Part shown: positions 1-64,000 of the stretch, in pieces
Numbering within the stretch: the first letter of the stretch is position 1
How the letters are laid out: the number at the start of each line of letters is the position of its first letter
Made by a program: the position numbers and the translations under genes
Source of the DNA: Candidatus Latescibacterota bacterium
Lineage (GTDB): Bacteria; Latescibacterota; CBDEFO01
Reading direction: 5' to 3'
NCBI GenBank assembly: GCA_965237525.1
Contig: CBDEFO010000007.1
Span: forward strand, 52,796 to 116,795
DNA: 64,000 nt
The notes under the pieces: model-generated
The model's database searches: none
What the model was told of the DNA's origin: nothing
The model's input: the letters and a program-made list of their open reading frames with translations, nothing else

Positions 1-292
1 GTATTTCGGACTTTTGACCATTGAGCCAAACAGTTAGCTTCCCCGAGTAAACGATCAAACTTTCGTCAAATACTGGATGATGGTGTTCTGTGATTCTTGC
101 TCCCGGAGATAAACGCAGAGCTTTGGATGCCATATTGTCAGTTTCCCAGAGAACTGTACTGGTTAGCTCTCTCTCCTTTGGTTCAGTGAGCTCCGTAACA
201 TCGAAGAGACTGACCTTAAGTTTGCTTTCTGTTTGAGGTGTAGCTCCTATTAGCAGCGCACATACGCCGATGAAGATGATTTTGATATACAT
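1..292 (-). CDS. Secreted cupin-domain protein, 5' part (runs off window start)
   Basis: Manual translation from ATG at 292 (RBS GGAGGTG): MYIKIIFIGVCALLIGA signal-like N-terminus, then cupin motif 'EHHHPVFDESLIVYSGKL'; not in ORF track because truncated. Confidence 0.7.
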   Translation of the reverse strand, partial: MYIKIIFIGVCALLIGATPQTESKLKVSLFDVTELTEPKERELTSTVLWETDNMASKALRLSPGARITEHHHPVFDESLIVYSGKLTVWLNGQKSEI

Positions 293-307
293 ATACACCT
301 CCTCTGT

Positions 308-949
308 TTAGTATTGCCTTGAGGGACAGAGTTCCGCTATATTGCATTCGCGACATTTGGGAGACCTTGCTTGGCAGGTTTTCCTGCCGTGATCTATCAG
401 AAGGTGCGAAAAGAGGGTCCATTCTTCTTTTGGCACGATTTCCATAAGGTCACCTTCGATCTTGTCAGGATTCTGGTTTTCCGTTATGCCGAGTCTCTGG
501 GAGATCCTCTTTACGTGTGTGTCCACCACGACTCCAGGGATGCCGAAGGCGTTGCCAAGGACGACATTAGCGGTCTTTCTGCCGACTCCTCCGAGTTTTG
601 TGAGTTCCTCCATGGTGGAGGGCACCTCTCCGTTGTGTCTTTCTACAATAGCCCCACAGCACATCTTTATACTTTTGGTTTTGTTCCTGAAGAAGCCTGT
701 GGGATGGATTTCCCTTTCAAGTTCCAGGACGTCCACGTCTGCGTAGTCCTGGGCGGTTTTATATTTTTTGAAAAGCTCTACTGTGACCTTGTTGACTCTC
801 TCGTCCGTGCATTGGGCAGAAAGGATTGTGGCTATCAGCAGTTCTAGAGGATCGGAAAAGTTTAAGGCTGTACCTGAGTCGGGGAATTCGCCGTTGAGCA
901 TGGCGATGATCTTTTTTGTGCGTTCTTTTTGGGCTTCTTTACTCTCCAT
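308..949 (-). CDS. nth: Endonuclease III
   Basis: LLIATILSAQCTD, HhH motif LGGVGRKTAN, VDTHV, 4Fe-4S motif CQARSPKCRECNIAELC; RBS GGAGGG precedes ATG at 949. Confidence 0.95.
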   Translation of the reverse strand: MESKEAQKERTKKIIAMLNGEFPDSGTALNFSDPLELLIATILSAQCTDERVNKVTVELFKKYKTAQDYADVDVLELEREIHPTGFFRNKTKSIKMCCGAIVERHNGEVPSTMEELTKLGGVGRKTANVVLGNAFGIPGVVVDTHVKRISQRLGITENQNPDKIEGDLMEIVPKEEWTLFSHLLIDHGRKTCQARSPKCRECNIAELCPSRQY

Positions 950-994
950 TACATTACCCTCCATTAAATTACTCTAATCTACATTTGAGCAGAT

Positions 995-1385
995 CTATCT
1001 CTCCTTGAGTTTTTCTGTGTGCAATCTTAAAAGTTCCACTTCTTCTATCAGTTTTCTCTCCCGAAGGACCCTGTCTACTTTAGCTGACATTTCACCCAGA
1101 CTGAAGGGCTTGACGATGAAGTCGCTGGATCCCTCACGCATGACGTCCATAAAGGTATATTCTTCTCCCAGAGCTGCCATGATGATCACTTCGACGTGAG
1201 CGTTGTGTTCTTTTACTGTTTTGAGGAGTTCTATGCCGTCCATGCCGGGCATTCTGAGGTCAGTTATAACTATATGGAGTAGTCCCCGTCCCTGATAAGC
1301 TGAAAAGCTGAATTTCCATCTGCAGCCACCTGGGTATCGTGCCCAAGGGCCTCCAGAAAATCACCGACCATATTGAGGACACCTG
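995..1385 (-). pseudogene. Response regulator receiver domain, frameshifted and N-terminally truncated
   Basis: ORF 995-1252 has (TDLR)MPGMDG...FIVKPF; the upstream part (VLNMVGDFLEALGHDTQVAADGNSAF) is in another frame with a shift near 1285; the first strand (xxVDD) is missing at a REP-like sequence. Confidence 0.7.
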
Positions 1386-1395
1386 GGTCTGCCCC

Positions 1396-2877
1396 CTAAT
1401 GTCTACTGTCTGATGACGAATCTGTGTTGCGCCTTTCTGTCATATTTCCTATGCTCTTTTTTATTGCCTTTCCTCCTTTTATAACTGTTCTGGAGGCTTT
1501 GACCACGGGTCTGAACCAGAAATGGGCAAACTCCGTAATGCCATCTGCGGGAGTAAAGCCGTCTATGTGTCTCAGGACCCTCATGACGTGTCCTACGGTC
1601 TTAACCTGTGGCTCGTCTATCCTTCGGAGCAGGATCACGGACAGGGACCGGGTGATAGCTGAGAGTATAAAGAGGAAATGCAGCCCGTAGAGGGTGTAGA
1701 AGAAGAGGGAGATTTTGTATTCGATCAGGACCACGGCCAAGGCTCCGCCTATTATAGGTGATAAAGAGCCGGAGATATTCTGGACGAGCTTGTGACTTGA
1801 GATGTACATCGCCTTGTTTTCGTCGGGAGAGAGCTTCAGGACAAGGTTGAACGTGGTAAGCTGCTGTCCTGAGTTGAAACAGCGGACTAGGTGTACAAGG
1901 AAGAGGAGTATATAGCTTCCGGGTGAAACGAAGACCCAGAGTACGGGAAATATCGCTTTTACCGTGGCGCAGAAGGTGAGTATCGGCTTGTTGCCGAATT
2001 TATCTGCGAGGCGCCCCCAAAATCCTACTGCGTATAGACTTGCAATCTCTCCTACGGCTGTCAGGACAGCTATCCAGAGGTAAGGGACTTCGAGATATTT
2101 GATCATATAGACCATAAAGAAGGGACCGGCAAATCCGACGCTCAAGTTCCAGGACATGTCGTACACCAGGAGTCTTCTGAAGGCACTGTTCCGGAAGGGG
2201 AGTCTGAAGGTCTGGAGGAAACTTAATTTCTCACGGCTCTTTACCAGTTTTGGCTCAGGGACAGCCCGTAAGGTTAAAATAGAGGCGAGGCTAAATGCGA
2301 CGCCCGCTGCAAAGATGATCTGAAATCCCAGGATCTCACCTGCCGGCCCCGCTGTTCTCCAGTAGTCGATGAACAATCCGGCCAAGATTCCGATGATAAT
2401 GTCCGAGGCTCCTAACGCCCTTATCCTGCTCGAAAAATATCTGCCCCTTATGCTTTCAGGAATCAGATCTGAAAGCCATGACACCCTGGAGACAAAGCCT
2501 ATGGGGCCTACAAGGCCCGGAAATGCTATAATAATTATAAAGAGCCATATTCTAAGGTTGGGATAAGAACTCGCTACAACCCAGGGGAGGGCAACTATGA
2601 AGATCCTTGGGAGTCTGGAGAGGGTAAAGGAAAGGAGGCAGACTTTTTTTCTGCTTTCTATTCGTTCTATTATGTGATTGCTGAAAATCTGTGTGGAACT
2701 GAAGAGCAAAGGGAGCGAGGACAGGAGTCCTATGTGAAACTCCGATGCTCCTAATGCAAGCGCAAAACCGACTGTAAAGATACTATTGCTTCCCGCTATT
2801 GCCGCCATCGCACCCACCAGCGCGGCCTCGATAAGCAGCAGCTTCATTCCACGTTTTCGTTCCTGCTCTGTAATCAA
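1396..2877 (-). CDS. MFS transporter
   Basis: About 12 hydrophobic segments; MFS motifs 'IPESIRGRYFS' and 'WGRLADKFGNK'. Confidence 0.85.
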   Translation of the reverse strand: MITEQERKRGMKLLLIEAALVGAMAAIAGSNSIFTVGFALALGASEFHIGLLSSLPLLFSSTQIFSNHIIERIESRKKVCLLSFTLSRLPRIFIVALPWVVASSYPNLRIWLFIIIIAFPGLVGPIGFVSRVSWLSDLIPESIRGRYFSSRIRALGASDIIIGILAGLFIDYWRTAGPAGEILGFQIIFAAGVAFSLASILTLRAVPEPKLVKSREKLSFLQTFRLPFRNSAFRRLLVYDMSWNLSVGFAGPFFMVYMIKYLEVPYLWIAVLTAVGEIASLYAVGFWGRLADKFGNKPILTFCATVKAIFPVLWVFVSPGSYILLFLVHLVRCFNSGQQLTTFNLVLKLSPDENKAMYISSHKLVQNISGSLSPIIGGALAVVLIEYKISLFFYTLYGLHFLFILSAITRSLSVILLRRIDEPQVKTVGHVMRVLRHIDGFTPADGITEFAHFWFRPVVKASRTVIKGGKAIKKSIGNMTERRNTDSSSDSRH

Positions 2878-2906
2878 TCCTCAGCCTATCTTCATGAATG
2901 TGTAAC

Positions 2907-3503
2907 AGTTACCACTGGGTCAGGTTCTCAGCCAGAACGCGGTACTGTCCCTCGTGAGCTTGGGGCTGGAGGTGGACTTTCTTCATGTAGTTGAGGGGCC
3001 CCGGCTATGTGTTCAAAGTCCCTGGACAACGCTTCGAGCAAGTGCGCTCCCGGCATGTAGAGCACCCGATTGATCTGGGCAGCGGAAAGATAAGATCTCT
3101 TTCCCTCCACCATATAGAAGTCCAAAATTGACCTTTTCTCCACGTTCTCCCGGAATATGCCTGTCATAAAGAGCGTATAGTCCCTTATGTGTCTCCTTAT
3201 CTCCCACTCCCTGGAGGGATTGAAACTTTCATCTGTGACATCGGAGGACTGAGATGCCTCTATAAGCATTTCCACGACCAGTTCCAGTCTTGTGTCCTCC
3301 GAGTGCTTGATCCGATAGAGCGCGTCGGTGCGGGCAAACCTCGTCAGCATGTCGCAGATATATTCCATTATCTCGGTGTTCCAAATTCTCAACTCCGAGA
3401 AGCTCATCTGTATGAACCTGGAGAAGAAGCGCCTCAAAGACGGTTGGGGGATGTCATCAGGAGAGCCTGATCCTCCCACGTTGAAAGGATTCTCGACTTT
3501 CAT
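2907..3503 (-). CDS. Conserved hypothetical protein divergent from groES (possible C-terminal frameshift)
   Basis: 191-aa ORF (2928-3503) with 'YICDMLTRF', 'RHIRDYTLFMTGIF', 'Y..EGKRSY'; removing one C in the GGGGCCCC run near 2997 gives the tail ALNYMKKVHLQ...LTQW* ending near 2907. Confidence 0.65.
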
Positions 3504-3800
3504 CTTTCATCCGCTCCTTTCAGCCAAATAATATCATCCTTACTGGGGGGTACTATAAAATGTAATTCCAAAAGGCCCCATCGTCAAGTGTTTTCCTGTC
3601 ATCTTCGGGTTGCCTGGCCATAACCGTTGTCATTTGGGCATAGCCCGCAAATTCCGTCGGATCAAGCTGTTGCTTGCCAATTCCTTATGTCGTTGCCAGA
3701 AGTGTCCCTTCGGAGTCTGCTATTTGGGCAAAGTCTTTGAGATCCTCTGAGGTATCCTCTCCTCTGGATTCAAATATTATAGTGATAATATCTTATGTAA

Positions 3801-3859
3801 TATCAAATGTTTATGATTCAGTATCCTCTTACTTTGGAGGCAACGGCATGTGTTTTGCG
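3801..3859 (+). promoter_or_regulatory. Sigma54 (-24/-12) promoter with IHF site upstream of groES
   Basis: CGGCATGTGTTTTGCG at 3844-3859 has GG-N10-GC; TATCAAATGTTTA at 3801-3813 matches IHF consensus WATCAANNNNTTR. Confidence 0.65.
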
Positions 3860-3957
3860 CTGTGATAATCGTAGCACGTAAGCGAGCCATCAAAGATATA
3901 AAGAGGAATTCCGCCATTGTGGCCATGTCTCAAACAATTTAACAATGGAGGTTAAGT

Positions 3958-4245
3958 ATGAAGGTGAGGCCCCTATCAGACAGAATTTTAGTCAAGCGGA
4001 TCGAGGAAGGGGAGGTTCAAAAGGGGGGGATAATCATCCCTGATACTGCCAAAGAGACGCCTCAAGAGGGCGAGGTGATCGCTACTGGTCCCGGAAGGAC
4101 AGGAGACGATGGGAAGCGCATCCCCATGGAACTTAAAGTGGGGAACAGGGTTCTCGTGGGCAAGTATTCCGGCACAGAAGTCAACGTAGACGGTGAGGAG
4201 CATTTAATGATGCGCGAGGACGATGTCCTTGCTGTAATAGAATAG
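3958..4245 (+). CDS. groES: Co-chaperonin GroES
   Basis: [26 protein letters not shown]. Confidence 0.98.
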
Positions 4246-4262
4246 GGGAAGGAGGAAAATAA

Positions 4263-5894
<1,632 letters not shown>

Positions 5895-6400
5895 GTAAGT
5901 AGACAGTAGCCCCCGATTGAGTTTCTCGGGGGTGGGCAGTAGACAGGGCAAAACCAAGTAGACAGCAAACAGCAAACAGTAGACAGGGAAGGCACTGCCA
6001 CGTCCCACCCCATCCAAGTGCTTGTCCCCCTTACCAAGGGGGACCACAGGGGGTCCCAGTAGACGGGGCACAGCCTCTCATCCCTGTATGCTGTCTTAAT
6101 AGAATCAGGGTAGAAGGGAAGCCCGGTGTTATCCAAAGCGCCGGGCTTTTTGTTTGCCCGCAACTGGACAGGACAGACAAGAATGTCCGTCCTACCAACA
6201 TATTAACTCTTGTGGGTCACACATTCCTGTCTGACACCGTTGAGGTCGATAGAATCAGAGATTGCTTCCCCCGGATAGATTCAATCGCAGGCGCTCGCAA
6301 TGACGGTGTAGGGGGCTCGCATGAAAGCTATCGGCTTGAAATATGACATTGTCCACGCTGGGGTCATTGCGAGGGGGATGAAATCCCCCGAAGCAATCTC
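5895..6400. repeat. Cluster of mixed short repeats (AGTAGAC heptamers, REP-like hairpins, GTCATTGCGAG/GAAGCAATCTC palindromic element)
   Basis: AGTAGAC/AGCAAAC units 5899-6065; CCCCCTTACCAAGGGGG ~6026-6043; GGACAGACAAGAATGTCCGTCCTAC ~6171-6195; GAGATTGCTTC...CTCGCAATGAC 6258-6304 and GTCATTGCGAG...GAAGCAATCTC 6363-6400. Confidence 0.75.
6119..6155 (+). terminator. Rho-independent terminator after groEL
   Basis: AAGCCCGGTG...CGCCGGGCTT stem followed by TTTGTTT. Confidence 0.7.
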
Positions 6401-6454
6401 GCTCTATTTTGTACGAGAAATACAACCTTCCCGAATCACAAGTTAAAACTCTTG

Positions 6455-6483
6455 TTGACATTTACACTAAAGTTTTATATATT
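6455..6483 (+). promoter_or_regulatory. Sigma70-type promoter (probable native prfB promoter)
   Basis: TTGACA-17 bp-TATATT. Confidence 0.65.
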
Positions 6484-6607
6484 CACTGCAAATTTGTGCC
6501 TTTAGCGAGTCCCGACTTCTTATGAGCTATGGACAGGAGGATCACAAAAATACTTATTAAGATGTGACCCCTGTCACAAGCAAGATAAAGTTGATTTGGT
6601 ATATTAA

Positions 6608-8126
6608 AAGCCTTGTGAAAAACCCTTAGATTCAGAAAGTAGTATAGAACAAGCATTGATAAAGCAGTTCCGATGTATTATATTATGTTATTGATAATAT
6701 TATACATGGAGGAAACAATGACCCCACAAAAGCAGGAACAGACAAATCCGATGTTTCACTATTTTCAGATGGAGGATTTAGTTCCCGAGGATCATATCCT
6801 TCGTCAGATTGATGAGGCAGTTGATTTTTCATTTGTACGAGACGTTGTATCAGATTGTTATTGCCCTGACAATGGCAGACCCGGTATTGATCCTGAATTA
6901 GTTGTTCGAATGATCCTTATTGGCTATCTGTATAATTTGAGTGAGAATCGGCTCTGTCAGGAAGTGGGGATGCATGCGGCATATCGGTTGTTTTGTCATC
7001 AGACATTTGATGATGCGGTTCCGGATAGGAGCACGATCAACAAGCTTCGCAATCACAAGTGGGCATCCAGTGGGTTGTTTGAACGGATAATGCGTCAGGT
7101 AGTCCAGTGTTGCATAGATGTCGGTGTTGTGAGCGGTAAACACCTTAGTGTCGACGGCACTCAGATACAAGCTGATGCTTCAGTGAAAAGTATTGAGCCG
7201 ATAGAACCCCCTTTTTCTCTTGATGATTATCTCAAGGGAATCGGTTTTGAAGGTGATAAGACAAAGGGTAGGTCCGGGCATCCTCAGGATAAAGACTTTC
7301 ATGGTGAAAAGTGGACGAACCAAACACACCGTTCGACTACAGACCCCGACGCGCGCTTATACAGCAAATCGAAGGGCAAAGGGGCTTTTCTCTCGTTTAT
7401 GGGCCATGATCTGATCGACACAAAAAGCAGAGTAATCCTTGAGACTCAGGGCACGCAGGCGACAGGGACAGCAGAGCCCGAAAGTGCCCTTAAGATGGTA
7501 GATGACCTTGAAACATAGACCATGCCCAAAGACATTCAGACACTTAGTGCCGATACCGGTTACGGTTCTGGTAATTTTATCGCTGATGTACTTGACCGGG
7601 GAATCATACCCCATATTCCTCTGCGAGCCGATGAGAAGATTGAACCGATTCCTACATGGAAAAACAAGACAAATTCAGCACATATTCAGGCCGAACGGGA
7701 TAGAAAAGTGCGAGAGGCGAAAGCCAGAAATCATGCACGGTCTATCTCATTAACAGCTGACTACAAACTCTCCCGGAGACTCCGTAAACGCAGTGAACAT
7801 ATCTTTGCTGAAGCCAGGCAACAACACGGTATGGGACGAGCCCGTTATAGAGGACCAGCCTCACTGAATGAACAGTTGAATCTTGTTGCAACAGTACAGA
7901 ATCTCAAGAGGCTTGCATCTTTCATAAGAAGGGGGAAAGCGTCTATGTGTGCCCTGTCTGTCAAAGACAGTGCATCCTGTTCTTCAAACAGCTCCTGTTC
8001 CTTGCTGACCAGAACTCTGATAAGACTATTTTACTTATTCCACAGCAAAACGATACGATATGCTACTCTTTGACCCATAATCGGCGCTTCAGACGCTGCC
8101 TGGGACATAACTATTTCACAAGGCTT
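6608..8126 (+). mobile_element. IS1182-family insertion sequence
   Basis: Terminal IRs AAGCCTTGTGAAA / TTTCACAAGGCTT, flanked by TTAA on both sides (6604-6607, 8127-8130); encodes an IS1182-type transposase. Confidence 0.85.
6718..8073 (+). pseudogene. IS1182-family transposase with in-frame TAG
   Basis: VPEDH, GRPGIDP, PDRST, VDGT, STTDPDA, ADTGY, SEHIFAEA; TAG at 7516-7518, then the same frame continues (ACC ATG CCC). Confidence 0.85.
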
Positions 8127-8148
8127 TTAAGTTGTGCTAATTTCCTAA

Positions 8149-9794
8149 CCCGAATAATTAACGAGAAAAGGCAGGGCATTAATTAAGGGATTGAATTGTA
8201 TTATAGTTAGGTAGTATAATTACAAAAACAATCCCGAAAATTAAAGAGGCACTGCCATGAATGAAGATATACAAGTTTCGCTTAAGTTGAAAGACGTTTC
8301 TGGCAAGAAAGTGACTGTAGATTTCACCGGTGGAGATGTGACATCCGATGCTGGAGTCCTTGCTTTGAAAGAAGTTGCAAAGAAAATTGGGATCATAGAA
8401 CACCTTGCAGAGGCTATAGGTGATGATCGTCATCAAAGCTATGTACAGCATCATATCGGGGAACTCCTGAATCAACGTATTTTTCAGATTATATGTGGTT
8501 ATGAAGATACTAACGATTCAGATTATCTGAGGGCCGATCCTGGGTTCAAGGTCTCCTGCGACAGGCTCCCCTCTGAGGCCCATTTGGCAAGTCAGCCCAC
8601 TATGAGTCGTTTTGAAAACTCCATCTGCTCCAAAGACCTCTACAAAATAGAAGAGGTATTCGTAGATCGGTTCATAGATTCATATGAAAAACCACCAAAG
8701 GGTATCATTCTGGATATTGATGATACTGATGATATTACCCACGGCGCCCAACAGTTGCAATTGTTCAATGCTTACCACAATGACTACTGCTTTATGCCCC
8801 TTTTTATCTTTGAGGGGAAAAGCGGTAAACTTATAACGAGCATCTTACGTCCTGGCAGACGACCTTGTGGCAGAGAAATTCGTGCGATAATCAAAAGATC
8901 ATCAAAAGAATAAGAGCCGCCTGGCCCAAAGTGGGCATCATCATTCGTGGTGATTGTCACTTTGCTTCTTGTGAACTCTACCTGTGGTGCGAAAGCCATA
9001 ATGTCCATTATCTCGTGGGTCTTTCAAAGAACGCCGTACTTAAAGTATACCCTGAATCTGCTCTGAAGACAGCACATCAGAGATATTCTGATTCTGGCAA
9101 GAAGGTACGTGTTTTCAAAGAAGTAGGCTATCAGGCTAGGAGCTGGCACAAACCAAGAAGAGTGATAATAATGGCCGAAGTCTCTGATATGGGCGAGAAT
9201 CTCCGCTTTGTGGTCACCAGTCTGGAAAGCTCCCAACCATCGTTCCTCTATGAAACGGCCTACTGTGGCCGAGGACAGATGGAGAACTTTATCAAGGAGC
9301 ACAAAGTCGCTCTCAAAAGTGGCCGTACATCGTGCCACAGCTTCCTGGCAAACAGTCTTCGCCTTATGCTTCACAGCGCCGCCTATGTTATTCTGCATAG
9401 GTTCACAGAGAAAGCTCTTGCTGGCACCTCCTTTGCCAATGCTCAATTCGATACCATAAGGCTGCGATTACTCAAGATCGGGGCGGAAGTTCGGGAGCTA
9501 AAGACTAAAGTGCATTTCATATTGCCCTCTTCCTACCCATTGAAAGATGTCTTTGCAACGATGTGCAATAAAATAGCTTTCATAACATAGAGTAAGACTT
9601 ATCTGATTTAATTACATAGAGATACTCTTTCACGCAAGGAATAAGCATGTCCTTTTCGGCACTATACGCCAAATCTGATCAGTATTCCAAAGATGCTTTG
9701 CCACTTGCTGTCGCCTTGCACCGCTCAAATATCCAGTTACCCTTTATTCTGAGGTCAAATTCATTTTTTAAACGAAGTTTATGAATTAATCGGG
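8149..9794 (+). mobile_element. IS1380-family insertion sequence
   Basis: Imperfect IRs CCCGAATAATT / AATTAATCGGG; 4-bp direct repeat CTAA at 8145-8148 and 9795-9798. Confidence 0.85.
8257..9590 (+). pseudogene. IS1380-family transposase, frameshifted
   Basis: FTGGDVTSDAG, GYEDTND, LASQPTMSRFEN, LDIDDT, RGDCHF, RGQMENFIKE; split at an A-run near 8893 (ORFs 8257-8913 and 8865-9590). Confidence 0.85.
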
Positions 9795-9816
9795 CTAAAG
9801 ACCGTAAGGAGGCAAA

Positions 9817-10903
9817 ATGGGAGACGAACTGCTGGAAAGTAAACTCGGAGAATGCAGGAAGAAACTGGACAATCTAAGGAGTTATCTTTGACTTAGGTTC
9901 TAAGGAGGAGGAAATATCCCGGTTAGAATCCAAAATGTCAGAGCCGAACTTCTGGAACGACAGAGAGGCAGCTCGAAAGACGATAGACCGCTTCAACGTC
10001 CTTAAGAAGCCCGTTTTGAAGTGGCGGACCTTAAACTCTGAGTACGAAGATCTGGAGGTGCTCTATCAGCTTGATGTTGAAAAGCACGAAGTGGAGGCGG
10101 AACTCGGTAAATTAGAAGATGGCATAGAGGAGTTAGAGCTCCAAAGGATGCTGGGCGGTCAGGACGACCCAAGGGACGCCATACTTACGATCCATCCTGG
10201 CGCGGGAGGGACCGAATCTTCCGACTGGGCCAATATGCTGATGAGGATGTACCTCAAATGGATTGAGAATCACGGCTTTAAAAGCAGCATTTTAGATATT
10301 CAGCCCGGGGACGAGGCAGGCATCAGAAACGCCACTATCGAAGTTAAAGGGGAACACGCCTACGGCTATCTCAAGGCCGAAGCGGGCGTGCATCGGCTCG
10401 TAAGGATTTCTCCCTTCGACGCCAACAGCAGGAGACATACATCTTTTGCCTCCGTCTTTGTCTATCCCGAAGCCGACAGCGAAATCGAGGTAGACATAAA
10501 CGACAAAGATCTTAAGATAGAGACCTTTCGCTCAAGCGGAGCAGGGGGCCAGCACGTCAACAAGACTGACTCTGCAATTAGGATAACTCATCTTCCGACT
10601 GGCATTACAGTTCAGTGTCAGGCGGAAAGGTCTCAGCACAGGAACAAAAGCACGGCGATGAAGGTACTTATGTCGAGGCTCTATCAGCACTATAAGGAGG
10701 AGGAAAAAAAGAAGATGGAGAAGATAGAAAGCCAAAAAAAGAGCATAGAGTGGGGAAGTCAGATAAGATCTTACGTTTTCCATCCCTACAATATGGTCAA
10801 GGATCACCGAACAGGGGTCGAGACGAGCAATACTCAATCTGTCATGGACGGAGAAATAGACGAGTTTATAAGGGAATATCTTATTCAGTACCCAAATGAG
10901 TAA
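9817..10903 (+). CDS. prfB: Peptide chain release factor 2 with programmed +1 frameshift
   Basis: ATG 9817, 24 codons to CTT-TGA-C (9886-9892) preceded by internal SD AGGAG; SPF and GGQ motifs in the downstream frame. Confidence 0.97.
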
Positions 10904-10949
10904 ACTGGTACTCCATACCTTTCACAATATAGATTTTCTAAACGAATCC

Positions 10950-10978
10950 TTGACTTTGTGTCAAGGTTTTCTTATATT
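10950..10978 (+). promoter_or_regulatory. Sigma70-type promoter for lysS
   Basis: TTGACT-17 bp-TATATT; -35 overlaps palindrome CCTTGAC-N5-GTCAAGG. Confidence 0.5.
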
Positions 10979-11083
10979 TTATGGGCTTTAAGAGTCCCTA
11001 GTACTTGCACCATTCTGATCCGTCCGCATGGGGGTATCGAAGAACTTTTGGGCGCAAAACGAAGATTTTGACAGGAGACTGGA

Positions 11084-12580
11084 TTGAACGAAGAGAGGCA
11101 CCTGATAAAACAGAGGCTCGAAAAGTTATTGAAGATTAAGGAGAAAGGAGTAAATCCTTATCCGTACAGATTTGAAGTAACACACTTATCCTCTGAAGTT
11201 ATTAGGAACTCAGAAAATCTGGAGACGTCAAAATCAGCAGTGGCAGTAGCAGGAAGGTTGATGTCTATCAGAAGCCATGGCAAGACCGGGTTTGGACACA
11301 TTCAGGACGAAGACGGAAAGATTCAGATATACTTCCGCAAGGACACCCTGGGCGACGATCAGTTCGGTCTGTATGAGCTCTTTGACATAGGCGATATTGT
11401 AGGCATAAGAGGAAAGGTCTTTAAAACCCGCACGGGAGAGATAACCTTATCGGCTCAGGAAGTGGAGCTTCTCTGCAAATCCATCCGCCCTCTGCCCATT
11501 CCCAAGGATAAGATCCAAGATGGAAGGAGAATAGTCTATGACGAATTCTCCGACAAGGAGCAAAGATACCGTCAACGCTACCTGGATGTGATACTAAACC
11601 CCGACGTTCGGGAGGTCTTCTTAAAGCGGGATCGGATCATCTGGGAGTTGGAAAAGTATCTCCGCGAAAAGGGGTTTGTAAGGATGGAAACACCGATACT
11701 TCAGCCGCTCTACGGCGGAGCATCGGCAAGACCCTTTACCACCTATCACAACGCCCTTGGTCTTACGCTCTACCTTCGAATCTCCGACGAACTCTATCTC
11801 AAACGTCTCATTGTGGGGGGCTACGGTAAGGTCTACGAGTTTTGCCAGGATTTCCGAAACGAGGGGATGGATCGGGAGCATAATCCAGAATTCACACTTT
11901 TGGAACTATATCTGGCTTACGCGGACTACAACGATATCATGGAGATAGCTGAGGAGATGATCTCTCAGACTGCGGAGGAGGTAGTTGGCTCCATGCAGGT
12001 CGAATACCAGGGCCAAAAGATAGATTTTTCGCCTCCCTGGAATAGAGTCAAGATGTCTGACGCGATTAGGGAGCATACGGGACTCGATCTATTTGGCTCT
12101 TCAGAGGGGGACTTGAAGAGTATTTGTAAGGACCTGAATGTGGAGGTAGATTCGAGCATAGGAGTCGGTAAGATGATAGATAAGATCTTCGACCAGTACG
12201 TCAAAGATCACCTCGTACAGCCCACGTTTATAACGGACTATCCCCTGGAGACGGCGCCCCTTGCCAAAAGGCACAGAGATGACCCCCTCTTAGCAGAGCG
12301 CTTCGAGCCTTTTGTCTGTGGAATGGAGATAGGAAACGCCTTTTCGGAACTGAATGACCCGATAGACCAAAAAAAGAGGTTCGAAGAGCAGATGAGGCTG
12401 AAAGAGCAGGGCGATGAGGAGGCTCAAGTCCTGGACGAGGACTATATAAAGGCGATGGAGTACGGGATGCCTCCCACTGGAGGATTGGGAATAAGCATAG
12501 ATAGATTGGTGATGTTGCTCACAGACTCTCCATCTATAAGAGACGTTATCTTATTTCCTCAGATGAGGCCCGAAGGGTAA
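11084..12580 (+). CDS. lysS: Lysine--tRNA ligase (class II)
   Basis: RYRQRYLD, GGASARPF, FRNEG, HNPEFT, EYGMPPTGGLG. Confidence 0.97.
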   Translation: MNEERHLIKQRLEKLLKIKEKGVNPYPYRFEVTHLSSEVIRNSENLETSKSAVAVAGRLMSIRSHGKTGFGHIQDEDGKIQIYFRKDTLGDDQFGLYELFDIGDIVGIRGKVFKTRTGEITLSAQEVELLCKSIRPLPIPKDKIQDGRRIVYDEFSDKEQRYRQRYLDVILNPDVREVFLKRDRIIWELEKYLREKGFVRMETPILQPLYGGASARPFTTYHNALGLTLYLRISDELYLKRLIVGGYGKVYEFCQDFRNEGMDREHNPEFTLLELYLAYADYNDIMEIAEEMISQTAEEVVGSMQVEYQGQKIDFSPPWNRVKMSDAIREHTGLDLFGSSEGDLKSICKDLNVEVDSSIGVGKMIDKIFDQYVKDHLVQPTFITDYPLETAPLAKRHRDDPLLAERFEPFVCGMEIGNAFSELNDPIDQKKRFEEQMRLKEQGDEEAQVLDEDYIKAMEYGMPPTGGLGISIDRLVMLLTDSPSIRDVILFPQMRPEG

Positions 12581-12596
12581 ACAAGTAGACAGTAGC

Positions 12597-13900
12597 GGTT
12601 GAATATCAAATGAAATCGGTGCACCTAATTTGATCTTTGTTTAGAGTATTAGTAGATTAAGTTGAGTTGATTGTCTTAACTTTAATCTACGGAGTCCTAT
12701 GGACAAAGAGAGATTGGCCGTATTAAGACAAGAAGTCAACGAGATGTATTTTAAGAAAGAAATGTCAAAGCGAGAAGTTATCAAACAAGCGAGAGTTTCC
12801 AATGATTTCGTTACGGCTTGGACTAAATCTCTGGATCAGGATTTTGCCATGGATAATCGGGGTTGGCCAAAAGGAAAAAGGCGAAAATTGGCTAAAGTTG
12901 ACGAACAGAGAATCAAAGAGATTTACCATAGCTTAGAGGACGATCCTTATCAGTTCTATTCAGGAGCCACTGTTATTGAACAAGAATGGAGGAATCGATA
13001 TTCTAGCACCCCTCCTCCGTCGTTGCCGACTATCGGCAGAATGCTTTCAGATTTAGGACTTTCCCAGAGAAGGAAGAAAGGTAAAAACAAGGGTGCATCT
13101 CGTTATCTTTGTTATCCAGAGTATACCATTTACTATCTTTTAGGAGGCAGAGTCCTAGAATCAGACTTTATTGGTAAAAAGTATCTTACCGGCAGAACTG
13201 AGCCGGTCAACTTCGTTGGATTTTCCTTTTTAAGAAAGAGCCTAAGTTAAGGTATTTTCGGCGGGTTGACGGTCAAACAGCAACTAACTTTATCGAGAAG
13301 TGTCAGTCTTTCTTTGACAGGTTTGAAAAACCAGATTTCGTTAAGGTGGACAATTGCTCGGCGACTATTGGCAGTGTTTCAGGTAAAAGGAATGTCAGCA
13401 AAGCAATGCAGTTTCTCTTGAAAAATCAAGTGATTCCGATATTTGCCGTTCCCAGAAGGCCCTTTTCTCAAGCATCTATAGAAGGCAACAATTCTGTATT
13501 TTCAAGGAAGTTCTGGAACAGAATTCAGTTCAAAAGCTTACAAGAAGTTGATCAGAAGTTAGAATGGTTTAATCTTTCATCACAGAGATACACCGGCTAC
13601 CGTCCACCTAAGCAAGAGAAGTCAAACGAGAAAGATTTCATTCCCAAGACCTATTTTATCAGACAAGTCAAACAGGACACAGAACAGACAGATAAAGCCT
13701 TTATCGATGTCCTAAATGAGAAAGTATCTCTTCCCTCCTCTTACACCAACTACTTTGTCCTGGCTGAATGGAACCTAAAAGAAGAACAATTATACATCCA
13801 TTTTGAAAAAGAACAGAAACCAAAGATTGTCGAAAACCTATCATTCAAGATCAATCAAAGATCGAAAGAGAAGTGCACCGATTTCATTTGATAAATAACC
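12597..13900 (+). mobile_element. IS481-like/unclassified DDE insertion sequence
   Basis: 28-bp imperfect IRs GGTTGAATATCAAATGAAATCGGTGCAC (12597-12624) / GTGCACCGATTTCATTTGATAAATAACC (13873-13900); AGTAG repeated on both flanks. Confidence 0.8.
12699..13891 (+). pseudogene. Integrase-core (DDE) transposase, frameshifted
   Basis: N-terminal HTH, PSLPTIGRML, D(ESD)...D(VDN)...E(IEG); frame break at a T-run near 13230. Confidence 0.75.
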
Positions 13901-13974
13901 AGTAGTCAGTAAACAGGGAAAGGCAAAGACAGTAGGGGTGAGGTTACCTCGCCCAGTAGACAAGAGCACCTCAT

Positions 13975-14364
13975 ATGGACGCCGCGGACAAAATATTAAA
14001 CGATGCCTGGCAAGAGGCCAGAAAAGGAATTTGAGGAAAGCAAGAGAGCCGATAATTATATTCTGATGCGAGATGCCTGTGAGAAGGCGTGGGGGGCGAT
14101 TGTTCAAGCGAGTAAACACCCTCTTTCAAAAGATGGACGTTACGCCCCTTCCCAAGAGCCACAGGGATAGAAGAATAAGGATACGGGAGTTAGAAAAGGA
14201 AAAACGAACTTATCAAGGAAAAGGCGCTCTTTGACAGATTTATGGCAAGAGACTACTTCTTGTATCAGAAAGCCTTCTAGGATGAGGATCTTGTCCCTTA
14301 GGAGATCGAAAACGAGTTTTCAAGGGTCGAGGGGTTTATAAGGGATGTTGAGGAGATGGAATAA
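13975..14364 (+). pseudogene. PaREP1/HEPN-like protein remnant
   Basis: Across shifted frames reads 'RDACEKAWGAIVQA' and 'PKSHRDRR'; several stops and frameshifts. Confidence 0.55.
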
Positions 14365-14441
14365 CGCCTTTTTAAACCCTTGAACGAATATGAGTATCGG
14401 GTTGAAATAGTAGATGGCATACAGGGATGGGAGGCGGTGCC

Positions 14442-14469
14442 CTGTCTACTGTCTACTGTCTACTGTCTA
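14442..14469. repeat. (CTGTCTA)4 heptamer tandem repeat
   Basis: Four exact copies just before the lolC/E start; reverse complement of the AGTAGAC units after groEL and lysS. Confidence 0.9.
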
Positions 14470-14478
14470 CTTACTTAG

Positions 14479-15720
14479 ATGTCCTATGAATTCTTCATAG
14501 CCAAAAGATACCTCAAGTCCAAACGCAAGACGGGTTTTATATCGGCTGTAGCATACATATCTGTGGGTGGCGTGGCAGTGGGCGTGGCCGCTCTGATCAT
14601 AACCTTATCCATAATGAACGGATTTTCTTCGGAGATCAGAAATAGGTTTATAGGCTGGGACGCCCATTTGAGGGTTGTAGCATACTATGCGGGGGCGATC
14701 GAAGATTATGAAGGGATAGAAAAGGAGATCGAAAAGACAGATGATGTTATGGGAGTCTCCCCGTACGTCTATGGGAAGGCAGTAATCCTAAGAAAGGGGA
14801 AACCCCATATCTCCGACGGAGTACACGTAAAGGGTGTGGCCGAAGAAGGCATAAAAAGGACATCGAATATAGAGCAAAATATAATTGATGGAGATCTTGA
14901 TCTCGGCAAGTTAGACAAGTCCAATATATATGGCATCACAATAGGATATGCGCTTGCAAATAGGCTAAAGGTGGTAATTGAGGATACTGTCTTCATCTTC
15001 AACCCTCAGGGTCTGGGAGCGGGTGCTTCGTTTGGAACACCTAAGTATTATGCATTTAGAATAAGCGGGCTCTTTGAAACCGGAATTTACGATTTAGACT
15101 CATCCTGGGTTATCATTTCCATAGAATCGGCTCAACGGATATTTGAACTTAAAGATGGCGTAACGGGTGTTGAGGTCAAGCTGGATGATATGGACCTGAC
15201 CGACGATGTGGCGAACAAGATAAGAGAAAAGCTGAGCTATCCCTACAACGTCATAACCTGGAATCAACTCAACAGGACACTATACAATTGGATGGAGATA
15301 GAAAAGAGGGCGTCATTTGTAGTCTTGAGCCTTATAATCGTAGTGGCGGCCTTCAGTATAACGAGCACTCTGGTTATGATTGTCCTTGAAAAGACGAAGG
15401 AGATTGGAATTTTGAAATCTATGGGAGCTACGTCCCGAAGCATAAAGAAGATATTTGTGTTTAACGGATTGTCCGTCGGAACACTGGGAATTTTTATAGG
15501 CAATATAATAGGATATACCCTCTGTTGGGCTCAGGAAAAGTTTAAGATTGTGTCGCTCCCTGCCGATATTTATATTATAAGCGCTGTTCCGGTCGATGTG
15601 CGATTGATGGATTTCGTCTTAATATCCACAGCGGCTTTGTTCATCTGCCTTATGGCCTCTGTCTACCCGGCGTTTAAGGCATCGTCTCTGGACCCTGTAG
15701 AGGCTATAAGATACGAGTGA
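14479..15720 (+). CDS. lolC: Lipoprotein-releasing ABC transporter permease LolC/E
   Basis: FIAKRYL, SIMNGF, EKTKEIGILKSMGA, YPAFKAS.LDPVEAIRYE. Confidence 0.9.
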   Translation: MSYEFFIAKRYLKSKRKTGFISAVAYISVGGVAVGVAALIITLSIMNGFSSEIRNRFIGWDAHLRVVAYYAGAIEDYEGIEKEIEKTDDVMGVSPYVYGKAVILRKGKPHISDGVHVKGVAEEGIKRTSNIEQNIIDGDLDLGKLDKSNIYGITIGYALANRLKVVIEDTVFIFNPQGLGAGASFGTPKYYAFRISGLFETGIYDLDSSWVIISIESAQRIFELKDGVTGVEVKLDDMDLTDDVANKIREKLSYPYNVITWNQLNRTLYNWMEIEKRASFVVLSLIIVVAAFSITSTLVMIVLEKTKEIGILKSMGATSRSIKKIFVFNGLSVGTLGIFIGNIIGYTLCWAQEKFKIVSLPADIYIISAVPVDVRLMDFVLISTAALFICLMASVYPAFKASSLDPVEAIRYE

Positions 15721-15751
15721 TAAATAAAGATCGTTAGCCAGAGCGCGCTAA

Positions 15752-16456
15752 ATGGGGGACATAATACTAAAAGCTTTCGACCTTAAAAAGACCTATTGGA
15801 CAGGTAACAGCACTTTAGAGGTCCTCAAGGGGATAAGCATAGAGATTAGAAAAGGAGAAGTCCTAGCGGTAACGGGACCTTCAGGCGTCGGTAAGAGTAC
15901 TTTGCTCCATATATTGGGAGCTTTGGACAGACCTACAAGTGGAAGCGTCGAGATAGATGCCCAAGATGTATTCTCGCTTTCGGACGATCAGCTTGCAGAC
16001 TTTAGAAACAAGAGTTCGGGATTTGTCTTTCAGTTTCATCATCTCTTGCCAGAGTTTACAGCACTGGAAAACGTGATGATGCCGCTTTTAATCTGTGGTG
16101 CAAGCTTCGATAGCGCCCAGAAGACCGCAGGAGAACTTTTGAAAAGAGTAGGACTTGAAAACAGGCTAACGCACAAACCGTCTGAACTTTCGGGCGGAGA
16201 GCTTCAGAGGACGGCAGTAGCCCGAGCTCTTGTGAATAGACCCTTGGTGGTATTTGCCGATGAGCCTTCGGGAAATCTGGATCAGGAAAACAGCCAGGCG
16301 CTTCACGATCTGATGTGGGAACTATCAAAATCGCTTAATCAATCTTTTGTGATCGTAACTCACGATCTGGAATTAGCCGATAGGGCCGATAGGAAGATAA
16401 GCTTGGCAGATGGAAGAATCACTTGTGAAACTCATGGGATATTAGATGAAATGTGA
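15752..16456 (+). CDS. lolD: Lipoprotein-releasing ABC transporter ATPase
   Basis: GPSGVGKST, GFVFQFHHLLPEFTA, LSGGE, ADEPSGNLD. Confidence 0.92.
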   Translation: MGDIILKAFDLKKTYWTGNSTLEVLKGISIEIRKGEVLAVTGPSGVGKSTLLHILGALDRPTSGSVEIDAQDVFSLSDDQLADFRNKSSGFVFQFHHLLPEFTALENVMMPLLICGASFDSAQKTAGELLKRVGLENRLTHKPSELSGGELQRTAVARALVNRPLVVFADEPSGNLDQENSQALHDLMWELSKSLNQSFVIVTHDLELADRADRKISLADGRITCETHGILDEM

Positions 16457-16985
16457 AAGCTGCGGTCAGAACGAAGCTACAGTTCTATACCAAGAGGTGA
16501 GCATGGAGGAGCTGCGGCAGAAAGCTCTCTCCCATATCTGCTCTGAGTGTGCACAGAAATATGGGTTGTCCGTTCTAAAAAAGGAATCCAGCAAGCTCTC
16601 GGCAGAAGAGATCCTTTCAGGACTTATTCAAAGGCAAAAAGAGGATAAGGACAAAGACCTTAAGTGTCCTGAGTGCGATTTTACATACGGAGAGTTCAAA
16701 AAGTCTGGGCGCGTCGGATGTGGGAACTGTTACTCTGCCTTTTCATCCCAGTTGGAAAAGTTGATAGATAACATCCAAAGGGCAGTAAAGCACAAAGGAA
16801 AGATCCCTCAAAAGCCGAAAGAGAGCAGTGGACTCTCCTCCAGATCAGATGAACTTTTATACTCACAGATAGAACAGCACATCTTAAGACTGCAGGACCA
16901 GCTCAAAGAAGCTGTCGAAACACAAGAGTTCGAAAAAGCCGCCCTCTTAAGGGATACGATAGCTGAATTGAAAAAAGAAAAATGA
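16446..16985 (+). CDS. mcsA: McsA (arginine kinase activator, UVR domain)
   Basis: Four CxxC motifs, HKGKIP, C-terminal UVR 'AVETQEFEKAALLRD'. Confidence 0.9.
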   Translation: MKCESCGQNEATVLYQEVSMEELRQKALSHICSECAQKYGLSVLKKESSKLSAEEILSGLIQRQKEDKDKDLKCPECDFTYGEFKKSGRVGCGNCYSAFSSQLEKLIDNIQRAVKHKGKIPQKPKESSGLSSRSDELLYSQIEQHILRLQDQLKEAVETQEFEKAALLRDTIAELKKEK

Positions 16986-18061
16986 CACTCCAAGATCTAG
17001 TGAAAAATATGGCTCGCTGGCTCGACTGTTCGGGAGAGAAATCCGATATAGTCGTCTCCAGCAGAGTGAGGCTTGCCCGCAATATCAGATCAATTCCTTT
17101 TGCCCATCGCGCTACAGATTCCCAACAGCGCTTGGTAATAGACAAAGTACTTGACGCCAACGCTAAGACAGACTGTCTTGCCGATGCCTCGTTCTACAAC
17201 ACGGGTGAACTTTCGGACCTGGACAGGCAGATTCTGGTCGAGCGGCACCTCATAAGTCCCGCCTTGGCTGAGCAGAGGGGACAGTGGGGTGTTCTGGTCG
17301 GGGTGGATGAGTCCCTAAGCGTTATGATAAACGAGGAGGACCACCTCAGAATCCAGGTTATCGTATCGGGATTCCAACCCCAGAGGGCATGGGAACTTTG
17401 TGACAGGGCCGACGCGGAACTCTCCCAATCTCTGGACTATTCGTTCTCAAGAAAATTGGGGTACCACACAGCATGCCCGACGAACCTGGGAACGGGACTC
17501 AGGGCATCCATGCTCATACACCTCCCCGGACTCGTCCTGACGCAGGATATGGATAAAGTTGTAAGAGGAATCACACAGTTGGGATTTACGGCCAGGGGCT
17601 TCTACGGGGAAGGTACAGAGGTTATGGGAAATCTGGTCCAGATGTCAAATCAAGTTACATTAGGGATCTCAGAAAAGGAGATATTAGATGATCTGGAGAC
17701 AGTCTGCAGTCAGGTCGTTGAGTACGAGCATCTCTCAAGAGAGGCATTGCTTAAAGAAGCCAAACATCAAATAGAGGACAAAATCTGGAGGGCTTATACT
17801 ATACTGCAAAACGCCAGGGTGCTGACAACGCAAGAGTTTATGAACATGGCATCGGCCGTGAGGTTGGGATGCAGCATGGGCATCCTATCCAAGCGTAACA
17901 GTAGATTCATTGTTCGGCTATTAAACGAGCTGATGGTGACAACACAGCCCTCACATCTTCATAAGGCAACAGGAAAGTGTATGGAGCCTTCAGAAAGGGA
18001 TATTTTAAGAGCCAAAATAGTCCGCGAAAGACTGGTAAGGGGACGCAATAAATCCTCATGA
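16982..18061 (+). CDS. mcsB: Protein arginine kinase McsB
   Basis: SSRVRLARN, NEEDHLR, CPTNLGTGLRAS. Confidence 0.93.
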   Translation: MTLQDLVKNMARWLDCSGEKSDIVVSSRVRLARNIRSIPFAHRATDSQQRLVIDKVLDANAKTDCLADASFYNTGELSDLDRQILVERHLISPALAEQRGQWGVLVGVDESLSVMINEEDHLRIQVIVSGFQPQRAWELCDRADAELSQSLDYSFSRKLGYHTACPTNLGTGLRASMLIHLPGLVLTQDMDKVVRGITQLGFTARGFYGEGTEVMGNLVQMSNQVTLGISEKEILDDLETVCSQVVEYEHLSREALLKEAKHQIEDKIWRAYTILQNARVLTTQEFMNMASAVRLGCSMGILSKRNSRFIVRLLNELMVTTQPSHLHKATGKCMEPSERDILRAKIVRERLVRGRNKSS

Positions 18062-18118
18062 TTAAAAAAGAAATACAATAAAATCGCAATCGATGTAATT
18101 TCTTCCGGGAGCGTCCAG

Positions 18119-20596
18119 ATGAATTACAGGGAAATCTTTTCAGATAGAGCAATAAAGGTAATGCAATACGCGCGGTCGGAGTCCGCTCGATTAGGGCATC
18201 ACTACGTCGGCACAGAACATATCCTTTTGGGCATGATCAAGGAGGGCAAAGGTAAGGGGGTTACTGCCCTTATCAATTTAGGGGTCGATCTGGAAAAGGC
18301 AAAGCAGGCCATAGAGGAATATGCACCTCCGTCTGGGGGACAGGCCGTAGTGGGTCAAGAGATACCGTTCACGCCGCGCGCCATAGCCAGTTACGAGGCG
18401 GCCTCCAATGAAGCCAAGGAGATGAAGGTCTCAAAAGCGGGTACGGAACATCTGCTCTTAGGACTCATAGGCGACAAAAGTAGTATAGGGTCTCAGATCC
18501 TCCAGAGCCACGGTGTGGACTACAAAACGGCTAAAGAGGAAGTCATCGCTGTAGTCTCCGGAAAATCCTCCGGCAGGAAAGAGAGGAAAAAGAGCAAGAC
18601 TCCGTTTCTGGACCACTTCGGCAGGGACCTGACTCAGCTTGCCAAAGAGGGAAAACTAGATCCCATAATCGGGAGAGAAAATGAGATCCAACGTCTGTCC
18701 CAGGTCCTAAGCAGAAGGAAGAAGAATAACCCCGCTCTGATAGGAGAGCCTGGAGTCGGCAAGACTGCTATCGTTGAGGGTCTGGCACAGAAGATAGTGT
18801 CCAAAATGGTTCCCCAGATCCTTGTAGATAAAAGGGTCGTAACCATGGATATGGGAAGTCTGGTTGCCGGAACCAAATACAGAGGGATGTTCGAGGAACG
18901 AATGAAGGCGATCATGAACGAGATCCAGCAGAGCGACGAAGTGATTATCTTCATAGATGAGCTCCATACCATAGTCGGAGCAGGCAGCGCTGAGGGCACA
19001 CTGGATGCCTCGAATATGTTCAAGCCTGCACTTTCCAGGGGCGAAATACAGTGCATAGGTGCTACGACGCTCGACGAATATAGAAAATATATAGAGAAGG
19101 ATGGAGCCTTAGAACGACGTTTCCAGACGATTATGGTCGATCCGCCCTCTGTGGAGGACACAGTCGAGATCATTAAAGGATTAAAGGAGTCCTACGAGTC
19201 TCATCACAAGGTCAAGTACAGCGACAAGGCAGTAAGCGCAGCGGCAGTTCTATCCGACAGATACATAAGCGGCCGCTACCTTCCCGATAAAGCGATAGAT
19301 GTCATAGACGAAGCCGGATCCCGAGCCCATTTAGCCAAAATGAATCCTCCTCAACATATAAGAGACCTGGAACTGAAGATCGAAGAGATAAGAAAAAAGA
19401 AGGACGACGTGGTGCAAGCACAGGACTATGAGCAGGCGGCAAACCTGAGAGACGAACAGATGACTCTGGAGGATAGACTCGAAAGAGAAAGGGAAGAATG
19501 GGAGGAAAGAATAAAAGATGAGATAACAACGGTCACAGAGGACGATATGGCCGATGTCATCTCACACATGACAGGGATACCGATCTTCCGTCTGGCCAAA
19601 TCTGAATCTGCGAAGCTCATAGGAATGGAGGAAGAGCTCAAAAAGGAAGTCGTGGGCCAGGATGAAGCTGTTACCGCTATATCTAAGGCTGTAAGGAGAA
19701 CAAGATCAGGGCTGAAAGACCCGAACAGACCGATAGGTTCATTTGTGTTCCTCGGGCCTACTGGATGCGGCAAGACACATCTTGCCAAAACCCTAGCCAA
19801 GTATCTCTTCGAGGACGAAGATACCCTGATAAGAGTCGATATGTCCGAGTTTATGGAGAAGTTTTCCGTCTCCAGGCTCGTCGGCGCCCCTCCCGGATAC
19901 GTGGGCTACGATGAGGGTGGACAGCTTACCGAAAAGGTGAGGCGCAAGCCCTACTCCGTCGTCCTTTTGGACGAGATAGAAAAGGCCCATCCCGATGTCT
20001 TCAACATCCTACTGCAGGTCCTTGACGAAGGACACCTGACCGACAACTTCGGAAGGAAAGTAGATTTCAAAAACACGATTTTGATCTTAACGTCCAACCT
20101 CGGCACCAGAGGGATAGGCAAAGGGACGACTATTGGATTCCAGAAGGCAGGATCCAAATCAGCCAGAGAGCAGTTGGAAGACACGGTCAAAGAGGAAGTC
20201 AAAAAGACCTTCAACCCTGAGTTTTTGAACCGACTGGATGAGACTATAATCTTTCAGTCGCTCGGAAAGAAAGAGATCCTCCAGATCATTGACATTATGA
20301 TGAAAGAGATCATCGAGAGGACATCGGAGAAAGAGATTTCAGTGGTCCTGACCCAGGGGGCTAAGAAGCTGTTAGCTAAGAAGGGATTTGATCCCACCTT
20401 CGGAGCGCGCCATTTAAAAAGAACGATCCAAAAGATGGTCGAAGATCCCCTGGCAGAGGAAATGCTTCTGGGAAAGTTCAGCCCAGGAAGCAGGGTCAAG
20501 ATCTCCAAGAAAGGGGACGAACTAGTCTTTTCTGAGGTTCAGAAGGATAACCTGGACGAGGAAGTAGAGGACAAAGAAACTGTGGAGAGCAACTGA
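18119..20596 (+). CDS. clpC: ATP-dependent Clp protease ATP-binding subunit ClpC
   Basis: Clp-N repeats, two Walker A motifs (GEPGVGKT, GPTGCGKT), UVR M-domain, IGF loop. Confidence 0.95.
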   Translation: MNYREIFSDRAIKVMQYARSESARLGHHYVGTEHILLGMIKEGKGKGVTALINLGVDLEKAKQAIEEYAPPSGGQAVVGQEIPFTPRAIASYEAASNEAKEMKVSKAGTEHLLLGLIGDKSSIGSQILQSHGVDYKTAKEEVIAVVSGKSSGRKERKKSKTPFLDHFGRDLTQLAKEGKLDPIIGRENEIQRLSQVLSRRKKNNPALIGEPGVGKTAIVEGLAQKIVSKMVPQILVDKRVVTMDMGSLVAGTKYRGMFEERMKAIMNEIQQSDEVIIFIDELHTIVGAGSAEGTLDASNMFKPALSRGEIQCIGATTLDEYRKYIEKDGALERRFQTIMVDPPSVEDTVEIIKGLKESYESHHKVKYSDKAVSAAAVLSDRYISGRYLPDKAIDVIDEAGSRAHLAKMNPPQHIRDLELKIEEIRKKKDDVVQAQDYEQAANLRDEQMTLEDRLEREREEWEERIKDEITTVTEDDMADVISHMTGIPIFRLAKSESAKLIGMEEELKKEVVGQDEAVTAISKAVRRTRSGLKDPNRPIGSFVFLGPTGCGKTHLAKTLAKYLFEDEDTLIRVDMSEFMEKFSVSRLVGAPPGYVGYDEGGQLTEKVRRKPYSVVLLDEIEKAHPDVFNILLQVLDEGHLTDNFGRKVDFKNTILILTSNLGTRGIGKGTTIGFQKAGSKSAREQLEDTVKEEVKKTFNPEFLNRLDETIIFQSLGKKEILQIIDIMMKEIIERTSEKEISVVLTQGAKKLLAKKGFDPTFGARHLKRTIQKMVEDPLAEEMLLGKFSPGSRVKISKKGDELVFSEVQKDNLDEEVEDKETVESN

Positions 20597-20618
20597 CGGA
20601 GGCTCTGAAAGGGTTCAG

Positions 20619-23600
20619 ATGAAGATCAAGAAGAAAATCCTGCTTTGGGGGCTCTCCGTTCTGTGCCTCGTTGTGATCTTCTTCGTTTCCTTTTTATACT
20701 ACGGGTGGGGCTTCATTAATCTGGAAGAAAAAGTCAACAGCTTTATAGTGGAAAGAGTCTCCCCTTTGGTGGGCGGAACGCTGTATGTGAAAAGTTACAG
20801 GCTGGGTCTAGGATCTATAGTCCTTTACGATGTAAAGGCCGAATTGTACAACTTCAAATCGAGCCTTCAAATCGAAAAAGTAGTGGTCAAGTACGATCTG
20901 ATCCACGCTATGCTGCACTCCTTCAATTTTGAGGAGGGCTTAAGGGAGATCGTTCTTAACCGCCCACAGTTGACTCTCCAGCTTGCAGCAGATGAATCCC
21001 AGGTGCAAAGTGAAGATTTATCGTCAGTAGGCAGCCCGGATTTAGGCTTGAAGGTCAAGATCGTTCAGGGAAGCTTGGCCCTTGTGGGCCCTTTAAACGC
21101 AGTCCGCTCCTCTCCTCTCAAGGAAATCAAAGGGACAGTAGATATTGATAGTAATGGCAGGGCCACTATAGACCTTGAAGGAATGACCCCGAATGGAGGA
21201 GGTGCAAAATTAGACGGTTGGATCGAGCTTATGGGAAATGGATATGATCTTCAGGCATCGGTCGATTCATCCGATATATCCGGCACGTGGGTTGAGGCTT
21301 TTACAGAGGATATTTACGATCAAGCTGGCCAAATAGGATTTCGGTGCAGGCTTTCCCGGAGTGCTGAGGCAGGGGGAAAGCCGTTTTTGTATGGGGAAGG
21401 CCAGATTAGCAACCTATCAGCCATGGTAAAACCGATACGACAGAGAATAGACTCCTTGAACGTCTCGTGGAAAGTTGAGGGTGATTCGCTCGTGATCAAG
21501 GAGGCTGAAGGTCTCTTGTGGAACACAAGACTTAATGCATCGGGAAACTTGAAGCTTTCGGGTGATCAAGAAACCGATATGGAATTTCGGTTCGCCGATG
21601 TTGATTTAGAAAAAATGGTCGCTCTTCTAGCCCCGCAAGAAGAAAAGATCATCTGCGGAAGAGGTACCAGTCTGATCAGAGTGGACGGGCCACTTAAAGA
21701 CCCCAGAGTGGTGGGAAAGTTCAAAGCCGAAAGCGCCTACTTAAAAAAAGATATCGAGATTTATGACCTGAATATCGATTTCAGAGTAAAGGAGCAGTCA
21801 ATAGTTATAGATGACATAAAGACATCCTTGGGGAAAAGTAGACTTTGGGGTTTTGGCTCTATAGCGTTGAAAGATGATGAGAAAGGACAGATTAGTATTG
21901 CTCTGAAGTCCGATGATTTCAACGCAGAAGACGGAATTAGCTTCTTCGGATGGGAGGATGTCAAGGGAAAAGGGAGTCTGAACTTTGAACTATCCGGCGA
22001 CATCAGTAACCTCAGGTGGTCCCTGCGGTATGTTCCCCAAGTACTGACTATAGGTGGGATAGACCTTCCCGCTCAGACGAACAATGTTGACTACAACGGA
22101 AAAGATATTCACTTTGAATCTTCAGGCAAGGCTTGGAAAATCGTTGGCGTCCTGTCCGACCCGTTTGGACAAACTCCGCGGCTGGACGCAGACCTTGAGA
22201 TAGACGAACTTTTGACCCGTGTCAAGGAGATAGGAGGGGAAAATGTAGAAGGAGAAATAAAGCTGAAGGGAGCACTTTCCTCTATCGAGGCACGTGGACA
22301 ACTCAATCTCTGGACAGGTGACAGGGACGACGGGAGGTTATACGTCCAAGGGAGGTTCTACGACCTTTTTAAAGACACAAGACGGATAGAAGTCAAAGTC
22401 GACGCAGCTGGACTGAGGGTTTACGAGGGGAAGATAGATTTAACTTCCCAGGTATCTGAAGAAATAGATAAGATTCAACTGGACATTGGGACCAAAGATA
22501 AGAAGGTCCATTTTGTGGGATCTGTAGATCGGCGCGAAGGGGAGAGCATAACCGGAGAACTTTCGATAGGAGACTTTCCCACCAGCGATCTTTTGGGCTT
22601 CCTAGGATTTGAAGATACACCTTTAGAGGGCCAGATCGATGGGAGGGCATTAATTTCAGGAAGAATTGATAGCCTTCAGGTTATGGGCGCTTTAGAGATA
22701 TCCGATGCACGCATCAACAACGCCGATTCTATTAAAGCTGTGGTCGACCTGGATTGGGACAATGACGTTTTGAATATTCATAATTATTTCCTCTTCCAGA
22801 ACGAAAAGATGATATTCAGTGGAAGAGGAAACTGGAGGAACGCAGGGAACTTTGACCTGAGGGCCAAGTCAGAAGAGATGGACCTTTCTACTCTGCTGGC
22901 ACTCTTAGGAGCCAGCAAAGTAGAGGCTTCGGGTGCGGTCAAATTGGATGCTAACTTTATAAGTAGAGAGGATACATCAGCCGCAAAGGTGGAGTTTTCT
23001 GGAGAAGGTGGCCACATCTTCGGCGTGCCCTTCGACAGGATGGCTGCTCTTTTGAGAGGAGATCTTGCGAGGCTTGAGATACATGATTTCAAAATAGAAA
23101 AGGACGAAAAATATAGAGTGTCAATCGCAGGCGAACTCCCCTTCATAAGAGCCAAAGAGGACCGAGAGAAGCTGTTGAACGTAAATGTGGAGGCGGCAGG
23201 CGATCTTTTGTCTTTTGCCTTCAGGTCAGCATTTATAGAAGAGGCCTCGGGAAATGCCAGCGCGTCCTTTAGAATCGGAGGCCAATGGAAGGAACCATAT
23301 ATAGAACAGGCGGAAATTAGCTTTTCCGGAGGTCAGTTGAAGCCTTCTACATTTGTAAGACAGGTGGATGACTTGAAGGGACGTCTCGTGCTCGAACCCG
23401 GCTCAAACTTCCTCATTATGCAAGGCATATCAGGCAGAGTCGGTTCCGATATGATATTCGTAAAGAACGTACAAGCTGCTCTTGCCAAAGGGCAAAATAT
23501 CCCTCATTTTGTGATAAAAAGCTTGGGGGATCTCAACCTGGGCGTTCTAATAATAGAGACCTCTAAAGACGGCATAGAGATTAACATCCCGCCTCTGATG

Positions 23601-24701
23601 GATCAAGGGAAGGGGAAGTTCTTCTTCCTCCCAAGGGCCGCAGGGGAGCACTTTTACGTCGGCGGCCCCAAAGAATCTCCTCTGGTCAGGGGAAGGCTGG
23701 AGGGGAAAAATGGCGAGTTTACGTATCCCTTCCTCGAACCTGAATCCGAAAGTCCCATTTTCGATTTCGTCGAAATCGTAAACTGGGACATGCTGGCAGT
23801 AGCCAAAAACGGCGTCGAATATTTCAGAGAAATTCCATCCCTCGTCCGCGGAGTCCAAGCAGGGCGAGCAAGGGCCCGTATACAGGAGGGAAGCTACCTG
23901 GATTTTCAAGGGATCGACCAAGACGGTTCGTTCTATGTGACAGGGAAGGTAAGTTCGGTCAAAGGAACCATCAGCCTTTTAGATACCGAGTTTAATCTCT
24001 CAGAAGAGACAGGGGCAGAAGTGGATACTAAATACGGTGAGTATGCACGGTTCTACGGCAAGGCTTCAACCACCGTCTATGACGACTCGACAGGAGTCCC
24101 TACCCAGATATATTTGGAACTCTACGCCCTGGACCAATACACCAGGACAGAACTGGATAAGGCTCATTGGGAAGATTTTCGCTTCAAGCTCACATCGTTA
24201 GACCCTGCTGATGACTCCCAGGAGAAGATATTGGCCCAATTAGGATACGTCAGCGGAAATTACGACAAAAAGGCGATAGACGCTATGGCGATGATGAGCG
24301 ACACCATCTTCAGGAGACACATAGCCCATCCAGTAGAAAGGGGCTTAAGGTCGTCGCTGGGAATAGATGTGTTAAGAATAAGACCCCTTTTGGCATCAAA
24401 TCTGTTCGGGAAAGAAGAAGGAATCTTTAAAGGAGCACAGAATGTGGGAACGTGGAGGTTCCTCCGAGGGAGCAGACTCACAGTGGGAGAATACCTGGGA
24501 GACCGCTGGTTCCTGTCCTACACGGGATTACTGGATACAGGCGCCGATAGCCTGCAAAGAGACGCTTTAGGCATCAAGCACAGCTTAGGTTTAGAATATC
24601 TGATAAAGGCCAGAACCAGATTAGAGCTTAAATATTACTACGACGATATTGTCCGGGAAAACGACAGACGGCTAAATATAAGGCACGAGTTCGATTTTTA
24701 G
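20619..24701 (+). CDS. TamB/AsmA-like translocation and assembly protein
   Basis: 1360 aa, N-terminal TM anchor, beta-rich repeats, aromatic C-terminus, directly upstream of bamA. Confidence 0.7.
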   Translation: MKIKKKILLWGLSVLCLVVIFFVSFLYYGWGFINLEEKVNSFIVERVSPLVGGTLYVKSYRLGLGSIVLYDVKAELYNFKSSLQIEKVVVKYDLIHAMLHSFNFEEGLREIVLNRPQLTLQLAADESQVQSEDLSSVGSPDLGLKVKIVQGSLALVGPLNAVRSSPLKEIKGTVDIDSNGRATIDLEGMTPNGGGAKLDGWIELMGNGYDLQASVDSSDISGTWVEAFTEDIYDQAGQIGFRCRLSRSAEAGGKPFLYGEGQISNLSAMVKPIRQRIDSLNVSWKVEGDSLVIKEAEGLLWNTRLNASGNLKLSGDQETDMEFRFADVDLEKMVALLAPQEEKIICGRGTSLIRVDGPLKDPRVVGKFKAESAYLKKDIEIYDLNIDFRVKEQSIVIDDIKTSLGKSRLWGFGSIALKDDEKGQISIALKSDDFNAEDGISFFGWEDVKGKGSLNFELSGDISNLRWSLRYVPQVLTIGGIDLPAQTNNVDYNGKDIHFESSGKAWKIVGVLSDPFGQTPRLDADLEIDELLTRVKEIGGENVEGEIKLKGALSSIEARGQLNLWTGDRDDGRLYVQGRFYDLFKDTRRIEVKVDAAGLRVYEGKIDLTSQVSEEIDKIQLDIGTKDKKVHFVGSVDRREGESITGELSIGDFPTSDLLGFLGFEDTPLEGQIDGRALISGRIDSLQVMGALEISDARINNADSIKAVVDLDWDNDVLNIHNYFLFQNEKMIFSGRGNWRNAGNFDLRAKSEEMDLSTLLALLGASKVEASGAVKLDANFISREDTSAAKVEFSGEGGHIFGVPFDRMAALLRGDLARLEIHDFKIEKDEKYRVSIAGELPFIRAKEDREKLLNVNVEAAGDLLSFAFRSAFIEEASGNASASFRIGGQWKEPYIEQAEISFSGGQLKPSTFVRQVDDLKGRLVLEPGSNFLIMQGISGRVGSDMIFVKNVQAALAKGQNIPHFVIKSLGDLNLGVLIIETSKDGIEINIPPLMDQGKGKFFFLPRAAGEHFYVGGPKESPLVRGRLEGKNGEFTYPFLEPESESPIFDFVEIVNWDMLAVAKNGVEYFREIPSLVRGVQAGRARARIQEGSYLDFQGIDQDGSFYVTGKVSSVKGTISLLDTEFNLSEETGAEVDTKYGEYARFYGKASTTVYDDSTGVPTQIYLELYALDQYTRTELDKAHWEDFRFKLTSLDPADDSQEKILAQLGYVSGNYDKKAIDAMAMMSDTIFRRHIAHPVERGLRSSLGIDVLRIRPLLASNLFGKEEGIFKGAQNVGTWRFLRGSRLTVGEYLGDRWFLSYTGLLDTGADSLQRDALGIKHSLGLEYLIKARTRLELKYYYDDIVRENDRRLNIRHEFDF

Positions 24702-24761
24702 GCATTTTCAGTTTTTCCCGCCTCCTATTTCAAAGACGGAGTATGCGAAAGCGAGGCTTGT

Positions 24762-27068
24762 ATGAAGGGCCGGATACTTATATTTACAATATCAATGATC
24801 TTGATCACAGAGATCTTTTTTCCTTCCCTATCTCTATCTCAGTTAGGGTCTACAAGAATCTCTAAGATCAGCGTTGAGGGCAACGTCCGCTCAAACGAAT
24901 CTTTAATTGTGAGCGCATCGGGACTACGGCATGGGCAGTATGTTACGCGTGAGGATATCCGGGACGCGATACGGGATCTCTACGCTTTGGGCCTCTTCCA
25001 CGATATAAAGGTCCTTAAAGAGGAAGATGAAAACGGAGAAACGGTGCTGACGTTAGAAGTAAAAGAATATCCAGCGCTCAAGGAGCTCAGGTTCGAGGGG
25101 AACGATAAGATAAAGGATAAGGACCTAGAAAAGACCGTAGGGTTTATAAAGGAACAGGTTATAAGCCCCAAGGATTTAAAGGACGCCGAAATAAAGATAA
25201 GATCAATGTATGAGGATAAGGGATACCTCCTGGCAGAAGTAGATCATAATCTATTCAAGTCGGGCGAACTCGGAGAGATTATACTCGGCTTCAATATCCG
25301 CGAAGGGGTCAAGGTGCAGGTCAAAAGGATAGGGATATTTGGGAATGAGAAAATTAACGATTCTGACATTAGCAAGCAGATGGAGATCAAAGAGGACAGA
25401 TGGTGGAGGGGAGGCGACTTCAAAAGGGATGTGTACAGAGAAGACCTCAGGAAGATAGAGATCTTTTACAGGAGCAATGGCTACAGGGACGCTGAGATAC
25501 TGCGTGACAGCCTCTACTATGATGGGACTAGGGAGGGCCTGTACATAGATATTTACGTCCAGGAGGGGACACTATACCGATTCGGAGAGGTCACGTGGGA
25601 GGGGAATACATTTATCAGCAACGATGAGATCTCAAAGCAGGTGGTTGCAAAAAGAGGACAGTCTTACGAGGAGTTTAAATACCTGATGACGCGCCAGAAC
25701 ATATCCTCAGCGTATCAGGAGACCGGCTATCTCAACATCAGAGTTATCCCCGAAATTGTAGATCTGGAAGGAAAGGTAAACATACACTTTAAGATCCTGG
25801 AAGGCAATCCTTCAAGGGTTAAAATCGTCAAGATTAAAGGGAATACCAAGACGAAAGAAAAGGTAATACGAAGAGAACTCTCCGTCAAGCCAGGACAGGT
25901 CTTTAGACGTTCAGAACTGGAGAGGAGCGTACGGGACATATATATCCTCGGATACTTCAAAAACGTTGAGCCCAAGCACGAAGTATTAGAAAACGGGGAC
26001 GTAAACATAGAGTTTGACGTGGAGGAAAGGCACACAGGGACGGCGTCCATGGGTGCGGGATTCAGCGAAAGAGATAGACTTGTGGGAACCATAGGTCTAT
26101 CGGTACCCAACTTTCTGGGCAACGGTCAAAAGCTCGACTTCAACTGGGATTTCGGAACCAGAAGAGAACTTCTAAGGATAGGATTTACAGAGCCGTGGCT
26201 CTTTGACACGCCTACCTCAGGATCGTTTAACATATTCAAGAGCAAAAGCCAGTTCTTCAGCAACGGTACAGATGAATTCGATCTGAAGCGGCAGGGTGTC
26301 TCGGTGTCGATGGGCAGGAAACTCGGATGGCCCGATAGCTTCTCAAGGGGCGTGATAAGATACAGGTTCGAGGAAGAAAGGTTCGGTAATTTCTCAGCGG
26401 AATACACAGGGACCTTTAAAGATAGAAAACCTACCAAAACGGCTACCTTGAGCGCAACTTATATCAGGGACAGCCGCGATCTTCCCCTCTTTCCCACAAA
26501 GGGCTCTATAGTCTCGTACACTCCGGAGTTTGGAGGCGAGTTCCTCGGTGGCGACGCCGATTACTACAAGCATTTTTTAGATGGCAATTTCTTCTTTGGC
26601 ACACTCTGGAAGTTCGTGCTAAACGTCAGAACAAGGGTCGGGTTCGTCAAGACATTTGCGGACGACATAGATAACATCCCGTTTACCGAGAAGTTTACAC
26701 CGGGAGGAATTGACATAGTAGATGGCATGATCAGGGGCTACTCCGACAGATCTGTGGGACCAAGAGAGGACGGATTTAGACAGGGAGGTAATTCGATGTT
26801 GATCTTCAACATAGAATATCGGTTCCCCGTAGTCGATCAGCAGATGTACGGGATATTCTTCGCCGACGCTGGAAACGCCTGGAAACATCCTTCTGATCTG
26901 GACATTGGAAGCCTCAAACGTTCCGCAGGCTTCGGCATAAGGTTCATGGCTCCCATAATAGGCTTGATCGGATTCGACTTTGCCTACGGATTCGACAGGG
27001 AAGAAGTGGACGGTGCGCTGCCCGAGTGGAAGACACACTTCCAGTTTGGTCCACAACTGCAGTATTAG
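24762..27068 (+). CDS. bamA: Outer membrane protein assembly factor BamA
   Basis: POTRA repeats (GNTKTKEKVIRREL), NFLGNGQ, IRGY motif, C-terminal HFQFG. Confidence 0.93.
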   Translation: MKGRILIFTISMILITEIFFPSLSLSQLGSTRISKISVEGNVRSNESLIVSASGLRHGQYVTREDIRDAIRDLYALGLFHDIKVLKEEDENGETVLTLEVKEYPALKELRFEGNDKIKDKDLEKTVGFIKEQVISPKDLKDAEIKIRSMYEDKGYLLAEVDHNLFKSGELGEIILGFNIREGVKVQVKRIGIFGNEKINDSDISKQMEIKEDRWWRGGDFKRDVYREDLRKIEIFYRSNGYRDAEILRDSLYYDGTREGLYIDIYVQEGTLYRFGEVTWEGNTFISNDEISKQVVAKRGQSYEEFKYLMTRQNISSAYQETGYLNIRVIPEIVDLEGKVNIHFKILEGNPSRVKIVKIKGNTKTKEKVIRRELSVKPGQVFRRSELERSVRDIYILGYFKNVEPKHEVLENGDVNIEFDVEERHTGTASMGAGFSERDRLVGTIGLSVPNFLGNGQKLDFNWDFGTRRELLRIGFTEPWLFDTPTSGSFNIFKSKSQFFSNGTDEFDLKRQGVSVSMGRKLGWPDSFSRGVIRYRFEEERFGNFSAEYTGTFKDRKPTKTATLSATYIRDSRDLPLFPTKGSIVSYTPEFGGEFLGGDADYYKHFLDGNFFFGTLWKFVLNVRTRVGFVKTFADDIDNIPFTEKFTPGGIDIVDGMIRGYSDRSVGPREDGFRQGGNSMLIFNIEYRFPVVDQQMYGIFFADAGNAWKHPSDLDIGSLKRSAGFGIRFMAPIIGLIGFDFAYGFDREEVDGALPEWKTHFQFGPQLQY

Positions 27069-27200
27069 AAAATAGTGCTGTCTGGGATGGATGGATGAAG
27101 TGGCGGCAACAAACCACGAAGTGATCTGACGACATAACACACCTTTTTCGCAAGACAATTCCTCAATGCTTTTGGGGACCCCCTCAAGGAGAGAATCGCT

Positions 27201-27770
27201 ATGCGTTCCAAAGTTCTTTTAAAAAGGTCTATCTTTACCACCGCTGTGGCGTCTACCGTTGTTCTGTTCTGGGCTGTTTTCTCCCATGCCGCTGATCTGA
27301 AGGTTGCCTACATCAACTCGGAGCGCATACTCTCAGACTATAAGGCCCTTGCTGAAGTTCAGCAAGAACTGGACAGATACAAGGATCAGTGGGAGAAAGA
27401 GGCCGAAAAGAAGCAGAGGGAGTTAGAACGTCTCAAGGAGGAATATGAGGTACAGCGGTTGCTTATGAGCGAGGAGAAGAGAAAAGAGCTTGAAAGGGAT
27501 GGGGAGGCTAAGGCCCAGGCCCTTCAGAAGTTCGTGGATGAGTTCCTCTCCCCAGGGGGGAAGTATGCTCAAAAGAACATAGAGCTCTCCAAGCCGATCT
27601 ACGATGAGATAAACTCCTTAATAAAGAATATAGGGGAAGAGGAGGACTACGACTTTATCTTCGACTCACCGGGCCTGCTCTTCGCAAAACCCCAATATGA
27701 CATAACCGACCGGATATTAGAGGAACTGGACAAAGAGATCCCCACGTCCAAGGAGTCCCAATCAGAATAG
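27201..27770 (+). CDS. skp: Skp/OmpH periplasmic chaperone
   Basis: Signal peptide, KVAYIN, coiled coil, YDFIFD...DITD. Confidence 0.88.
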   Translation: MRSKVLLKRSIFTTAVASTVVLFWAVFSHAADLKVAYINSERILSDYKALAEVQQELDRYKDQWEKEAEKKQRELERLKEEYEVQRLLMSEEKRKELERDGEAKAQALQKFVDEFLSPGGKYAQKNIELSKPIYDEINSLIKNIGEEEDYDFIFDSPGLLFAKPQYDITDRILEELDKEIPTSKESQSE

Positions 27771-27792
27771 GACTTAAAAATCGTCTTAGCCC

Positions 27793-28875
27793 ATGCAAAT
27801 GAGATTAGACCAAATCGTCAGCCTGGTCGGGGGAGAGATCCTGGGAGATGGCGGCACACTAATATCGGGAGTCGCGGGCATAGATGACGCCGAACAAGGC
27901 GATATTACCTTCCTTTCCAATCCCCAATATCGCCGTTATCTCAAATCCACAAAGGCCTCTGCCTTGATCCTCCCGTCCACATCTTCTTCCCCGATTGAAT
28001 CTATCGGGGATAGCCCCCATAAAGATGAAGATTCCATTTCTATCCCCGTTATCCTTTCTGAAAACCCCTATTACTGCTTCGCCCAGGTTATGCGACTCTT
28101 CCACACACAGGAGGATGAATATCCCAAGGAGATACACCTCACTGCTCAAGTGGCCAAGACCGCCCAGATCGGCGCTGGTATATATATAGGTCCTCACGTC
28201 TGTGTGGAAGAGGGAGCAAAGATCGAAGATGGAGTTAGAATCTGTGCAAATTCCATCATAGGAAAAAACTGCAAAATAGGCCAGGGGACTCTGATATATC
28301 CAAACGTGACGATCTACAAGGAAATACAGATCGGAAAGGACGTGATAATACACTCCGGAGCTGTTATAGGGAGCGACGGTTTCGGGTTTGCCCCGGATAA
28401 TGGCAAATATCACAAGGTCCCGCAGGTAGGTACTGTGATCATCGAAGATGACGCTGAGATAGGAGCTAATACCACGATAGATCGTGCAACAATGGGCGTT
28501 ACACGGATAGGAAAAGGAACCAAGATCGACAACCTGGTTCAGATAGCCCACAATGTGGAGATAGCTGCGGACACCGTTATTGCCGCCCAGGCAGGGGTTT
28601 CTGGGAGTACAAAGATCGGGAGAAAGTGCCAGATTGGTGGCCAAGTTGGCTTCGTAGGTCATATTGAATTGGGAGACGAATCGATAGTAGGTGCGCAATC
28701 GGGAATAGCCAAATCGTTCCCCGAAAAGTCGTTCATAACAGGAAGTCCCGCAAGATCAATAGAAATAGTCAGAAAGACAGAGGCCTATCAGAGCAAGATC
28801 CCCGACCTTTTAAAGAGAGTCAAGCAGTTGGAAAAACAGATGGAAGAACTCAAAGAGGAGTTGAGGGACGGATAA
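27793..28875 (+). CDS. lpxD: UDP-3-O-acylglucosamine N-acyltransferase
   Basis: [27 protein letters not shown], hexapeptide repeats. Confidence 0.95.
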
Positions 28876-28876
28876 G

Positions 28877-30286
28877 ATGCTCAAGAATCAGCGCACTATA
28901 GCAAAAGAGGTATCGTGCTCTGGCACGGGTCTGCACACCGGCTCGGAAGTCAAGGCTACGTTTAAACCGTCAGGAATCAATACAGGTGTGACGTTTGTGC
29001 GCACAGATCTTCCTATGAATCCCGAGATTCCAGCGGATATAGACCACGTAGTAGATACATCAAGGGGGACAACCATAGGAATTGACAACGCCAAAGTTCA
29101 CACAGTAGAGCACCTCCTGGCCGCTCTGGCAGGATTGGGAATAGACAACGTCACAGTAGAGATAAGTTCCAGCGAGCCCCCGGTCGGCGACGGCAGCGCG
29201 ATGATCTTTGTTGAGTCCCTGCAGAAGGCAGGATTTGTGGAGCAGGACTCTCCTAAAGACTACATCATCATAGAGGAGATGATCAGATACTCCGAGCCCG
29301 ATGGCGGTCCCGAATTGGTGGTTTTACCCTCAGACGACTTCAAGGTCACCTTTATGAGCGCTCCTGACACGCCGGCTGTAGAAGCCCAATATACAGGTAT
29401 GTTCTCACTGGAGGACGAGTTCATAGTGGACTACGCACCGGCGCGCACCTTTTGTCTGTTGAGTGAACTTAAGACCCTAAGAGAGCAAAACCTCATCAGG
29501 GGAGGTAGCCTCTCTAACGCCCTTGTCATCGCGGATGTCACTAGTAGTGAGGAGGAACTCGACGAACTCAAGGATCTTTTTGGAATTACCGAGCAAGTAA
29601 CGGTGGGCCAGAACGGTCTCATCAACGGAGTGGAACTTCGCTTCCCCAACGAATTCTGTCGCCACAAAGTCCTCGACCTTACGGGAGACCTCTTTCTTTT
29701 GGGTGCTCCTATCCGGGGGCACGTCATGGCGGTCAGCTCAGGGCACAGGTCGAACATAGAATTTGCTACAATGATCAGAAAAATCTATGAGAAAAGAAAG
29801 ATAGCCAAAGAGTACGACCACGCCAAGAGCGACAAATTCCTCTTCGACATAAGAGCCATCCGAAAGATTATGCCTCATCGCTATCCCTTCCTCATGATCG
29901 ACAGAATAATATATATGCTCCCAGGGGAAAAGGTGGTGGGTATAAAGAACGTCACGATCAACGAACAGTTCTTCACAGGACACTTCCCGACCGATCCTGT
30001 TATGCCAGCTGTCCTTCAGATAGAGGCTATGGCTCAAGTGGGGGGCATATTATTCCTGAGCACAGTGGACGATCCCGAAAAGAAACTGGTCTATTTCTTG
30101 GGAGTCGATAAGGCTAAGTTCAGAAAGCCTGTAGTTCCGGGAGATCAAATTCGCTTTGAGCTAGACATGATCAGGCTTCGGCGCACAACCTGCAAGATGC
30201 AGGGCAAAGCCTGTGTGGACGGAGATTTAGTAGCTGAAGCCGAGCTTACGGCAATGCTCGTGGATAAAGAAAATCCTCCTCACTGA
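28877..30286 (+). CDS. lpxC: Bifunctional LpxC deacetylase / FabZ dehydratase
   Basis: GTGLHTG, TVEHL, HKVLD (LpxC); PHRYPFL, GHFP..PVMP..LQIEAMAQ (FabZ). Confidence 0.95.
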   Translation: MLKNQRTIAKEVSCSGTGLHTGSEVKATFKPSGINTGVTFVRTDLPMNPEIPADIDHVVDTSRGTTIGIDNAKVHTVEHLLAALAGLGIDNVTVEISSSEPPVGDGSAMIFVESLQKAGFVEQDSPKDYIIIEEMIRYSEPDGGPELVVLPSDDFKVTFMSAPDTPAVEAQYTGMFSLEDEFIVDYAPARTFCLLSELKTLREQNLIRGGSLSNALVIADVTSSEEELDELKDLFGITEQVTVGQNGLINGVELRFPNEFCRHKVLDLTGDLFLLGAPIRGHVMAVSSGHRSNIEFATMIRKIYEKRKIAKEYDHAKSDKFLFDIRAIRKIMPHRYPFLMIDRIIYMLPGEKVVGIKNVTINEQFFTGHFPTDPVMPAVLQIEAMAQVGGILFLSTVDDPEKKLVYFLGVDKAKFRKPVVPGDQIRFELDMIRLRRTTCKMQGKACVDGDLVAEAELTAMLVDKENPPH

Positions 30287-30374
30287 ACCTCCCTATTGCC
30301 CTGATTCATCCTACCGCTTATCGTAAAGGCGGGGTAACCCCGTCCTCCACTTGATTCATCATCAGAGGCGAGAA

Positions 30375-31166
30375 TTGGAAATACACAAGTTTGCCCAATT
30401 AAGCCCCCAAGCCCAGTTGGACCAGGATGTCTCTATAGGTCCCTTCTCCCTGATCGAAGCGGGAGTAACCATAGGATCAGGGACTAATATAGGCTCGAAT
30501 GTTCTGATAGCCAAAGGCTCCATAATAGGCCGGGATTGTTCCATCCATCACGGCGCTGTAGTAGGTTCTGTACCCCAGGATTTGAAATTTCACGGCGAAG
30601 AGACGACGCTGGAAATGGGAGACAGGACGGTTATAAGAGAATACGCCACACTAAACCGCGGGACGTCGCACCGGATGAAGACCAGAATTGGGAGTGATTG
30701 CCTCCTAATGGCGTACGTCCATGTGGCTCACGACTGCATAATCAAAGACAACGTCGTCATTTCTAACTGCACGCAGATGGCAGGTCACGTGACTGTGGAA
30801 GACTATGTCAGGCTGTCGGGATGCGTGCTGATTCAACAATTCAGCAGGATAGGACAACATAGCTTCGTATCCGGGGGGTGCCGCATAACTAAGGATGTGC
30901 CACCGTTCATAAAAGCCTCCGGAGATCCGCCAAGTCCCGTCGGACTCAACGTCGGCAAGGGACAGACCGGTCCTGTGGGATTGGAAATGCACGGTATATC
31001 GAAGGAGGCTGTAGAGATTTTGAAGAAAGCATACAAGATCATCTTCAGGTCTGATATGAACACGACGCAGGCTATAGAGACAGTGAAAGCAGAGATCGAA
31101 CAGACAGAAGAGGTGAAGGCTCTTATAGAGTTTATAGAAAGCAGCGAAAGAGGAATAATAAAATAG
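30375..31166 (+). CDS. lpxA: UDP-N-acetylglucosamine O-acyltransferase
   Basis: PQDLKF, HVAHDC, AGHV, KDVPP, ERGII; probable TTG start at 30375. Confidence 0.93.
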   Translation: MEIHKFAQLSPQAQLDQDVSIGPFSLIEAGVTIGSGTNIGSNVLIAKGSIIGRDCSIHHGAVVGSVPQDLKFHGEETTLEMGDRTVIREYATLNRGTSHRMKTRIGSDCLLMAYVHVAHDCIIKDNVVISNCTQMAGHVTVEDYVRLSGCVLIQQFSRIGQHSFVSGGCRITKDVPPFIKASGDPPSPVGLNVGKGQTGPVGLEMHGISKEAVEILKKAYKIIFRSDMNTTQAIETVKAEIEQTEEVKALIEFIESSERGIIK

Positions 31167-31224
31167 TAAACAGGGTATCCTCTCTCATCCGCGTATGCTA
31201 TCTACTTGCTCTGGAGGTGCTAAG

Positions 31225-32049
31225 ATGAGCCGGTTAAGAGTTGTCAGCCAAGAGAGAAAAAGAGAAATAGAAAGAAGAATCGATACGGAAAGACTCTTTG
31301 CGGTTATCGGCACTACAGGCAATATAACAGATCAGGTCGCAGGGATCGCCGATGGACTCTATGAGGGGGGAGTTTCAACTTCTGAGATCACCTGCAGAGC
31401 CGCAACGTGGTTGAATCACTTGGAAGCCCTTCAAAACTATAAGGATACAAAAAATCCTGACGTAATAGTCGCTGTCGGGACAAACACGGATATTTTTTCG
31501 GTCCACCAGGCGATGCAAAACGGAGCAGAAGTGATTGTAGCTTCCCACGGACTTATGCCATATTCAAATCGCGCCGCCGTACCTCCCGAAAGGAGATCTC
31601 ATCTAACCGATCTGGAGACGTTCATTCAGAATCACGAGGAGGAGATCAAAGGGCTATACAAAGAGGAATTGGGAGAAGTTGACGCTTACGCCCTGATGAT
31701 GGACCCGATAATGTACGTCAGCACGCGCGGGGGCATTATCATACCTGCTTCGAGCCACGCTCCGGACGGGCTGAAAGCCGTGAAGATGCGCGGTGCGAAC
31801 TACCAGAAGTTGTATCCGACTCAGAGATACACGCCAGCTGAACTTGCCGAGACGTTCAAGGCGGTGACTCCGTTCGACAACTTAAGAGTCGTACTGACAG
31901 GCGGGCTGGATAAGGACAACATGGTGCCCTGGCTTAAAGTCCCCTACGTCATAGCAGCAGGTATGAGCTATCTGGCGAAGGGGACCCCAAGAGAGATTAG
32001 GGAAAAAGCGAAAAGCTCAAGAGAGATAGTAAAATCTTTAGAGGAATAG
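31225..32049 (+). CDS. KDPG/KHG aldolase-like protein with a large insertion
   Basis: EITCR, VGT, Schiff-base Lys in KLYP, TGG; RBS GGAGGTG before ATG 31225; convergent with KDG kinase. Confidence 0.7.
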   Translation: MSRLRVVSQERKREIERRIDTERLFAVIGTTGNITDQVAGIADGLYEGGVSTSEITCRAATWLNHLEALQNYKDTKNPDVIVAVGTNTDIFSVHQAMQNGAEVIVASHGLMPYSNRAAVPPERRSHLTDLETFIQNHEEEIKGLYKEELGEVDAYALMMDPIMYVSTRGGIIIPASSHAPDGLKAVKMRGANYQKLYPTQRYTPAELAETFKAVTPFDNLRVVLTGGLDKDNMVPWLKVPYVIAAGMSYLAKGTPREIREKAKSSREIVKSLEE

Positions 32050-32115
32050 ACCTCCAGAAGATAGTAGACAGTTGTCAGGGCCACCTCCTCCCTTCCCTGT
32101 TTGCTGTCTACTGAT

Positions 32116-33222
32116 TTATCGCCTGGCTCTTACCCCCCCTCCTTTCTGAGCGCGGGCGATTTCTTTTTCGATCTCTGTCTGTGTCACCATCGTCGTGTCC
32201 CCAGGGGTTAGTTGCACCAGAGCGCCGTGTGCCGCGCCCCACTCGACCGCCTCTTTCAGACCCTTTCCCCCAAGCAGAGCAGCAGCAGTCCCGGAGACGA
32301 AGGAATCGCCTCCGCCCGTTCGGTCTTTGATCTGGACGCCATCCCGCTGTGTTGCTTGATACAACTTCCGTCCCGATACGGAATACAAAATGGCGCCCCA
32401 GTTAATCGCATCTGCAGAGATGGCCCCACGAAGCGTGGTTCCGATTAACTTGAGATTGGGAAAATCCTCGGCCACCCTTACCACCATCTTTTCGTAGGCT
32501 TCTATCTTCAGGCTGGTGTAGTCCTGGCCCACCTCCTCTATCTCGTAGCCCAACGCCGCCTGGAAATCCTCCTCATTTCCGACGAGAAAATCTACGTACT
32601 GCACAAGTTCCCTATTGATACTTTGTGCCTTCTTCTGATCGGGCTGGAGACTCGATCTGTAGTTCAGATCAAAAGATACAAATGTGCCGGCCTCCCTTGC
32701 CGCCATTACAGCCTCCTTTGCCACCTCGGGGGCCGTATCGGATATTAGGGTATATATCCCGCCTGTATGGAACCACCGGACGCCCCTGTGGGAGAAGAGT
32801 CCACTCCAATCTACGTCTCCCCCTTTCAACTGGCGGGCTGAGGTGTGCGCCCTGTAGTACTCGGTCACCGACGGCAGCAGTCCCTTACCGCTCCAGGTGA
32901 AGTTTATGCCGTTGCACACCATTCCGATGCCGTCGAAATTCAACCAGACGATGTGGCTTGTATCTACGCCCGCTTCCCTCAGCTGAGCTTCAATATTTCG
33001 CCCTACGCCGTCGTCCACCAGAGCGGTGACCACAGATGTTCTCATGCCGAAAGAGTAGCTCAATCCTTCAGCGACGTTCAGCTCACCGCCCCCGTGCCAT
33101 GCCTTGAAAGTTCTGGACTTTCGTGTTGGAACATCCCCCGGATCCAATCTCAACATGACTTCACCGAGCGAGACCGCATCGTAGTCGCACTGTTCATCAG
33201 ATCTGATCGTCAATTCTGCCAT
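32116..33222 (-). CDS. kdgK: PfkB-family sugar kinase, 2-keto-3-deoxygluconate kinase type
   Basis: SLGEVMLRLDPG, GGGELNVA, FDLNYR, GNEEDF, DRTGGGDSF. Confidence 0.85.
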   Translation of the reverse strand: MAELTIRSDEQCDYDAVSLGEVMLRLDPGDVPTRKSRTFKAWHGGGELNVAEGLSYSFGMRTSVVTALVDDGVGRNIEAQLREAGVDTSHIVWLNFDGIGMVCNGINFTWSGKGLLPSVTEYYRAHTSARQLKGGDVDWSGLFSHRGVRWFHTGGIYTLISDTAPEVAKEAVMAAREAGTFVSFDLNYRSSLQPDQKKAQSINRELVQYVDFLVGNEEDFQAALGYEIEEVGQDYTSLKIEAYEKMVVRVAEDFPNLKLIGTTLRGAISADAINWGAILYSVSGRKLYQATQRDGVQIKDRTGGGDSFVSGTAAALLGGKGLKEAVEWGAAHGALVQLTPGDTTMVTQTEIEKEIARAQKGGGVRARR

Positions 33223-33473
33223 TTTTCATCCCTCCAAATTTCAAAGAAAAGACACTCTTGGCTTCAAGCTGCTCTAGCTTGCAAATATACGAATTTAGTT
33301 GAACAGAGTGCAAGGGGAAAATCCGTTTCAGACCAAAATGCAATCTAATTTAGGTTGGCTTCGGAATCTCTGCGTATCATAGAGGCATCTCCTCCCCTCA
33401 CTGTTAGCTGCCTGCTGGGTGAACACACGGGTCCCCTCAACTCCCTGCTCCGGAGTGGACAGGACCCGAATCT

Positions 33474-33623
33474 GACAACAATGTCCGACAAAAATGTCCG
33501 ATGTAAGTACTGATATTCGATAGGGACAAGCATAGTGATAGTCAAAGTCCTGAATATCTGTTAGCAACTACAACGTTTATGGCCGTCTCCTCAAACGTTT
33601 TCGTCTCTGGCACGTCTTTTGCA
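33474..33623 (+). promoter_or_regulatory. Sigma54 promoter with tandem enhancer-like sites
   Basis: TGGCACGTCTTTTGCA at 33608-33623 (consensus -24/-12); 13-bp direct repeat GACAAMAATGTCC at 33474-33486 and 33487-33499. Confidence 0.8.
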
Positions 33624-33651
33624 CTACTTAGGGAATGAAACACAGCTAAAG

Positions 33652-33725
33652 ATTCTCGGCAGACTGGCAAGGGCAAGTGCTCTTACCCCCCTCAGCACAG
33701 ATGCCCTCTTAGGTCTGCCGAGAAT
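33652..33725 (+). ncRNA. Putative structured RNA / 5' leader hairpin with C-rich loop
   Basis: 13-bp perfect stem ATTCTCGGCAGAC/GTCTGCCGAGAAT, inner stems AGGGCA/TGCCCT and GTGCT/AGCAC, loop CTTACCCCCCTC. Confidence 0.55.
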
Positions 33726-33768
33726 AACGGTGATGTCCCTAAAAGGGCGGAGAATTTAGGAGAGAAGA

Positions 33769-34425
33769 ATGCCAGTTATCCAGATTCGGAATTTGGACAC
33801 TTCAGAAATGAAGGACGAGGAACTTATGGCAGGGTTGTCAGACGGAGATATGTCCTGCTTTACAGGGATTGTCGAAAGATACAGGGATAGATTGATAAAC
33901 TTCCTTTTCCGGTTCGTAGGGGATCGCGAGACAGCCGAGGATATAGTCCAAGAGACGTTTCTGAGGGTCTTCAAAAAGAGAAGTTCGAACGCCGACATAA
34001 TGAACTTTTCAACATGGATATTTACGATTGCGAGCAACTTGGCCAAGACAGAACTCAGACGCAGAAAAAGGTGGAAATCTATATCTATAGATGCAGGCGA
34101 TCATGAAACACAAGTTCGGATAGAGGTTGCCGATGACTCACAAAGGCCTGACAACCTTGCTGAGTCGAGAATACTGGACGATATTGTGCACGACGCCATA
34201 CGTTCACTACCTCCTAAATATCGTCAGGCCATCCTGATGAGGGACGTCCAGGGATTATCTTACGAGGAGATTTCAAGGATAACTGAATGCCCGGTAGGGA
34301 CTATCAAATCGAGAGCAAACAGAAGCAGACTCAGGCTTCAGCGTAAACTCAGGAAGTTCAAGGATGAGATCCCTCCCTTGACTGATAGGGTCTATGCTCT
34401 GGTCCCCGAAAAGGTGATGAGGTGA
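33769..34425 (+). CDS. ECF sigma factor (sigma-70 family)
   Basis: AEDIVQETFLRV, FSTWIFTIASN, LSYEEIS...CPVGTIKSR. Confidence 0.92.
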   Translation: MPVIQIRNLDTSEMKDEELMAGLSDGDMSCFTGIVERYRDRLINFLFRFVGDRETAEDIVQETFLRVFKKRSSNADIMNFSTWIFTIASNLAKTELRRRKRWKSISIDAGDHETQVRIEVADDSQRPDNLAESRILDDIVHDAIRSLPPKYRQAILMRDVQGLSYEEISRITECPVGTIKSRANRSRLRLQRKLRKFKDEIPPLTDRVYALVPEKVMR

Positions 34426-34447
34426 GCCCTCAAAAAGGGTGAGGATA

Positions 34448-35014
34448 ATGAACAAATTTCGAAGAAAGACTGTGCCTTTATTGATCCTGCTATCTGTTGC
34501 ATTTACTCCGAAAGCTGGATCGGCGTCACAGCAAGATTCCAGATCGATTGTCCTGGATCGGAAGGGCAACAGGTTTGAGGTATCAAATCTTCTTTTAGGG
34601 GGACGTAACGATCTGGTCTTTACAGCGGGAAAGCAGAGATACAGGATTAAGTTTAATCAGATAAGAAAAGTAGAGCTTCAGGGGCATAGCGCAGATGAGA
34701 AGAAATCGATAGTGGTAACACTCAGGGATGGCAAAGTACTGAGTGGAGCCATATTTGCAGATACGAATACGCCCAACACGAGCGGCTCTATCAGATTTAG
34801 AGTGAGTAAGACGCTTTCAGGTGAGACAAAGTTGGGAAAGTTTTCCCTGTCCCTCAAGGACGTCAGGCAGATAGTCTTTCGCCACGATGAAAGTATAAGA
34901 TATTGCCCGGTGGATCAAAAGAGGTTCGTCGACTCGGAATTCAACTTTTGTCCATATCACGGCGATAGGCTTGTTACAGGGAAGGATCTCGCTAGGGTAA
35001 TCGTAGTGGAATGA
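34448..35014 (+). CDS. Secreted hypothetical protein with C-terminal zinc-ribbon-like motif
   Basis: Signal peptide; repeated I-x4-I/V-R-x-V/I strands; CPVD...FCPYHG. Confidence 0.6.
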   Translation: MNKFRRKTVPLLILLSVAFTPKAGSASQQDSRSIVLDRKGNRFEVSNLLLGGRNDLVFTAGKQRYRIKFNQIRKVELQGHSADEKKSIVVTLRDGKVLSGAIFADTNTPNTSGSIRFRVSKTLSGETKLGKFSLSLKDVRQIVFRHDESIRYCPVDQKRFVDSEFNFCPYHGDRLVTGKDLARVIVVE

Positions 35015-35040
35015 TAAACTGCGCGTGATATATACAGCAC

Positions 35041-35079
35041 AAGAGCGATCATCAAATACGATGGTCGCTCTTTTTCTTT
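35041..35079 (+). terminator. Rho-independent terminator
   Basis: AAGAGCGATCATC-N6-GATGGTCGCTCTT followed by TTTCTTT. Confidence 0.8.
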
Positions 35080-35410
35080 GTACAACACGAGAAGCTTTAC
35101 AAAACCTTCTAATCTCATTCGGAAAGACAAAGTTTAAGTTTTGCAGAGAGATAACGATTTGTCCCAACGTATGTATTCGTAGAGGCGAGCTAACCCCGGC
35201 ATACATTCGGTTTGGGTTGCTTATTTCAGGGCCCACAGGGGCGAACCCATGCGGAGAAACTCCTGCAAAAATGCTACCTTTCCGAATCACAAAAAACCTT
35301 GTAAAGACTTCTGGACTTGGAGCGTGGTTGTTCGTATATTTTATACTTGGATTCAGTCTTTGAAAAGGCCCTAGCTCAAGTTATCTGACTGTTATTGATG
35401 GAGGAGAGCA

Positions 35411-35929
35411 ATGACACTCAAGATGTTAGGGAAAAGGATAGTGGAAGTGGCCTATTTAGAAGGGGATTTTGTGCTGAGTTCGGGTAAAAGGAGCAATTAT
35501 TACCTGGACAAGTATCTCTTTCTGGGGCAGCCGGAGATATTGAAAGCCATAGCGACACATATAGCCCAAATGATCCCCGACAAAGTGGACAGAATAGCCG
35601 GCCCGGAACTCGGAGCGGTGCCTTTAGCGGCGGCTCTTTCTATCCAGACAGGCATACCATTTGTCATAGTCCGAAAGGAGGCAAAGGGATACGGCACAAG
35701 CGCACAGGTGGAAGGAGGCATAAAGATAGGAGAATCACTAATCTTGATAGAGGACGTGGCAACTACGGGAAGTCAAGCTATCGCTGCAGCCGAACATCTG
35801 ACACGGATAGGCAATAAAATCGTAAAAATAATATGTGTTATAGACAGGGAAGAAGGAGCAAAACAGAACGCTCAAGAGGCGGGATACACACTGGAATCCC
35901 TCTTTACAAAGACTGGCTTGGGGATATAG
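35411..35929 (+). CDS. pyrE: Orotate phosphoribosyltransferase
   Basis: GDFVLSSGK..YYLD, VRKEAKGYG, IEDVATTG. Confidence 0.93.
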   Translation: MTLKMLGKRIVEVAYLEGDFVLSSGKRSNYYLDKYLFLGQPEILKAIATHIAQMIPDKVDRIAGPELGAVPLAAALSIQTGIPFVIVRKEAKGYGTSAQVEGGIKIGESLILIEDVATTGSQAIAAAEHLTRIGNKIVKIICVIDREEGAKQNAQEAGYTLESLFTKTGLGI

Positions 35930-35969
35930 CGAGCGAACACAAGAGCGCACGCCTAATGCATTAACTATT

Positions 35970-36266
35970 CTACAAATACCCGAGGTCTTTCAGCAACTTC
36001 TTAACAGTCTCTACATCCTCAGGCGCTAATTCTTGATTGACCGGCAGTTTGGATAAAGGATGATCAGGTCTGCCCCAGGATATTCCTGCCCAGACCCGTT
36101 CGTGTCCATAATACAACAGCATTTTCGACAGAAGTTCGAAGAATCCTATGCCCAACGATAACATCAACTGATTAGTAAAGATATAGACTATGACCATCGT
36201 CGTGAATGTAGCAAGCACCCTCCAACTGATGGTCTTAACGATGCTCCTTTTGCTCGGTTCTTTCAT
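35970..36266 (-). CDS. DUF2061-type small membrane protein
   Basis: RSIVKTISWR...YYGHERVW..ISWG. Confidence 0.8.
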   Translation of the reverse strand: MKEPSKRSIVKTISWRVLATFTTMVIVYIFTNQLMLSLGIGFFELLSKMLLYYGHERVWAGISWGRPDHPLSKLPVNQELAPEDVETVKKLLKDLGYL

Positions 36267-36316
36267 AGCTCCTCATTTAATGATGAAATGTTTTGCTATC
36301 CTATTAGCAATTGGAA

Positions 36317-36681
36317 GAGCCGAAGCCAACCTATAAGCCGAGTTCTGTCTCCAAAGGAGGGCGATCATCTGTCTGGGATGCCGATTCCTCGACACCTCAA
36401 TGCGGTCTACCCAGAGGTCGAACGGGACGGGCAGCCCCTCCCTCTCTATTTGACCTTGCTTCCGATGGGGTTTAGCCTGCCGCTTCTGTCGCCAGAAGCT
36501 CGGTGAGCTCTTACCTCGCCTTTTCACCTTTGCCTGTGCCTAAGAAGGGCCATCGGCTGTGTGTTTTCTGTGCCACTTTCCATCGGGTTACCCCGCCTGG
36601 GAGTTACCCAGCATCGTGCCCTTTGAAGCTCGGACTTTCCTCACTTTTAAAAAAGCGCGATCGCCCGGTTTGCTTCGACTC
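36317..36681 (-). ncRNA. rnpB: RNase P RNA (type A)
   Basis: Minus strand has GAGGAAAGTCCGAGCT and ACAGAACTCGGCTTA; closing stem GAGTCGAAGC/GCTTCGGCTC. Confidence 0.95.
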
Positions 36682-36879
36682 TTTTTCAGTCCTCAGTCCT
36701 AATCTATGTAAAACGTAATTCGTAATAGTAGAGGCAGTTCTTATAAGCCAAAAGAAAGCAATAGGTTAAAGCACGACATTAGACTAATTTCAAAATCTCT
36801 CCCAAGCTCTTGTCTAACTATTACTTTTCAAGATACATTTCTTATTATGCAGTGTCCACATATTAGCTATAGAAAAGTA

Positions 36880-37214
36880 CGGCAGAGGACTCCCGGATTT
36901 AACTCGGAGATGAATGCTGCTAGTGCCCCCAGAAAGTTTAGTTTCCCAACGGACAAAACATTTCCTTTTTTTGTATTTTTATATTTCTCATAAGGCTGGG
37001 AGTGCCGGGCCTGCCGCTAAGGGCGACCTGCTCTTTAGCAGTAGAACAGGTCGAAGGTTCTGAAACCGAATCTTGGGAGCCCGTCTCTGACAATAACCAT
37101 TAAGCGCCAGCTTCGAGAGAATTCACAGGCTGAGCGCGGCTTTCAGGTGCTAACGCTGACTGTTGGGTCGAGCGCTGCCTGATAAACCCCTTTATTTAAC
37201 GGCGAGAGTCGTCA
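36880..37214 (+). mobile_element. Non-autonomous IS200/IS605-like element (no ORF) with putative right-end RNA
   Basis: Left-end-like hairpin GGCAGAGGACTCCCGGATTTAACTCGGAGATGAATGC and right-end-like AAACCCCTTTATTTAACGGCGAGAGTCGTCA; GC-rich structured interior. Confidence 0.5.
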
Positions 37215-37934
37215 TCAGTTCATCTTATCTGCTTTCCAGACCAGTATCCTCCCACAACTTTCACACGCAATCACTCTGTCGTTTCTTCTGATTTCGCTGG
37301 CCCTCTGAGGTGGAAGTTGTCTAAAGCATCCTCCACAAGCTCCTTTCATTACTGGAACCACAGCAATACTTTTACCACGCCGAACCCTCTTGTAAACTGA
37401 CAAAGCCCTCCTATCTACACCGTCCTGAACGATCTTTCCTTTGCCCTCCAAAGCGTCTATATCCCCGTCCAAAGACCGTAACTTTTCGGACAATTCGGAG
37501 ATCTTGCTCGATTTTTCGGCATCCATTTCTGCGAGGGCTCCAGACTCAACCTCCATTTTAGTCTTCAGCTCTTCAATTCCCTCCATCGCTGCCAAGATCT
37601 CAGATTCGCTAAGGTCGATCTTCTTCTGATAGGTCTGGATCTCCCCCTGCAGCGCGTCATATTCTCTGTTTGTCTTTATATTACGCTGGTAGAGTCGACC
37701 CTGGTGCTCCTTCAACTCCCCGTTGGCGACCTCCAACTCCCGCTCAAAGTGGCGCCTGTTCTTTTCAAGCTCCTGGGAATCTTCTTCCTTTTGGCACAAG
37801 GCCTCCTTCGCTGCCTTTAACTCCTGCCCCAAACGTTCTATTTCCTTGGGATACTCCTCTCTTGACTTCTTAAGATCGTCGATAGCGCTGTCTATCTCTT
37901 GAAGATCTAAAAGCTTCGTAAGATTTTCTTTCAT
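37215..37934 (-). CDS. C4-type zinc ribbon coiled-coil protein (DUF164 family)
   Basis: LLDLQEID, KTNREY, CGGC...CESCGRIL. Confidence 0.88.
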   Translation of the reverse strand: MKENLTKLLDLQEIDSAIDDLKKSREEYPKEIERLGQELKAAKEALCQKEEDSQELEKNRRHFERELEVANGELKEHQGRLYQRNIKTNREYDALQGEIQTYQKKIDLSESEILAAMEGIEELKTKMEVESGALAEMDAEKSSKISELSEKLRSLDGDIDALEGKGKIVQDGVDRRALSVYKRVRRGKSIAVVPVMKGACGGCFRQLPPQRASEIRRNDRVIACESCGRILVWKADKMN

Positions 37935-37967
37935 ACTCTACCCCCTTAAACTTACATAAGATAGCAT

Positions 37968-37997
37968 AAAAAAAGCGCACCATCTAAGTGCGCTTTT
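37968..37997 (-). terminator. Terminator-like hairpin downstream of the tRNAs
   Basis: AAAAGCGCAC-N7-GTGCGCTTTT with a T-run on the minus strand. Confidence 0.6.
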
Positions 37998-38088
37998 GTA
38001 TAACCCTCGACTTATGTTTATTAATCCGAATTTATAGCCGTTGCAAAGACCGCCTCGCCAGACTCCCGATCTTATCTTTTCATATAGA

Positions 38089-38165
38089 TGGTGGGCGATA
38101 CTGGACTCGAACCAGTGACCTCTGGTATGTGAAACCAGCGCTCTGACCAGCTGAGCTAACCGCCC
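38089..38165 (-). tRNA. tRNA-Val(CAC)
   Basis: GGGCGGTTAGCTCAG...CTGGT-TTCACAT-ACCAG...GGTTCGAGTCC...CGCCCACCA. Confidence 0.95.
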
Positions 38166-38221
38166 CTGCCAGCCACGTTTAAAAAACATTCTATATGACC
38201 TTCTCCTTGAAGTATATATTT

Positions 38222-38298
38222 TGGTGGGTCCACTAGGACTCGAACCTAGGACCTACTGATTATGAGTCAGTTGCTCTAACCGACTGAGCTATGGACCC
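38222..38298 (-). tRNA. tRNA with CAT anticodon, probably tRNA-Ile2 (lysidine)
   Basis: GGGTCCATAGCTCAG...CTGA-CTCATAA-TCAG...GGACCCACCA; paired G1, lacks the initiator GGG/CCC anticodon stem. Confidence 0.88.
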
Positions 38299-38332
38299 TC
38301 ACTTTATAATTTAACAAATCCCGATCAAAATT

Positions 38333-40126
38333 TCAAGATGTTTTTTTAATATCGATAAGAGAGCGTTTTCTCCTGTCCAAAGCGACATGCTCTCGAAGGA
38401 GCTCTGTTACTTTCTTATCGTCTCCTTCATTTTCAGCTTCTTTAATCTTTGCTTCGAGCTCTTCTATCCTCTTTTCTATAGACTTTCGCTGCAGTCTTCG
38501 TATGTGGTCATCTAAAGACTGTTCTATCTGAGATTCATCGAAGTCCTCCAAAGATATCTTTGAGATCAGCTTTGCAAGTTTTGAGTCTCTTGAATCCTCG
38601 CCCAAAGTCACTACGCCGACGTCTACACCCCTTTCTGACGCTTTAAATATCAGACTTGCTATCTGTCTGTGCGATTTCTCCGTGAAATCCTCCGGAGCTA
38701 TCAGATCCTTTGCCTCTCTGACTGCATCCTTGCAGTTTATCATTATCTTCAAAAGCTCTCTTTCCCATTTGGGTTCTGAGACGGTCACATCTTCTATTTC
38801 ATCTGACTCTGTCTTTTTGGCTGTCCTCCTTTTCGATTTGTCAATTATCCTCCCGACGGCCCTGTACAGAGTCTTTTCATCCACGCTGAACTCGTCAGCT
38901 ATCCCCTTTATCAAGAGATTCCTCTTTATCTCGTCCTTAACCTTGGACACGCTCTCAGATAGAGAATTCAAGGCCTTGGTTTTCCCCTCCACATGTGAGA
39001 GCAACCCCTCTTTTTTCATAAGATCTATCTTGTAGTCCAGAAAATAGCTCGCATTATTCAGGTGATCATAAAAGCTATCTTTTCCTCTATCCTTTATGAA
39101 ACTGTCAGGGTCATATCCCATCGGCAGGGAAACTATCTCAGGGGTAAGGTCAGATCCCAGCAGGACATCCATCCCCCTCAAAGACGCCGAAGAGCCTGCG
39201 GCATCAGAGTCATAAACTATGATTACTCTGTCTGTATAGCGCGATAGCAATCTGGCCTGTTCGTAAGTAAAAGCGGTCCCCGAAGACGCAACTGCGTTGT
39301 CTATCCCCTCCTGAACGAGCCTTATGAGGTCCATATATCCCTCCACAACTATCGCAGACCCCTCTTTCCTTATGGAATCCTTGGCCTGATGGAGGCCGTA
39401 CAGGACCGATCCCTTGTGATATATTTCCGTATCGGGAGAGTTGAGATACTTGGGCTCCTGATCGTCGTCCAAAGTCCTCGCGCCGAAGCCTGTAACTTTT
39501 CCGCTTATCCCCACGATGGGAAACGTAATCCTGTCTCTGAATCTGTCGTAAAAGCCGCCGTCCTTCCTCGCAATTGCCAATCCCGCTCTTGCCAGGATCT
39601 CTCCTGAAAGCCCTCGCTTTTGCGCTTGTTTCAGAAGATCGTCCCAATCTGGAAGAGAATAGCCCAAAGAGAACCTTTGAACTGTCTCTTCGGACAATCC
39701 CCTCTCCCTCAGATAGGCACGCGCACCCTCGCTACGTTTGTCCTTCCATAGAAGATGGCAGAAATAGTCCTTTGCCAGTTGATTGGCTCTATATAGATCG
39801 TCATTAGAAGCCTTCTCACCCCTTCCGACAGATGGCAGGCTAATCCCAGTCCTTTCTGATAGAGACCTTACCGCCTCAAAAAAGCTCACCTTCTCAAGCT
39901 CCATTAGGAACGAAAAGACGTTTCCTCCAGAGCCGCAGCCGAAGCAATAGTACATCTGTTTTTCCGGACTTACGCTGAAGGAAGGGGTCTTTTCAGCGTG
40001 GAAGGGACAAAGAGCGGAGAAATTGCGCCCTCTCTTCTGCAGGGAGACATAATCGGACACCACTTCCACAATATCGACCGAATCCTTGATCCTCTCCACC
40101 AATTCGTCAGGAACCCTGTAAGCCAT
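38333..40126 (-). CDS. dnaG: DNA primase
   Basis: CPFHAEKTPSF, CFGC, FRDRITFP, KYLNSP, VEGYMD, YDSDAAG. Confidence 0.97.
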   Translation of the reverse strand: MAYRVPDELVERIKDSVDIVEVVSDYVSLQKRGRNFSALCPFHAEKTPSFSVSPEKQMYYCFGCGSGGNVFSFLMELEKVSFFEAVRSLSERTGISLPSVGRGEKASNDDLYRANQLAKDYFCHLLWKDKRSEGARAYLRERGLSEETVQRFSLGYSLPDWDDLLKQAQKRGLSGEILARAGLAIARKDGGFYDRFRDRITFPIVGISGKVTGFGARTLDDDQEPKYLNSPDTEIYHKGSVLYGLHQAKDSIRKEGSAIVVEGYMDLIRLVQEGIDNAVASSGTAFTYEQARLLSRYTDRVIIVYDSDAAGSSASLRGMDVLLGSDLTPEIVSLPMGYDPDSFIKDRGKDSFYDHLNNASYFLDYKIDLMKKEGLLSHVEGKTKALNSLSESVSKVKDEIKRNLLIKGIADEFSVDEKTLYRAVGRIIDKSKRRTAKKTESDEIEDVTVSEPKWERELLKIMINCKDAVREAKDLIAPEDFTEKSHRQIASLIFKASERGVDVGVVTLGEDSRDSKLAKLISKISLEDFDESQIEQSLDDHIRRLQRKSIEKRIEELEAKIKEAENEGDDKKVTELLREHVALDRRKRSLIDIKKTS

Positions 40127-40289
40127 GATCTATTCTATCCTATGTCTTCCGGTCCATAGATCCTATCGGTCCAGGCATATTGTTTGATTCCGATTACAAA
40201 TATTAAGCTAAATGTTCCAGACTTTCTCAAGGGAAATACGTGTTGTTGGATACTCTTGCTTAGAACTTGAATTCTCGTATCTTTTCCAA

Positions 40290-40854
40290 CTAATTCGATC
40301 CTTCTTGAACAGTTAAACGCCTGAATGCTTCAAGAGCAATAGATATGAGAGAGTCGACCACTTTTTTCTTCAACAGACCCTTTAACAGAAATCCGGGAAC
40401 GAAAAAATCTGGTCTGGCTTTAAGAGAATAGGTTAAAACCGAACCCTTATCCGCCCTCTCCAATCCCCAGGAGCCCTCATAAAGCTTGAAATCTCCCTCT
40501 TTCTGCCGAAAAGTTATACCGAGCAAAAAAATCTTCCTTCACCTCAAGGAGTGCATGAATCTTACGGCTGAACAAGAAAAAATTTGCTATTCCCACCTGA
40601 TCCAGGAGGATACCCCCATCGCTGTCAAATCCCAGGGAGTCACTGCTGACCATATCCGGCATAAAGGTCTCCAGGTTATCATAGTCCGTTATCACCTCCC
40701 ACACTATCCGATCGGGAGCGGCTATCTGAACCCTGCCCTCTACGTAGTATATGCCCTCGTGCTTTTCTATTTTTACATCAGCGTTTGGCTCAAAGTCCGA
40801 TGCCTCTAAGGCAGCGGTCAAGAATAGGGAGATTAGGATTAGCGTTTTAGACAT
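40290..40854 (-). pseudogene. Secreted SRPBCC/polyketide-cyclase-like protein, frameshifted
   Basis: VWEVITDYDNL..FMP..VSS in the first ORF; GDFKLYEGSW in the second; break at a 7-base homopolymer 40525-40531. Confidence 0.7.
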
Positions 40855-40964
40855 CTTGCTTACGAATCTTCACTTTCGACTATCCCCCCTCAGTCTCGTA
40901 TAAGTTCCGATTACGAAAATAAACAAAAAACCCACTAAAGTCAAAAGTATATTTAAGGGAACTG

Positions 40965-41270
40965 CGTGAATCCTCAATTCCCGAAACTTGCGCCCTCTCT
41001 CAGAATTATCCCAATCCGTTCAACCCCCAAACAGTGATACATTATGATCTTCCTGTTGGAAGCCATGTTGATATATCTGTCTTCAATCTGATGGGACAGA
41101 AGGTCGCGACACTGGTGGATGGTCACAGATCAGCAGGTAGCTACTCTTTGGTCTGGGATGGCAAAGATAGTAATGGAAAGAGTCTTGCCAGCGGAGTCTA
41201 TTTCTATCGGATAGAGGCAGATGGCTCGGAGAGATTTGTGCAGACAAGGAAACTGGTCTTGATGAGGTAG
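40965..41270 (+). pseudogene. Orphan C-terminal sorting / FlgD-Ig domain fragment
   Basis: ALSQNYPNPFNPQTVIHYDLP...WDGKD..G..LASGVYFYR..TRKLVLMR; no ATG, signal peptide or cargo upstream. Confidence 0.7.
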
Positions 41271-41286
41271 ACTTTACTACGATCTA

Positions 41287-41395
41287 TAGGGGCAGACCCG
41301 TGTGTCTGCCCCTGAACATGCGCATAAATCGGGCGAACCACTTCGCGGCTAATTGCCATATCACTCTGTCCACTACCCCATGGCTTCGCCCCTAC
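41287..41395. repeat. REP-like inverted pair
   Basis: TAGGGGCAGACCCGTGTGTCTGCCCC and GGGCGAACCA...TGGCTTCGCCCCTAC; related pieces at ~1381-1398, ~13932-13954, ~30323-30343, ~57552-57582. Confidence 0.7.
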
Positions 41396-41460
41396 ATTCA
41401 TTAGGCGATACAATAGCCGAAGCTTGGTTTGACGGGCTTCGGCTATCTTCATTACTAAGT

Positions 41461-42930
41461 TCAAAAAAAGAACTCATCACTTGCTTGCCAGCGCGACAGC
41501 ACGATCTTCTGCCGGGTATAAAACATTACCCCTTCCGTGCCCTGGCAGTGCAAATCGCCGTAAAAAGACTGGTCCCAGCCTGAGAATGAAAACAAGGCCA
41601 CGGGAGCAGGGACGCCCAGATTGACGCCGATCATCCCGCATTTTACCCCCATAGCGAACTGCCTTGCTGCGCTCCCGCTGCCCGTAAAGATGGTGGCAGC
41701 GTTGCCATAAGGAATGCGGTTGAACCACTCAATCGCCTCGCCGAGGGAAGAGGGATGCATCATGGACAAAACCGGTCCAAAAATTTCTTCGTAGAAGACC
41801 GGTTGCTCCGGAGTAACCTCGTCGAAGAGAGTAGGACTTACGAAAAAGCCCCTGTCGGGGATGCGATTCCGGCCATCCCCCACTACCCCTATCCCCTGGT
41901 CCGCAGCCCCATCGATGTAGGAGAAGATTCGATCCCGGGCCCCACCATTTATCACCGGCCCCATCTGGGCCTCTGGGTTAGCGACCGTATCCTCCACCTT
42001 AATCTTGTCCATCGCGGCGACAACCTGCTCCAGAAGCGGCTTCCCTGCCTTGCCGACGCCCATTAGTAGCGACCCCGCCATACATCGTTGCCCGGCACAC
42101 CCAAAGGCAGACCCCATTATGGCCTTCACGGTTGGATCCGGATCGGCATCCGGCATGACCAGGAGTACGTTTTTCGCGCCGCCTGCTGACTGCACCCGTT
42201 TGCCATGTTTACAAGCCAGCTCGTAGACGTGCTGCGCAACGGGCGACGAACCTACAAAACTGATGGCGGATATACCCGGATGGGTGCAGATCGCGTCCAC
42301 TACGTCCACACCGCCGTGCACAATATTGAACACACCTTCCGGAAGCCCGGCCTCAATGAAGATTTCCGCCAGCCTGTTGGCCGTCAGGGGCACCTTTTCG
42401 CTGGGCTTGAGAATAAAGGTGTTGCCGCAGGCAATAGCCATTGGAAACATCCACATGGGCACCATGGCGGGGAAGTTAAAGGGCGTTATGCCGGCGCATA
42501 CCCCGATGGGCTCTCGCATAGTCTGTCCATCTATTCCCTCGGCCACCTGGGGCAAATTCTCGCCTTTGGTCAGGTGGGCAATATTGCAGGCGAATTCGAC
42601 TACTTCCAGGCCTCGGCGCATGTCACCCTTGGCTTCTTCAAGGGTCTTCCCGTTTTCCCTGCATATGATCAGGCTGAGTTCAGAAAAGTTCGCTTCTAAC
42701 AGTTCCCGGTAGCGGAACAGAACACGCGCTCTTGAAAGAGCTGGTGTCTTGGCCCAGGAGATAAAGGCTTTGCGGGCTGCCTCTACAGCTATATCTACTT
42801 CCCTGGCCCCGCACATCGGGATCTGGGCGATGACTTCGCCTGTGGAGGGATTGTAGACCTTGTCTAATTGTGTCACTTCAGGTTGGGACCACTTGTCGCC
42901 AACCAGGATAGGTACCACCGGGGGAGCCAT
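41461..42930 (-). CDS. mmsA: CoA-acylating (methyl)malonate-semialdehyde dehydrogenase
   Basis: GITPFNFPAMVP, KPSE, FVGS, GCAGQRCMA, EEIFGP, FYGDLH. Confidence 0.9.
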   Translation of the reverse strand: MAPPVVPILVGDKWSQPEVTQLDKVYNPSTGEVIAQIPMCGAREVDIAVEAARKAFISWAKTPALSRARVLFRYRELLEANFSELSLIICRENGKTLEEAKGDMRRGLEVVEFACNIAHLTKGENLPQVAEGIDGQTMREPIGVCAGITPFNFPAMVPMWMFPMAIACGNTFILKPSEKVPLTANRLAEIFIEAGLPEGVFNIVHGGVDVVDAICTHPGISAISFVGSSPVAQHVYELACKHGKRVQSAGGAKNVLLVMPDADPDPTVKAIMGSAFGCAGQRCMAGSLLMGVGKAGKPLLEQVVAAMDKIKVEDTVANPEAQMGPVINGGARDRIFSYIDGAADQGIGVVGDGRNRIPDRGFFVSPTLFDEVTPEQPVFYEEIFGPVLSMMHPSSLGEAIEWFNRIPYGNAATIFTGSGSAARQFAMGVKCGMIGVNLGVPAPVALFSFSGWDQSFYGDLHCQGTEGVMFYTRQKIVLSRWQASDEFFF

Positions 42931-43074
42931 AGTGTCACCTCCTCTTTTCTATGTTATCAGATAACTAAGCTTGCTCTTTACCCTTTCCCCGATCCCCGAT
43001 TGAATCCCCAATTGTCCCCGAATGAATCTATCGGGGATCAGGGATAAGCCCAAAACAGGCGCTCAAATGAACAA

Positions 43075-43965
43075 TCATCCGATTCCTGTTTCACGCAGAT
43101 AAGCACGACTGCGTTTGGCAATGGGCAGCGGCTTGTCGAATGGTGCCGGATACATGTCCTGTTCGACAATCCCAAAGCCGTTGTAGTCGATTTCCCGAAG
43201 GACATCACGCACAGCCAGAAAATCCACTATACCCTCGTTTGGCCCGCAGAATATTCCCATCGCCACTGCCTTTGCGAAGTGGATCCCTTCGGACTGGACT
43301 TTCTTTAGGATCTCCATTTTGATATTCTTGATATGGAGATGACAGATGCGCCGGTGATAGCGGCGTATGAAGGCGACAGGATCACCACCGCGGTAGGCGT
43401 GGTGGCCGATATCCAGACAGAGCGACACCAGATCTGGATCGGTCTCCTCCAGCAACTTTTCGATTTGGCCTTCGTACTCGACGTGTGTCCCTGGGTTAGG
43501 GTGAAACGCCAGCTTGAGACAAAAGCGATCGCGTGCAATTTCTGCAATCTTCTGCGTGGTGTCGATCAACCGCCCCCAGGCACCCTCATCCAGACGCGTG
43601 GGCCCGGTCGGCTGGCCCGTGTGAAGATCCACGTACGCGTCGTCGATCAACACTAAAACCTTCCCATCCAACGCGGCTGCCAGCTCGCCCCCTCCCAGGA
43701 CCTGCCTTTCAACGCCAGCCCACGCTGACGGTTCTTCAAGATTGCCCTCCACGACACATGCGCAGGCCTTCAGGCCGCGCTTTTCGAGTTCACCGCGGAG
43801 TGTGGATGGATCTTGTGGCAGATACCCGTAGGGACCCAACTCTATCCATTCGTACCCAGCTTCGACCACTTCATCCAGGAATCTATACCATGGGGTTTGC
43901 TTGGGATCATCGGGAAACCAGACACCCCATGAATCTGGAGCAGAACCGATCTGAATCTTCATCAA
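43075..43965 (-). CDS. IolE-like TIM-barrel (sugar phosphate isomerase/epimerase family)
   Basis: GSAPDSWGVWF, ELGPYGYLP, CLDIGH, HLHIK, VEQDMYP. Confidence 0.8.
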   Translation of the reverse strand: MMKIQIGSAPDSWGVWFPDDPKQTPWYRFLDEVVEAGYEWIELGPYGYLPQDPSTLRGELEKRGLKACACVVEGNLEEPSAWAGVERQVLGGGELAAALDGKVLVLIDDAYVDLHTGQPTGPTRLDEGAWGRLIDTTQKIAEIARDRFCLKLAFHPNPGTHVEYEGQIEKLLEETDPDLVSLCLDIGHHAYRGGDPVAFIRRYHRRICHLHIKNIKMEILKKVQSEGIHFAKAVAMGIFCGPNEGIVDFLAVRDVLREIDYNGFGIVEQDMYPAPFDKPLPIAKRSRAYLRETGIG

Positions 43966-44026
43966 TCTGCCTTTCTATTAGGTTCCTTAGTAATAGAATC
44001 GCTTCAGCTTCATCTCGAATATCCGG

Positions 44027-44935
44027 TCAGCCTTTCACGCTCTGCGACCAGGCGTCCATAATGTCACCGTCCAGGGCAACGGCCTCCCCGTGGATCTTGT
44101 TAGCCGAAGGGTCATACACAAAGCGCGTGTAGCCCTGACGATAATCGTGCTTCTCAAAATATTGGTTAGGCCTACGCATAACCCCCGGAAACGCGATCCC
44201 ATTGGCCCCTGTCTTCACTTGCATCAGTTTAGGGTGACGGCTGCGCTCGTAGACGTGGTGGTGCCCGCACAGATACAGATCGAACCTCGCTTCGATCAAC
44301 TGCGGCAGCAGCACCCCCGGATGCTTCGTCATCTCGTCGTAGCGCAGCGAAGAGTCGGTGTCGTGATACACGGTGCGGGGGGCAAAGATAGGCCAGTGTC
44401 CCACGGCAATCTTCACCCGTGCGCGGCGAGCCTTCGACAGGTGGCGGCGCAGCCAACGGTCCTGCGCGGAGCCAGGCAGGAAGCCTCCCATATGACTGAG
44501 GCGGGTTGTGACGTTGTCCTCCCAATCGTGCTCGCCTGTGCGCAGCACCTGGTCTAGCATCACCACGTGAATATCGCCGAACGTCTTGGCGAAGTAGGGC
44601 GGTTTGCCCGCCCGTCCGACGTTTTTGCAGTAGTTCTCTAACGACCGGCCCGGGCGCGTCTGGTCGTGATTTCCCGGACAACATAAGACGGGGCATTCTC
44701 CAGCAAGTGGGTCAATTACTCGATGATAATCCCGCCAGCACTGTGCGACAAACTTGTCTTCATCGCGAACACCGGGCTGGAAACCTTCCATATGACTCAC
44801 GAGGTCACCCGAGTTGACCACAAAGTCGGGTTTTTGATTCCGCACCCTTGCGATAAGTTCCTCATTGAGTCTGTTCTGTTCTTCAGCGTTTGGTACCTGA
44901 CCGAATTGCATGTCGGAGATATGGATCCACTTCAT
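44027..44935 (-). CDS. Calcineurin-like metallophosphoesterase
   Basis: ISDMQ, SGDLV, PGNHD, GHHHVYER; RBS AGGAGG before ATG 44935. Confidence 0.88.
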   Translation of the reverse strand: MKWIHISDMQFGQVPNAEEQNRLNEELIARVRNQKPDFVVNSGDLVSHMEGFQPGVRDEDKFVAQCWRDYHRVIDPLAGECPVLCCPGNHDQTRPGRSLENYCKNVGRAGKPPYFAKTFGDIHVVMLDQVLRTGEHDWEDNVTTRLSHMGGFLPGSAQDRWLRRHLSKARRARVKIAVGHWPIFAPRTVYHDTDSSLRYDEMTKHPGVLLPQLIEARFDLYLCGHHHVYERSRHPKLMQVKTGANGIAFPGVMRRPNQYFEKHDYRQGYTRFVYDPSANKIHGEAVALDGDIMDAWSQSVKG

Positions 44936-45044
44936 ATTCTCTTGCCTCCTGCCTGACAAAGCCCCCACTGCGCCCGTGTAGTATGATACATGTGTTTCGA
45001 GAGCAACCTTCACCCGCTTTCAGCGCCTCATTTCCCGCTGTTAT

Positions 45045-45803
45045 TTAGCTCTCTACAGCCTCTAGCGCCTTCCTTGCACCTTCTAACGCAAACCTCAAAT
45101 CCGTTCCACCAGTCACCAGCTTAGCCCCTCTTTCAAGCCAGAAGTTAGCGTTATCAGGATCTCCAGAAGCCAGGCCGAAGGCTACGTTATTCTTCTGGCA
45201 CACCGCCAGGACCCTTTCGAACCTCTCTCTGACCTCTTCAACTGCCTCCCACGGGAATTTGCCCAGCGAAAAACTCAAATCGGAAGGCCCGCAGAACGTT
45301 CCGTCGACACCTTCCACGGACAGGATCTCCTCGATGTCGTCCACAGCCTTCTGGTGCTCTATCTGGACGAAGACCCCGACCTCAGCGTTGGCTCTTTTCA
45401 TATATTCGGCGGGATAGGCATAATATCCCGAGGAAAGCCAGGGTCCGCTGCCCCTTATCCCATCGGGCGGATACCTGGTCGCTGCTACTGCCTGACGAGC
45501 CTCCTCGGCGCTGTTTATCATAGGGAAGATAACGTTATAGACTCCGGAGTCCAGAACCTGCTTTACTATCACAAAATCGTTCCACGGAACTCGAACGATC
45601 GCCTCTGTCTCTGACGCTTCAAGGGCTATAATCAAAGAGGGCAGAACTGCCCTATCTATGGATGTGTGCTCCATATCCAGCATCATGAAATCAAAGCCCA
45701 CCTTGGAAAGGGCGTTCACAAGTATAGGATCCGGTATACCTATTTCTATGCCCACTACGGCCTGTCCACCTCTAAATTTTTCTTTGATGCGATTAGTCCT
45801 CAT
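45045..45803 (-). CDS. HpcH/HpaI class II aldolase
   Basis: LDMEH, VRVPWND, YPPDGIRG, QIEH, GPSDLS. Confidence 0.9.
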   Translation of the reverse strand: MRTNRIKEKFRGGQAVVGIEIGIPDPILVNALSKVGFDFMMLDMEHTSIDRAVLPSLIIALEASETEAIVRVPWNDFVIVKQVLDSGVYNVIFPMINSAEEARQAVAATRYPPDGIRGSGPWLSSGYYAYPAEYMKRANAEVGVFVQIEHQKAVDDIEEILSVEGVDGTFCGPSDLSFSLGKFPWEAVEEVRERFERVLAVCQKNNVAFGLASGDPDNANFWLERGAKLVTGGTDLRFALEGARKALEAVES

Positions 45804-46023
45804 ACTTGTTGTCCTCCGCTCTGAGCGCCTCCGCTTATTATGTCCCACATTCTCTACGTGGGGTTCGACATCTAAAAGGCTGACCTGGATCAATCCTACG
45901 CTCATGAAATAAGATAACGCCGGAGATAAGTCAATGTCAACCCCCAATTGAATCCCCGATTGAATCTATCGGGGGTAAATATACGAGAATAAGTCCATCC
46001 TCCGGAAAGAATACCACTGACGT

Positions 46024-47148
46024 TCAGTGAATTTCCAGGTTAAGGACAACCCATTTGATGGCGTGATACGGGAGTCCGTATGTGTCGGCTGGCTCTGTAA
46101 ACGAGGAGTGGGAATAGACAACGTAGAACTTGCCGTCACGCTCCATATTGGACGTATACGAACAGCCTGGCCCGGTATGGAAAACAAAGGGGTGCTCCCA
46201 CACTTCTCCCGTACCATCTAAGCTGAACATGGCAAAGGTAACTTGTGGATGTCCGTATACCCCGCGTCCGGAAGTGCACGCGAGGATTCCATTGGCAAGG
46301 AGCCGCAGGTGAGGTTTTACACCCGGCCATCCTACAGACACCGGCTCGCTCCACGTCCGTCCGCCGTCCGTGGATCTGCACTGGTACATGGGTGACCCCG
46401 AACCGGTCCGCATGATGCACAGGATATCACCGTTAGCCAGTACTGCCATGTCCGGCTCGGAAAGCCCTCCCTCACCTACCGGTTTGCCATCTATCTCGGG
46501 ATTAAGGGTGCATACGTGTTCGAAGGTCTTACCGCCGTCGGTGGACCGGGCGATAAAGTCCGTGGAGTTGTAGCGCGTTTCAGATGGCATGCCTAGAAAT
46601 GCGGTCAAAAGATCGCCGTTCTCCAGTTCTAAGAGGGTACCGTAGAGTTCGTATGAGGCCGTCTCCCAGGGAAGATTCAATACCTTGAAAGTCGAATCTT
46701 CCAGCAACTCTGCCTGCTTGGAGAATCGGCGGAGTCTGAATATTGGGTCCTTCACTTTCGCCACGCGATGGTATGGTCCATCGGCACGCGACCACTTGAC
46801 GTTCACCGGAAACACATCAATATAGGCGATGGTGCCGTCCCTCAAGTAACCCAGAACGCCTGAGGTTTCCAGGTTGTCAGCCATGGGATGATCGGGAGGT
46901 AGGTCCACCCATGTCGCCCCAAAATCGTGGGAGATGGCGACGGGGCGCGTCTCATCCCCCGTATGCCTTCCCCGGCCATAAGGGAGGGCCAAACTGTCCC
47001 CTGCAAGTTCAATGATGCGGGGGAAGTTCAAGATCTCATCCGACTTGAGTAACACCTCGGATCTCTCTACAGAAACCTTCAAGGCTTTCTGATCATTCGC
47101 ATAGATTGCTTCTTGAAGCATAGTTTTCTCCAGATCTTGTCGTTGCAA
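46024..47148 (-). CDS. BNR/Asp-box beta-propeller (sialidase-like) protein
   Basis: Asp boxes SHDFGATW, STDGGKTF, STDGGRTW; start uncertain. Confidence 0.75.
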   Translation of the reverse strand: MQRQDLEKTMLQEAIYANDQKALKVSVERSEVLLKSDEILNFPRIIELAGDSLALPYGRGRHTGDETRPVAISHDFGATWVDLPPDHPMADNLETSGVLGYLRDGTIAYIDVFPVNVKWSRADGPYHRVAKVKDPIFRLRRFSKQAELLEDSTFKVLNLPWETASYELYGTLLELENGDLLTAFLGMPSETRYNSTDFIARSTDGGKTFEHVCTLNPEIDGKPVGEGGLSEPDMAVLANGDILCIMRTGSGSPMYQCRSTDGGRTWSEPVSVGWPGVKPHLRLLANGILACTSGRGVYGHPQVTFAMFSLDGTGEVWEHPFVFHTGPGCSYTSNMERDGKFYVVYSHSSFTEPADTYGLPYHAIKWVVLNLEIH

Positions 47149-47179
47149 CCTTTGAAATTGATACCGTTTGTTCGAGGAA

Positions 47180-47256
47180 CCTGATAACTAAGCTCGCCTG
47201 CCTATGAAGCGCAACGAATACAGGACAGGTGCAGTGCCAGAGTCGCTAGTTCAGGT
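47180..47256 (-). other. attC-like imperfect palindrome
   Basis: Minus strand CCTGAAC...GTTATCA ends with internal complementary arms. Confidence 0.4.
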
Positions 47257-47461
47257 CATTTTGTCAAAACCTGGAGGAACAAAAGAGAGGAACATATTTG
47301 CCCTGGTTGCTCTTGCCAGAATCCGAATTCGCCTTGAAAAATTAGTACCTGCGTTCTCCGCAGTGAAAATGCGATTGCGGATCGGGGATCACGATCCGTG
47401 CACACCTACCAGACGTACTGTCGTCTCATAGTATAAGCGGAGTTACTGCGCTTCTGTCACT

Positions 47462-48439
47462 CTACCAGGGAACAGGAAGGCCGAATTCAAGAGCCAATTT
47501 CTCCAACGATTTAACTGCGGTCTCGGAGATGGGAATGCCATCCTGCAAATATTCTTTCTCCTTCTTCCACGCGCGTCTACCGGGGAGGGTAGATTCGGAA
47601 TAGCCCGGAAAGGGCTTCATCTTGCTGGTCTCTTCCATCAGAAAGTCCATATCGTCCTTGAAGGCCTGGAGCGGGACGAAACACTCGATATCAAGGGCCA
47701 TGAAGAACCCGGATTGGTTGGCGCCGGTGTACTTGACGTTCTGGCGGTTGAACTCCGGAAGCATCTGACCCCCAAGGGTGCCGCTCATGATGTTGGCCAC
47801 GTGTGAGAACCCGATGCACTTGAAGAAGACCTGAGGCATCTTCTTGAAGCACTCCTCATCCCACTCCATGTGACTGGCCAGGTCCAGCATAAAGTACGGC
47901 TGATCGGGCCCGGAGGGCATGCCGAAGGCGAGCGGCGGACTCCCCTGTATCGAACCTTGAATAGTGCTGTTGTAGTCGTAGCTCGGCGATGCGTTCCTAC
48001 CCGAGAAACTAATCCCGATCAGGTCATCTCGCAGGGCCATCCGGATATACTTTCCCGAACTCCCAAGGTGATCGTGGTAGGTACTTGTAGTGACTCCGAC
48101 CCCCATCTTCTTGGCTTTAGCTATTGCCATCTGCATGGCCTTCGTGGCGACGATCATCCCGAGACCGCCGTCTCCATCCAGGGCCGCTGTCACAGGACCT
48201 TCCTTCAGAACCCGAACGTTGGGGTGCGTATTGGCTTTACCCTCCTGGAAGGCGCGCACATAGCGTTCGACCTGCACAACCCCGTGACTGACGACGCCGC
48301 GCAGCTCCGTGTCGATCAGGAGATCGGCGATCAGTTGGGCGTGATCCTCGGGAACGGGTACTTCCCGGTAAATGGACGCCACCAGCTTGCGAAGTTCCTC
48401 TACTGGAACTCGAATCCCGTCCGTCGGCGGAACGTTCAT
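47462..48439 (-). CDS. Ldh_2 family oxidoreductase (malate/L-lactate/ureidoglycolate type)
   Basis: ELRGVVSHG, LDGDGGLG, HLGS, FFMALD. Confidence 0.88.
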   Translation of the reverse strand: MNVPPTDGIRVPVEELRKLVASIYREVPVPEDHAQLIADLLIDTELRGVVSHGVVQVERYVRAFQEGKANTHPNVRVLKEGPVTAALDGDGGLGMIVATKAMQMAIAKAKKMGVGVTTSTYHDHLGSSGKYIRMALRDDLIGISFSGRNASPSYDYNSTIQGSIQGSPPLAFGMPSGPDQPYFMLDLASHMEWDEECFKKMPQVFFKCIGFSHVANIMSGTLGGQMLPEFNRQNVKYTGANQSGFFMALDIECFVPLQAFKDDMDFLMEETSKMKPFPGYSESTLPGRRAWKKEKEYLQDGIPISETAVKSLEKLALEFGLPVPW

Positions 48440-48587
48440 TATCCTCTCCTTTGTCTGTGATGCTTCGTCCCCGATTGAACCCCCGATTGACTCTATCGGG
48501 GGTCGGGGATATACCGAAGCACTTATCCTTGGCTTCTTACAGTGTAAGGTCACCGAAACTGAATGTTGCCTACCAGATTATGGTTTC

Positions 48588-48661
48588 GCACAACGTATTT
48601 CCAATTAACGAACCCGCGCAGCAGGCTGCAGAAGGCTGTGCAGCGTTAATGGATGTTATGT
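48588..48661 (-). other. attC-like imperfect palindrome
   Basis: Minus strand ACATAAC...GTTGTGC ends; inner arms CCA(A)TTAACG/CGTTAATGG and GCGCAGC/GCTGTGC; 17 bp after the PIN stop. Confidence 0.5.
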
Positions 48662-48678
48662 GACGTTGAGCGCTTTAG

Positions 48679-49152
48679 CTAAAACTCCCAGTTCTCTCTT
48701 TCCATAAAGCCTTCTAAATCCGTGTAGGGTATATTAAAATGTTGACAAACATTGGGAATTTTGGCTGCATTCTCTCTAAATGTTTCCAGCGTAACTACCC
48801 ATGCACCAGTTATCTTAGCCTTTGCTATGATAAAGGGGTCAGCTACGTGCTTACCTATGAGGATGCTCTTATCTGGAACCAATCCCTGGTAATGTGGTGT
48901 GCGGAATATCTCAGTGGTGAATTCTATCTCGCTTTCGGTCGGTACTTCGAATATGTCAGAGTTATCCTTTACCCAAGCTTTTAATCGATCTTGTCCACCG
49001 TAGCCATCAATCTCTTTGACGACCTCTCGAACCGATATTATGCGCTTGGCCTCGACGAATTCATAGAAAAGCTGCCAAAGTGAAGGAAACCGAGACTTGT
49101 AGATGTTGGTGAAAAGGTTAATGAAACAGTTAGTATCAAAAACGTATTTCAC
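48679..49152 (-). CDS. PIN-domain protein (DUF4411 type), putative toxin
   Basis: YVFDTN, EVVKEI, ADPFIIAKA, VVTLE, KIPNVC. Confidence 0.85.
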   Translation of the reverse strand: MKYVFDTNCFINLFTNIYKSRFPSLWQLFYEFVEAKRIISVREVVKEIDGYGGQDRLKAWVKDNSDIFEVPTESEIEFTTEIFRTPHYQGLVPDKSILIGKHVADPFIIAKAKITGAWVVTLETFRENAAKIPNVCQHFNIPYTDLEGFMERENWEF

Positions 49153-50321
49153 TATAATTCCTCTCTCTTCAAGGCTGACTCTACGCCAGATACACTACTT
49201 TCCTTCACATTTAGAAAATCTGCTAACTGGTTAATACTGATCTGATTTCGATAGTACTTATCGAACGCCAGGTTAATGTAATTTCTGCCGAGGTAGGCAA
49301 CTTGGGTAAAATAGTAGTTACCTCCCCCTGAGCGACTCTTACGTTTTTCCCACTCCTCCCTCCCCTCTGCCGCTTTCTCTTCGTAATACTCTTGAGCAAT
49401 CTTACCTCTCTCGAGCAGCTTGCGTAGTATCACCTCTGGACTTACTGCATACTTAGATGCGAGAGTGAAAATCGAACGCTCATCAATTCTCATGTTGATG
49501 ATTCGTCTATCAAAATCGCTGTTTGGTACAAGGAAATCAGCAGTGAACTTGTTACAAAGTATTTCAATTCTAAGGTTAGTTCCTGACAGATAATTGAGGT
49601 AATCATCATTGGACTTGGCAATGCCACCAGTCTTAAAGAGGAGGTGAGCAAGCTCATGAAACAGCGTAAATATCTGCCGGGTTCTTGGCATCGAGTTATT
49701 TATGTAAATGATAGGAAATTCGGAGTCGTACAAGCAGAAACCAGATAGCCCCTCTTTCTTAAAAGCTTCCCGAAAAGCTTCCTTAAAGACAAAAATACCT
49801 TTCGATTCAATGGCATCGCGCCAACTATCAAAAGCGACTGTTGAGCCTGCCCATTGTTGTTGTTTTTCTAACTCAATCCCCAAATAAGTCCTTACAATTC
49901 GAGCGAGATGAGTCAAACTGGTATTTGATCTCACCGCAATATCTTCAAATATCTTCTGCGGCATAGGATTCTTACCGTCACATAATTCGGTAAGGTTGAT
50001 CTGCATTACACGAGCCTGCCGTAAAAGATGAATTATATTAGGCGTAAGTTTATCTATTTCACTTTCAGGAAGTGTTCGAAATGACTTGGCTGGACTATCC
50101 TCCTTAGGAGGTTCTGGAAAGAAAAAAACCGCAATGGGTCGCTTATAAATCTGATAGGCTAGGCTTTCGAGTTGGACATAAGTAGGATAGTCCGTCCCTG
50201 CTTCCCAAGCTCTTATCGTCTCAGTTGGTTTCTTTATCTTATTTGCTACATCCTCAAGGGATAGATTTGCGCTTTCTCTAGCCCATTTAAGGATACTGTT
50301 ATTAGCAGCCACCTTAGCCAT
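49152..50321 (-). CDS. XRE HTH fused to ImmA/IrrE metallopeptidase
   Basis: LKWARE..WEAG..PT HTH; RQIFTLFHELAH; EILCNKF; overlaps the PIN start. Confidence 0.9.
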   Translation of the reverse strand: MAKVAANNSILKWARESANLSLEDVANKIKKPTETIRAWEAGTDYPTYVQLESLAYQIYKRPIAVFFFPEPPKEDSPAKSFRTLPESEIDKLTPNIIHLLRQARVMQINLTELCDGKNPMPQKIFEDIAVRSNTSLTHLARIVRTYLGIELEKQQQWAGSTVAFDSWRDAIESKGIFVFKEAFREAFKKEGLSGFCLYDSEFPIIYINNSMPRTRQIFTLFHELAHLLFKTGGIAKSNDDYLNYLSGTNLRIEILCNKFTADFLVPNSDFDRRIINMRIDERSIFTLASKYAVSPEVILRKLLERGKIAQEYYEEKAAEGREEWEKRKSRSGGGNYYFTQVAYLGRNYINLAFDKYYRNQISINQLADFLNVKESSVSGVESALKREEL

Positions 50322-50590
50322 ATTTTCCTATCCCAGGTTATCGGATTTCATCGTCTAAAGATAGTTGAAGTTCGCTCCGCTAACAAGCCTGCTGACCCTA
50401 TTATTCGTATCAGAACAGTGATCCTATAACATTGGAAGACGGCCAAGTATATAGATATAAAATGCATACGACTCTCCAGATTCAAACCTCGACCCGCTAC
50501 CCGGTAGACGTCGGTCACATCTTCAGAGTGAGGGTCGTCCAGAACGACCCCAATGCCATCTGGTAGGATACAGACGCTTTGCTCTCTCTC

Positions 50591-51850
50591 TTACTCCTCC
50601 CACACTGGCCAATCGCTCTCTTGCAGGCGCTTCCAGAGACTGTCAAATTTATCGCTGCCGTCATCCTCCCATTCGCCCAGTCTGACACCTGGAGCGTAGG
50701 ATTCGTCCACCCCCAGCTTCATGAGATTTTCGGCCTGCTGCAAATTCCGGTAGTAGTGTTTTATCCCTCCGGTCAGGGTAACGACGGAGATATGCCGGGG
50801 CCATTCGGGTGCGGAAGTCTGCGAATAACGCTTCACCGCATCCTCATCTAACTCCACTCCCAGGCCCGGTCCCCCAGGGACCTTCATGAATCCCCGCTGG
50901 ACCGTATGAGCCTCCACGATCAGGTCATCTTCATAGGTGTGACTGGCCGTCACCGCCGGCAGGGTGGCCATCGGCATTACGGCTCCCAGATTGCAGGCAA
51001 ATGCCGTGGTAATTCCGGTGCCCACATACTGCAGCAGAATAGGGGTGTTCGCCGCAGTAAAGACCCAGCTAGCCGAAAGAGCGCCCTTGATCGAATCGTG
51101 GCTGCAGAGTGCGCCCTCGAAGTCGCCCGCGCGGAGTCCAATCCAGGGTCCCGAAGGAGCGCGCGAAGGACCCTCAAGAACGACATGTACACCGTGCAGG
51201 TAGAACGGGATCTGTATCTCCCGGTGGAGGCGGCGCCAACCCTCGACATCGTGGGCGAAGATCGGTTCTTCCAGGCCCTTGACCACCGGAAACTTCTCCA
51301 ATTTCCGTAGGATAGGCAGGGCCTTCTCCACATTCATTAACGAACCGTTGAAATCGTACTCCACACGAAAGTCAGGCGGTGCAATCTCCTGAATCGCCTC
51401 AGATTGCTCGACTACATCATAGAATGCCCTGGCCTTGCATTTGAGCCCGCGGTACCCGCGCTCTGCAGCCACCTGAACTTCGGCGGCGCTGTCCTCAGGG
51501 GACATACATGGCATCCACCATCCCATGACCACCCATTGCCGCACCTGCTGGCCCATCAGTTTCCAGGCCGGAAGGTCCAGGTGCTTGCCCATCAGATCAT
51601 AGCAGGCCATGTCGAGGTTGAAAAACCCCTGGCCCAATATATGATCGAACGGATCCGTGCCGAGATAGGCGTTTAGCTGGTCCTGTCCGTAAGGGGCTCC
51701 TATGTTTTCCCCCAGGCCGATAAGGCCCGAATCGGTATGAAATTTGTAGACCGTCACCTCTTCACTCATATTGAAATGGTAAAACTGCCTGCGAATGCGT
51801 GCCTCGTAGGGCACATGCAGGGAAATAGGCTCGATTTCGGTGATTCTCAT
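50591..51850 (-). CDS. Mandelate racemase/muconate lactonizing enzyme family protein
   Basis: GLGE, DMACYDLMGK, KCK, DFN, EEP, VPGGPGLGVELDE. Confidence 0.85.
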   Translation of the reverse strand: MRITEIEPISLHVPYEARIRRQFYHFNMSEEVTVYKFHTDSGLIGLGENIGAPYGQDQLNAYLGTDPFDHILGQGFFNLDMACYDLMGKHLDLPAWKLMGQQVRQWVVMGWWMPCMSPEDSAAEVQVAAERGYRGLKCKARAFYDVVEQSEAIQEIAPPDFRVEYDFNGSLMNVEKALPILRKLEKFPVVKGLEEPIFAHDVEGWRRLHREIQIPFYLHGVHVVLEGPSRAPSGPWIGLRAGDFEGALCSHDSIKGALSASWVFTAANTPILLQYVGTGITTAFACNLGAVMPMATLPAVTASHTYEDDLIVEAHTVQRGFMKVPGGPGLGVELDEDAVKRYSQTSAPEWPRHISVVTLTGGIKHYYRNLQQAENLMKLGVDESYAPGVRLGEWEDDGSDKFDSLWKRLQESDWPVWEE

Positions 51851-51904
51851 GAGAGTCCCCCTATTGATATTTTCTTGTTGGTAATAGTCTTCTGGCTGCA
51901 GTTT

Positions 51905-53521
51905 CTATCTCTGTCGTGAATCCTGCCACCATTCGTCCCGGCGCGGCGCGTGCCGATGATGGCGGTACTCCACTACGAGTTCCACATCGTGCAGCAAGAC
52001 GGGTGGTACACACCGCGGGTCGTGGCTCTTCAGGTCGACCCGGATGGTATTATCGCCTAATGACGGCAGCGGCCCCAATCTCAGCAGATCAACGGTTATC
52101 CAGTAGGTATCAATGAGCCGGGGATTGCCGGGGACGGGCCGTACCGAGTAGGTCCAGTCGAGCCATTCCTGGTGCTGGCGAGGGATCTGCTCGCCATTCA
52201 GCCATAAATCAAAGGTGTCGCTGTGTATCAGCGAGAGGATGCGGATCCGCAGCTCGCACCTGGACAGCTCGCCCAGTTCCTTCTTTGCAGACAGATCATC
52301 GCTGACATAGAGAGTCTGCGGCGCACCCTGTTCTCCTACCTTCAGTTCGACGGGAAGCCGATTGGGTGATAAATAGTCTCCGGGCGTATCCTCAGGCCCA
52401 TTTGGACCCTGTCGCACAGCAAAATGCTTGTCCTTATGGGCCAGTAGTTCGGGATGCCCCATGTAGCGGATGGTCTCGAAGTCCGCATCTGAATAGGGAT
52501 AGCCGGATGGATAGTAAGTAGAAAAGAAGGCACCATGGGCGCCCTCCCGATAGGCATTGCTTGCCTGGGCTACTTGCATTTCACGTGTGGCATTTTGAAA
52601 GGCATCGTGGCGGATAATGTTGGAAATACCCTTTATGATCTTGACATCTGTGCCGCGGGCTGCCTCTATCAGTTCAGCGATGCTGGCGGGATGTTGCTCC
52701 ATTAACCCCAGTTTGTGAGGCGGCATCGCCAGCACTGTATCCACGATCCCCTCCCGGATCATCGTCTCCAGATCGATCCCCAGGGCCTTGCTTCCCTCCA
52801 GGCTGGCGGCAGCGAGGACCAAAAGACGCTTCTCCCTGCCCTGTTGTTCAGCCGCCTTGTCGCATAAGCTCCGGACCTCATCAACAAACTGAGTGAAGGT
52901 ATCAGTGTGCTCCTCGACCTCCCGGCGCGCAAGGAAAGGGGCATAATCCAAAATATTCAGCTCAATTCCGTCCGAGTCATAGGCAGATACCAGTTCTTCG
53001 ACCACAGCCAGGCGATTCTGGCGGACTTCGGGGATGGCGTAGGAGAAGCGGCCGGGATCATCCCAGCGGGCTTCTGGAAAATCCGGCTCAGGTCCCACCT
53101 GGTACTCGGGATGCTCAAAGCAGAAATCTGAGCAGCGGCAGTCCGTCACCTCAGCGGGTTCCTGGTGCTGCATCGCCAACAGAAGGCTGGGCATAAAGCT
53201 GAATCCCAGATCGTGGGCCCGCTGGCAGACCACCCTGAGCGGATCGTGCCCATCTGTGATAAACTGCTCCAGATTCAGGCCTGCGCGGTAAAAGATTATT
53301 TGGTTGGTCTTCTTGACATTGTGGCCCCAGCGCTCACCGGCCTTGGTGTCGTAGAGCAGAACCCGGCAGTCCCCCACAGCGTAGGTGATGGTGTCAATCC
53401 CCAGGTCTACCAGTTCATCGATAGGTGCGGTGTAGATACGCTCATCCATCGGCGGTTCGTAGATATAGACCGATGTATGCCTGCCATCGGTGTAGAAGAC
53501 AACCTCCTTTTCGCGGCTCAT
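51905..53521 (-). CDS. Hypothetical protein with glycoside-hydrolase-like (GHL10/DUF187-type) TIM barrel
   Basis: F..EHPEY, YAIPEVRQNRLAVVEELV..YDSDGIEL. Confidence 0.55.
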   Translation of the reverse strand: MSREKEVVFYTDGRHTSVYIYEPPMDERIYTAPIDELVDLGIDTITYAVGDCRVLLYDTKAGERWGHNVKKTNQIIFYRAGLNLEQFITDGHDPLRVVCQRAHDLGFSFMPSLLLAMQHQEPAEVTDCRCSDFCFEHPEYQVGPEPDFPEARWDDPGRFSYAIPEVRQNRLAVVEELVSAYDSDGIELNILDYAPFLARREVEEHTDTFTQFVDEVRSLCDKAAEQQGREKRLLVLAAASLEGSKALGIDLETMIREGIVDTVLAMPPHKLGLMEQHPASIAELIEAARGTDVKIIKGISNIIRHDAFQNATREMQVAQASNAYREGAHGAFFSTYYPSGYPYSDADFETIRYMGHPELLAHKDKHFAVRQGPNGPEDTPGDYLSPNRLPVELKVGEQGAPQTLYVSDDLSAKKELGELSRCELRIRILSLIHSDTFDLWLNGEQIPRQHQEWLDWTYSVRPVPGNPRLIDTYWITVDLLRLGPLPSLGDNTIRVDLKSHDPRCVPPVLLHDVELVVEYRHHRHAPRRDEWWQDSRQR

Positions 53522-53536
53522 AGTCCTCTCCCTCCT

Positions 53537-54610
53537 CTATTGGTTAGTGCACCCTGCTGCCTCTTCAACTGACTGCGGGCTTCCGACTGCGTCACCCCCG
53601 GCCCATCGATAAGGGCGCGGATACAGAACCAGGGAACGATCTTTAAGGGGCAGCTTTACGGGGACATTTCCTAATTGGGCTGAGAGTTTAGCAGCGATAG
53701 CCACCTCCAATGCCTGCCTGAGATCATGCCCCGATATCCACAGCTCGCTCCCGGTCTCCACAGCGGCCAGGAAAGATCGGATGGATCCGGTCAGATAAGA
53801 GAACTCGCTCCAGTCGTATGGCTCATATCCAGGATCGATGCGGATGCGGGCGCCGTTGGCATCACAGCCCTGAAATATCTCCGGCGGCGCCCAGTCCCAG
53901 CGAACCAGGGCCTCTTTACTCCAGACATCCACGCCCCGGGAGGAAGTGGTAGAGCCAAAGACTGCACATTCGATGCCGGATGTAAGGTGAAACAGGCCGT
54001 GAATAATCAAACCACCATCGGCGTCTTTTTCCAGAGCCTCCGCCGGCGTCCCCCAACACATCACCTCATCTACTTCAGCATTCGTAAAGAGTCTCAGCAC
54101 CGAAATATTTTGGCAACCACCACCGGATATCTCGCCCCTGAATCCGTGCACACTTGCACCTGACAACTCCCCGAACTCCCCGGAACGGAGGCTACGTCCG
54201 GCCGCCTGCACTTCGTGCATGGCCCGCTGTAGGTTCCCCCCGGAGAATACCACGCCGCGGTCTTCACAGGTCTCCACCATCTCGTCCGCATCCGAAAGCA
54301 TAGCCGCGATCGGCTTGTCCGTGGACACACCTTTCACGCCGGCCTCGGCACAGGCGATCACCGCCTCCTTCATATGCTTTGTAGGCGTCACCACCGCCGC
54401 GATGTCCGGGACAATATCTCTGAGCAGGGCGGAGGCGTCCGCATAGAGGGCAGATACATCGAAGCGCTCACCCACAGCCTTGCGGCGCCCTGGGTTGTAC
54501 TCTGCGATAGCGACGATCTCACAGTCCGGATATGTCGTATAGGCCTCGGCATATACCTGTCCCAGGCGACCGCAGCCTATAATAGCCACCCGGTGTTTGA
54601 TCTGGCTCAT
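53537..54610 (-). CDS. Gfo/Idh/MocA family oxidoreductase
   Basis: IIGCGRLG Rossmann motif, DKPIA. Confidence 0.88.
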   Translation of the reverse strand: MSQIKHRVAIIGCGRLGQVYAEAYTTYPDCEIVAIAEYNPGRRKAVGERFDVSALYADASALLRDIVPDIAAVVTPTKHMKEAVIACAEAGVKGVSTDKPIAAMLSDADEMVETCEDRGVVFSGGNLQRAMHEVQAAGRSLRSGEFGELSGASVHGFRGEISGGGCQNISVLRLFTNAEVDEVMCWGTPAEALEKDADGGLIIHGLFHLTSGIECAVFGSTTSSRGVDVWSKEALVRWDWAPPEIFQGCDANGARIRIDPGYEPYDWSEFSYLTGSIRSFLAAVETGSELWISGHDLRQALEVAIAAKLSAQLGNVPVKLPLKDRSLVLYPRPYRWAGGDAVGSPQSVEEAAGCTNQ

Positions 54611-54747
54611 TACATTCTCCCTCCTTTAGTCCTTAAATGACCAGTTCCGATACGTCAAGTCAATATCCGAGGCCAACTTCAGATGGCGCTCTATCTTGTG
54701 TCTCTCCCGTACCGGTCTCGTAACGGGGAAATCAGGACATAAAAAGC

Positions 54748-55839
54748 CTACGGAATCTGCGGCGGGCCTGTATAGCCGATGCTCTCCCAGCCAGCCACAT
54801 CACCGCCTTTCAGACGGTATGGATGAGGGAAGATCTTAAGAGAGCGGTCTTCCAAAGGCAGAACAATGCGCCGGTTACCGCGCAGCGATGAAAGGTTCAG
54901 GGCAATGGCGATTTCCAGTGCGTGCCGGTAGTCGTGGCCGCTGCACTCAGCCTCCTGGCCAGTGTCAAAGGCCCGCATGAGCCGCTCGATAACAGGTATA
55001 AAGGGGTCGTCAAGCCAGGGAGCATCAAAAAACTCCGGATATACCGGAGTCGAAAGTGCTCCGTCCTCCTGAATGAGCACTGGCCTGGGTAGGGTGATCC
55101 ACACCTGACCGTTCTCGCCGGTGACTGCGACCTGGCAGGGCACTGCTTGTTCAGGACGTGGCTGGGGGATCTCACAGATGATTCCGCCGGACAGTCCCAG
55201 GCGGCCATAAGCGGGACAGTCGACCTCGCTGTCCGCCGCTTCCTCTGCGCGGAATCCCGGCTCGGGTGGCAGCGTCCAGCCCTCGACCCACTCCACTTCC
55301 ATACCAGTGACGAAACGCATTATAGTAAGCAGATGACATCCCCCTCCCGATACCTCGCGCGGCAGTCCGCCTGGAATAGCCGCGGCGGTTAGCCGGCCGA
55401 TGTTTCCGGCCCGGATCCAGTCGACGACCTCTGGCAGATACGGAACACACCAGTGGGCGTCCCCGCACCCTAAAGCGGTGCCACGTTCGCGGCAGATGCG
55501 CACAATTTCATCAGCACGGGCAAGCTCTGAGGCTATAGGCTTCTCGCACGAGACCACCTTTATTCCAGCTTCCGCGCAGGGGATCACCCCGCCATAAGTC
55601 TGGGACACCGGCAGAATAAGGGAGACGATATCAGGAATATCTCTGGCCAATAGCTCATCCACAGTGTCGTAGACCGTCTGGATACCGTAGTGGTTGGCGA
55701 AGTCCTGTCGGCGGTTCCGGGAGCGATCCACTAAAGCCACGATCTCACAGTCCGGATGGTTGGCGTAGGCTCGGAGAAAGTGGCGGCCCCAGGTTCCAGC
55801 GCCACCTACGACAGCGACTCTATACTTTTTAGTCGGCAA
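54748..55839 (-). CDS. Gfo/Idh/MocA family oxidoreductase (paralog of neighbour)
   Basis: VVGGAGTWG, CEKPIA, shared EVSGGGC and LPLEDRSL..P.PYR..GGD tail. Confidence 0.88.
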   Translation of the reverse strand: MPTKKYRVAVVGGAGTWGRHFLRAYANHPDCEIVALVDRSRNRRQDFANHYGIQTVYDTVDELLARDIPDIVSLILPVSQTYGGVIPCAEAGIKVVSCEKPIASELARADEIVRICRERGTALGCGDAHWCVPYLPEVVDWIRAGNIGRLTAAAIPGGLPREVSGGGCHLLTIMRFVTGMEVEWVEGWTLPPEPGFRAEEAADSEVDCPAYGRLGLSGGIICEIPQPRPEQAVPCQVAVTGENGQVWITLPRPVLIQEDGALSTPVYPEFFDAPWLDDPFIPVIERLMRAFDTGQEAECSGHDYRHALEIAIALNLSSLRGNRRIVLPLEDRSLKIFPHPYRLKGGDVAGWESIGYTGPPQIP

Positions 55840-56268
55840 AAGGCTCCTCCTTTGGCCATATCAGACGCATTGTGTCCTCTACAGCGGAAAACTCCACCTA
55901 ATTCCAACGCTACTGTAGTGGATCGACCGGCTGCCAGTTGGCTCTTGCCCTCTGACGGGATACCCCTTACGATGACAACCGAGCTGAGCACTTCCGGATG
56001 CTCGAAACTACTCGGGTTAAACTGAAGGGAGCGCTGGATTTCGTCCATTTTACCTGATCGACTTCTGGGCACTGGAGAGGGTTTTTGAACCGCATAATAT
56101 TTACGCACCGATTCAAGACGCAAATGTTGTTTCTCCTTTGCAATCCCAAAATTATTCATCTGCAGATACGAATTTAGGTAAAGTGAGTGATTTACAACGG
56201 TGTTTAAACGCAAGATACACACAGCCGGAATAACAGGGTTAAGTGATATGTAACGTCCACCAGGATAC

Positions 56269-57171
56269 TCATGCCACTTCAAAATCCAGGGCATCGAGGG
56301 ACCGGCGCAGTTGGGACTCTCCATCAGGTGAGAGCGGTGGGAAATTGCGGGGTGGACCCACCGGGGTACCGCGCCATCCAAGCATGGCCTTGATAGCGGC
56401 CATTGCGCCTGCTTCAAAGATCGGGGCAATGACCCTATTGGCCCGGGTCTGGGCCATCATGGCCTGGCGGATGTCACCGGCCTCGAAGCTCTTGCGCATC
56501 TGGACGAAGAGGCGCGGCATGATGTTATAGGTCGTGCCGATGGCTCCATCGCTGCCCATGACCATAGCGGCCAGACACATCTGGTCCGGTCCGGAGATGG
56601 CGTTGATCCGACCTTCCGAAAGGTCCACCAACTGCTGAAATAGGTACAAGTCATTATCGGTGAACTTGATCCCCGTGAAGTTGGGCACGGAATTCATAGC
56701 CTCTAGGAACTGCGGGACCGTAACGGAACTGTCCGCGTTGCGGGCTAGCCAGTAGACATAGAAGGGCAGATCGGCGGCCGCGCCAATAGCACTGTAGTGC
56801 TCGACTGCTGCCGGCAGATCGTTGGGCCTGTCGATGGGGGCCACGGAGGCGACAGCATCCGCTCCGATCTCAGCCGCGTGCTTCGCAAGTTCCACGGCGT
56901 TCTCCGTACTGGTCGCCCCTACCTGGAGGATAATCGGCACATCTCCGGCTACCTCCCTGACCACGACTTCGGCCATCTGCTTCCGCTCTCCCACGCTCAT
57001 GGCCGCGCCCTCACCCGTACTGCCGCAGACGAAGAAGCCACTGGAGCCTGCGTCCAGCAGCGCGCGCAGCAGAGGAGGAACTCGCTCTAGGGCCAGCTCT
57101 TGTCCACTGTCATCAAAGGGGGTACAGAGTGCCGGAAGTATTCCGCAAGCCAGTTTGGGTGTAGCGCACAT
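56269..57171 (-). CDS. Dihydrodipicolinate synthase/N-acetylneuraminate lyase family aldolase
   Basis: TPF, CGSTGE, GIKFT, DGAIGTTYN; ATG at 57171. Confidence 0.88.
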   Translation of the reverse strand: MCATPKLACGILPALCTPFDDSGQELALERVPPLLRALLDAGSSGFFVCGSTGEGAAMSVGERKQMAEVVVREVAGDVPIILQVGATSTENAVELAKHAAEIGADAVASVAPIDRPNDLPAAVEHYSAIGAAADLPFYVYWLARNADSSVTVPQFLEAMNSVPNFTGIKFTDNDLYLFQQLVDLSEGRINAISGPDQMCLAAMVMGSDGAIGTTYNIMPRLFVQMRKSFEAGDIRQAMMAQTRANRVIAPIFEAGAMAAIKAMLGWRGTPVGPPRNFPPLSPDGESQLRRSLDALDFEVA

Positions 57172-57666
57172 TAGTTTCCTTCCTTTCTCATTCCCGTACC
57201 TGACGGGCGTAGGCGATCCCCGCCCCCCGATAGAGTCAATCGGGGATGAACTCGACTCTCGAACCCGGTATCGGATCAAGGCTAAGGTAATTGCAGCTGA
57301 GCCGCTGTGATATTTGGGACACTTTCGATCGTTTTACTGGAGCATCGTTGCAAATCAAAATAGAATCCATACACTGTCCCGTACTTCAACTGTTAGGCAA
57401 GAGGATGACGGGTATAAGGTACTTTATCTGTGTGGGGCATGTCAACAGGAAAATAGCCATGTTGGTCAGAAAATATCAGGATCATTTTGCGACTTGGAAA
57501 GATAGCACTTTTCAAGGATCTATCGCACACGGAACATCTATCGGGGGGGACGCGTGTCTGCCCTGAAAATACGGGCGAACCAGTTCGTGCTTTGCTGCCA
57601 CCACCTCATCCTCCCTGACAAAGCGCCCACGGCGCCTCACCCCAGCGTATACATATGTTGGGGTAA

Positions 57667-58121
57667 ATGGATCTTTCCATTTTTTGCACTGATAGCGCAT
57701 GTCTGTATCTATACTTAATTTACCGTGCTAAGGGACTTATCGAAGTGCCCGATATCCAGCAGGATCTGAATGAGGCCCCCCCTCGATGTGAGGGAAAGGG
57801 ATGCGGTCTTGCTTCACACAGGTCACCACAGAAGGATGTACGCCTGCTTTCACCACCGACTGGGCGGGGATATCGGCAGACACATCCCGATGGTTCGCAT
57901 ATAAGAAGATTACTGCCTTTGGAGTAGAATCGCCAGGGCCGGGCATTCCGGGCGTATCCAACGAAGATGTCTATAGAATCTGCGGACAGATGGGTTTTAC
58001 ACACTATGAGAACCTTGTGAATTTTGATAAAGTTCTGGGCGTGGGCAGATTCAGATTTATCGCTTTTCCTCTCAAGATTAGAAGAGGTGCAGGTTCACCT
58101 GTCAGGGCTGTAGCAGTTTAA
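57667..58121 (+). pseudogene. Cyclase (kynurenine formamidase-like) remnant
   Basis: Over shifted frames: VLLHTGH, HYENLVN, FPLKIRRGAGSPVRAVA; N-terminal HxGTHxD part absent. Confidence 0.7.
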
Positions 58122-58137
58122 GATGGATAGAGGGTAT

Positions 58138-59427
58138 CTATCCTTCAGGAGGCCACGGATCCAGTGTCGCCCCTGACGGGCGAGTCCCGGTCGGTCTTAT
58201 GATCTGCTTCTCAGAAGGGCCATAAACCACGTCCAGATGAGGCGTCTCCACTCTGCTGTAGCCCTGATACCTCGAGTTCATCACGGAATCTATCGCCCCC
58301 GTCGTCAAAAGTGTCCTTTCTACCCGATACTGGGGCTTTCCCGTCAAAAACATCTCTTGTATGTTTAAAGACAGATAGCTGAAGTTTCCATGGGGCGGCT
58401 GGTTTTGAATATAAAATTCCGTCGCCAGTACCTCTCCATCAGAGAGCCCGGCAAACGCAAAATCATAGATATAGCCCAAAAGCATCAGTATTGTGGCTTT
58501 GAGGCCATCTCTATATTCGATCATGAAAGCCGCCGGATTTGGACAGTGTTCCCGCATATCCCCCGGGGGTTTGTCAACGATTGCAGAAGAGGCGGCCTCC
58601 TCCAGCTTCCGCGACCAGAGACCCTCACTGCGGGCACTCCAGACATCCTCTCCCTCAAGGCACTGAACCGCTGCTATTCCCGTCTCTCCCCCACTTCTAC
58701 GCTCCACCATACACTGAAGGTTCTCAAGGGCGTGAATGCCGTATATCTCAACCCCTGAGTATGAGATTACTAACGATTCCTGTACGGGTGTACCTAACTC
58801 AAATTCCAGTTGAGGATTTCTCCAGGCCAGGGGAACAGACGATCCAGCCATCAGTGGGACATCCAACTCCTGCGCTCTCTCATACATCCATAGGGCGTCA
58901 TCCCAGTTGTAGGATAGATGCTTGTCGTTGAACACAGGCACCGATTTTCCGCTGGAGGCAAAGACTCCGCAGATCTGCTCGAAAAAGTAGCGCCTGGGAA
59001 ACATGTGCTGACCCTTCTCATTGGAAGGATAATCACCGTGCTCTCCGATTAAGAGCACGCCGTCTACTGCCAGCTTATCCCCTCCCAACGTAAGCGCCGC
59101 CCGAATGCTCTGGTAGATAGGGATATTGTGCTCTGCTGCCAGCTTCTGTCCTACATCTTTTTCGTGGATCTGATCCAGATATATCGAGGCCAATTCCACT
59201 TTAGGTTCTTTCAAACCCTCATCGGTTGGGAATCCCTTCATGAACTTGGTGACGATCACATCTGCGTGGGATCCCTGAAAGTAAGTGGTGATGATAGCAG
59301 CTATCTTTTTCTTGTCCATAACGCCTCCTAAAGTATAGTAACTTTTGGCAAAGCTCTCTGCATAACTGACAAGGCCGATGCCGACCGATCCGGCAAGGGT
59401 AGTTTTAAGGAATTCTCTTCTATCCAT
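58138..59427 (-). CDS. Gfo/Idh/MocA-like oxidoreductase-domain protein with Tat-like N-terminus
   Basis: SHADVI, VDGVLLIGEHGDYP, FNDKHL, LMAGSS, YGIHALE; N-terminus DRREFLK. Confidence 0.7.
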   Translation of the reverse strand: MDRREFLKTTLAGSVGIGLVSYAESFAKSYYTLGGVMDKKKIAAIITTYFQGSHADVIVTKFMKGFPTDEGLKEPKVELASIYLDQIHEKDVGQKLAAEHNIPIYQSIRAALTLGGDKLAVDGVLLIGEHGDYPSNEKGQHMFPRRYFFEQICGVFASSGKSVPVFNDKHLSYNWDDALWMYERAQELDVPLMAGSSVPLAWRNPQLEFELGTPVQESLVISYSGVEIYGIHALENLQCMVERRSGGETGIAAVQCLEGEDVWSARSEGLWSRKLEEAASSAIVDKPPGDMREHCPNPAAFMIEYRDGLKATILMLLGYIYDFAFAGLSDGEVLATEFYIQNQPPHGNFSYLSLNIQEMFLTGKPQYRVERTLLTTGAIDSVMNSRYQGYSRVETPHLDVVYGPSEKQIIRPTGTRPSGATLDPWPPEG

Positions 59428-59711
59428 TTTTTTCCTTATCTATTGTCTACCGCCTACTTGCTTTAGTGCACACCCCCTCGCAAGGATTCAGCACAAATTT
59501 AATATATCCGATAAGTTTTGTCAAGATGCCTGTAGTTCAATTCCTGTTGTCCGGTTTCCTTCTGAATATTCTTGAACCCTCCTTCCAGGTTTACCCTGTG
59601 ACGTCTCATCTGATTGGCGCAGAAATAGGAGTAGGGAGTTATGTAGGAACTCTCTTAAGTCAGAGAGTAGTGAATACTTAATTTGCCACATAAGGAATTT
59701 CTCATATTTAC

Positions 59712-59740
59712 TTGACAACTCGGAGCAAGTGGTTTAACAT
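59712..59740 (+). promoter_or_regulatory. Sigma70-type promoter for the TonB receptor
   Basis: TTGACA-17 bp-TAACAT. Confidence 0.55.
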
Positions 59741-59871
59741 ACTGGGGCGCTATGCTGTGGATCAGAGGAACCTGTTCAGGCCCGGCCTCTCAGAGCAGAT
59801 TGAATCACAAGGGGTAAAGAAATGCATCATTTTCAAAGCGGGAGGAAGCTACTATTCGGCTCCTAAGCCTC

Positions 59872-61959
59872 GTGCTCGTTGTTATGTCTGCTTCGGTATA
59901 TCTATACGCTGAAGAGACCCAATCGGTAACCGAAGATCCGGAGGAGGTCATAGTCCTGGAGGAGGTGGTTGTGACTGCCACCCGGACGGATCAGACGCTC
60001 AGAGACATTCCCGCCAACGTGACGATTCTTGACAGGGCGGATATCCAGCGATCGGCGGCTCAGACTCTGGACGATCTCTTGCGGCAGGTACCGGGCTTCA
60101 GTCTCTTTCGACGCTCAAGCAGCGTCGTGGCCCACCCCACCACACAGGGCGTGTCCCTGCGCGGAATCGGGGCCAGCGGATCCAGCCGTACCCTGATTCT
60201 TCTTGATGGAATGCCCTTAAACGATCCGTTTGGGGGCTGGGTGCAGTGGAGCAAGGTCCGGATGGAGAGCGTTGAGCGTATCGAAGTGCTCCGAGGGGGA
60301 GGATCTCATATCTGGGGCAACTACGCCTTGGGCGGAGTCATTCACATCATCACATCGCGACCTCAGAAGAAGACAGTAACGCTCTCCGGCAAGCTAGGAA
60401 ATCGGAAAACCGCGACCTTGGACTTTTCTGCCAGCGATCGCTTTGGATCAACCGGTCTGGCGCTTGAAGGAAGCTATTTCAATACCCGGGGGTATCCGAT
60501 TGTTCGAGCGGATCAGCGGGGACAGATAGACGTTAACGCCGATTCCGAAAACAAGACCGTCAGGGTAAAGCTGACGCAGAATCTCTCGCCGACAGCTAAG
60601 CTGTATCTACAAGGCGGCCTATTCAGTGAAGAACGTGACAACGGTACGCCCCTCACCCACAACAGCACAGACGCGGGATACATCGGGATAAGCACTACAC
60701 TTCAGAGGTCGGATGGAAGCAAGTGGACCCTCACAGGCTTTTCGCACCTCCAGCGGTTCAAGAGTTTTTTCTCGTCCCAGGCCTCCGACCGGAATTCGGA
60801 AGGTCCGGCCCTCGATCAGTTTAATGTCCCTTCGCAGGCAGTAGGGATAACACTGGAGTGGCTCAAGCCGATAAGCGCAGAGCATCTGCTCACGGCAGGA
60901 TCGGACCTTCGATGGCTTTCGGGAGAGACCAACGAGGAGTTCTTCCTCAAGTCCAACCGGTTTGTCCGGCGCCGCAGGGCAGGTGGAGACCAGCAGGTGA
61001 TGGGAATTTACCTCCAGGACATCTTTATCCCCCGGCACCGCTGGCAGATCACGTATGGCAGCAGGGTCGATTTGTGGCGCAGTTTTGATGGTTCTCGCCT
61101 TGAGCGGAATCTGGAGACGGATGAGGTCATACGAGAGGATACATTCGCCGATCGAACCCGCTGGGTCTTCAACCCTAAGGTGGGGCTGCGCTTCGATGCG
61201 ACCGACCGCGTCTCCTTTCGAAGTTCCCTTTATCGGACCTTTCGCGCACCGACGTTGAACGAACTCTTCAGACCCTTTCGGGTCCGAAACGATATTACCG
61301 CGGCCAACGAAAACTTGAATCCGGAGCGACTGCACGGTGGGGAGGTTGGAATCGACTATGTCACCTCCTCCCTGACCGGTCGCCTGACAGGCTACTGGAA
61401 CGAGGTGAAGGGATCTGTCGTCAACCTGACAATCGGAAGCGGACCAGGGCAGGTTGACCCCTGCGGGTTCGTTCCCGACGGTGGTCTCTGCCGTCAGCGG
61501 CACAATCTGGACAGGACACGAATCCGTGGGATCGAAGCAGAGTTGACCTATCACAACCGTTCATTTTGGACTGGGTCTATAAGCTATCTCTTCAACGAAA
61601 GCAGAATCGTGAGCGCACCGGCTCAGCCGGAGCTCGAAGGCAGGCGCCTTCCTCAGGTGCCAGAGCATCATCTAGTCCTGAAAATAAGTTATGCCAACCC
61701 GTCTCTACTGGTCGCCAGCGTTCAGGGACGGTATGTGGGCAATCAATTTGAAGACGATATCAATTCGCTTGAGCTTGGGGATTTCGGCGTGGTAGATCTC
61801 TTCGTGTCGCGACCGATCCAATCGGGAAGGGAGATTTTCTTTCAGGTGGAAAATCTTTTCGATCGATCCTACGCCGTCGGCAAGACAGGCGGTGGTCTGG
61901 TAACGATCGGTGCACCGGTACGTTTCCATGCAGGATTTCGAATGATGATGCCCGACTGA
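59872..61959 (+). CDS. TonB-dependent receptor (possibly damaged at both ends)
   Basis: EEVVVTATR TonB box, plug LDGMPLND/ERIEVLRG/GGVIHI, FRAPTLNEL, VENLFDR. Confidence 0.88.
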   Translation: MLVVMSASVYLYAEETQSVTEDPEEVIVLEEVVVTATRTDQTLRDIPANVTILDRADIQRSAAQTLDDLLRQVPGFSLFRRSSSVVAHPTTQGVSLRGIGASGSSRTLILLDGMPLNDPFGGWVQWSKVRMESVERIEVLRGGGSHIWGNYALGGVIHIITSRPQKKTVTLSGKLGNRKTATLDFSASDRFGSTGLALEGSYFNTRGYPIVRADQRGQIDVNADSENKTVRVKLTQNLSPTAKLYLQGGLFSEERDNGTPLTHNSTDAGYIGISTTLQRSDGSKWTLTGFSHLQRFKSFFSSQASDRNSEGPALDQFNVPSQAVGITLEWLKPISAEHLLTAGSDLRWLSGETNEEFFLKSNRFVRRRRAGGDQQVMGIYLQDIFIPRHRWQITYGSRVDLWRSFDGSRLERNLETDEVIREDTFADRTRWVFNPKVGLRFDATDRVSFRSSLYRTFRAPTLNELFRPFRVRNDITAANENLNPERLHGGEVGIDYVTSSLTGRLTGYWNEVKGSVVNLTIGSGPGQVDPCGFVPDGGLCRQRHNLDRTRIRGIEAELTYHNRSFWTGSISYLFNESRIVSAPAQPELEGRRLPQVPEHHLVLKISYANPSLLVASVQGRYVGNQFEDDINSLELGDFGVVDLFVSRPIQSGREIFFQVENLFDRSYAVGKTGGGLVTIGAPVRFHAGFRMMMPD

Positions 61960-62046
61960 ATCTATCGGGGATGAAGCTGTAGAGAAGTTCTCATAACGTC
62001 TCATGATAAAGGAGGTCAAACTATGATTAAATCAAGGAGCTTCGAA

Positions 62047-63231
62047 ATGCGAAAGACATCCTTCCACAGTCCATACTTGCTCCAGCACGCTTTGGCGATC
62101 ATAGTCACGCTTTCGCTTCCCAGAAGCGTTCACGCTGATCCCATCCGCGGGGAAGTGCCACAGACCGTGGCCGACGTTTTCCACCCAGAAGTCGAAGGCG
62201 TTACGGTGGAAACCTGGGTGGACAGTCTGCATATTCCTTGGTCACTTGTTTTCCTACCAAACGGTGATGCCCTTGTTTCAGAACCACGCGGTCGAATTCA
62301 GCATATTCCCCGTGGGCAGAACCAGCCGCAACTCTACATCGAAATCGATGACGTGGCCCACGTAGTCGAAGGCGGAGTCAACGGACTGGCCCTGCATCCC
62401 CAATTTGCACAGCACCCGTTTGTCTACGCCATGTACAGTTATCGAAAGGATGAACAGCTGTTCATCCGTGTCATTCGCTTGCGCCATCACGGTGATACCG
62501 GTGTTTTTGACAGAGTGATTCTGGACAACATACCCGGTCACACTTTTCATATTGGCGGCAGGATCGGATTCGGTCCGGATGGGATGCTCTATATCGGGAC
62601 AGGCGATCTCGTGAAGCAGACGCCTGCCCAGGATCTTAAATCATGGGCAGGAAAAATTCTTCGCATCACGCCAGATGGCCAGATTCCGAAGGATAACCCC
62701 TTCCCTGGATCCCCGGTCTTTTCCTATGGACACCGTAATGTCCAGGGCTTAGCTTGGGACCCTGAAACCGGCGTCTTGTTTAGTTCAGAACACGGACTAA
62801 ATGGTGACTTGCCAGGCGTCTATGAGCGCGACGAGATCAACATCATCGAGAAAGGAGCCAACTACGGCTGGCCCAATGTCGTCGGCGCGCCTCGCATCGC
62901 TGAATACCGGGATCCGATCATAATGTGGCGTGGTGCGTCCGTGCCTCCCGCAGGAATGACCTTTTACCGCGGGGACCTCTTCGTTGCCACGTTGCGTAGT
63001 AAAGCACTGATTCGTATCCAGTTTGATGACGATAACGAAGACTATAAGGTAACGAATATCGAACGCTGGTTTGCTCGCGACCTGAAGAATGGAATCTACG
63101 GACGCCTGCGTGACGTGACCGTTGGACCGGACGGCCATCTCTACGTTTTGACCAACAACACTGATAGACGAGAAAAATTGCGTCCAAACGATGACAAGAT
63201 CCTGCGGCTGAAGTTTGAGTCCCCGGAATAG
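62047..63231 (+). CDS. PQQ-dependent soluble sugar (aldose/sorbosone) dehydrogenase
   Basis: PWSLVF, HIGGRIGFGPDGMLY, GKILRI, YGHRNVQG, NYGWP, GRLRDV. Confidence 0.9.
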   Translation: MRKTSFHSPYLLQHALAIIVTLSLPRSVHADPIRGEVPQTVADVFHPEVEGVTVETWVDSLHIPWSLVFLPNGDALVSEPRGRIQHIPRGQNQPQLYIEIDDVAHVVEGGVNGLALHPQFAQHPFVYAMYSYRKDEQLFIRVIRLRHHGDTGVFDRVILDNIPGHTFHIGGRIGFGPDGMLYIGTGDLVKQTPAQDLKSWAGKILRITPDGQIPKDNPFPGSPVFSYGHRNVQGLAWDPETGVLFSSEHGLNGDLPGVYERDEINIIEKGANYGWPNVVGAPRIAEYRDPIIMWRGASVPPAGMTFYRGDLFVATLRSKALIRIQFDDDNEDYKVTNIERWFARDLKNGIYGRLRDVTVGPDGHLYVLTNNTDRREKLRPNDDKILRLKFESPE

Positions 63232-63455
63232 GACGTAGTTCTATACGCCCGAAGTGAGTCACTGACCTGCATCACGCTGTTGAAGAGCTGGGAATTCCGT
63301 AGGGACCTGGCCAATACCGGTCGCGGATCTGTGGATGTCCGCCAAGTTCGCTCTGTTGAAGTGGGGAAAAAGCGTACTTTTGAAGCTGTAGAGAATATCT
63401 CATAACGTCTCATGATAAAGGAGGTCAAACTACGACTGAATCAAGGAGCTTCGAA

Positions 63456-64000
63456 ATGCGAAAGACATCCTTCCACAGTCCATACTTTCTCCAGCACGCT
63501 TTGGCGATCATAGTTGCGCTTTCCCTTTCCAGAAGCGTTCACGGTGATCCCATCCGCGGGGAAGTGCCGCAGACCGTAGCCGACGTTTTTCTTCCAGAAG
63601 TGGAAGGAGTCAGGGTCGAGACCTGGGTGGACAGTCTTCAGATCCCCTGGTCTCTGGTTTTCCTGCCAAATGGTGATGCCCTTCTTTCGGAGCGATACGG
63701 GCAAATTCAACGTATTCCCCGTGGGCTGAGTCAGCCGAAGCTTTACATCAAGCTCGACGAAGTAGCCCACGTCGGAGATGGGGGACTCATGGGATTGGCC
63801 CTACATCCCCAATTTACACAGCACCCCTTTGTCTACGTCATGCACAGCTATCAAAAGGATGAACAGCTGTTCAATCGTGTCATTCGCCTGCGCCATCTCG
63901 GTGATACCGGTGTTTTTGACAGCGTCATTGATAGGGGTCTTTTTGATCGCGTCATTCTGGACAACATACCCGGTCACACAGGTCATATTGGCGGCAGGAT
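63456..64000 (+). CDS. Second PQQ-dependent sugar dehydrogenase paralog (runs off window end)
   Basis: Open frame from ATG 63456 (MRKTSFHSPY...PWSLVF...GGLMGLALHP...HIGGR); near-duplicate of 61973 onward. Confidence 0.85.
   Translation, partial: MRKTSFHSPYFLQHALAIIVALSLSRSVHGDPIRGEVPQTVADVFLPEVEGVRVETWVDSLQIPWSLVFLPNGDALLSERYGQIQRIPRGLSQPKLYIKLDEVAHVGDGGLMGLALHPQFTQHPFVYVMHSYQKDEQLFNRVIRLRHLGDTGVFDSVIDRGLFDRVILDNIPGHTGHIGGR

Follow-up and report, generated by a model that had tools for sequence, protein, structure and literature searches.

A 23-bp palindrome in a Candidatus Latescibacterota genome and its apparent behaviour as one of the smallest known mobile DNA elements

The small dispersed repeats SDR4-6 of Nostoc punctiforme and its relatives, reportedly described by Elhai et al. 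in 2008 (Genome Res 18:1484), are said to be found within one another, within MITEs and within tracts of heptamer repeats. Passages of the published literature state that SDR5 inserts precisely between bases 3 and 4 of HIP1 (PMC4390886) and that, among the cyanobacteria cited, none outside the Nostocaceae was found to carry SDR-like repeats (PMC5861425); SDR elements are also cited in a section of PMC3116915. A second group, the REPs and REPINs, comprises palindromes that are short, GC-rich and extragenic and number in the hundreds (PMC3116915; PMC3733652, in part); a passage of PMC3733652 defines a REP by a GTAG or CGTC tag left unpaired at one hairpin end and places some REPs inside genes. 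Ssn-type nucleases act on hairpin repeats (NTS) that likewise number hundreds of copies and recur across phyla, the recognition pattern (SRM) being given in a section of Chenal et al. 2025 (PMC11893778) as HGTCWY...RNCYNB.

By analogy, the element described here appears to work like the Nostoc SDR elements. Compared by description rather than by sequence, it falls into the same 21-27 nt size class (23 nt), lacks coding capacity, forms a hairpin and is present or absent between relatives (62 sites in our case). It nests in its own copies, in MITEs and among heptamer repeats, as SDRs are said to do, and both kinds of element insert at a short specific site, as far as the SDR passages above describe it; no mobiliser of our element was found, and SDRs are likewise not known to have one. 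In contrast to SDRs, our element has a host that is not a cyanobacterium and in which HIP1 is rare (0.01 per kb), it replaces 3-4 target bases where an SDR makes a simple insertion, and its core is common to two lineages whose UvrC proteins are only ~40% identical. Rickettsia palindromic elements (RPEs) are about 100-150 bp long. Like RPEs (cited in PMC3733652), palindromic repeats that are tolerated in frame in protein-coding genes, essential ones included, our element can be read in frame, but it is only 23 bp long and adds 6-9 residues to the protein.

The unit is a near-perfect palindrome of 23 nt, Y-CCCCGAT-TGAnTCT-ATCGGGG-R, without a gene of its own. As a single strand it folds into an 8-bp stem and a 7-nt loop. 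Its two halves could also be counted as abutted inverted repeats. The genome-wide count proposed with the original prediction gave 552 copies with ≤3 mismatches in the 4.58-Mb host genome (G000, 96.6% complete); 117 of these were exact, and a reversed control pattern gave 0 matches. Its borders are sharp, with 1.4-1.8 bits of information per position over the core and ~0 once the second flanking base is passed. The closing pair covaries (T-A 270, C-G 169, T-G 41 and C-A 29 of the 552 copies), and outside it lies one weak R/Y position followed by no information. The asymmetric loop TGA(A/C)TCT, first noted in the window, proved to be conserved throughout the genome, with T at position 8 in 540/552 copies and at position 14 in 533/552, and with the central base as the only variable one. 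Among hairpins of the form CCCCGA-N(3-17)-TCGGGG, 328/387 contained the 9-nt middle TTGAnTCTA or its complement, against 2-20 for control arms, so the hairpins represent a single family. A search of the window against Rfam 15 at the gathering score returned only RNase P RNA and two tRNAs, and no family for the element.

In the window, by which we mean the whole 64-kb stretch of DNA analysed, we found 12 strand-matches at ≤3 mismatches, corresponding to 8 full-length sites; 0.01 matches were expected in shuffled window sequence, and 12 were reached in 0 of 100 shuffles. All nine places initially listed carry the motif: eight copies are full and one is a half, and there are additional part-arms. 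These copies, together with one empty target site, are as follows.

5910..5932 (core 5911-5931), plus strand: diverged full copy C-CCCCGATTGAGTTTCTCGGGG-G with 3 mismatches, 16 nt past the groEL stop and among AGTAGAC heptamer repeats.
6269..6291 (core 6270-6290), minus strand: diverged copy with 3 mismatches, within a palindrome of another family, GAGATTGCTT...CTCGCAATGAC.
27988..28010 (core 27989-28009), plus strand: exact copy in lpxD, in frame and read as SPIESIGD; common to the sister genome.
41289..41312, minus strand: empty target-site hairpin GGGGCAGAC-ACACGG-GTCTGCCCC, whose loop is filled in the sister genome (net +20 nt).
42986..43043, plus strand: nested stack of four left arms, with separate left arms at 42987-42993, 42994-43005 and 43006-43015 ahead of the one full copy (43016-43036), which is followed by a further right arm, ATCAGGG (43037-43043).
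45941..45975, plus strand: left arm CCCCCAATTGAAT at 45941-45953, then an exact full copy at 45954-45974 followed by G.
48468..48509, plus strand: clean nest, with outer T-CCCCGATTGAA at 48468-48479, inner C-CCCCGATTGACTCTATCGGGG-G at 48480-48502 (core 48481-48501) and outer TCGGGG-A at 48503-48509; nothing but the loop TCTA is missing from the outer copy.
57224..57246 (core 57225-57245), minus strand: full copy with 1 mismatch, at the 5′ end of a DHDPS-family ORF (56269-57279).
57535..57549, minus strand: half copy; 41 nt between two ATAGAT repeats are absent here.
61949..61971 (core 61950-61970), plus strand: full copy with 2 mismatches, overlapping the last codons of a TonB-dependent receptor ORF (59872-61959).

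The copy in lpxD is part of a stretch of 14 inserted residues that solved LpxD structures (PDB 6uec) lack. The palindrome around 6269..6291 is of the CGTC-tagged REP or NTS-like type, and the same arrangement of copy and palindrome was seen again in MITE copies. The half copy at 57535..57549 arose by deletion between the ATAGAT repeats, because the sister genome holds a complete nested copy at this place. At the empty hairpin, a contig of public run X4 carries a 20-nt insertion at window position 41298, as in the sister genome, and run X2 is without it. Two elements of the original prediction did not hold on wider inspection: TTCATC and GATGAA are not general flanks, both being missing from the 15 most frequent hexamers next to the unit on each side, with flank information at ~0, and the supposed junctions between unrelated accessory genes are really spacers between ordinary chromosomal genes (groEL, aldehyde dehydrogenase, sugar-metabolism). 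Nothing encoded in the window could be linked to the motif, in line with the initial remark that it holds no candidate enzyme. The motif is not the end of an IS, the window's two DDE transposase elements and an IS of ~150 copies having unrelated ends.

Filled and empty sites, whose comparison in sister genomes had been proposed as a check, were sought between the host genome and 1.2 Mb of a sister (G001; single-contig chromosome, 98% complete, 96-97% identical), and at 62 sites one genome was filled where the other was empty. Among the 184 sister sites, 105 were common to both, 25 were empty in the host and 54 lacked a usable ortholog; among the 552 host sites, 108 were common to both, 37 were empty in the sister and 407 lay outside the compared part. 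Expressed over sites with an ortholog compared, 25/130 sister sites and 37/145 host sites were empty in the other genome. The net length change in 23 clean events was +19 in 8, +20 in 8, and +12, +12, +18, +21, +25, +26 and +27 in the remainder. Parsing succeeded for 30 of the 62 events. Four target bases give way to the 23-mer in 13 of them, three in 8 and five in 3; another 4 have 2-4 nt duplicated, and 2 have a complex junction. The lost tetranucleotide was T-N-N-A in 10 of the 13 four-base losses (TCGA three times, TAGA twice, and TCTA, TGGA, TCAA, TTGA and TACA once each), a rule that outside self-targets derives from few independent events in which the alignment around the 3-4 bases is ambiguous. 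Such non-uniform junctions, with loss, duplication or complex structure, fit imprecise repair as well as a dedicated enzyme. Outside nests, the comparison is between two genomes of one genus and carries no polarity as to insertion or loss. Polymorphic copies are not visibly younger than the rest, because they are not closer to the consensus (mean ~1.2 mismatches versus 1.4). The ~150 young copies of the abundant IS contain no new insertion of the element, which fits a low insertion rate and equally an activity that has ceased.

In nests of the host genome the outer copy lacks TCTA in 33 cases (21 with the inner copy in the same orientation, 12 inverted); the mirror tetranucleotide TTGA was lost in 1, and 2 were ambiguous. 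The corresponding TCTA losses in the compared part of the sister genome were 5 + 6 versus 1. Where a nested event has an empty allele, this allele is an outer copy that is intact, and a new copy may take either orientation in its target. The strongly favoured target is the loop TCTA of a copy already in place, with the TTGA mirror almost never used, and the element therefore nests into itself.

Copies are concentrated in spacers, 322/552 (58%) being intergenic against 12.8% of random positions on a gene map of crude longest ORFs, in which some 'coding' copies probably lie in spurious ORFs or false 5′ extensions. Forty-four copies, that in lpxD included, are in frame far from the ends of ORFs ≥750 nt long, and all four frames in which the element is open are used. 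Orientation relative to tandem flanking genes was exactly balanced (161 same, 161 opposite), with no trend along GC skew. Close neighbours mostly share an orientation, as MITE pairs at 88 nt and nests at 27 nt; the ten pairs with an 88-nt spacing belong to a single MITE family of ~300 nt, with ~58 ends in the genome, which carries the motif internally and not at its end. A further 78 copies are contained in CGTC-type palindromes. Part of the copy number is therefore passive, acquired through the MITE and the CGTC-type palindromes.

Taken to its limit, passive carriage would make all copies passengers of MITEs, IS elements and duplications, with no dedicated mobility, and nests the product of local slippage at a hairpin. 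We consider this very unlikely. The MITE family and the foreign palindromes are what it would predict, and hairpins are prone to slippage (compare the half copy at 57535), but 287 copies have distinct flanks in which similarity stops ≤2 nt from the unit, and the filled and empty pairs occur at single-copy loci, coding sequence included. Within a nest, the inner copy has a sequence and a closing pair different from those of the outer one, and nests are therefore not local duplications; as 12 of 33 are also inverted, slippage cannot yield them. We think it likely that the copies form a gene-less family of micro-elements, each a single 23-bp palindrome that a trans-acting activity has inserted as a unit of its own. 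The 552 copies, the polymorphism between sisters and the sharply bounded insertion support the initial reading of a very small mobile or recombinogenic element, and in calling it mobile we refer to comparative patterns alone.

The motif was present in 2/168 genomes of the host's GTDB phylum, both of one genus, and absent from 166. It was also found in five MAGs titled Deltaproteobacteria or Thermodesulfobacteriota, with 8-54 strand-matches each, a measure that counts symmetric-loop-variant copies on both strands. The UvrC proteins of three of these (G031, G033 and G035) are 39-40% identical to that of the host, and the same 21-mer core is letter-identical in the host and these distant MAGs. 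In G031, the one MAG examined for this, copies also lie in the loops of other hairpin repeats, and NTS-like hairpins co-occur with the element in both lineages.

Another candidate is a REP/REPIN system, in which a RAYT (Y1/HUH) transposase mobilises non-autonomous hairpins in single-stranded form; the RAYT gene is typically flanked by the repeat, and the units are organised mostly as inverted doublets. A repeat that is a short, GC-rich hairpin with hundreds of mostly intergenic copies would suit it. Two features, the T-T mismatch adjoining the stem and the tetranucleotide target, are reminiscent of IS200/IS605 chemistry. The Y1_Tnp family is abundant in other carrier MAGs (10, 4 and 3 matches). 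However, the HUH/RAYT family that had been suggested as a partner was absent from both genomes of the genus: profile PF01797 had 0 matches in host and sister, although each has sites filled only there and the same search found the family in 6/14 named genomes used as a control. On the contigs of G031 that they share, listed Y1 genes and listed motif copies lie kilobases apart. The element also lacks the unpaired GTAG or CGTC tag, occurs as single units with no REPIN-type excess of inverted doublets (close pairs being mostly the same-orientation MITE pairs and nests), and shows neither strand bias with GC skew nor a preferred position or orientation downstream of genes. We regard RAYT mobilisation as very unlikely. 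Ku was absent, and no reverse transcriptase was found in the host genome. We infer that the activity is neither a Y1/HUH (RAYT) transposase nor Ku-dependent end joining, and that a reverse transcriptase is unlikely.

It is highly improbable that the element is a recognition repeat of an Ssn-type GIY-YIG single-strand nuclease, with a role in transformation or genome dynamics and not in self-propagation. In such systems the genomes rich in the repeat have a small GIY-YIG (ssn) gene, which the repeat often borders. Such a reading would draw on the co-occurrence with NTS-like hairpins and on a 107-residue GIY-YIG protein encoded in the host (G000:C4:479836-480159), a gene family also suggested at the outset. 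This gene is instead flanked by a different repeat, GTCATTCCCG...CGGGAATC hairpins that fit the published NTS, with no copy of the element within 3 kb in the stretch examined around it. It is missing from the other carriers tested, G001, G031, G033 and G035, in which the sole GIY-YIG match lies in a 517-652-residue frame like the host UvrC. The element does not fit the SRM pattern, whose required GTC tag it lacks, and replacement of the loop tetranucleotide by self-nesting is a feature of the element that goes unmentioned for Ssn repeats in the relevant sections of PMC11893778. Separately, the host genome also holds an Ssn/NTS-type module of its own, composed of the small GIY-YIG gene and NTS-like hairpins.

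A cis-acting host signal under selection (operator, terminator or mRNA stabiliser, uptake sequence) is hardly credible: the spacer enrichment, the conserved loop and a slight deficit in divergent spacers (57/451 copies versus 21% of spacer length) would agree with it, but the balanced tandem-gene orientation and the coding and polymorphic copies, which also exclude a fixed promoter operator, the lack of a T run after the stem, the stacking of copies in one another and their in-frame reading in proteins, and the absence of the motif from almost all of the phylum do not. The element probably has no cis function for the host, and both spacers and protein surface loops would tolerate it. A DDE-type MITE, with terminal inverted repeats and a fixed-length target-site duplication, was rejected, with 24/30 parsed events losing 3-5 target bases, only 4 duplicating 2-4, and no general direct repeat in the flanks.

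For the mobile micro-element that we favour, a mechanism can be proposed only tentatively. The target would be cut at TCNA with a stagger of ~4 nt, and the symmetrical 23-bp unit, with its two equivalent ends, would be joined into the cut, the four target bases usually being lost and occasionally duplicated. The activity supplied in trans would recognise the element itself, which may be why its 21-nt core is letter-identical in unrelated bacteria. It is possible, though on balance doubtful, that the 23-bp palindrome is the whole substrate of an undescribed, phylum-crossing cut-and-join activity (non-HUH, non-Ku and probably non-RT) that makes this staggered cut, best at the loop TCTA, pastes in either orientation and discards four bases. 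If so, the element would be among the smallest transposition substrates known, with a chemistry that replaces its target instead of duplicating it, and it would show a way towards whatever mobilises SDR-like elements more generally.

A search of both strands of the window with the pattern CCCCGATTGAATCTATCGGGG, allowing up to three mismatches, returned 12 matches that correspond to eight full-length sites of a hairpin element, against a chance expectation of 0.01 in shuffled sequence. All of the palindrome copies listed in the original prediction were located by this search and by direct reading at each coordinate, among them nests, in which one copy lies inside another. The sites discussed here, together with the structural RNA genes of the window, inside which no copy was found, are as follows:

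6270-6290: element copy inside a palindrome of a different family
27989 (start): exact element copy within lpxD
41289-41312: hairpin site empty in the window and filled in the sister genome
42986-43043: nested stack, with a full copy between four left arms and one additional right arm
45941-45975: full copy abutted by a left arm
48468-48509: clean copy-within-copy
57535-57549: half copy of the element
36318-36676, minus strand: RNase P RNA, class A (299.9 bits)
38092-38165, minus strand: tRNA gene
38225-38298, minus strand: tRNA gene

The host genome (G000; 4.58 Mb in 8 contigs) contains 552 sites at up to three mismatches in a genome-wide pattern search (117 exact, 196 with one, 151 with two and 88 with three mismatches), 270 on the plus and 282 on the minus strand, at a density of 10-28 per 100 kb on all contigs; the element is also written as CCCCGATTGANTCTATCGGGG. 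When the copies were aligned, 20 of the 21 core positions had an information content of 1.4-1.8 bits, the central base being variable, and outside the core the information was 0.76 bits at the adjoining base on each side and approximately zero from three bases out. The TTCATC/GATGAA flanks reported in the original prediction are not a property of the family according to this genome-wide flank analysis. The two bases that flank the core covary as a base pair (T-A 270, C-G 169, T-G 41 and C-A 29; n = 552), and from the core information and this closing pair we define the unit as the 23 nt Y-CCCCGAT-TGAnTCT-ATCGGGG-R. Folded as single-stranded DNA, it is predicted to form an 8-bp stem with a 7-nt loop (-7.6 to -8.2 kcal/mol). 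The duplex is palindromic save for one position, with the T residues at positions 8 and 14 forming a T-T mismatch in the hairpin, an asymmetry that is almost invariant among copies. Of 387 hairpins with the element arms in G000, compared with 2-20 for control arms, 328 have the 9-nt middle of the family, and 17 instances of a 17-nt short form were counted; nearly all G000 hairpins with these arms belong to one family.

The original prediction had proposed a genome-wide count and a comparison of filled and empty sites in sister genomes. The only other genome of the genus compared was G001, a single-contig chromosome that is syntenic with the window, 96-97% identical over it, and contains 462 strand-matches at up to two mismatches; 1.2 Mb of this sequence was taken into the comparison. 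Among 184 G001 sites, 105 were shared, 25 were empty in G000 (10 clean, 15 with more divergent surroundings) and 54 could not be paired with a usable ortholog, and the 552 G000 sites comprised 108 that were shared, 37 that were empty in G001 (13 clean and 24 messy) and 407 outside the compared part. The direction of insertion is read from nests, and outside nests a filled/empty difference could be a gain or a loss. The hairpin at 41289-41312 is empty in G000 and filled in G001, and the same 20-nt insertion was found in a contig of public sequencing run X4 but not in run X2; the half copy at 57535 corresponds to a 41-nt deletion of a nest still present in G001.

Filled alleles exceeded empty alleles by 19 nt in eight and by 20 nt in another eight of the 23 clean events, the remaining differences being +12, +12, +18, +21, +25, +26 and +27. 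Since this gain is shorter than the conserved unit, target bases must be missing from the filled allele. By taking the insert as the 23-mer and seeking its two flanks in the empty allele we could parse the junctions of 30 of the 62 events: four target bases were lost in 13, three in eight and five in three, two to four were duplicated in four, and two events were complex. The lost tetranucleotides were TCGA (three), TAGA (two), TCTA, TGGA, TCAA, TTGA, TACA, CTCA, CTAG and CAGC, so that 10 of 13 read T-N-N-A, and several of the 3-nt losses (CGA, four times) read ACGA or TCGA after a one-base shift of the junction. A model in which a 19-nt unit enters TC^GA without loss fits the TCGA events, but was rejected because it predicts the wrong base for TCTA targets.

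The nests show the same replacement within the element itself. In 21 same-orientation nests the outer copy consists of an 11-nt left part (CCCCGATTGAn) and the right part TCGGGG, and in 12 inverted nests of CCCCGA on the left and nTCAATCGGGG on the right; in all 33 nests, of both geometries, the outer copy lacks positions 12-15, TCTA. The mirror positions 7-10, TTGA, were lost in a single G000 nest, two others being ambiguous, and the compared part of G001 gave 5 + 6 TCTA losses versus one mirror loss. Read on opposite strands, the two candidate loop sites differ by only one base, and the choice between them must therefore be set by sequence or by the T-T asymmetry. The incoming copy can take either orientation. 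Where nests are polymorphic, the empty allele holds an outer copy that is intact and has the consensus loop, as expected from insertion; loss would need exact restoration of TCTA. Of the inner copies, 22 close with C...G and 10 with T...A; with TCTA as the target, the 22 C...G pairs indicate that the closing pair is brought by the element and not by the target, and a model in which the target supplies the closing bases was rejected on the same count (22 of 33). Template switching or local duplication was likewise rejected as a source of nests: the inner copy differs from the outer one, and in 12 of 33 nests it is inverted.

Close pairs of copies were in excess, with 11 within 60 nt versus 3.9 expected and 30 at 61-150 nt versus 5.8 expected. 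Ten pairs spaced at exactly 88 nt are parts of a MITE of approximately 300 nt with terminal inverted repeats, which holds two internal element copies adjoining two arms that belong to another palindrome family, the second one here, GTCATTGCGAG...AAGCAATC; about 58 MITE ends are present in G000, and one MITE lies on the minus strand of the window at about 9500-9797 (left end 9774-9797). Its terminal inverted repeats begin TAACCCGATTAATTCATAAA, with apparent flanking TA judged by eye from the alignment, and by manual count the terminal repeat CCCGATTAATTCA resembles the element arm at 10 of 13 bases; the apparent TA flanks do not fit the element junctions. In a rough classification of the surroundings of the 552 intact copies, 170 had an arm of another copy directly adjoining, 78 lay in the second palindrome family, 28 in AGTAGAC/CTGTCTA heptamer tracts and 276 elsewhere. 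The second family, GTCATTGCGAG...AAGCAATC(TC), is represented at 6255-6310 of the window and by 367 arms in G000, and resembles CGTC-tagged REPs and NTS repeats; the hairpin element is often located in its loop or next to it. Just 3′ of groEL, at 5895-6075, is an AGTAGAC(AG) heptamer-type tract; TCTA/TAGA occurs in tracts of this type, and elsewhere in G000 the element has repeatedly landed in them. Flanks able to form a stem of 6 bp or more were seen at 43 of 552 sites (7.8%) versus 2.0% of control positions, indicating that loops of other hairpins are favoured.

A discrete unit replaces a tetranucleotide target in most events and duplicates it in some, targets itself strongly, and inserts in either orientation. 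From these junctions we infer a staggered cut-and-join chemistry, in which a cut staggered by approximately four bases at TCNA would be followed by joining of the symmetrical 23-bp unit, its two ends being equivalent, and end processing would decide between loss and duplication of target bases. In a possible single-strand variant, a hairpin oligonucleotide would be ligated into a gapped loop, and either donor strand would have to be usable.

Placement relative to genes was assessed on a crude longest-ORF map, in which 322 of the 552 copies were intergenic, 41 overlapped an ORF end and 189 lay inside an ORF, compared with 12.8%, 3.1% and 84.1%, respectively, of random positions. The junctions of accessory genes named in the original prediction are in fact ordinary spacers between chromosomal genes. 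Between tandem genes 161 copies had the same orientation as the genes and 161 the opposite, 72 lay between convergent and 57 between divergent genes (roughly matching spacer length), and orientation showed no trend along contigs with GC skew or gene-strand bias. Forty-four copies are situated 150 nt or more into ORFs of 750 nt or longer, and all four open frames are used (PRLNLSG 11, SPIESIGD 10, SPIDSIGD 15 and PDRFNRG 8); the lpxD copy, one of the 44, maps to a stretch of 14 residues that is inserted relative to the solved Pseudomonas LpxD (6uec). This placement, the balanced orientation, the coding copies and the lack of any Rfam family matching the element speak against a role as operator, terminator, RNA element or uptake signal. 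The filled and empty orthologous sites, the discrete unit and the nests support the very small mobile or recombinogenic element originally predicted, which belongs with the very small gene-less mobile repeats, a kind already known.

The original prediction suggested looking for a HUH/RAYT or GIY-YIG gene flanked by the motif, and none was found. No Y1_Tnp (RAYT/IS200) gene was detected in G000 or G001 by a search whose control found the family in 6 of 14 named genomes and which gave 10, 4 and 3 matches in the carrier genomes G031, G033 and G035. The one small GIY-YIG gene, of G000 only (107 residues; G000:C4:479836-480159), with no small GIY-YIG match in G001, lies between GTCATTCCCGTGGAAACGGGAATC and GATTCCCGCGAAAACGGGAATGAC hairpins, which match the Neisseria NTS as published, and is not enclosed by the element; it resembles the Ssn-nuclease/NTS-like "gene in a hairpin" module described by Chenal et al. 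2025. The 44 G000 ORFs with the element on either side read, from translations inspected by eye, like ordinary housekeeping genes (RF1, PolA, GlmS, LeuC, PheS and others) plus one IS transposase with ends unrelated to the motif, so that a RAYT- or Ssn-like flanked gene was rejected. Paralogue families among the 568 ORFs adjoining copies had at most nine members, none outstanding. No Ku gene was present in the five carriers searched, and reverse transcriptase genes were found only in G001 among the searched carriers, with none in G000. A phage or plasmid vector was rejected on zero exact matches in viral contigs, and a CRISPR-repeat origin because an array finder returned only a 66-nt repeat array. 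This array, CRISPR-like to a simple finder, encodes 22-residue leucine-rich repeats (G000:C8:1071341-1073110).

Within the GTDB phylum of the host, the motif was carried by 2 of 168 genomes, representing two species of one genus that is alone in its family. An exact scan of one genome per species matched at least 56 stretches; besides G001, the matches listed include metagenome-assembled genomes (MAGs) titled Deltaproteobacteria (four), Thermodesulfobacteriota (one) and Nanoarchaeia (one, with a single hit). Five of these MAGs contain 54, 19, 18, 8 and 10 strand-matches at up to two mismatches, figures in which symmetric loop variants are counted twice, and their stem variants include the compensatory CCCTGAT...ATCAGGG. 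In 246 kb of G031 we found 14 copies, again with T...A or C...G closing pairs, several of them in loops of other hairpin repeats, NTS-like ones included. UvrC of G031, G033 and G035 is 73-77% identical among the three and 39-40% identical to that of G000, and a letter-identical 21-nt core in hosts with approximately 40% identical UvrC points to horizontal spread and a sequence-specific partner. A search for unusually alike genes between G000 and the same 246 kb (about 10% of G031) gave a best match at 69% identity and no outlier.

We also noted several features in and around the window. A 1,526-bp IS with a DUF772 + DDE_Tnp_1 transposase lies at 6604-8131 (G000:C7:59399-60926), its reading frame split into ORFs 6673-7518 and 7522-8073. 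Approximately 150 further copies at 99.2-100% identity make up about 5% of G000; no hairpin element was found in the young IS copies, and one older copy (92% identical) carries it at C7:385657. The release-factor ORF at 9935-10903 (PCRF + RF-1 domains) begins at position 12 of the PCRF profile and would fit a candidate prfB, a gene in which an upstream +1 frameshift site is usual. The 25-kb contig C2 repeats the end of C4 inverted (G000:C2:17978-25227 and G000:C4:542441-549707); motif spacings and the RF1 gene agree between the two, and the repeat is due to a large inverted duplication or else to an assembly artefact. In four public runs, short-read contigs stop at or beside element copies at 42448-42476, 45465-45564, 48481-48538 and 57245 of the window, and copy-to-copy "joints" in such contigs are artefacts that the repeat causes in assembly.

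Mobile DNA of about 20 bp has reportedly been known since Elhai and colleagues described the small dispersed repeats (SDRs) of Nostoc in 2008. To our knowledge, based on the literature searched, nobody knows how such elements move. In behaviour the hairpin element resembles the SDRs as they are described. Unlike tagged REPs and REPINs it has no tag, RAYT gene or doublets, and it also departs from Ssn-SRM systems and DDE-type MITEs in their defining features. According to PMC4390886, SDR5 of Nostoc inserts precisely within HIP1, and PMC5861425 states that SDR-like repeats were not found outside Nostocaceae among cyanobacteria. HIP1 is rare in G000, and a cyanobacterial origin, at first suggested by the heptamer repeats and palindromes, was rejected on this count. 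The present data show ~20-bp elements of this kind outside cyanobacteria and add a junction rule (three to four target bases replaced). Y1, Ku and Ssn are excluded as partners, as is RT for G000. Any mechanism is constrained by a discrete, symmetrical 23-bp unit, replacement of T-N-N-A, a 33:1 choice between near-mirror loop sites, insertion in either orientation, and the lack of any Y1/HUH, Ku or RT gene found in G000. For the organism itself, element copies break short-read assemblies, produce false "variable" sites in strain comparison, and add loops of 6-14 residues to proteins, including the essential LpxD.

Follow-up and report, generated by a model that had tools for sequence, protein, structure and literature searches.

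A small palindromic repeat, probably mobile, lies in frame in lpxD of a Latescibacterota bacterium

The window analysed here is a stretch of 64,000 nts from a Candidatus Latescibacterota bacterium (C7:52796-116795 of the assembly, hereafter G000). It contains, on the forward strand, an intact lpxD gene (27793..28875) encoding the UDP-3-O-acylglucosamine N-acyltransferase LpxD (360 aa). The assignment relies on the open reading frame, on the best database homologs, which are named LpxD (E down to 1e-113), and on matches to solved LpxD structures (E 2.6e-71); the residues H253 and N254 of the catalytic region are invariant in the alignment of orthologs. The neighbouring ORFs are presumably bamA, skp and an lpxC-fabZ fusion, as judged from their translations alone.

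Within lpxD, a 23-nt palindromic unit occupies positions 27988..28010 of the forward strand and consists of a left arm TCCCCGAT (27988-27995), a 7-nt loop TGAATCT (27996-28002) and a right arm ATCGGGGA (28003-28010), the arms forming an 8-bp stem. An earlier note on this DNA had described such a palindrome in frame inside lpxD, and both the sequence and the ORF agree with it, the unit being read as S-P-I-E-S-I-G-D. As RNA, the 23-mer is predicted to form a hairpin of -13.4 kcal/mol, and the 27-mer hairpin alone has a z-score of -3.64 against shuffled sequences. The palindrome had also been placed inside a larger inverted frame formed by ATCTTC (27981-27986) and GAAGAT (28027-28032). This outer pair is best attributed to chance, because it adds 1.3 kcal/mol, the z-score of the 52-mer (-1.76) is within the shuffle range and 14 of 200 shuffles fold equally well.

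The unit is located in an expanded loop of the N-terminal domain of LpxD, which was delimited from alignments and a structural model as residues 61-85 (27973..28047, forward strand) and includes 14-15 residues absent from orthologs, the limits of the inserted DNA being approximate. In each of the 18 LpxD orthologs compared from the same phylum, precisely the repeat-bearing loop is shorter by 14-15 residues, and all 18 come from genomes without any exact match to the repeat pattern. The earlier note had staked its claim that the repeat lengthens the loop on orthologs of this kind, and none of the 18 carries the loop sequence. The segment is likewise missing from 18 of 18 more distant database orthologs (47-56% identity), so that only the query and its congener have it in the alignment, and the LpxD of P. 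aeruginosa (6uec) shows a single 14-residue gap at the loop. The length of this loop varies among orthologs, one of which (P0027) has its own, different 6-residue extension here. By every comparison available at the sequence level, the lpxD segment is an insertion, a conclusion drawn from distant orthologs, none above 56% identity. In an AlphaFold2 model of the LpxD monomer, built from a 20-sequence alignment (mean pLDDT 75), residues 62-85 are predicted to form a coil between the strands 57-61 and 86-89, with pLDDT below 50 at residues 69-80; as modelled, the insert region fits a flexible loop of the N-terminal domain.

Of the 14-15 extra residues, the 23-mer covers only about 8, and the remaining ones (SPHKDEDS...), corresponding to about 19-22 nts, have no clear repeat origin; a separate event, or growth of the loop ahead of the unit, may account for them. 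Directly 3′ of the hairpin, the sequence CCCCCATAAAG at 28015-28025 resembles the left arm and loop start of a second unit (compare CCCCGATAAAGTCATTCGGGG on contig C8), with no right arm after it. It could be a decayed second insertion that brought the total (42-45 nts) to a multiple of three, or it could be due to chance. By inspection, only about 9 of 21 positions of the CCCCCATAAAG region fit the unit.

A congener, G001, with about 95% nucleotide identity to G000, has the identical LpxD insert. The two LpxD proteins are 96% identical and the lpxD genes 97.0% identical, and 131 nts around the insert are the same in both. The exact repeat pattern is found in 210 copies in G000 and 178 in G001, and in none of the 39 other same-phylum genomes searched. 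Contigs from the public runs X2, X4 and X10 span the lpxD insert without indel, those of X9 and X10 covering parts of the lpxD stretch only; X2 differs very little from the window and is possibly its source sample, while X4 shows the same differences as G001 and is therefore not an independent sample. An empty lpxD allele was found in none of the sampled genomes and contigs, in all of which the copy is fixed. Since the insert is identical in G001, the lpxD copy was probably fixed before the two congeneric species split. The insert lies in a stretch of 157 nts free of differences between G000 and G001, which is the second longest of 65 such intervals in 2.3 kb; by our own arithmetic, about 0.8 intervals of this length are expected at the local divergence of 2.8%. 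An exceptional nucleotide conservation around the insert was thus rejected, the stretch being about as long as this divergence predicts.

The lpxD unit belongs to a large family. Its core, CCCCGAT-N7-ATCGGGG, was found at 579 sites with at most two mismatches in the 4,576,560-nt (4.58-Mb) assembly (268 exact, 186 with one mismatch and 125 with two), while about 15 are expected by chance genome-wide according to our own estimate. The unit consensus is [T/C]CCCCGAT-WGANTCW-ATCGGGG[A/G], and exact copies, once oriented, read R-[T/C]-CCCCGAT-T-G-A-N-T-C-T-ATCGGGG-[A/G]. In a set of 260 oriented exact copies, T (150) and C (101) prevail at position -1, and A (151) and G (102) at position +21. These outer bases pair as T..A (139) or C..G (85) in 224 of the 268 exact copies, so that the unit is a hairpin of 23 nts, in which a stem of 8 bp encloses a 7-nt loop with GANTC (any N) at its centre.

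In the window, the 23-mer pattern has six matches with at most two mismatches, where 0.05 are expected, and none of 100 shuffles reached six. A search with the looser 21-nt core added a seventh copy at 5911..5931, which is intergenic and has one mismatch. The other copies were located by motif search. Those at 43015..43037 and 45953..45975 are both intergenic, the former within a nested composite with half-units (42986-43044) and the latter with an exact core. Two further copies with exact cores, placed with the help of the gene calls, are at 48480..48502, 52 nts inside the longest ORF 47462-48553 (reverse strand), and at 57224..57246, 34 nts inside the longest ORF 56269-57279 (reverse strand), and both probably lie 5′ of the true start. 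A degenerate copy with two mismatches, at 61949..61971, overlaps the stop codon of the ORF 59872-61959 (forward strand). The statement of the earlier note that the motif is otherwise intergenic in the window thus holds with a reservation: in our gene calls, the copies at 5911, 43015 and 45953 are intergenic, the one at 61949 runs over a stop codon, and those at 48480 and 57224 are inside longest ORFs, though probably before the true starts.

The family also includes nested composites, in which copies lie inside the loops of older copies (e.g., C8:303083 and C1:13237), and a 27-nt subfamily of the unit with an ACAGG(C) tail. Several other repeats were observed. Short repeats accompany the hairpin genome-wide, for example at 42986-43044 of the window, with GTAGACAG(T) runs beside the C..G subfamily. 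The centre GCGACGAAGC of a "GTCATTGCGAG...AAGCAATCTC" element is a frequent hairpin insertion point. Longer imperfect inverted repeats at 35016-35097 (38-nt arms, 74%) and 33652-33725 (24-nt arms, 79%) of the window are unrelated to the hairpin family. At C8:737651-754161 of G000, a tandem family of genes of about 750 aa was found, each starting with a 27-nt variant unit (CCCCGAATGACTYTATCGGGG plus the ACAGG tail), which reads ...LSPNDFIGD... about 46 nts into the longest ORF; G000 has additional 27-nt units in tandem there that G001 lacks.

The distribution of the family relative to genes was examined with gene calls from our own crude codon-usage model (3603 genes, 80.7% of the genome). On these calls, 423 of the 579 sites are intergenic, 131 intragenic and 25 over a gene end, in a genome that is 81% coding. 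Many of the "intragenic" copies lie less than about 100 nts from the longest-ORF start and probably precede the real one. Deep intragenic sites were therefore defined as those at least 150 nts from the start and at least 60 nts from the stop, with a positive coding score on both sides, and 44 sites of G000 (at most two mismatches) fall into this group. Seven of the 44 have loops unlike the family and are probably due to chance, leaving about 37 family copies within genes. Their translations include PIDSIG (12), PIESIG (10), PRLNLSG (7) and PDRFNRG (6), so that the proteome search proposed by the earlier note recovered the unit, translated as PI[ED]SIG, PRLNLSG or PDRFNRG, inside about 37 other genes. 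The deep copies use only four stop-free classes of frame and orientation, the classes containing TAG or TGA being absent as must be the case inside ORFs. A preference for frame 1 (PI[ED]SIG) was considered, and with about 22 against 13 deep copies, where 17.5 each are expected, no clear bias was seen.

For three of these genes, comparison with homologs places the unit at a length difference. In the methionyl-tRNA formyltransferase Fmt, the structure 4iqf has a 7-residue gap exactly at SPIDSIG; a MeaB-like GTPase shows gaps of 4 and 3 residues at the unit relative to a solved homolog; and in a Gfo/Idh/MocA dehydrogenase, nine residues (GPVPEGFNR) face a gap in the close homolog 4h3v. In this last case, the 27 nts are absent from both G001 and 4h3v, pointing to a gain in the G000 lineage.

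The intergenic copies were distributed over tandem (75.8%), convergent (11.8%) and divergent (12.4%) spacers, which account for 71%, 12.5% and 16.5% of the spacer bases, respectively, and no preference for gene 3′ ends was found among them (137 versus 114). They hence track spacer length and not spacer type or gene end, which argues against a role as terminator or mRNA stabiliser as the explanation for their abundance. The copies are mostly singletons with few doublets, 58 of 571 neighbour distances being below 200 nts.

The two congeners, which are syntenic in blocks with about 94-97% identity, allow the turnover of the family to be followed. The comparison covers 2.8 of the 4.54 Mb of G001, which is a single 4.54-Mb contig; a site was called anchored when both of its 200-nt flanks could be placed in the other genome, and decayed when 3-5 mismatches were found there. 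Among the 579 sites of G000, 226 were anchored, of which G001 shares 156, has 16 in decayed form and lacks 54. Conversely, 203 of the 303 sites in the compared part of G001 were anchored, with 157 common to G000, 15 decayed and 31 absent. Exact copies are in modest excess among lineage-specific sites compared with shared ones, both in G000 (32 of 54 versus 72 of 156, p = 0.11) and in G001 (21 of 31 versus 72 of 157, p = 0.03). This is the direction expected if many of the lineage-specific copies are recent gains, most of the presence/absence differences being unpolarised as to gain or loss.

The length differences at these sites are 19-20 nts (29 sites), 27 (12), 26 (4), 21-22 (7), 18 (6) and 12 (6), and 12-nt half-units were also gained or lost between the congeners. 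Within genes and away from their ends, the differences are multiples of three (27, 24, 21, 18 and 15), and the 19-20-nt differences that fall in gene calls are at most 60 nts from a gene end or in IS copies. Where coding sites are polymorphic, the whole length difference is due to the unit (+21 at C8:1372288, +27 at C4:172313 and at C8:963021).

At 33 sites, the other genome has at most 5 nts where the 23-mer stands (2 nts at 2 sites, 3 at 16, 4 at 11 and 5 at 4). None of these 33 empty/filled pairs shows a clean insertion or a target-site duplication, a single 6-nt flank repeat being present at C8:963021. Seven of the eleven 4-nt remnants correspond to NCGN (TCGT twice, TCGG, TCGA, ACGA, ACGT and GCGT), and nine of the 3-nt remnants are CGA after a changed base, giving ACGA. 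Three multi-copy elements, namely one of IS3 type and the repeats "GTCATTGCGAG...AAGCAATC" and "CTACCACAG", supply many of the 33 junctions, and these do not represent independent events. Elsewhere, 2-11 target bases are replaced, as at C7:414421, where 11 nts give way to 26.

The IS3-type element was seen as multi-copy transposase ORFs, rve-like from their translation, with a hairpin just upstream of or inside orfB (G000 C4:44338-44913, C8:81819-82415, C8:596041-596637 and C8:1935236-1935832). The copies of this element at anchored sites of G001 have no hairpin and carry ...GGGACGATTCC... in its place. The presence of the hairpin in the G000 copies and its absence from the anchored G001 copies indicate that it was carried along by the IS as this spread in G000.

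A candidate mobilising enzyme was sought in both genomes. A profile search for Y1_Tnp (PF01797) gave no match in G000 (96.6% complete) or in the single-contig G001, while 6 of 14 reference genomes used as a control were matched. No parent IS with ends matching the arms was found, and pairs of half-sites 300-4000 nts apart show no recurrent length. No gene is consistently flanked by copies either; the 18 genes with copies on both sides are ordinary metabolic genes and one DDE transposase.

The family extends beyond these two genomes. In a scan of species-representative genomes, the exact core was found, among the matches listed, in unrelated MAGs assigned to "Deltaproteobacteria", the PVC group, Bacteroidales, Thermodesulfobacteriota, Nanoarchaeia and others. 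Five MAGs of other phyla have 34, 36, 21, 10 and 6 copies with at most one mismatch, and the reversed control none. Four of these MAGs, with 10-36 copies, were searched for Y1_Tnp and gave 6-13 matches each. At the six Y1 loci examined among the 38 matches, no hairpin was present within about 1.5 kb, and a link to RAYTs in other phyla was set aside on these six loci. In the PVC-group and "uncultured bacterium" MAGs, the core is a perfect 21-bp palindrome with the loop TGAWTCA. Complementary flanks extend it in both MAGs (ACCA...TGGT and GGA...TCC), making their stems longer than in G000.

The earlier note had drawn a parallel with Rickettsia palindromic elements (RPEs), which Ogata et al. reportedly described within genes in 2000. 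RPE-1 is about 100-150 bp long and adds 30-50 residues. The likeness consists in a dispersed palindrome present in both intergenic and coding DNA and inserted in frame in housekeeping genes that are left open, here lpxD, fmt and the genes of the MeaB-like GTPase and the Gfo/Idh/MocA dehydrogenase. The present unit, set apart from RPEs by description, is in contrast about five times smaller (19-23 nts, 7-9 residues per event), and while Rickettsia are reduced, intracellular bacteria, the host here is a Latescibacterota of free-living type with a 4.6-Mb genome. The RPE-like reading is thus supported by the comparison of orthologs and by the approximately 37 other genic copies, and it is qualified by the size of the unit, by its occurrence beyond the lineage and by the fact that it explains about 8 of the 14-15 extra residues. 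The in-frame insertion of palindromic repeats in genes is recorded for RPEs in PMC3733652.

Judging from sequence, the unit is a very small palindromic mobile repeat of a class known as such, which comprises REP, SDR and RPE-like elements, the family itself being a new member; it appears closer in kind to REP and SDR elements than to RPEs. REPs are described as imperfect palindromes of 20-40 bp in hundreds of copies, with GTAG- and CGTC-tagged superfamilies, the latter without known transposase according to the same sources (PMC3116915, PMC3733652). Di Nocera et al. (PMC3733652) describe REPs inside genes, including DNA-repair and tRNA-modification genes, where they encode short inserts. The unit resembles REPs as a short imperfect palindrome with a high copy number (579 sites), some of them genic. 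It differs from them in that no RAYT was found in G000 or G001. REPs are mainly extragenic, favour gene 3′ ends or convergent spacers and form REPIN doublets; here the picture is mixed, with 423 of the 579 sites intergenic, the copies mostly singletons and neither gene 3′ ends nor convergent spacers favoured. GTAG is present within 8 nts of 58 of 454 copies (12.8%), compared with 5.8% at random positions, which falls short of a REP tag, while CGTC is depleted (4 of 454 copies, 0.9%, versus 7.7% at random positions).

The nearest elements in kind are the SDRs. SDR1-8 of Nostocaceae, reportedly described by Elhai et al. in 2008, are said to be noncoding modules of about 21-27 nts with no known enzyme. 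The present family shares with them its small size, the presence or absence of copies at orthologous sites (54 of 226 and 31 of 203) and nesting. SDRs are described as nesting in other repeats, and SDR5 as targeting HIP1, GCGATCGC, a palindrome containing CG, which it enters between bases 3 and 4 (PMC4390886, PMC5861425). They are given in PMC5861425 as reported only in Nostocaceae. The family described here, compared with SDR1-8 by description only, differs by its occurrence in several phyla and by a target resembling NCGN with 2-5 bases replaced. MITEs, for their part, are non-autonomous palindromic elements of 50-500 bp with terminal inverted repeats and target-site duplications, and they are sometimes found in frame in genes. 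They resemble the unit in their palindromic form and in-frame insertion and differ from it in that duplications were seen at none of the 33 junctions and no parent IS has matching ends.

Taken as a whole, these observations make it very probable that a tiny noncoding palindromic mobile repeat was inserted into the codons of a variable loop of LpxD before the two congeneric species split, and was tolerated. A copy of the 23-nt unit would have entered the loop of the N-terminal domain in the ancestor of both species; because the net added length was a multiple of three and the frame free of stops, lpxD would have stayed open with the unit read, as predicted, as SPIESIGD, and the protein would tolerate the insert because it falls within a disordered loop linking two beta strands. 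On this evidence, the lpxD copy most likely represents a fixed and tolerated copy within a family that is still active or was so until recently. As for its movement, the units would be pasted in by a trans-acting activity other than a Y1/RAYT transposase, without target duplication and with replacement of 2-5 bases, in many cases a tetranucleotide centred on CpG. An event would typically add 19-20 nts net, and within genes only the rarer gains of 21, 27 or similar would survive selection. That an undescribed, non-RAYT mechanism pastes a pre-formed 23-nt hairpin at CpG-centred tetranucleotides in exchange for 2-5 bases, and that the activity or the cassette crossed phyla, is put forward tentatively, as a conjecture with less than even chances.

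An alternative source of the family would be a RAYT (Y1/HUH) transposase that moved the unit as an ordinary REP and is now lost or located in unassembled or unsampled DNA, the copies being relics. Size, palindromic form and dispersal all fit REPs, the GTAG excess near 58 of 454 copies (5.8% at random) and the Y1_Tnp matches (6-13) of four other-phylum genomes with 10-36 core copies point the same way, and genic REPs are on record, as in PMC3733652. However, Y1_Tnp is missing from G000, at 96.6% completeness, and from the one contig of G001; the congeners nonetheless differ at 54 and 31 anchored sites, the lineage-specific copies being the more perfect ones; and the hairpin accompanies none of the six Y1 loci examined out of 38. 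The copies are moreover singletons and not REPIN doublets (58 of 571 distances below 200 nts), and insertion of the IS200/IS605 type deletes no target bases, whereas 2-5 nts are replaced here. A RAYT origin is therefore considered unlikely, though it retains some weight. Less credit still is given to the idea that the ancestor of the genus had a long loop already, for unrelated reasons, and that the unit then took the place of part of it or was formed there by conversion from another copy, adding little or no length. The variable length of the loop, with the different 6-residue extension of P0027, the replacement of 2-11 bases by insertions elsewhere (11 nts by 26 at C7:414421) and the roughly 19-22 nts of extra length that are not repeat-like can be cited in its favour, but none of the 36 orthologs compared approaches this loop length, and the unit accounts for the entire difference at the polymorphic coding sites (+21, +27 and +27).

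Another possibility is that the lpxD hairpin is kept for a function, either as an mRNA structure tuning translation or decay of the lpxD-lpxC/fabZ message or as a protein-binding DNA site. This is the least credible of the readings and is held to be very improbable. The hairpin is stable (-13.4 kcal/mol, z -3.64), it sits in the 157-nt stretch identical in G000 and G001, and it is unchanged in all contigs aligned to it; yet that interval is only the second longest of 65 in 2.3 kb with about 0.8 expected, and run X4 matches the differences of G001 and is not independent. In addition, the intergenic copies show no preference for spacer type or 3′ ends, and copies are freely gained and lost between the congeners. 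The insertion of a mobile repeat into LpxD, tolerated and retained in both species, remains the preferred reading of the locus.

The in-frame "decoration" of essential enzymes by palindromic repeats does not appear to be peculiar to Rickettsia, since it concerns LpxD, Fmt, a MeaB-like GTPase and sugar dehydrogenases in a free-living, uncultured phylum. For annotation, such units explain odd loop insertions and over-long predicted N-termini. The family also offers material for the study of REP-like movement without a RAYT, to be compared with CGTC REPs and cyanobacterial SDRs: two near-complete congeners of about 95% identity, some 85 present/absent sites, defined junctions, no Y1 transposase found in either congener and a core that recurs in other phyla. 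If units are indeed pasted in as cassettes, they would be among the smallest mobile DNA units known and would keep supplying essential enzymes with loop insertions of 7-9 residues.

Follow-up and report, generated by a model that had tools for sequence, protein, structure and literature searches.

How is an ECF sigma factor controlled when its operon carries no anti-sigma gene, and what is the role of a very stable hairpin in the leader of that operon? The question is raised by a locus in a Latescibacterota genome, which was analysed within a 64-kb stretch of DNA (the whole stretch is referred to as the window). The locus is a two-gene operon of an RpoE/SigW-like ECF sigma factor and a putatively exported protein. 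All sequence features listed in an earlier note on this DNA were found by direct reading and comparison with shuffled sequences. The enhancer-dependent sigma-54 anatomy which that note proposed, without an anti-sigma gene, also stands; the novelty of the module is overstated and the idea of an anti-Shine-Dalgarno small RNA is not supported. We consider that the unit is probably a lineage-specific operon transcribed from an enhancer-dependent sigma-54 promoter. The coordinates of the features are presented in Table 1.

Table 1. Features of the locus, with positions in the window, strand and basis of each assignment
Feature	Position	Strand	Basis or remark
Inverted repeat, 17-nt arms	33428..33468	.	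membership in the unit uncertain
Candidate upstream activator site, two dyads	33471..33501	+	motif statistics; activator binding putative
Sigma-54-type -24/-12 promoter TGGCACGTCTTTTGCA	33608..33623	+	perfect consensus match
Start-proximal leader segment	33624..33651	+	hypervariable between two genomes
Leader hairpin, three helices	33652..33724	+	folding and inverted-repeat search
ECF sigma factor gene, 218 aa	33769..34425	+	Pfam, NCBIfam, PDB relatives
Exported 188-aa protein gene (family here called X')	34448..35014	+	reading frame; export read by eye
Intrinsic terminator	35041..35082	+	13-bp stem then T-run

The intergenic region 5' of the sigma gene is 546 bp long (33223-33768). A gap of 22 nt, which contains the Shine-Dalgarno-like GGGTGAGGA, separates the stop codon of the sigma gene from the ATG of the second gene, and a scan of 33000-35500 found no terminator-like site on the + strand within the operon before 35041. 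The terminator had been described as strong, and it does combine a GC-rich stem (6 GC pairs) with a following T-run (TTTTCTTT / TTTTCTTTGT). An envelope-biogenesis-type cluster (TamB-like, Omp85/POTRA, OmpH/Skp-like, LpxD) ends at most 3 kb upstream of the operon. IS elements are present in the genome, and the short repeat AGTAGACRG is dispersed in 14 copies (0.74 expected). The only other genome with the unit is a Latescibacterota MAG (L001), which is 97-98% identical; in the three flanking genes, 20 of the 347 fourfold-degenerate sites differ between the two.

Concerning the promoter, the -24/-12 element is the sole perfect match to TGGCAC-N5-TTGCW on both strands of the 64 kb, where 0.06 are expected; when the window is shuffled, a perfect match turns up in 6 of 100 cases. 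It has the highest promoter score in the window (23 of 23, followed by candidates at 21 and 20), and no second clear sigma-54 promoter is found in the 64 kb. The consensus TGGCACG-N4-TTGCA promoter of the earlier note is therefore present as a perfect element, with its GG (33609-10) and GC (33621-22) doublets exactly 10 nt apart. It is correctly oriented, lies 145 bp 5' of the sigma ATG and does not differ from L001 at any of its 16 positions. Based on the usual -24/-12 spacing, transcription would start at about 33633-33635. A scan of 33000-35500 for sigma-70-type promoters gave 3 sites against 2.6 expected, located at 34148-34175 within the sigma gene and at 35312-35366, 3' of the terminator; none lies between 33223 and 33768. 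The perfect element, the dyads upstream of it and the lack of a sigma-70-like site 5' of the sigma gene fit the anatomy of a sigma-54-activated unit, as had been suggested.

The dyad cores GACAACAATGTC (33474-33485) and GACAAAAATGTC (33487-33498) are spaced 13 bp apart, which agrees with the tandem 13-bp repeats of GACA-N4-TGTC noticed earlier. They form two overlapping 18-bp units, TCnGACA-N4-TGTCnGA, whose centres lie at about -155 and -142 relative to the predicted start. Both the shorter and the longer form of the motif are above chance: GACANNNNTGTC is found 5 times in the window (0.76 expected), a number reached in 0 of 100 shuffles, and GACAANAATGTCCG has three exact copies (33474, 33487 and 6176) and, at two mismatches or fewer, 7 matches against 1.30 expected, again reached in 0 of 100 shuffles. 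One of the 31 positions differs in L001; this change, C33479A, is in the spacer and makes the two dyad units identical. Activator sites of a sigma-54 promoter would lie about 80-200 bp upstream; the candidate dyads fall in this range, which is the usual distance of enhancer sites, with a motif unmatched to known bEBP sites. TCnGACA-N4-TGTCnGA is a concrete motif for finding the cognate activator. The inverted repeat directly 5' of the dyads differs from L001 at 3 of 41 positions and contains the string TGGACAGGAC, whose second occurrence adjoins the motif copy at 6176. An IHF site between dyads and promoter was also considered and rejected: WATCARNNNNTTR with one mismatch has 87 matches against 91.7 expected, so the match carries no information.

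The sigma gene is preceded by AGGAG 6 nt 5' of its ATG. The protein matches the Pfam domains Sigma70_r2, r4_2 and Sigma70_ECF, with no r3, and thus has regions 2 and 4 without region 3 in a length of about 200 aa, as is characteristic of ECF (group IV) factors. Of the NCBIfam matches listed, TIGR02937 (ECF superfamily) is the only one above its cut-off (108.4 bits vs 42.9), and all equivalog models among the 25 matches listed are below theirs. The best PDB relatives are RpoE, AlgU-type factors and SigW, and homologues at 51-59% identity, encoded on metagenome contigs, include P0003-P0006, whose N-termini are similar. The C-terminal extension which had been noticed exists as a tail of about 26 residues after LQxKL, although seven homologues, with tails of 9-18 aa, fall only about 8-17 residues short of it. 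No Cys or RCE/D motif is found in it, and it is shorter than the regulatory extensions of the ECF41/42 type, which according to PMC7826278 usually exceed 50 aa after region 4. Substitutions between the two genomes fall at codon positions 1-2 in 8 of 15 cases in the sigma gene vs 8 of 25 in pfkB; these small counts hint that the sigma gene may be under relaxed constraint.

The second protein, X', begins with KFRRK and a hydrophobic stretch followed by GSA, which reads by eye as a probable signal peptide, in line with the secreted protein proposed earlier; an alternative start is a GTG at 34439. Also in line with that proposal, it does not look like a classical anti-sigma factor: only about 7 residues precede the hydrophobic segment, no Pfam or NCBIfam domain is matched, and the co-transcribed cytoplasmic anti-sigma domain of canonical ECF/anti-sigma pairs is not present. 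A PDB profile search gave nothing better than E = 0.17, and the ESM Atlas contains neither X' nor a homologue. The protein has a beta-rich region of about 120 aa and a C-terminal pair of CP-x-D...CP-x-H knuckles (CPVD...CPYH). The description as a zinc ribbon, classically two CxxC...CxxC knuckles with four metal ligands, holds in part. Two knuckles of the form C-x2-D...C-x2-H are present with both cysteines invariant, but C153 and C168 are the only invariant positions across 16 relatives; ligand positions 2 and 4 are C/D and D/H, respectively, and one sequence is offset by one residue (CPVGD). No zinc-ribbon Pfam model matches X' at E <= 1. At the same limit, 12 members of the family and three neighbour-encoded proteins (15 in all) gave sub-threshold matches only (DUF6982, best E = 0.0034; zinc-ribbon models, best E = 0.0072).

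The relatives of X' were found by a full HMMER scan; a word-indexed protein search returned X' alone. Among 1.84 billion proteins, the family is represented by 43 clusters, X' itself counted, and appears to be an uncharacterised exported family, newly defined here. Related loci were searched for with a 6-sequence alignment, and no sigma gene is found near the X' relatives in 9 of the 10 loci retrieved. The pairing of sigma and X' is therefore lineage-specific, and the pair was apparently assembled recently from two paralogues.

The leader hairpin had been described as a three-stem structure of 74 nt; its three segments are present (helices of 13-14, 6 and 5 bp), but its length is 73 nt. The apical loop CUUACCCCCCUC (33682-33693) is C-rich and 12 nt long. 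The minimum free energy of the hairpin is -39.3 kcal/mol (z = -5.50), a value which 0 of 200 shuffles reach. A search of the window for local inverted repeats with an 11-nt seed gave only two, of which the hairpin is the longer. The minus strand folds with equal stability (-40.9 kcal/mol), so the fold gives no hint of which strand matters, or of RNA as the relevant form. In the fold of the whole leader, the Shine-Dalgarno sequence of the sigma gene is left unpaired. No Rfam 15 family matches the leader at its gathering threshold; the best sub-threshold match is a miRNA model (E = 0.34), and RNase P and two tRNAs, all outside the leader, are the only matches in the window.

Looking at the leader in the two genomes, 10 of the 28 positions of its start-proximal segment differ, which removes the outer stem of a 151-nt fold. 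This outer stem (UUAGGGA/UCCCUAA) was discarded as a candidate element, its 5' half being replaced in L001, as was a leader peptide (ATG AAA CAC AGC TAA at 33636) with no usable Shine-Dalgarno spacing, whose ATG is missing there. The hairpin has 2 differences in 73 positions, of which the first lies in an internal loop and the second breaks a C-G pair. The rate of the fourfold sites predicts about 4; the difference is not significant, and the two sequences, 98% alike over the hairpin, are too close to be informative. With the middle helix weakened, the L001 copy folds at -33.3 kcal/mol (z = -5.7).

The rival explanations concern the promoter and the hairpin. The -24/-12 match could be fortuitous or unused, with the housekeeping sigma or the ECF sigma itself transcribing the operon and the dyads binding an ordinary repressor or activator. 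The shuffles with a perfect match would allow for this, as would the Pfam scan of the 46 larger open reading frames of the window, in which no rpoN or bEBP gene was found and the sole Sigma54_activat match is weak and lies inside a ClpB/ClpC-type AAA+ protein. Measured between their centres, the half-sites of the dyads are also separated by only 8 bp, and typical bEBP sites are longer. Moreover, the string AAC-N16-CGTC, a classical shape of ECF promoters, overlaps the element at 33594-33616. This string is, however, not enriched in the window (9 matches vs 5.84 expected), and the overlapping copy loses its AAC in L001 through A33595G and G33597C, while the -24/-12 element is unchanged over its 16 positions; an autoregulatory promoter of the ECF type was rejected on these grounds. 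Taken with the stretch 5' of the sigma gene, free of sigma-70-like sites, and with the position, orientation and upstream repeats, which jointly fit sigma-54, this makes a fortuitous match unlikely.

Concerning the hairpin, it could be a selfish or neutral palindromic insertion that regulates nothing (REP-like, MITE-like or a local duplication-inversion), in an otherwise ordinary sigma-54 or sigma-70 unit. It diverges at about the neutral rate, one substitution weakens its middle helix, it folds equally on both strands, the genome has the AGTAGACRG repeats and IS elements, and the operon looks recently assembled from paralogues. Against this, BLAST and a covariance model find it as a single copy in 165,670 bases (the window and 10 loci; the chromosome has 4.54 Mb), the covariance model returning the copies of the window and L001 plus one match at E = 6.8; within these bases, the hairpin is not a multicopy repeat. 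No target-site duplication is seen by eye at its flanks, and it is intact where the adjoining 28 nt upstream have changed so much. We regard an insertion without function as rather doubtful. It is very unlikely, in turn, that the hairpin is freed from the leader to act in trans as the small RNA of a dual-function transcript, its loop pairing with Shine-Dalgarno regions or with the 3' end of a pfkB-family kinase mRNA. What speaks for a small RNA is the exposure of a C-rich loop on a very stable stem, the precedent of Pxr, a processed multi-stem RNA apparently transcribed by sigma-54 (PMC5568312), and the 13-nt GCTCTTACCCCCC. This sequence spans the loop and recurs on the same strand at 32126-32138; it is thus complementary to the final codons of the pfkB mRNA, which comes from the minus strand. 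The match has, however, a BLAST E value of 0.18, and in L001 two synonymous GGG-to-GGA changes in pfkB break the pairing, the loop being unchanged. Complements of the loop are not enriched either (9 matches vs 6.0 expected), and by eye the loop does not pair well with either ribosome-binding site of the operon. The hairpin has no terminator after it and matches no Rfam family. The earlier idea of an anti-Shine-Dalgarno loop on a processed small RNA finds no support. The fuller form of this idea is just as improbable, namely that the hairpin would be excised, e.g. by a double-strand-specific RNase, as a C-loop riboregulator of G-rich sites, possibly in the sugar-kinase mRNA, and that the remainder would encode the anti-sigma-less ECF sigma; if it were true, one enhancer-dependent promoter would launch transcriptional and post-transcriptional responses together.

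Returning to the preferred explanation of an enhancer-dependent sigma-54 operon, an activator of the bEBP type would bind the adjacent pair of dyads at a distance of about 140-155 bp upstream, and would remodel the sigma-54 RNA polymerase held at the -24/-12 element. The predicted transcript would start at about 33634, have some 135 nt of leader before the genes of the ECF sigma and the exported protein, and end at 35041-35082. Since the operon has no anti-sigma gene, the activity of the sigma would be set mainly by the amount made, as in the HrpL-type cascade from sigma-54 to an ECF factor. The hairpin would leave the ribosome-binding site free and is most likely not a free small RNA but a cis-acting mRNA element, i.e. 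a processing or stability site for a double-strand-specific RNase or a site bound by a protein. It is worth a transcriptomic look; a functional role is so far conjecture. If this explanation is true, the cascade from sigma-54 to an ECF factor, which HrpL and rpoEP2 exemplify in proteobacteria, extends to an uncultured phylum of the FCB group, in a circuit recently built from duplicates of an RpoE/SigW-like sigma and of an envelope protein.

A literature search on Latescibacteria and sigma-54 found no paper naming 'Latescibacter', and the known systems to compare come from other bacteria. In Myxococcus xanthus, Pxr is believed to derive from a longer RNA by processing (PMC5568312). Unlike the stand-alone Pxr gene, the hairpin here lies within the 5' UTR of a protein-coding operon and no terminator follows it; the leader has no Rfam match, and Rfam may or may not include Pxr. 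ECF29 and ECF238 have no anti-sigma, and their tails of about 20-30 aa are proposed to modulate activity (PMC7826278); the tail of the window sigma, about 26 residues long, has no Cys or RCE/D motif.

The earlier note did not recognise the locus as a described module, yet sigma-54 control of an ECF sigma gene has at least two precedents. In Escherichia coli, the promoter rpoEP2 uses RpoN with QseF, depends on a bEBP and is linked to envelope signals (PMC6358824). The locus resembles it in combining an RpoE-type ECF sigma gene with a sigma-54-type promoter, and in the envelope-biogenesis cluster nearby. Escherichia coli rpoE keeps the anti-sigma RseA and several other promoters, whereas the operon of the window has no anti-sigma gene and one recognisable promoter. 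In Pseudomonas syringae, hrpL (ECF32) has no anti-sigma, and a sigma-54 promoter activated by the enhancer-binding proteins HrpR/HrpS sets its activity in a sigma cascade (PMC8999054); sigma-54 control of an anti-sigma-less ECF factor is thus already known. The window sigma differs from HrpL in being RpoE/SigW-like by NCBIfam and PDB similarity, rather than an established ECF32 member; it has no type III secretion context, is co-transcribed with a putatively exported protein behind a 73-nt leader hairpin, and belongs to Latescibacterota, not to a proteobacterium. Like hrpL, it is an ECF sigma gene which appears to stand behind a sigma-54-type promoter with no anti-sigma gene in its operon, and the unit, its leader hairpin still unexplained, is a plausible variation on the known sigma-54-to-ECF circuit.

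The regulatory elements are located in an intergenic region of 546 bp (33223-33768), between a pfkB-family kinase gene on one side and the ECF sigma gene on the other; the table lists the features together with their differences from L001, the orthologous locus in a sister Latescibacterota MAG. The sequence features described in the earlier note are present, and the dyads, the promoter and the hairpin exceed chance when compared with shuffled sequences. Concerning the dyads, GACANNNNTGTC is found five times in the window vs 0.76 expected (five reached in 0/100 shuffles). Of the longer unit GACAANAATGTCCG there are three exact copies, namely both dyads here and one at 6176, and seven matches at up to two mismatches vs 1.30 expected (seven reached in 0/100 shuffles). 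The perfect -24/-12 string occurs once in the window vs 0.06 expected, with one present in 6 of 100 shuffles, and ranks first in an ad hoc weighted scan (23/23; next candidates 21 and 20). On its own the hairpin has a folding energy of -39.3 kcal/mol (z = -5.50); none of 200 shuffles folds equally well, and the hairpin is the longer of the only two local inverted repeats with an 11-nt seed in the 64 kb. Since the dyad, promoter and hairpin statistics beat chance, the observation stands, and the regulatory unit is real and well formed.

Features of the unit and their differences from the orthologous locus L001
Feature	Position	Strand	Remark	Differences from L001
pfkB-family kinase gene	32116-33222	minus	divergent from sigma gene	
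Inverted repeat, 17-nt arms	33428-33468		adjoins dyads	3/41
Two tandem 13-bp units	33474-33485 and 33487-33498		GACA-N4-TGTC dyad in each	1/31, spacer base
Dyad-to-promoter spacer			106 bp	3/106
-24/-12 element TGGCACGTCTTTTGCA	33608-33623			0/16
28 nt, promoter to hairpin	33624-33651		directly after -12 element	10/28
Leader hairpin	33652-33724		73 nt	2/73
44 nt 5' of ATG				3/44 and one indel
AGGAG			6 nt 5' of sigma ATG (33769)	
ECF sigma gene	33769-34425			
Second ORF (exported protein)	34448-35014		alternative start GTG 34439	
Terminator	35041-35072			

The third exact dyad unit, GACAAGAATGTCCG at 6164-6192, is situated between the groEL terminator and an IS element, and is preceded by TGGACAGGAC, as is also seen at 33455. 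This copy may serve one and the same DNA-binding protein as the two dyads, and no -24/-12 element is found nearby. A -24/-12-like string, CGGCATGTGTTTTGCG (3844-3859; 20/23 in the ad hoc scan), precedes the groES ATG (3939) by ~80 nt and may be a second sigma-54 promoter. No CIRCE-like inverted repeat was seen by eye near the groES upstream region.

Between the window and L001, 20 of 347 fourfold-degenerate sites differ (5.8%). The two hairpin sequences are 98% alike. Their two changes, vs ~4 expected, are not a significant deficit; one of them, G33703A in L001, disrupts a C-G pair and leaves a weaker fold (-33.3 kcal/mol). In the inverted repeat next to the dyads one pair is lost and an adjacent one gained, and no T-run follows the repeat on either strand. 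The divergence of the 28 nt before the hairpin, the total length of which is unchanged, resembles by eye a TAC duplication with a compensating deletion.

The hairpin of the earlier note is present, at a measured 73 nt and not 74 nt. The Rfam scan which that note had proposed gave no matching family, and no further copies were detected by BLAST or by covariance model in the 165,670 bases searched. The minus strand folds equally (-40.9 kcal/mol), no U-tract follows the hairpin, and the SD is unpaired in the MFE structure of the leader carrying it. As one of two options, the earlier note had suggested an sRNA with an anti-SD loop; this idea is not supported: loop complements show no enrichment (9 vs 6.0 expected) and, by eye, neither ribosome-binding site of the operon is a good match. 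A string of 13 nt that covers the loop is found again at 32126-32138 (BLAST E = 0.18) and gives the leader complementarity to the final codons of the pfkB mRNA; there, GCTCTTACCCCCC(C)TC at 32126-32142 of the minus-strand gene repeats the loop region. In L001 this pairing is disrupted by two synonymous GGG-to-GGA changes, with the loop itself intact, and we treat the pfkB match as chance; the match keeps a place solely in a trans-acting riboregulator reading, which we consider improbable. Judging from its shape, a role of the hairpin in cis (mRNA processing, stability or protein binding) is favoured.

The sigma factor carries Sigma70_r2 and r4_2. In NCBIfam only the ECF superfamily model passes the cut-off, the best sub-threshold models being PRK12513, SigW and RpoE, and the closest solved chains are RpoE, SigW and a 'sigma-H' that we take as AlgU-type. 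The sigma has at least 2629 relatives at E <= 1e-10, among 3000 candidates. Among those listed, P0002 is 97% identical and all others are at most 59% identical; the latter mostly have 201-211 aa, and several are labelled Latescibacteria or Gemmatimonadota. We infer that the sister genome also encodes one of these, the 56% identical and more conventional paralogue P0113. Following the conserved LQxKL, the tail has ~26 residues vs 9-18 in seven homologues; the C-terminal extension reported earlier is a tail of this length, well short of the >50 aa that characterise canonical regulatory extensions (PMC7826278). Compared with L001, 8 of 15 substitutions in the sigma gene are at codon positions 1-2 (pfkB: 8/25), a hint, on small counts, of relaxed constraint, which weighs against the reading of the operon given below.

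The predicted exported partner belongs to an undescribed family: neither Pfam nor NCBIfam contains a match, and a word-indexed protein search found nothing beyond the protein itself. An exhaustive HMMER scan gave 43 cluster representatives at E <= 0.001, including the window's own protein. Their core is a beta-rich domain of ~120 aa that follows a hydrophobic, signal-like segment at the N-terminus and is present in one copy (~190 aa, mostly with a C-terminal knuckle pair), two (~300 aa) or four. The knuckle pair here, the zinc ribbon of the earlier note, is CPVD...CPYH. Of its ligand positions only the two cysteines are invariant across 16 relatives; the other two vary as C/D and D/H, and one sequence shows an offset of one residue.

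A profile search of genome contigs with this family returned 10 loci. L001, on chromosome OZ252149.1, keeps the dyads, promoter and hairpin, its exported protein and sigma being 98% and 97% identical to those of the window. The fetched flanks of the other nine loci contain no sigma homologue (upstream they are short, at 1.3 kb in L003 and 1.5 kb in L004), and phmmer with the sigma of the window as query, run on every ORF of at least 60 aa, matched in the window and L001 alone. The pairing of sigma and exported protein is accordingly lineage-specific, and it appears to have been put together from two duplicates. L002 is a 41% paralogue on the same chromosome as L001, and L003-L005 come from other Latescibacterota. 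In all four, a lipoprotein gene (219-237 aa; the 287-aa ORF of L005 probably starts further in) precedes the relative, and genes for a ~300-aa unknown protein and a ~1070-aa TPR protein follow, with a PPIase gene also downstream in L003 and L004. In L006-L010, from MAGs labelled Bacillota, Vulcanimicrobiota and Synergistia, the relative is flanked by a Memo/AMMECR1 gene on one side and a Bmp-type binding protein on the other.

Elsewhere in the window, the 9-mer AGTAGACRG is dispersed in 14 copies vs 0.74 expected (14 reached in 0/100 shuffles), at 1071, 5898-6066 (five), 12584, 14442-14471 (four, a 7-nt tandem array), 32063, 32104 and 59060; the inspected copies, those from 5898 to 32104, are intergenic, beside gene ends. 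The stretch 32090-32115, which includes the copy at 32104, cannot be aligned with L001, so the repeats may be dynamic. At 6673-8073 and 8257-9590, two IS-type transposase genes are broken into two ORFs apiece (DUF772 with a DDE domain; DDE_Tnp_1_4 in two halves), probably through a frameshift or because programmed frameshifting is used. A release-factor ORF (9935-10903; PCRF and RF-1 domains), the Pfam match of which begins at profile position 12, would fit prfB with its N-terminus in another frame via a programmed frameshift.

The operon is found no more than 3 kb downstream from a cluster (20619-31166) with ORFs matching TamB, Omp85/POTRA (BamA-like), OmpH (Skp-like) and LpxD, after which an LpxC-FabZ fusion (469 aa, 28877-30286) and LpxA (30351-31166) were read by eye; McsA-like (UVR), McsB-like (ATP:guanido phosphotransferase) and ClpB/ClpC-type genes (16446-20596) precede this cluster. 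Based on it and on the lipoprotein, PPIase and TPR neighbours of the relatives, an envelope-related response is a reasonable guess, and no more.

As read from the sequence, the unit is arranged like an enhancer-dependent operon. An activator would bind the dyads at about -142 and -155 and open sigma-54 polymerase at the perfect promoter, and the transcript would comprise a leader of ~135 nt, the sigma and the exported protein. Against the sigma-54 reading counts that neither rpoN nor a bEBP is found among the 46 larger window ORFs scanned. The window does encode a CT398/HP0958-family protein (37215-37934, minus strand; coiled-coil hairpin and C4 zinc ribbon), and in Helicobacter pylori HP0958 shields RpoN from turnover (PMC3372290); it is no evidence for sigma-54, because the family is also present in Mycobacterium (PMC5947703). 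The operon encodes no anti-sigma domain, in agreement with the earlier note, and control of the sigma would accordingly operate through its synthesis, as PMC8999054 describes for HrpL under HrpRS and sigma-54. E. coli rpoE likewise has an RpoN/QseF-dependent promoter, rpoEP2 (PMC6358824). The unit is best read as a lineage-specific form, in an uncultured phylum, of this known sigma-54-to-ECF cascade, with an unexplained leader hairpin.
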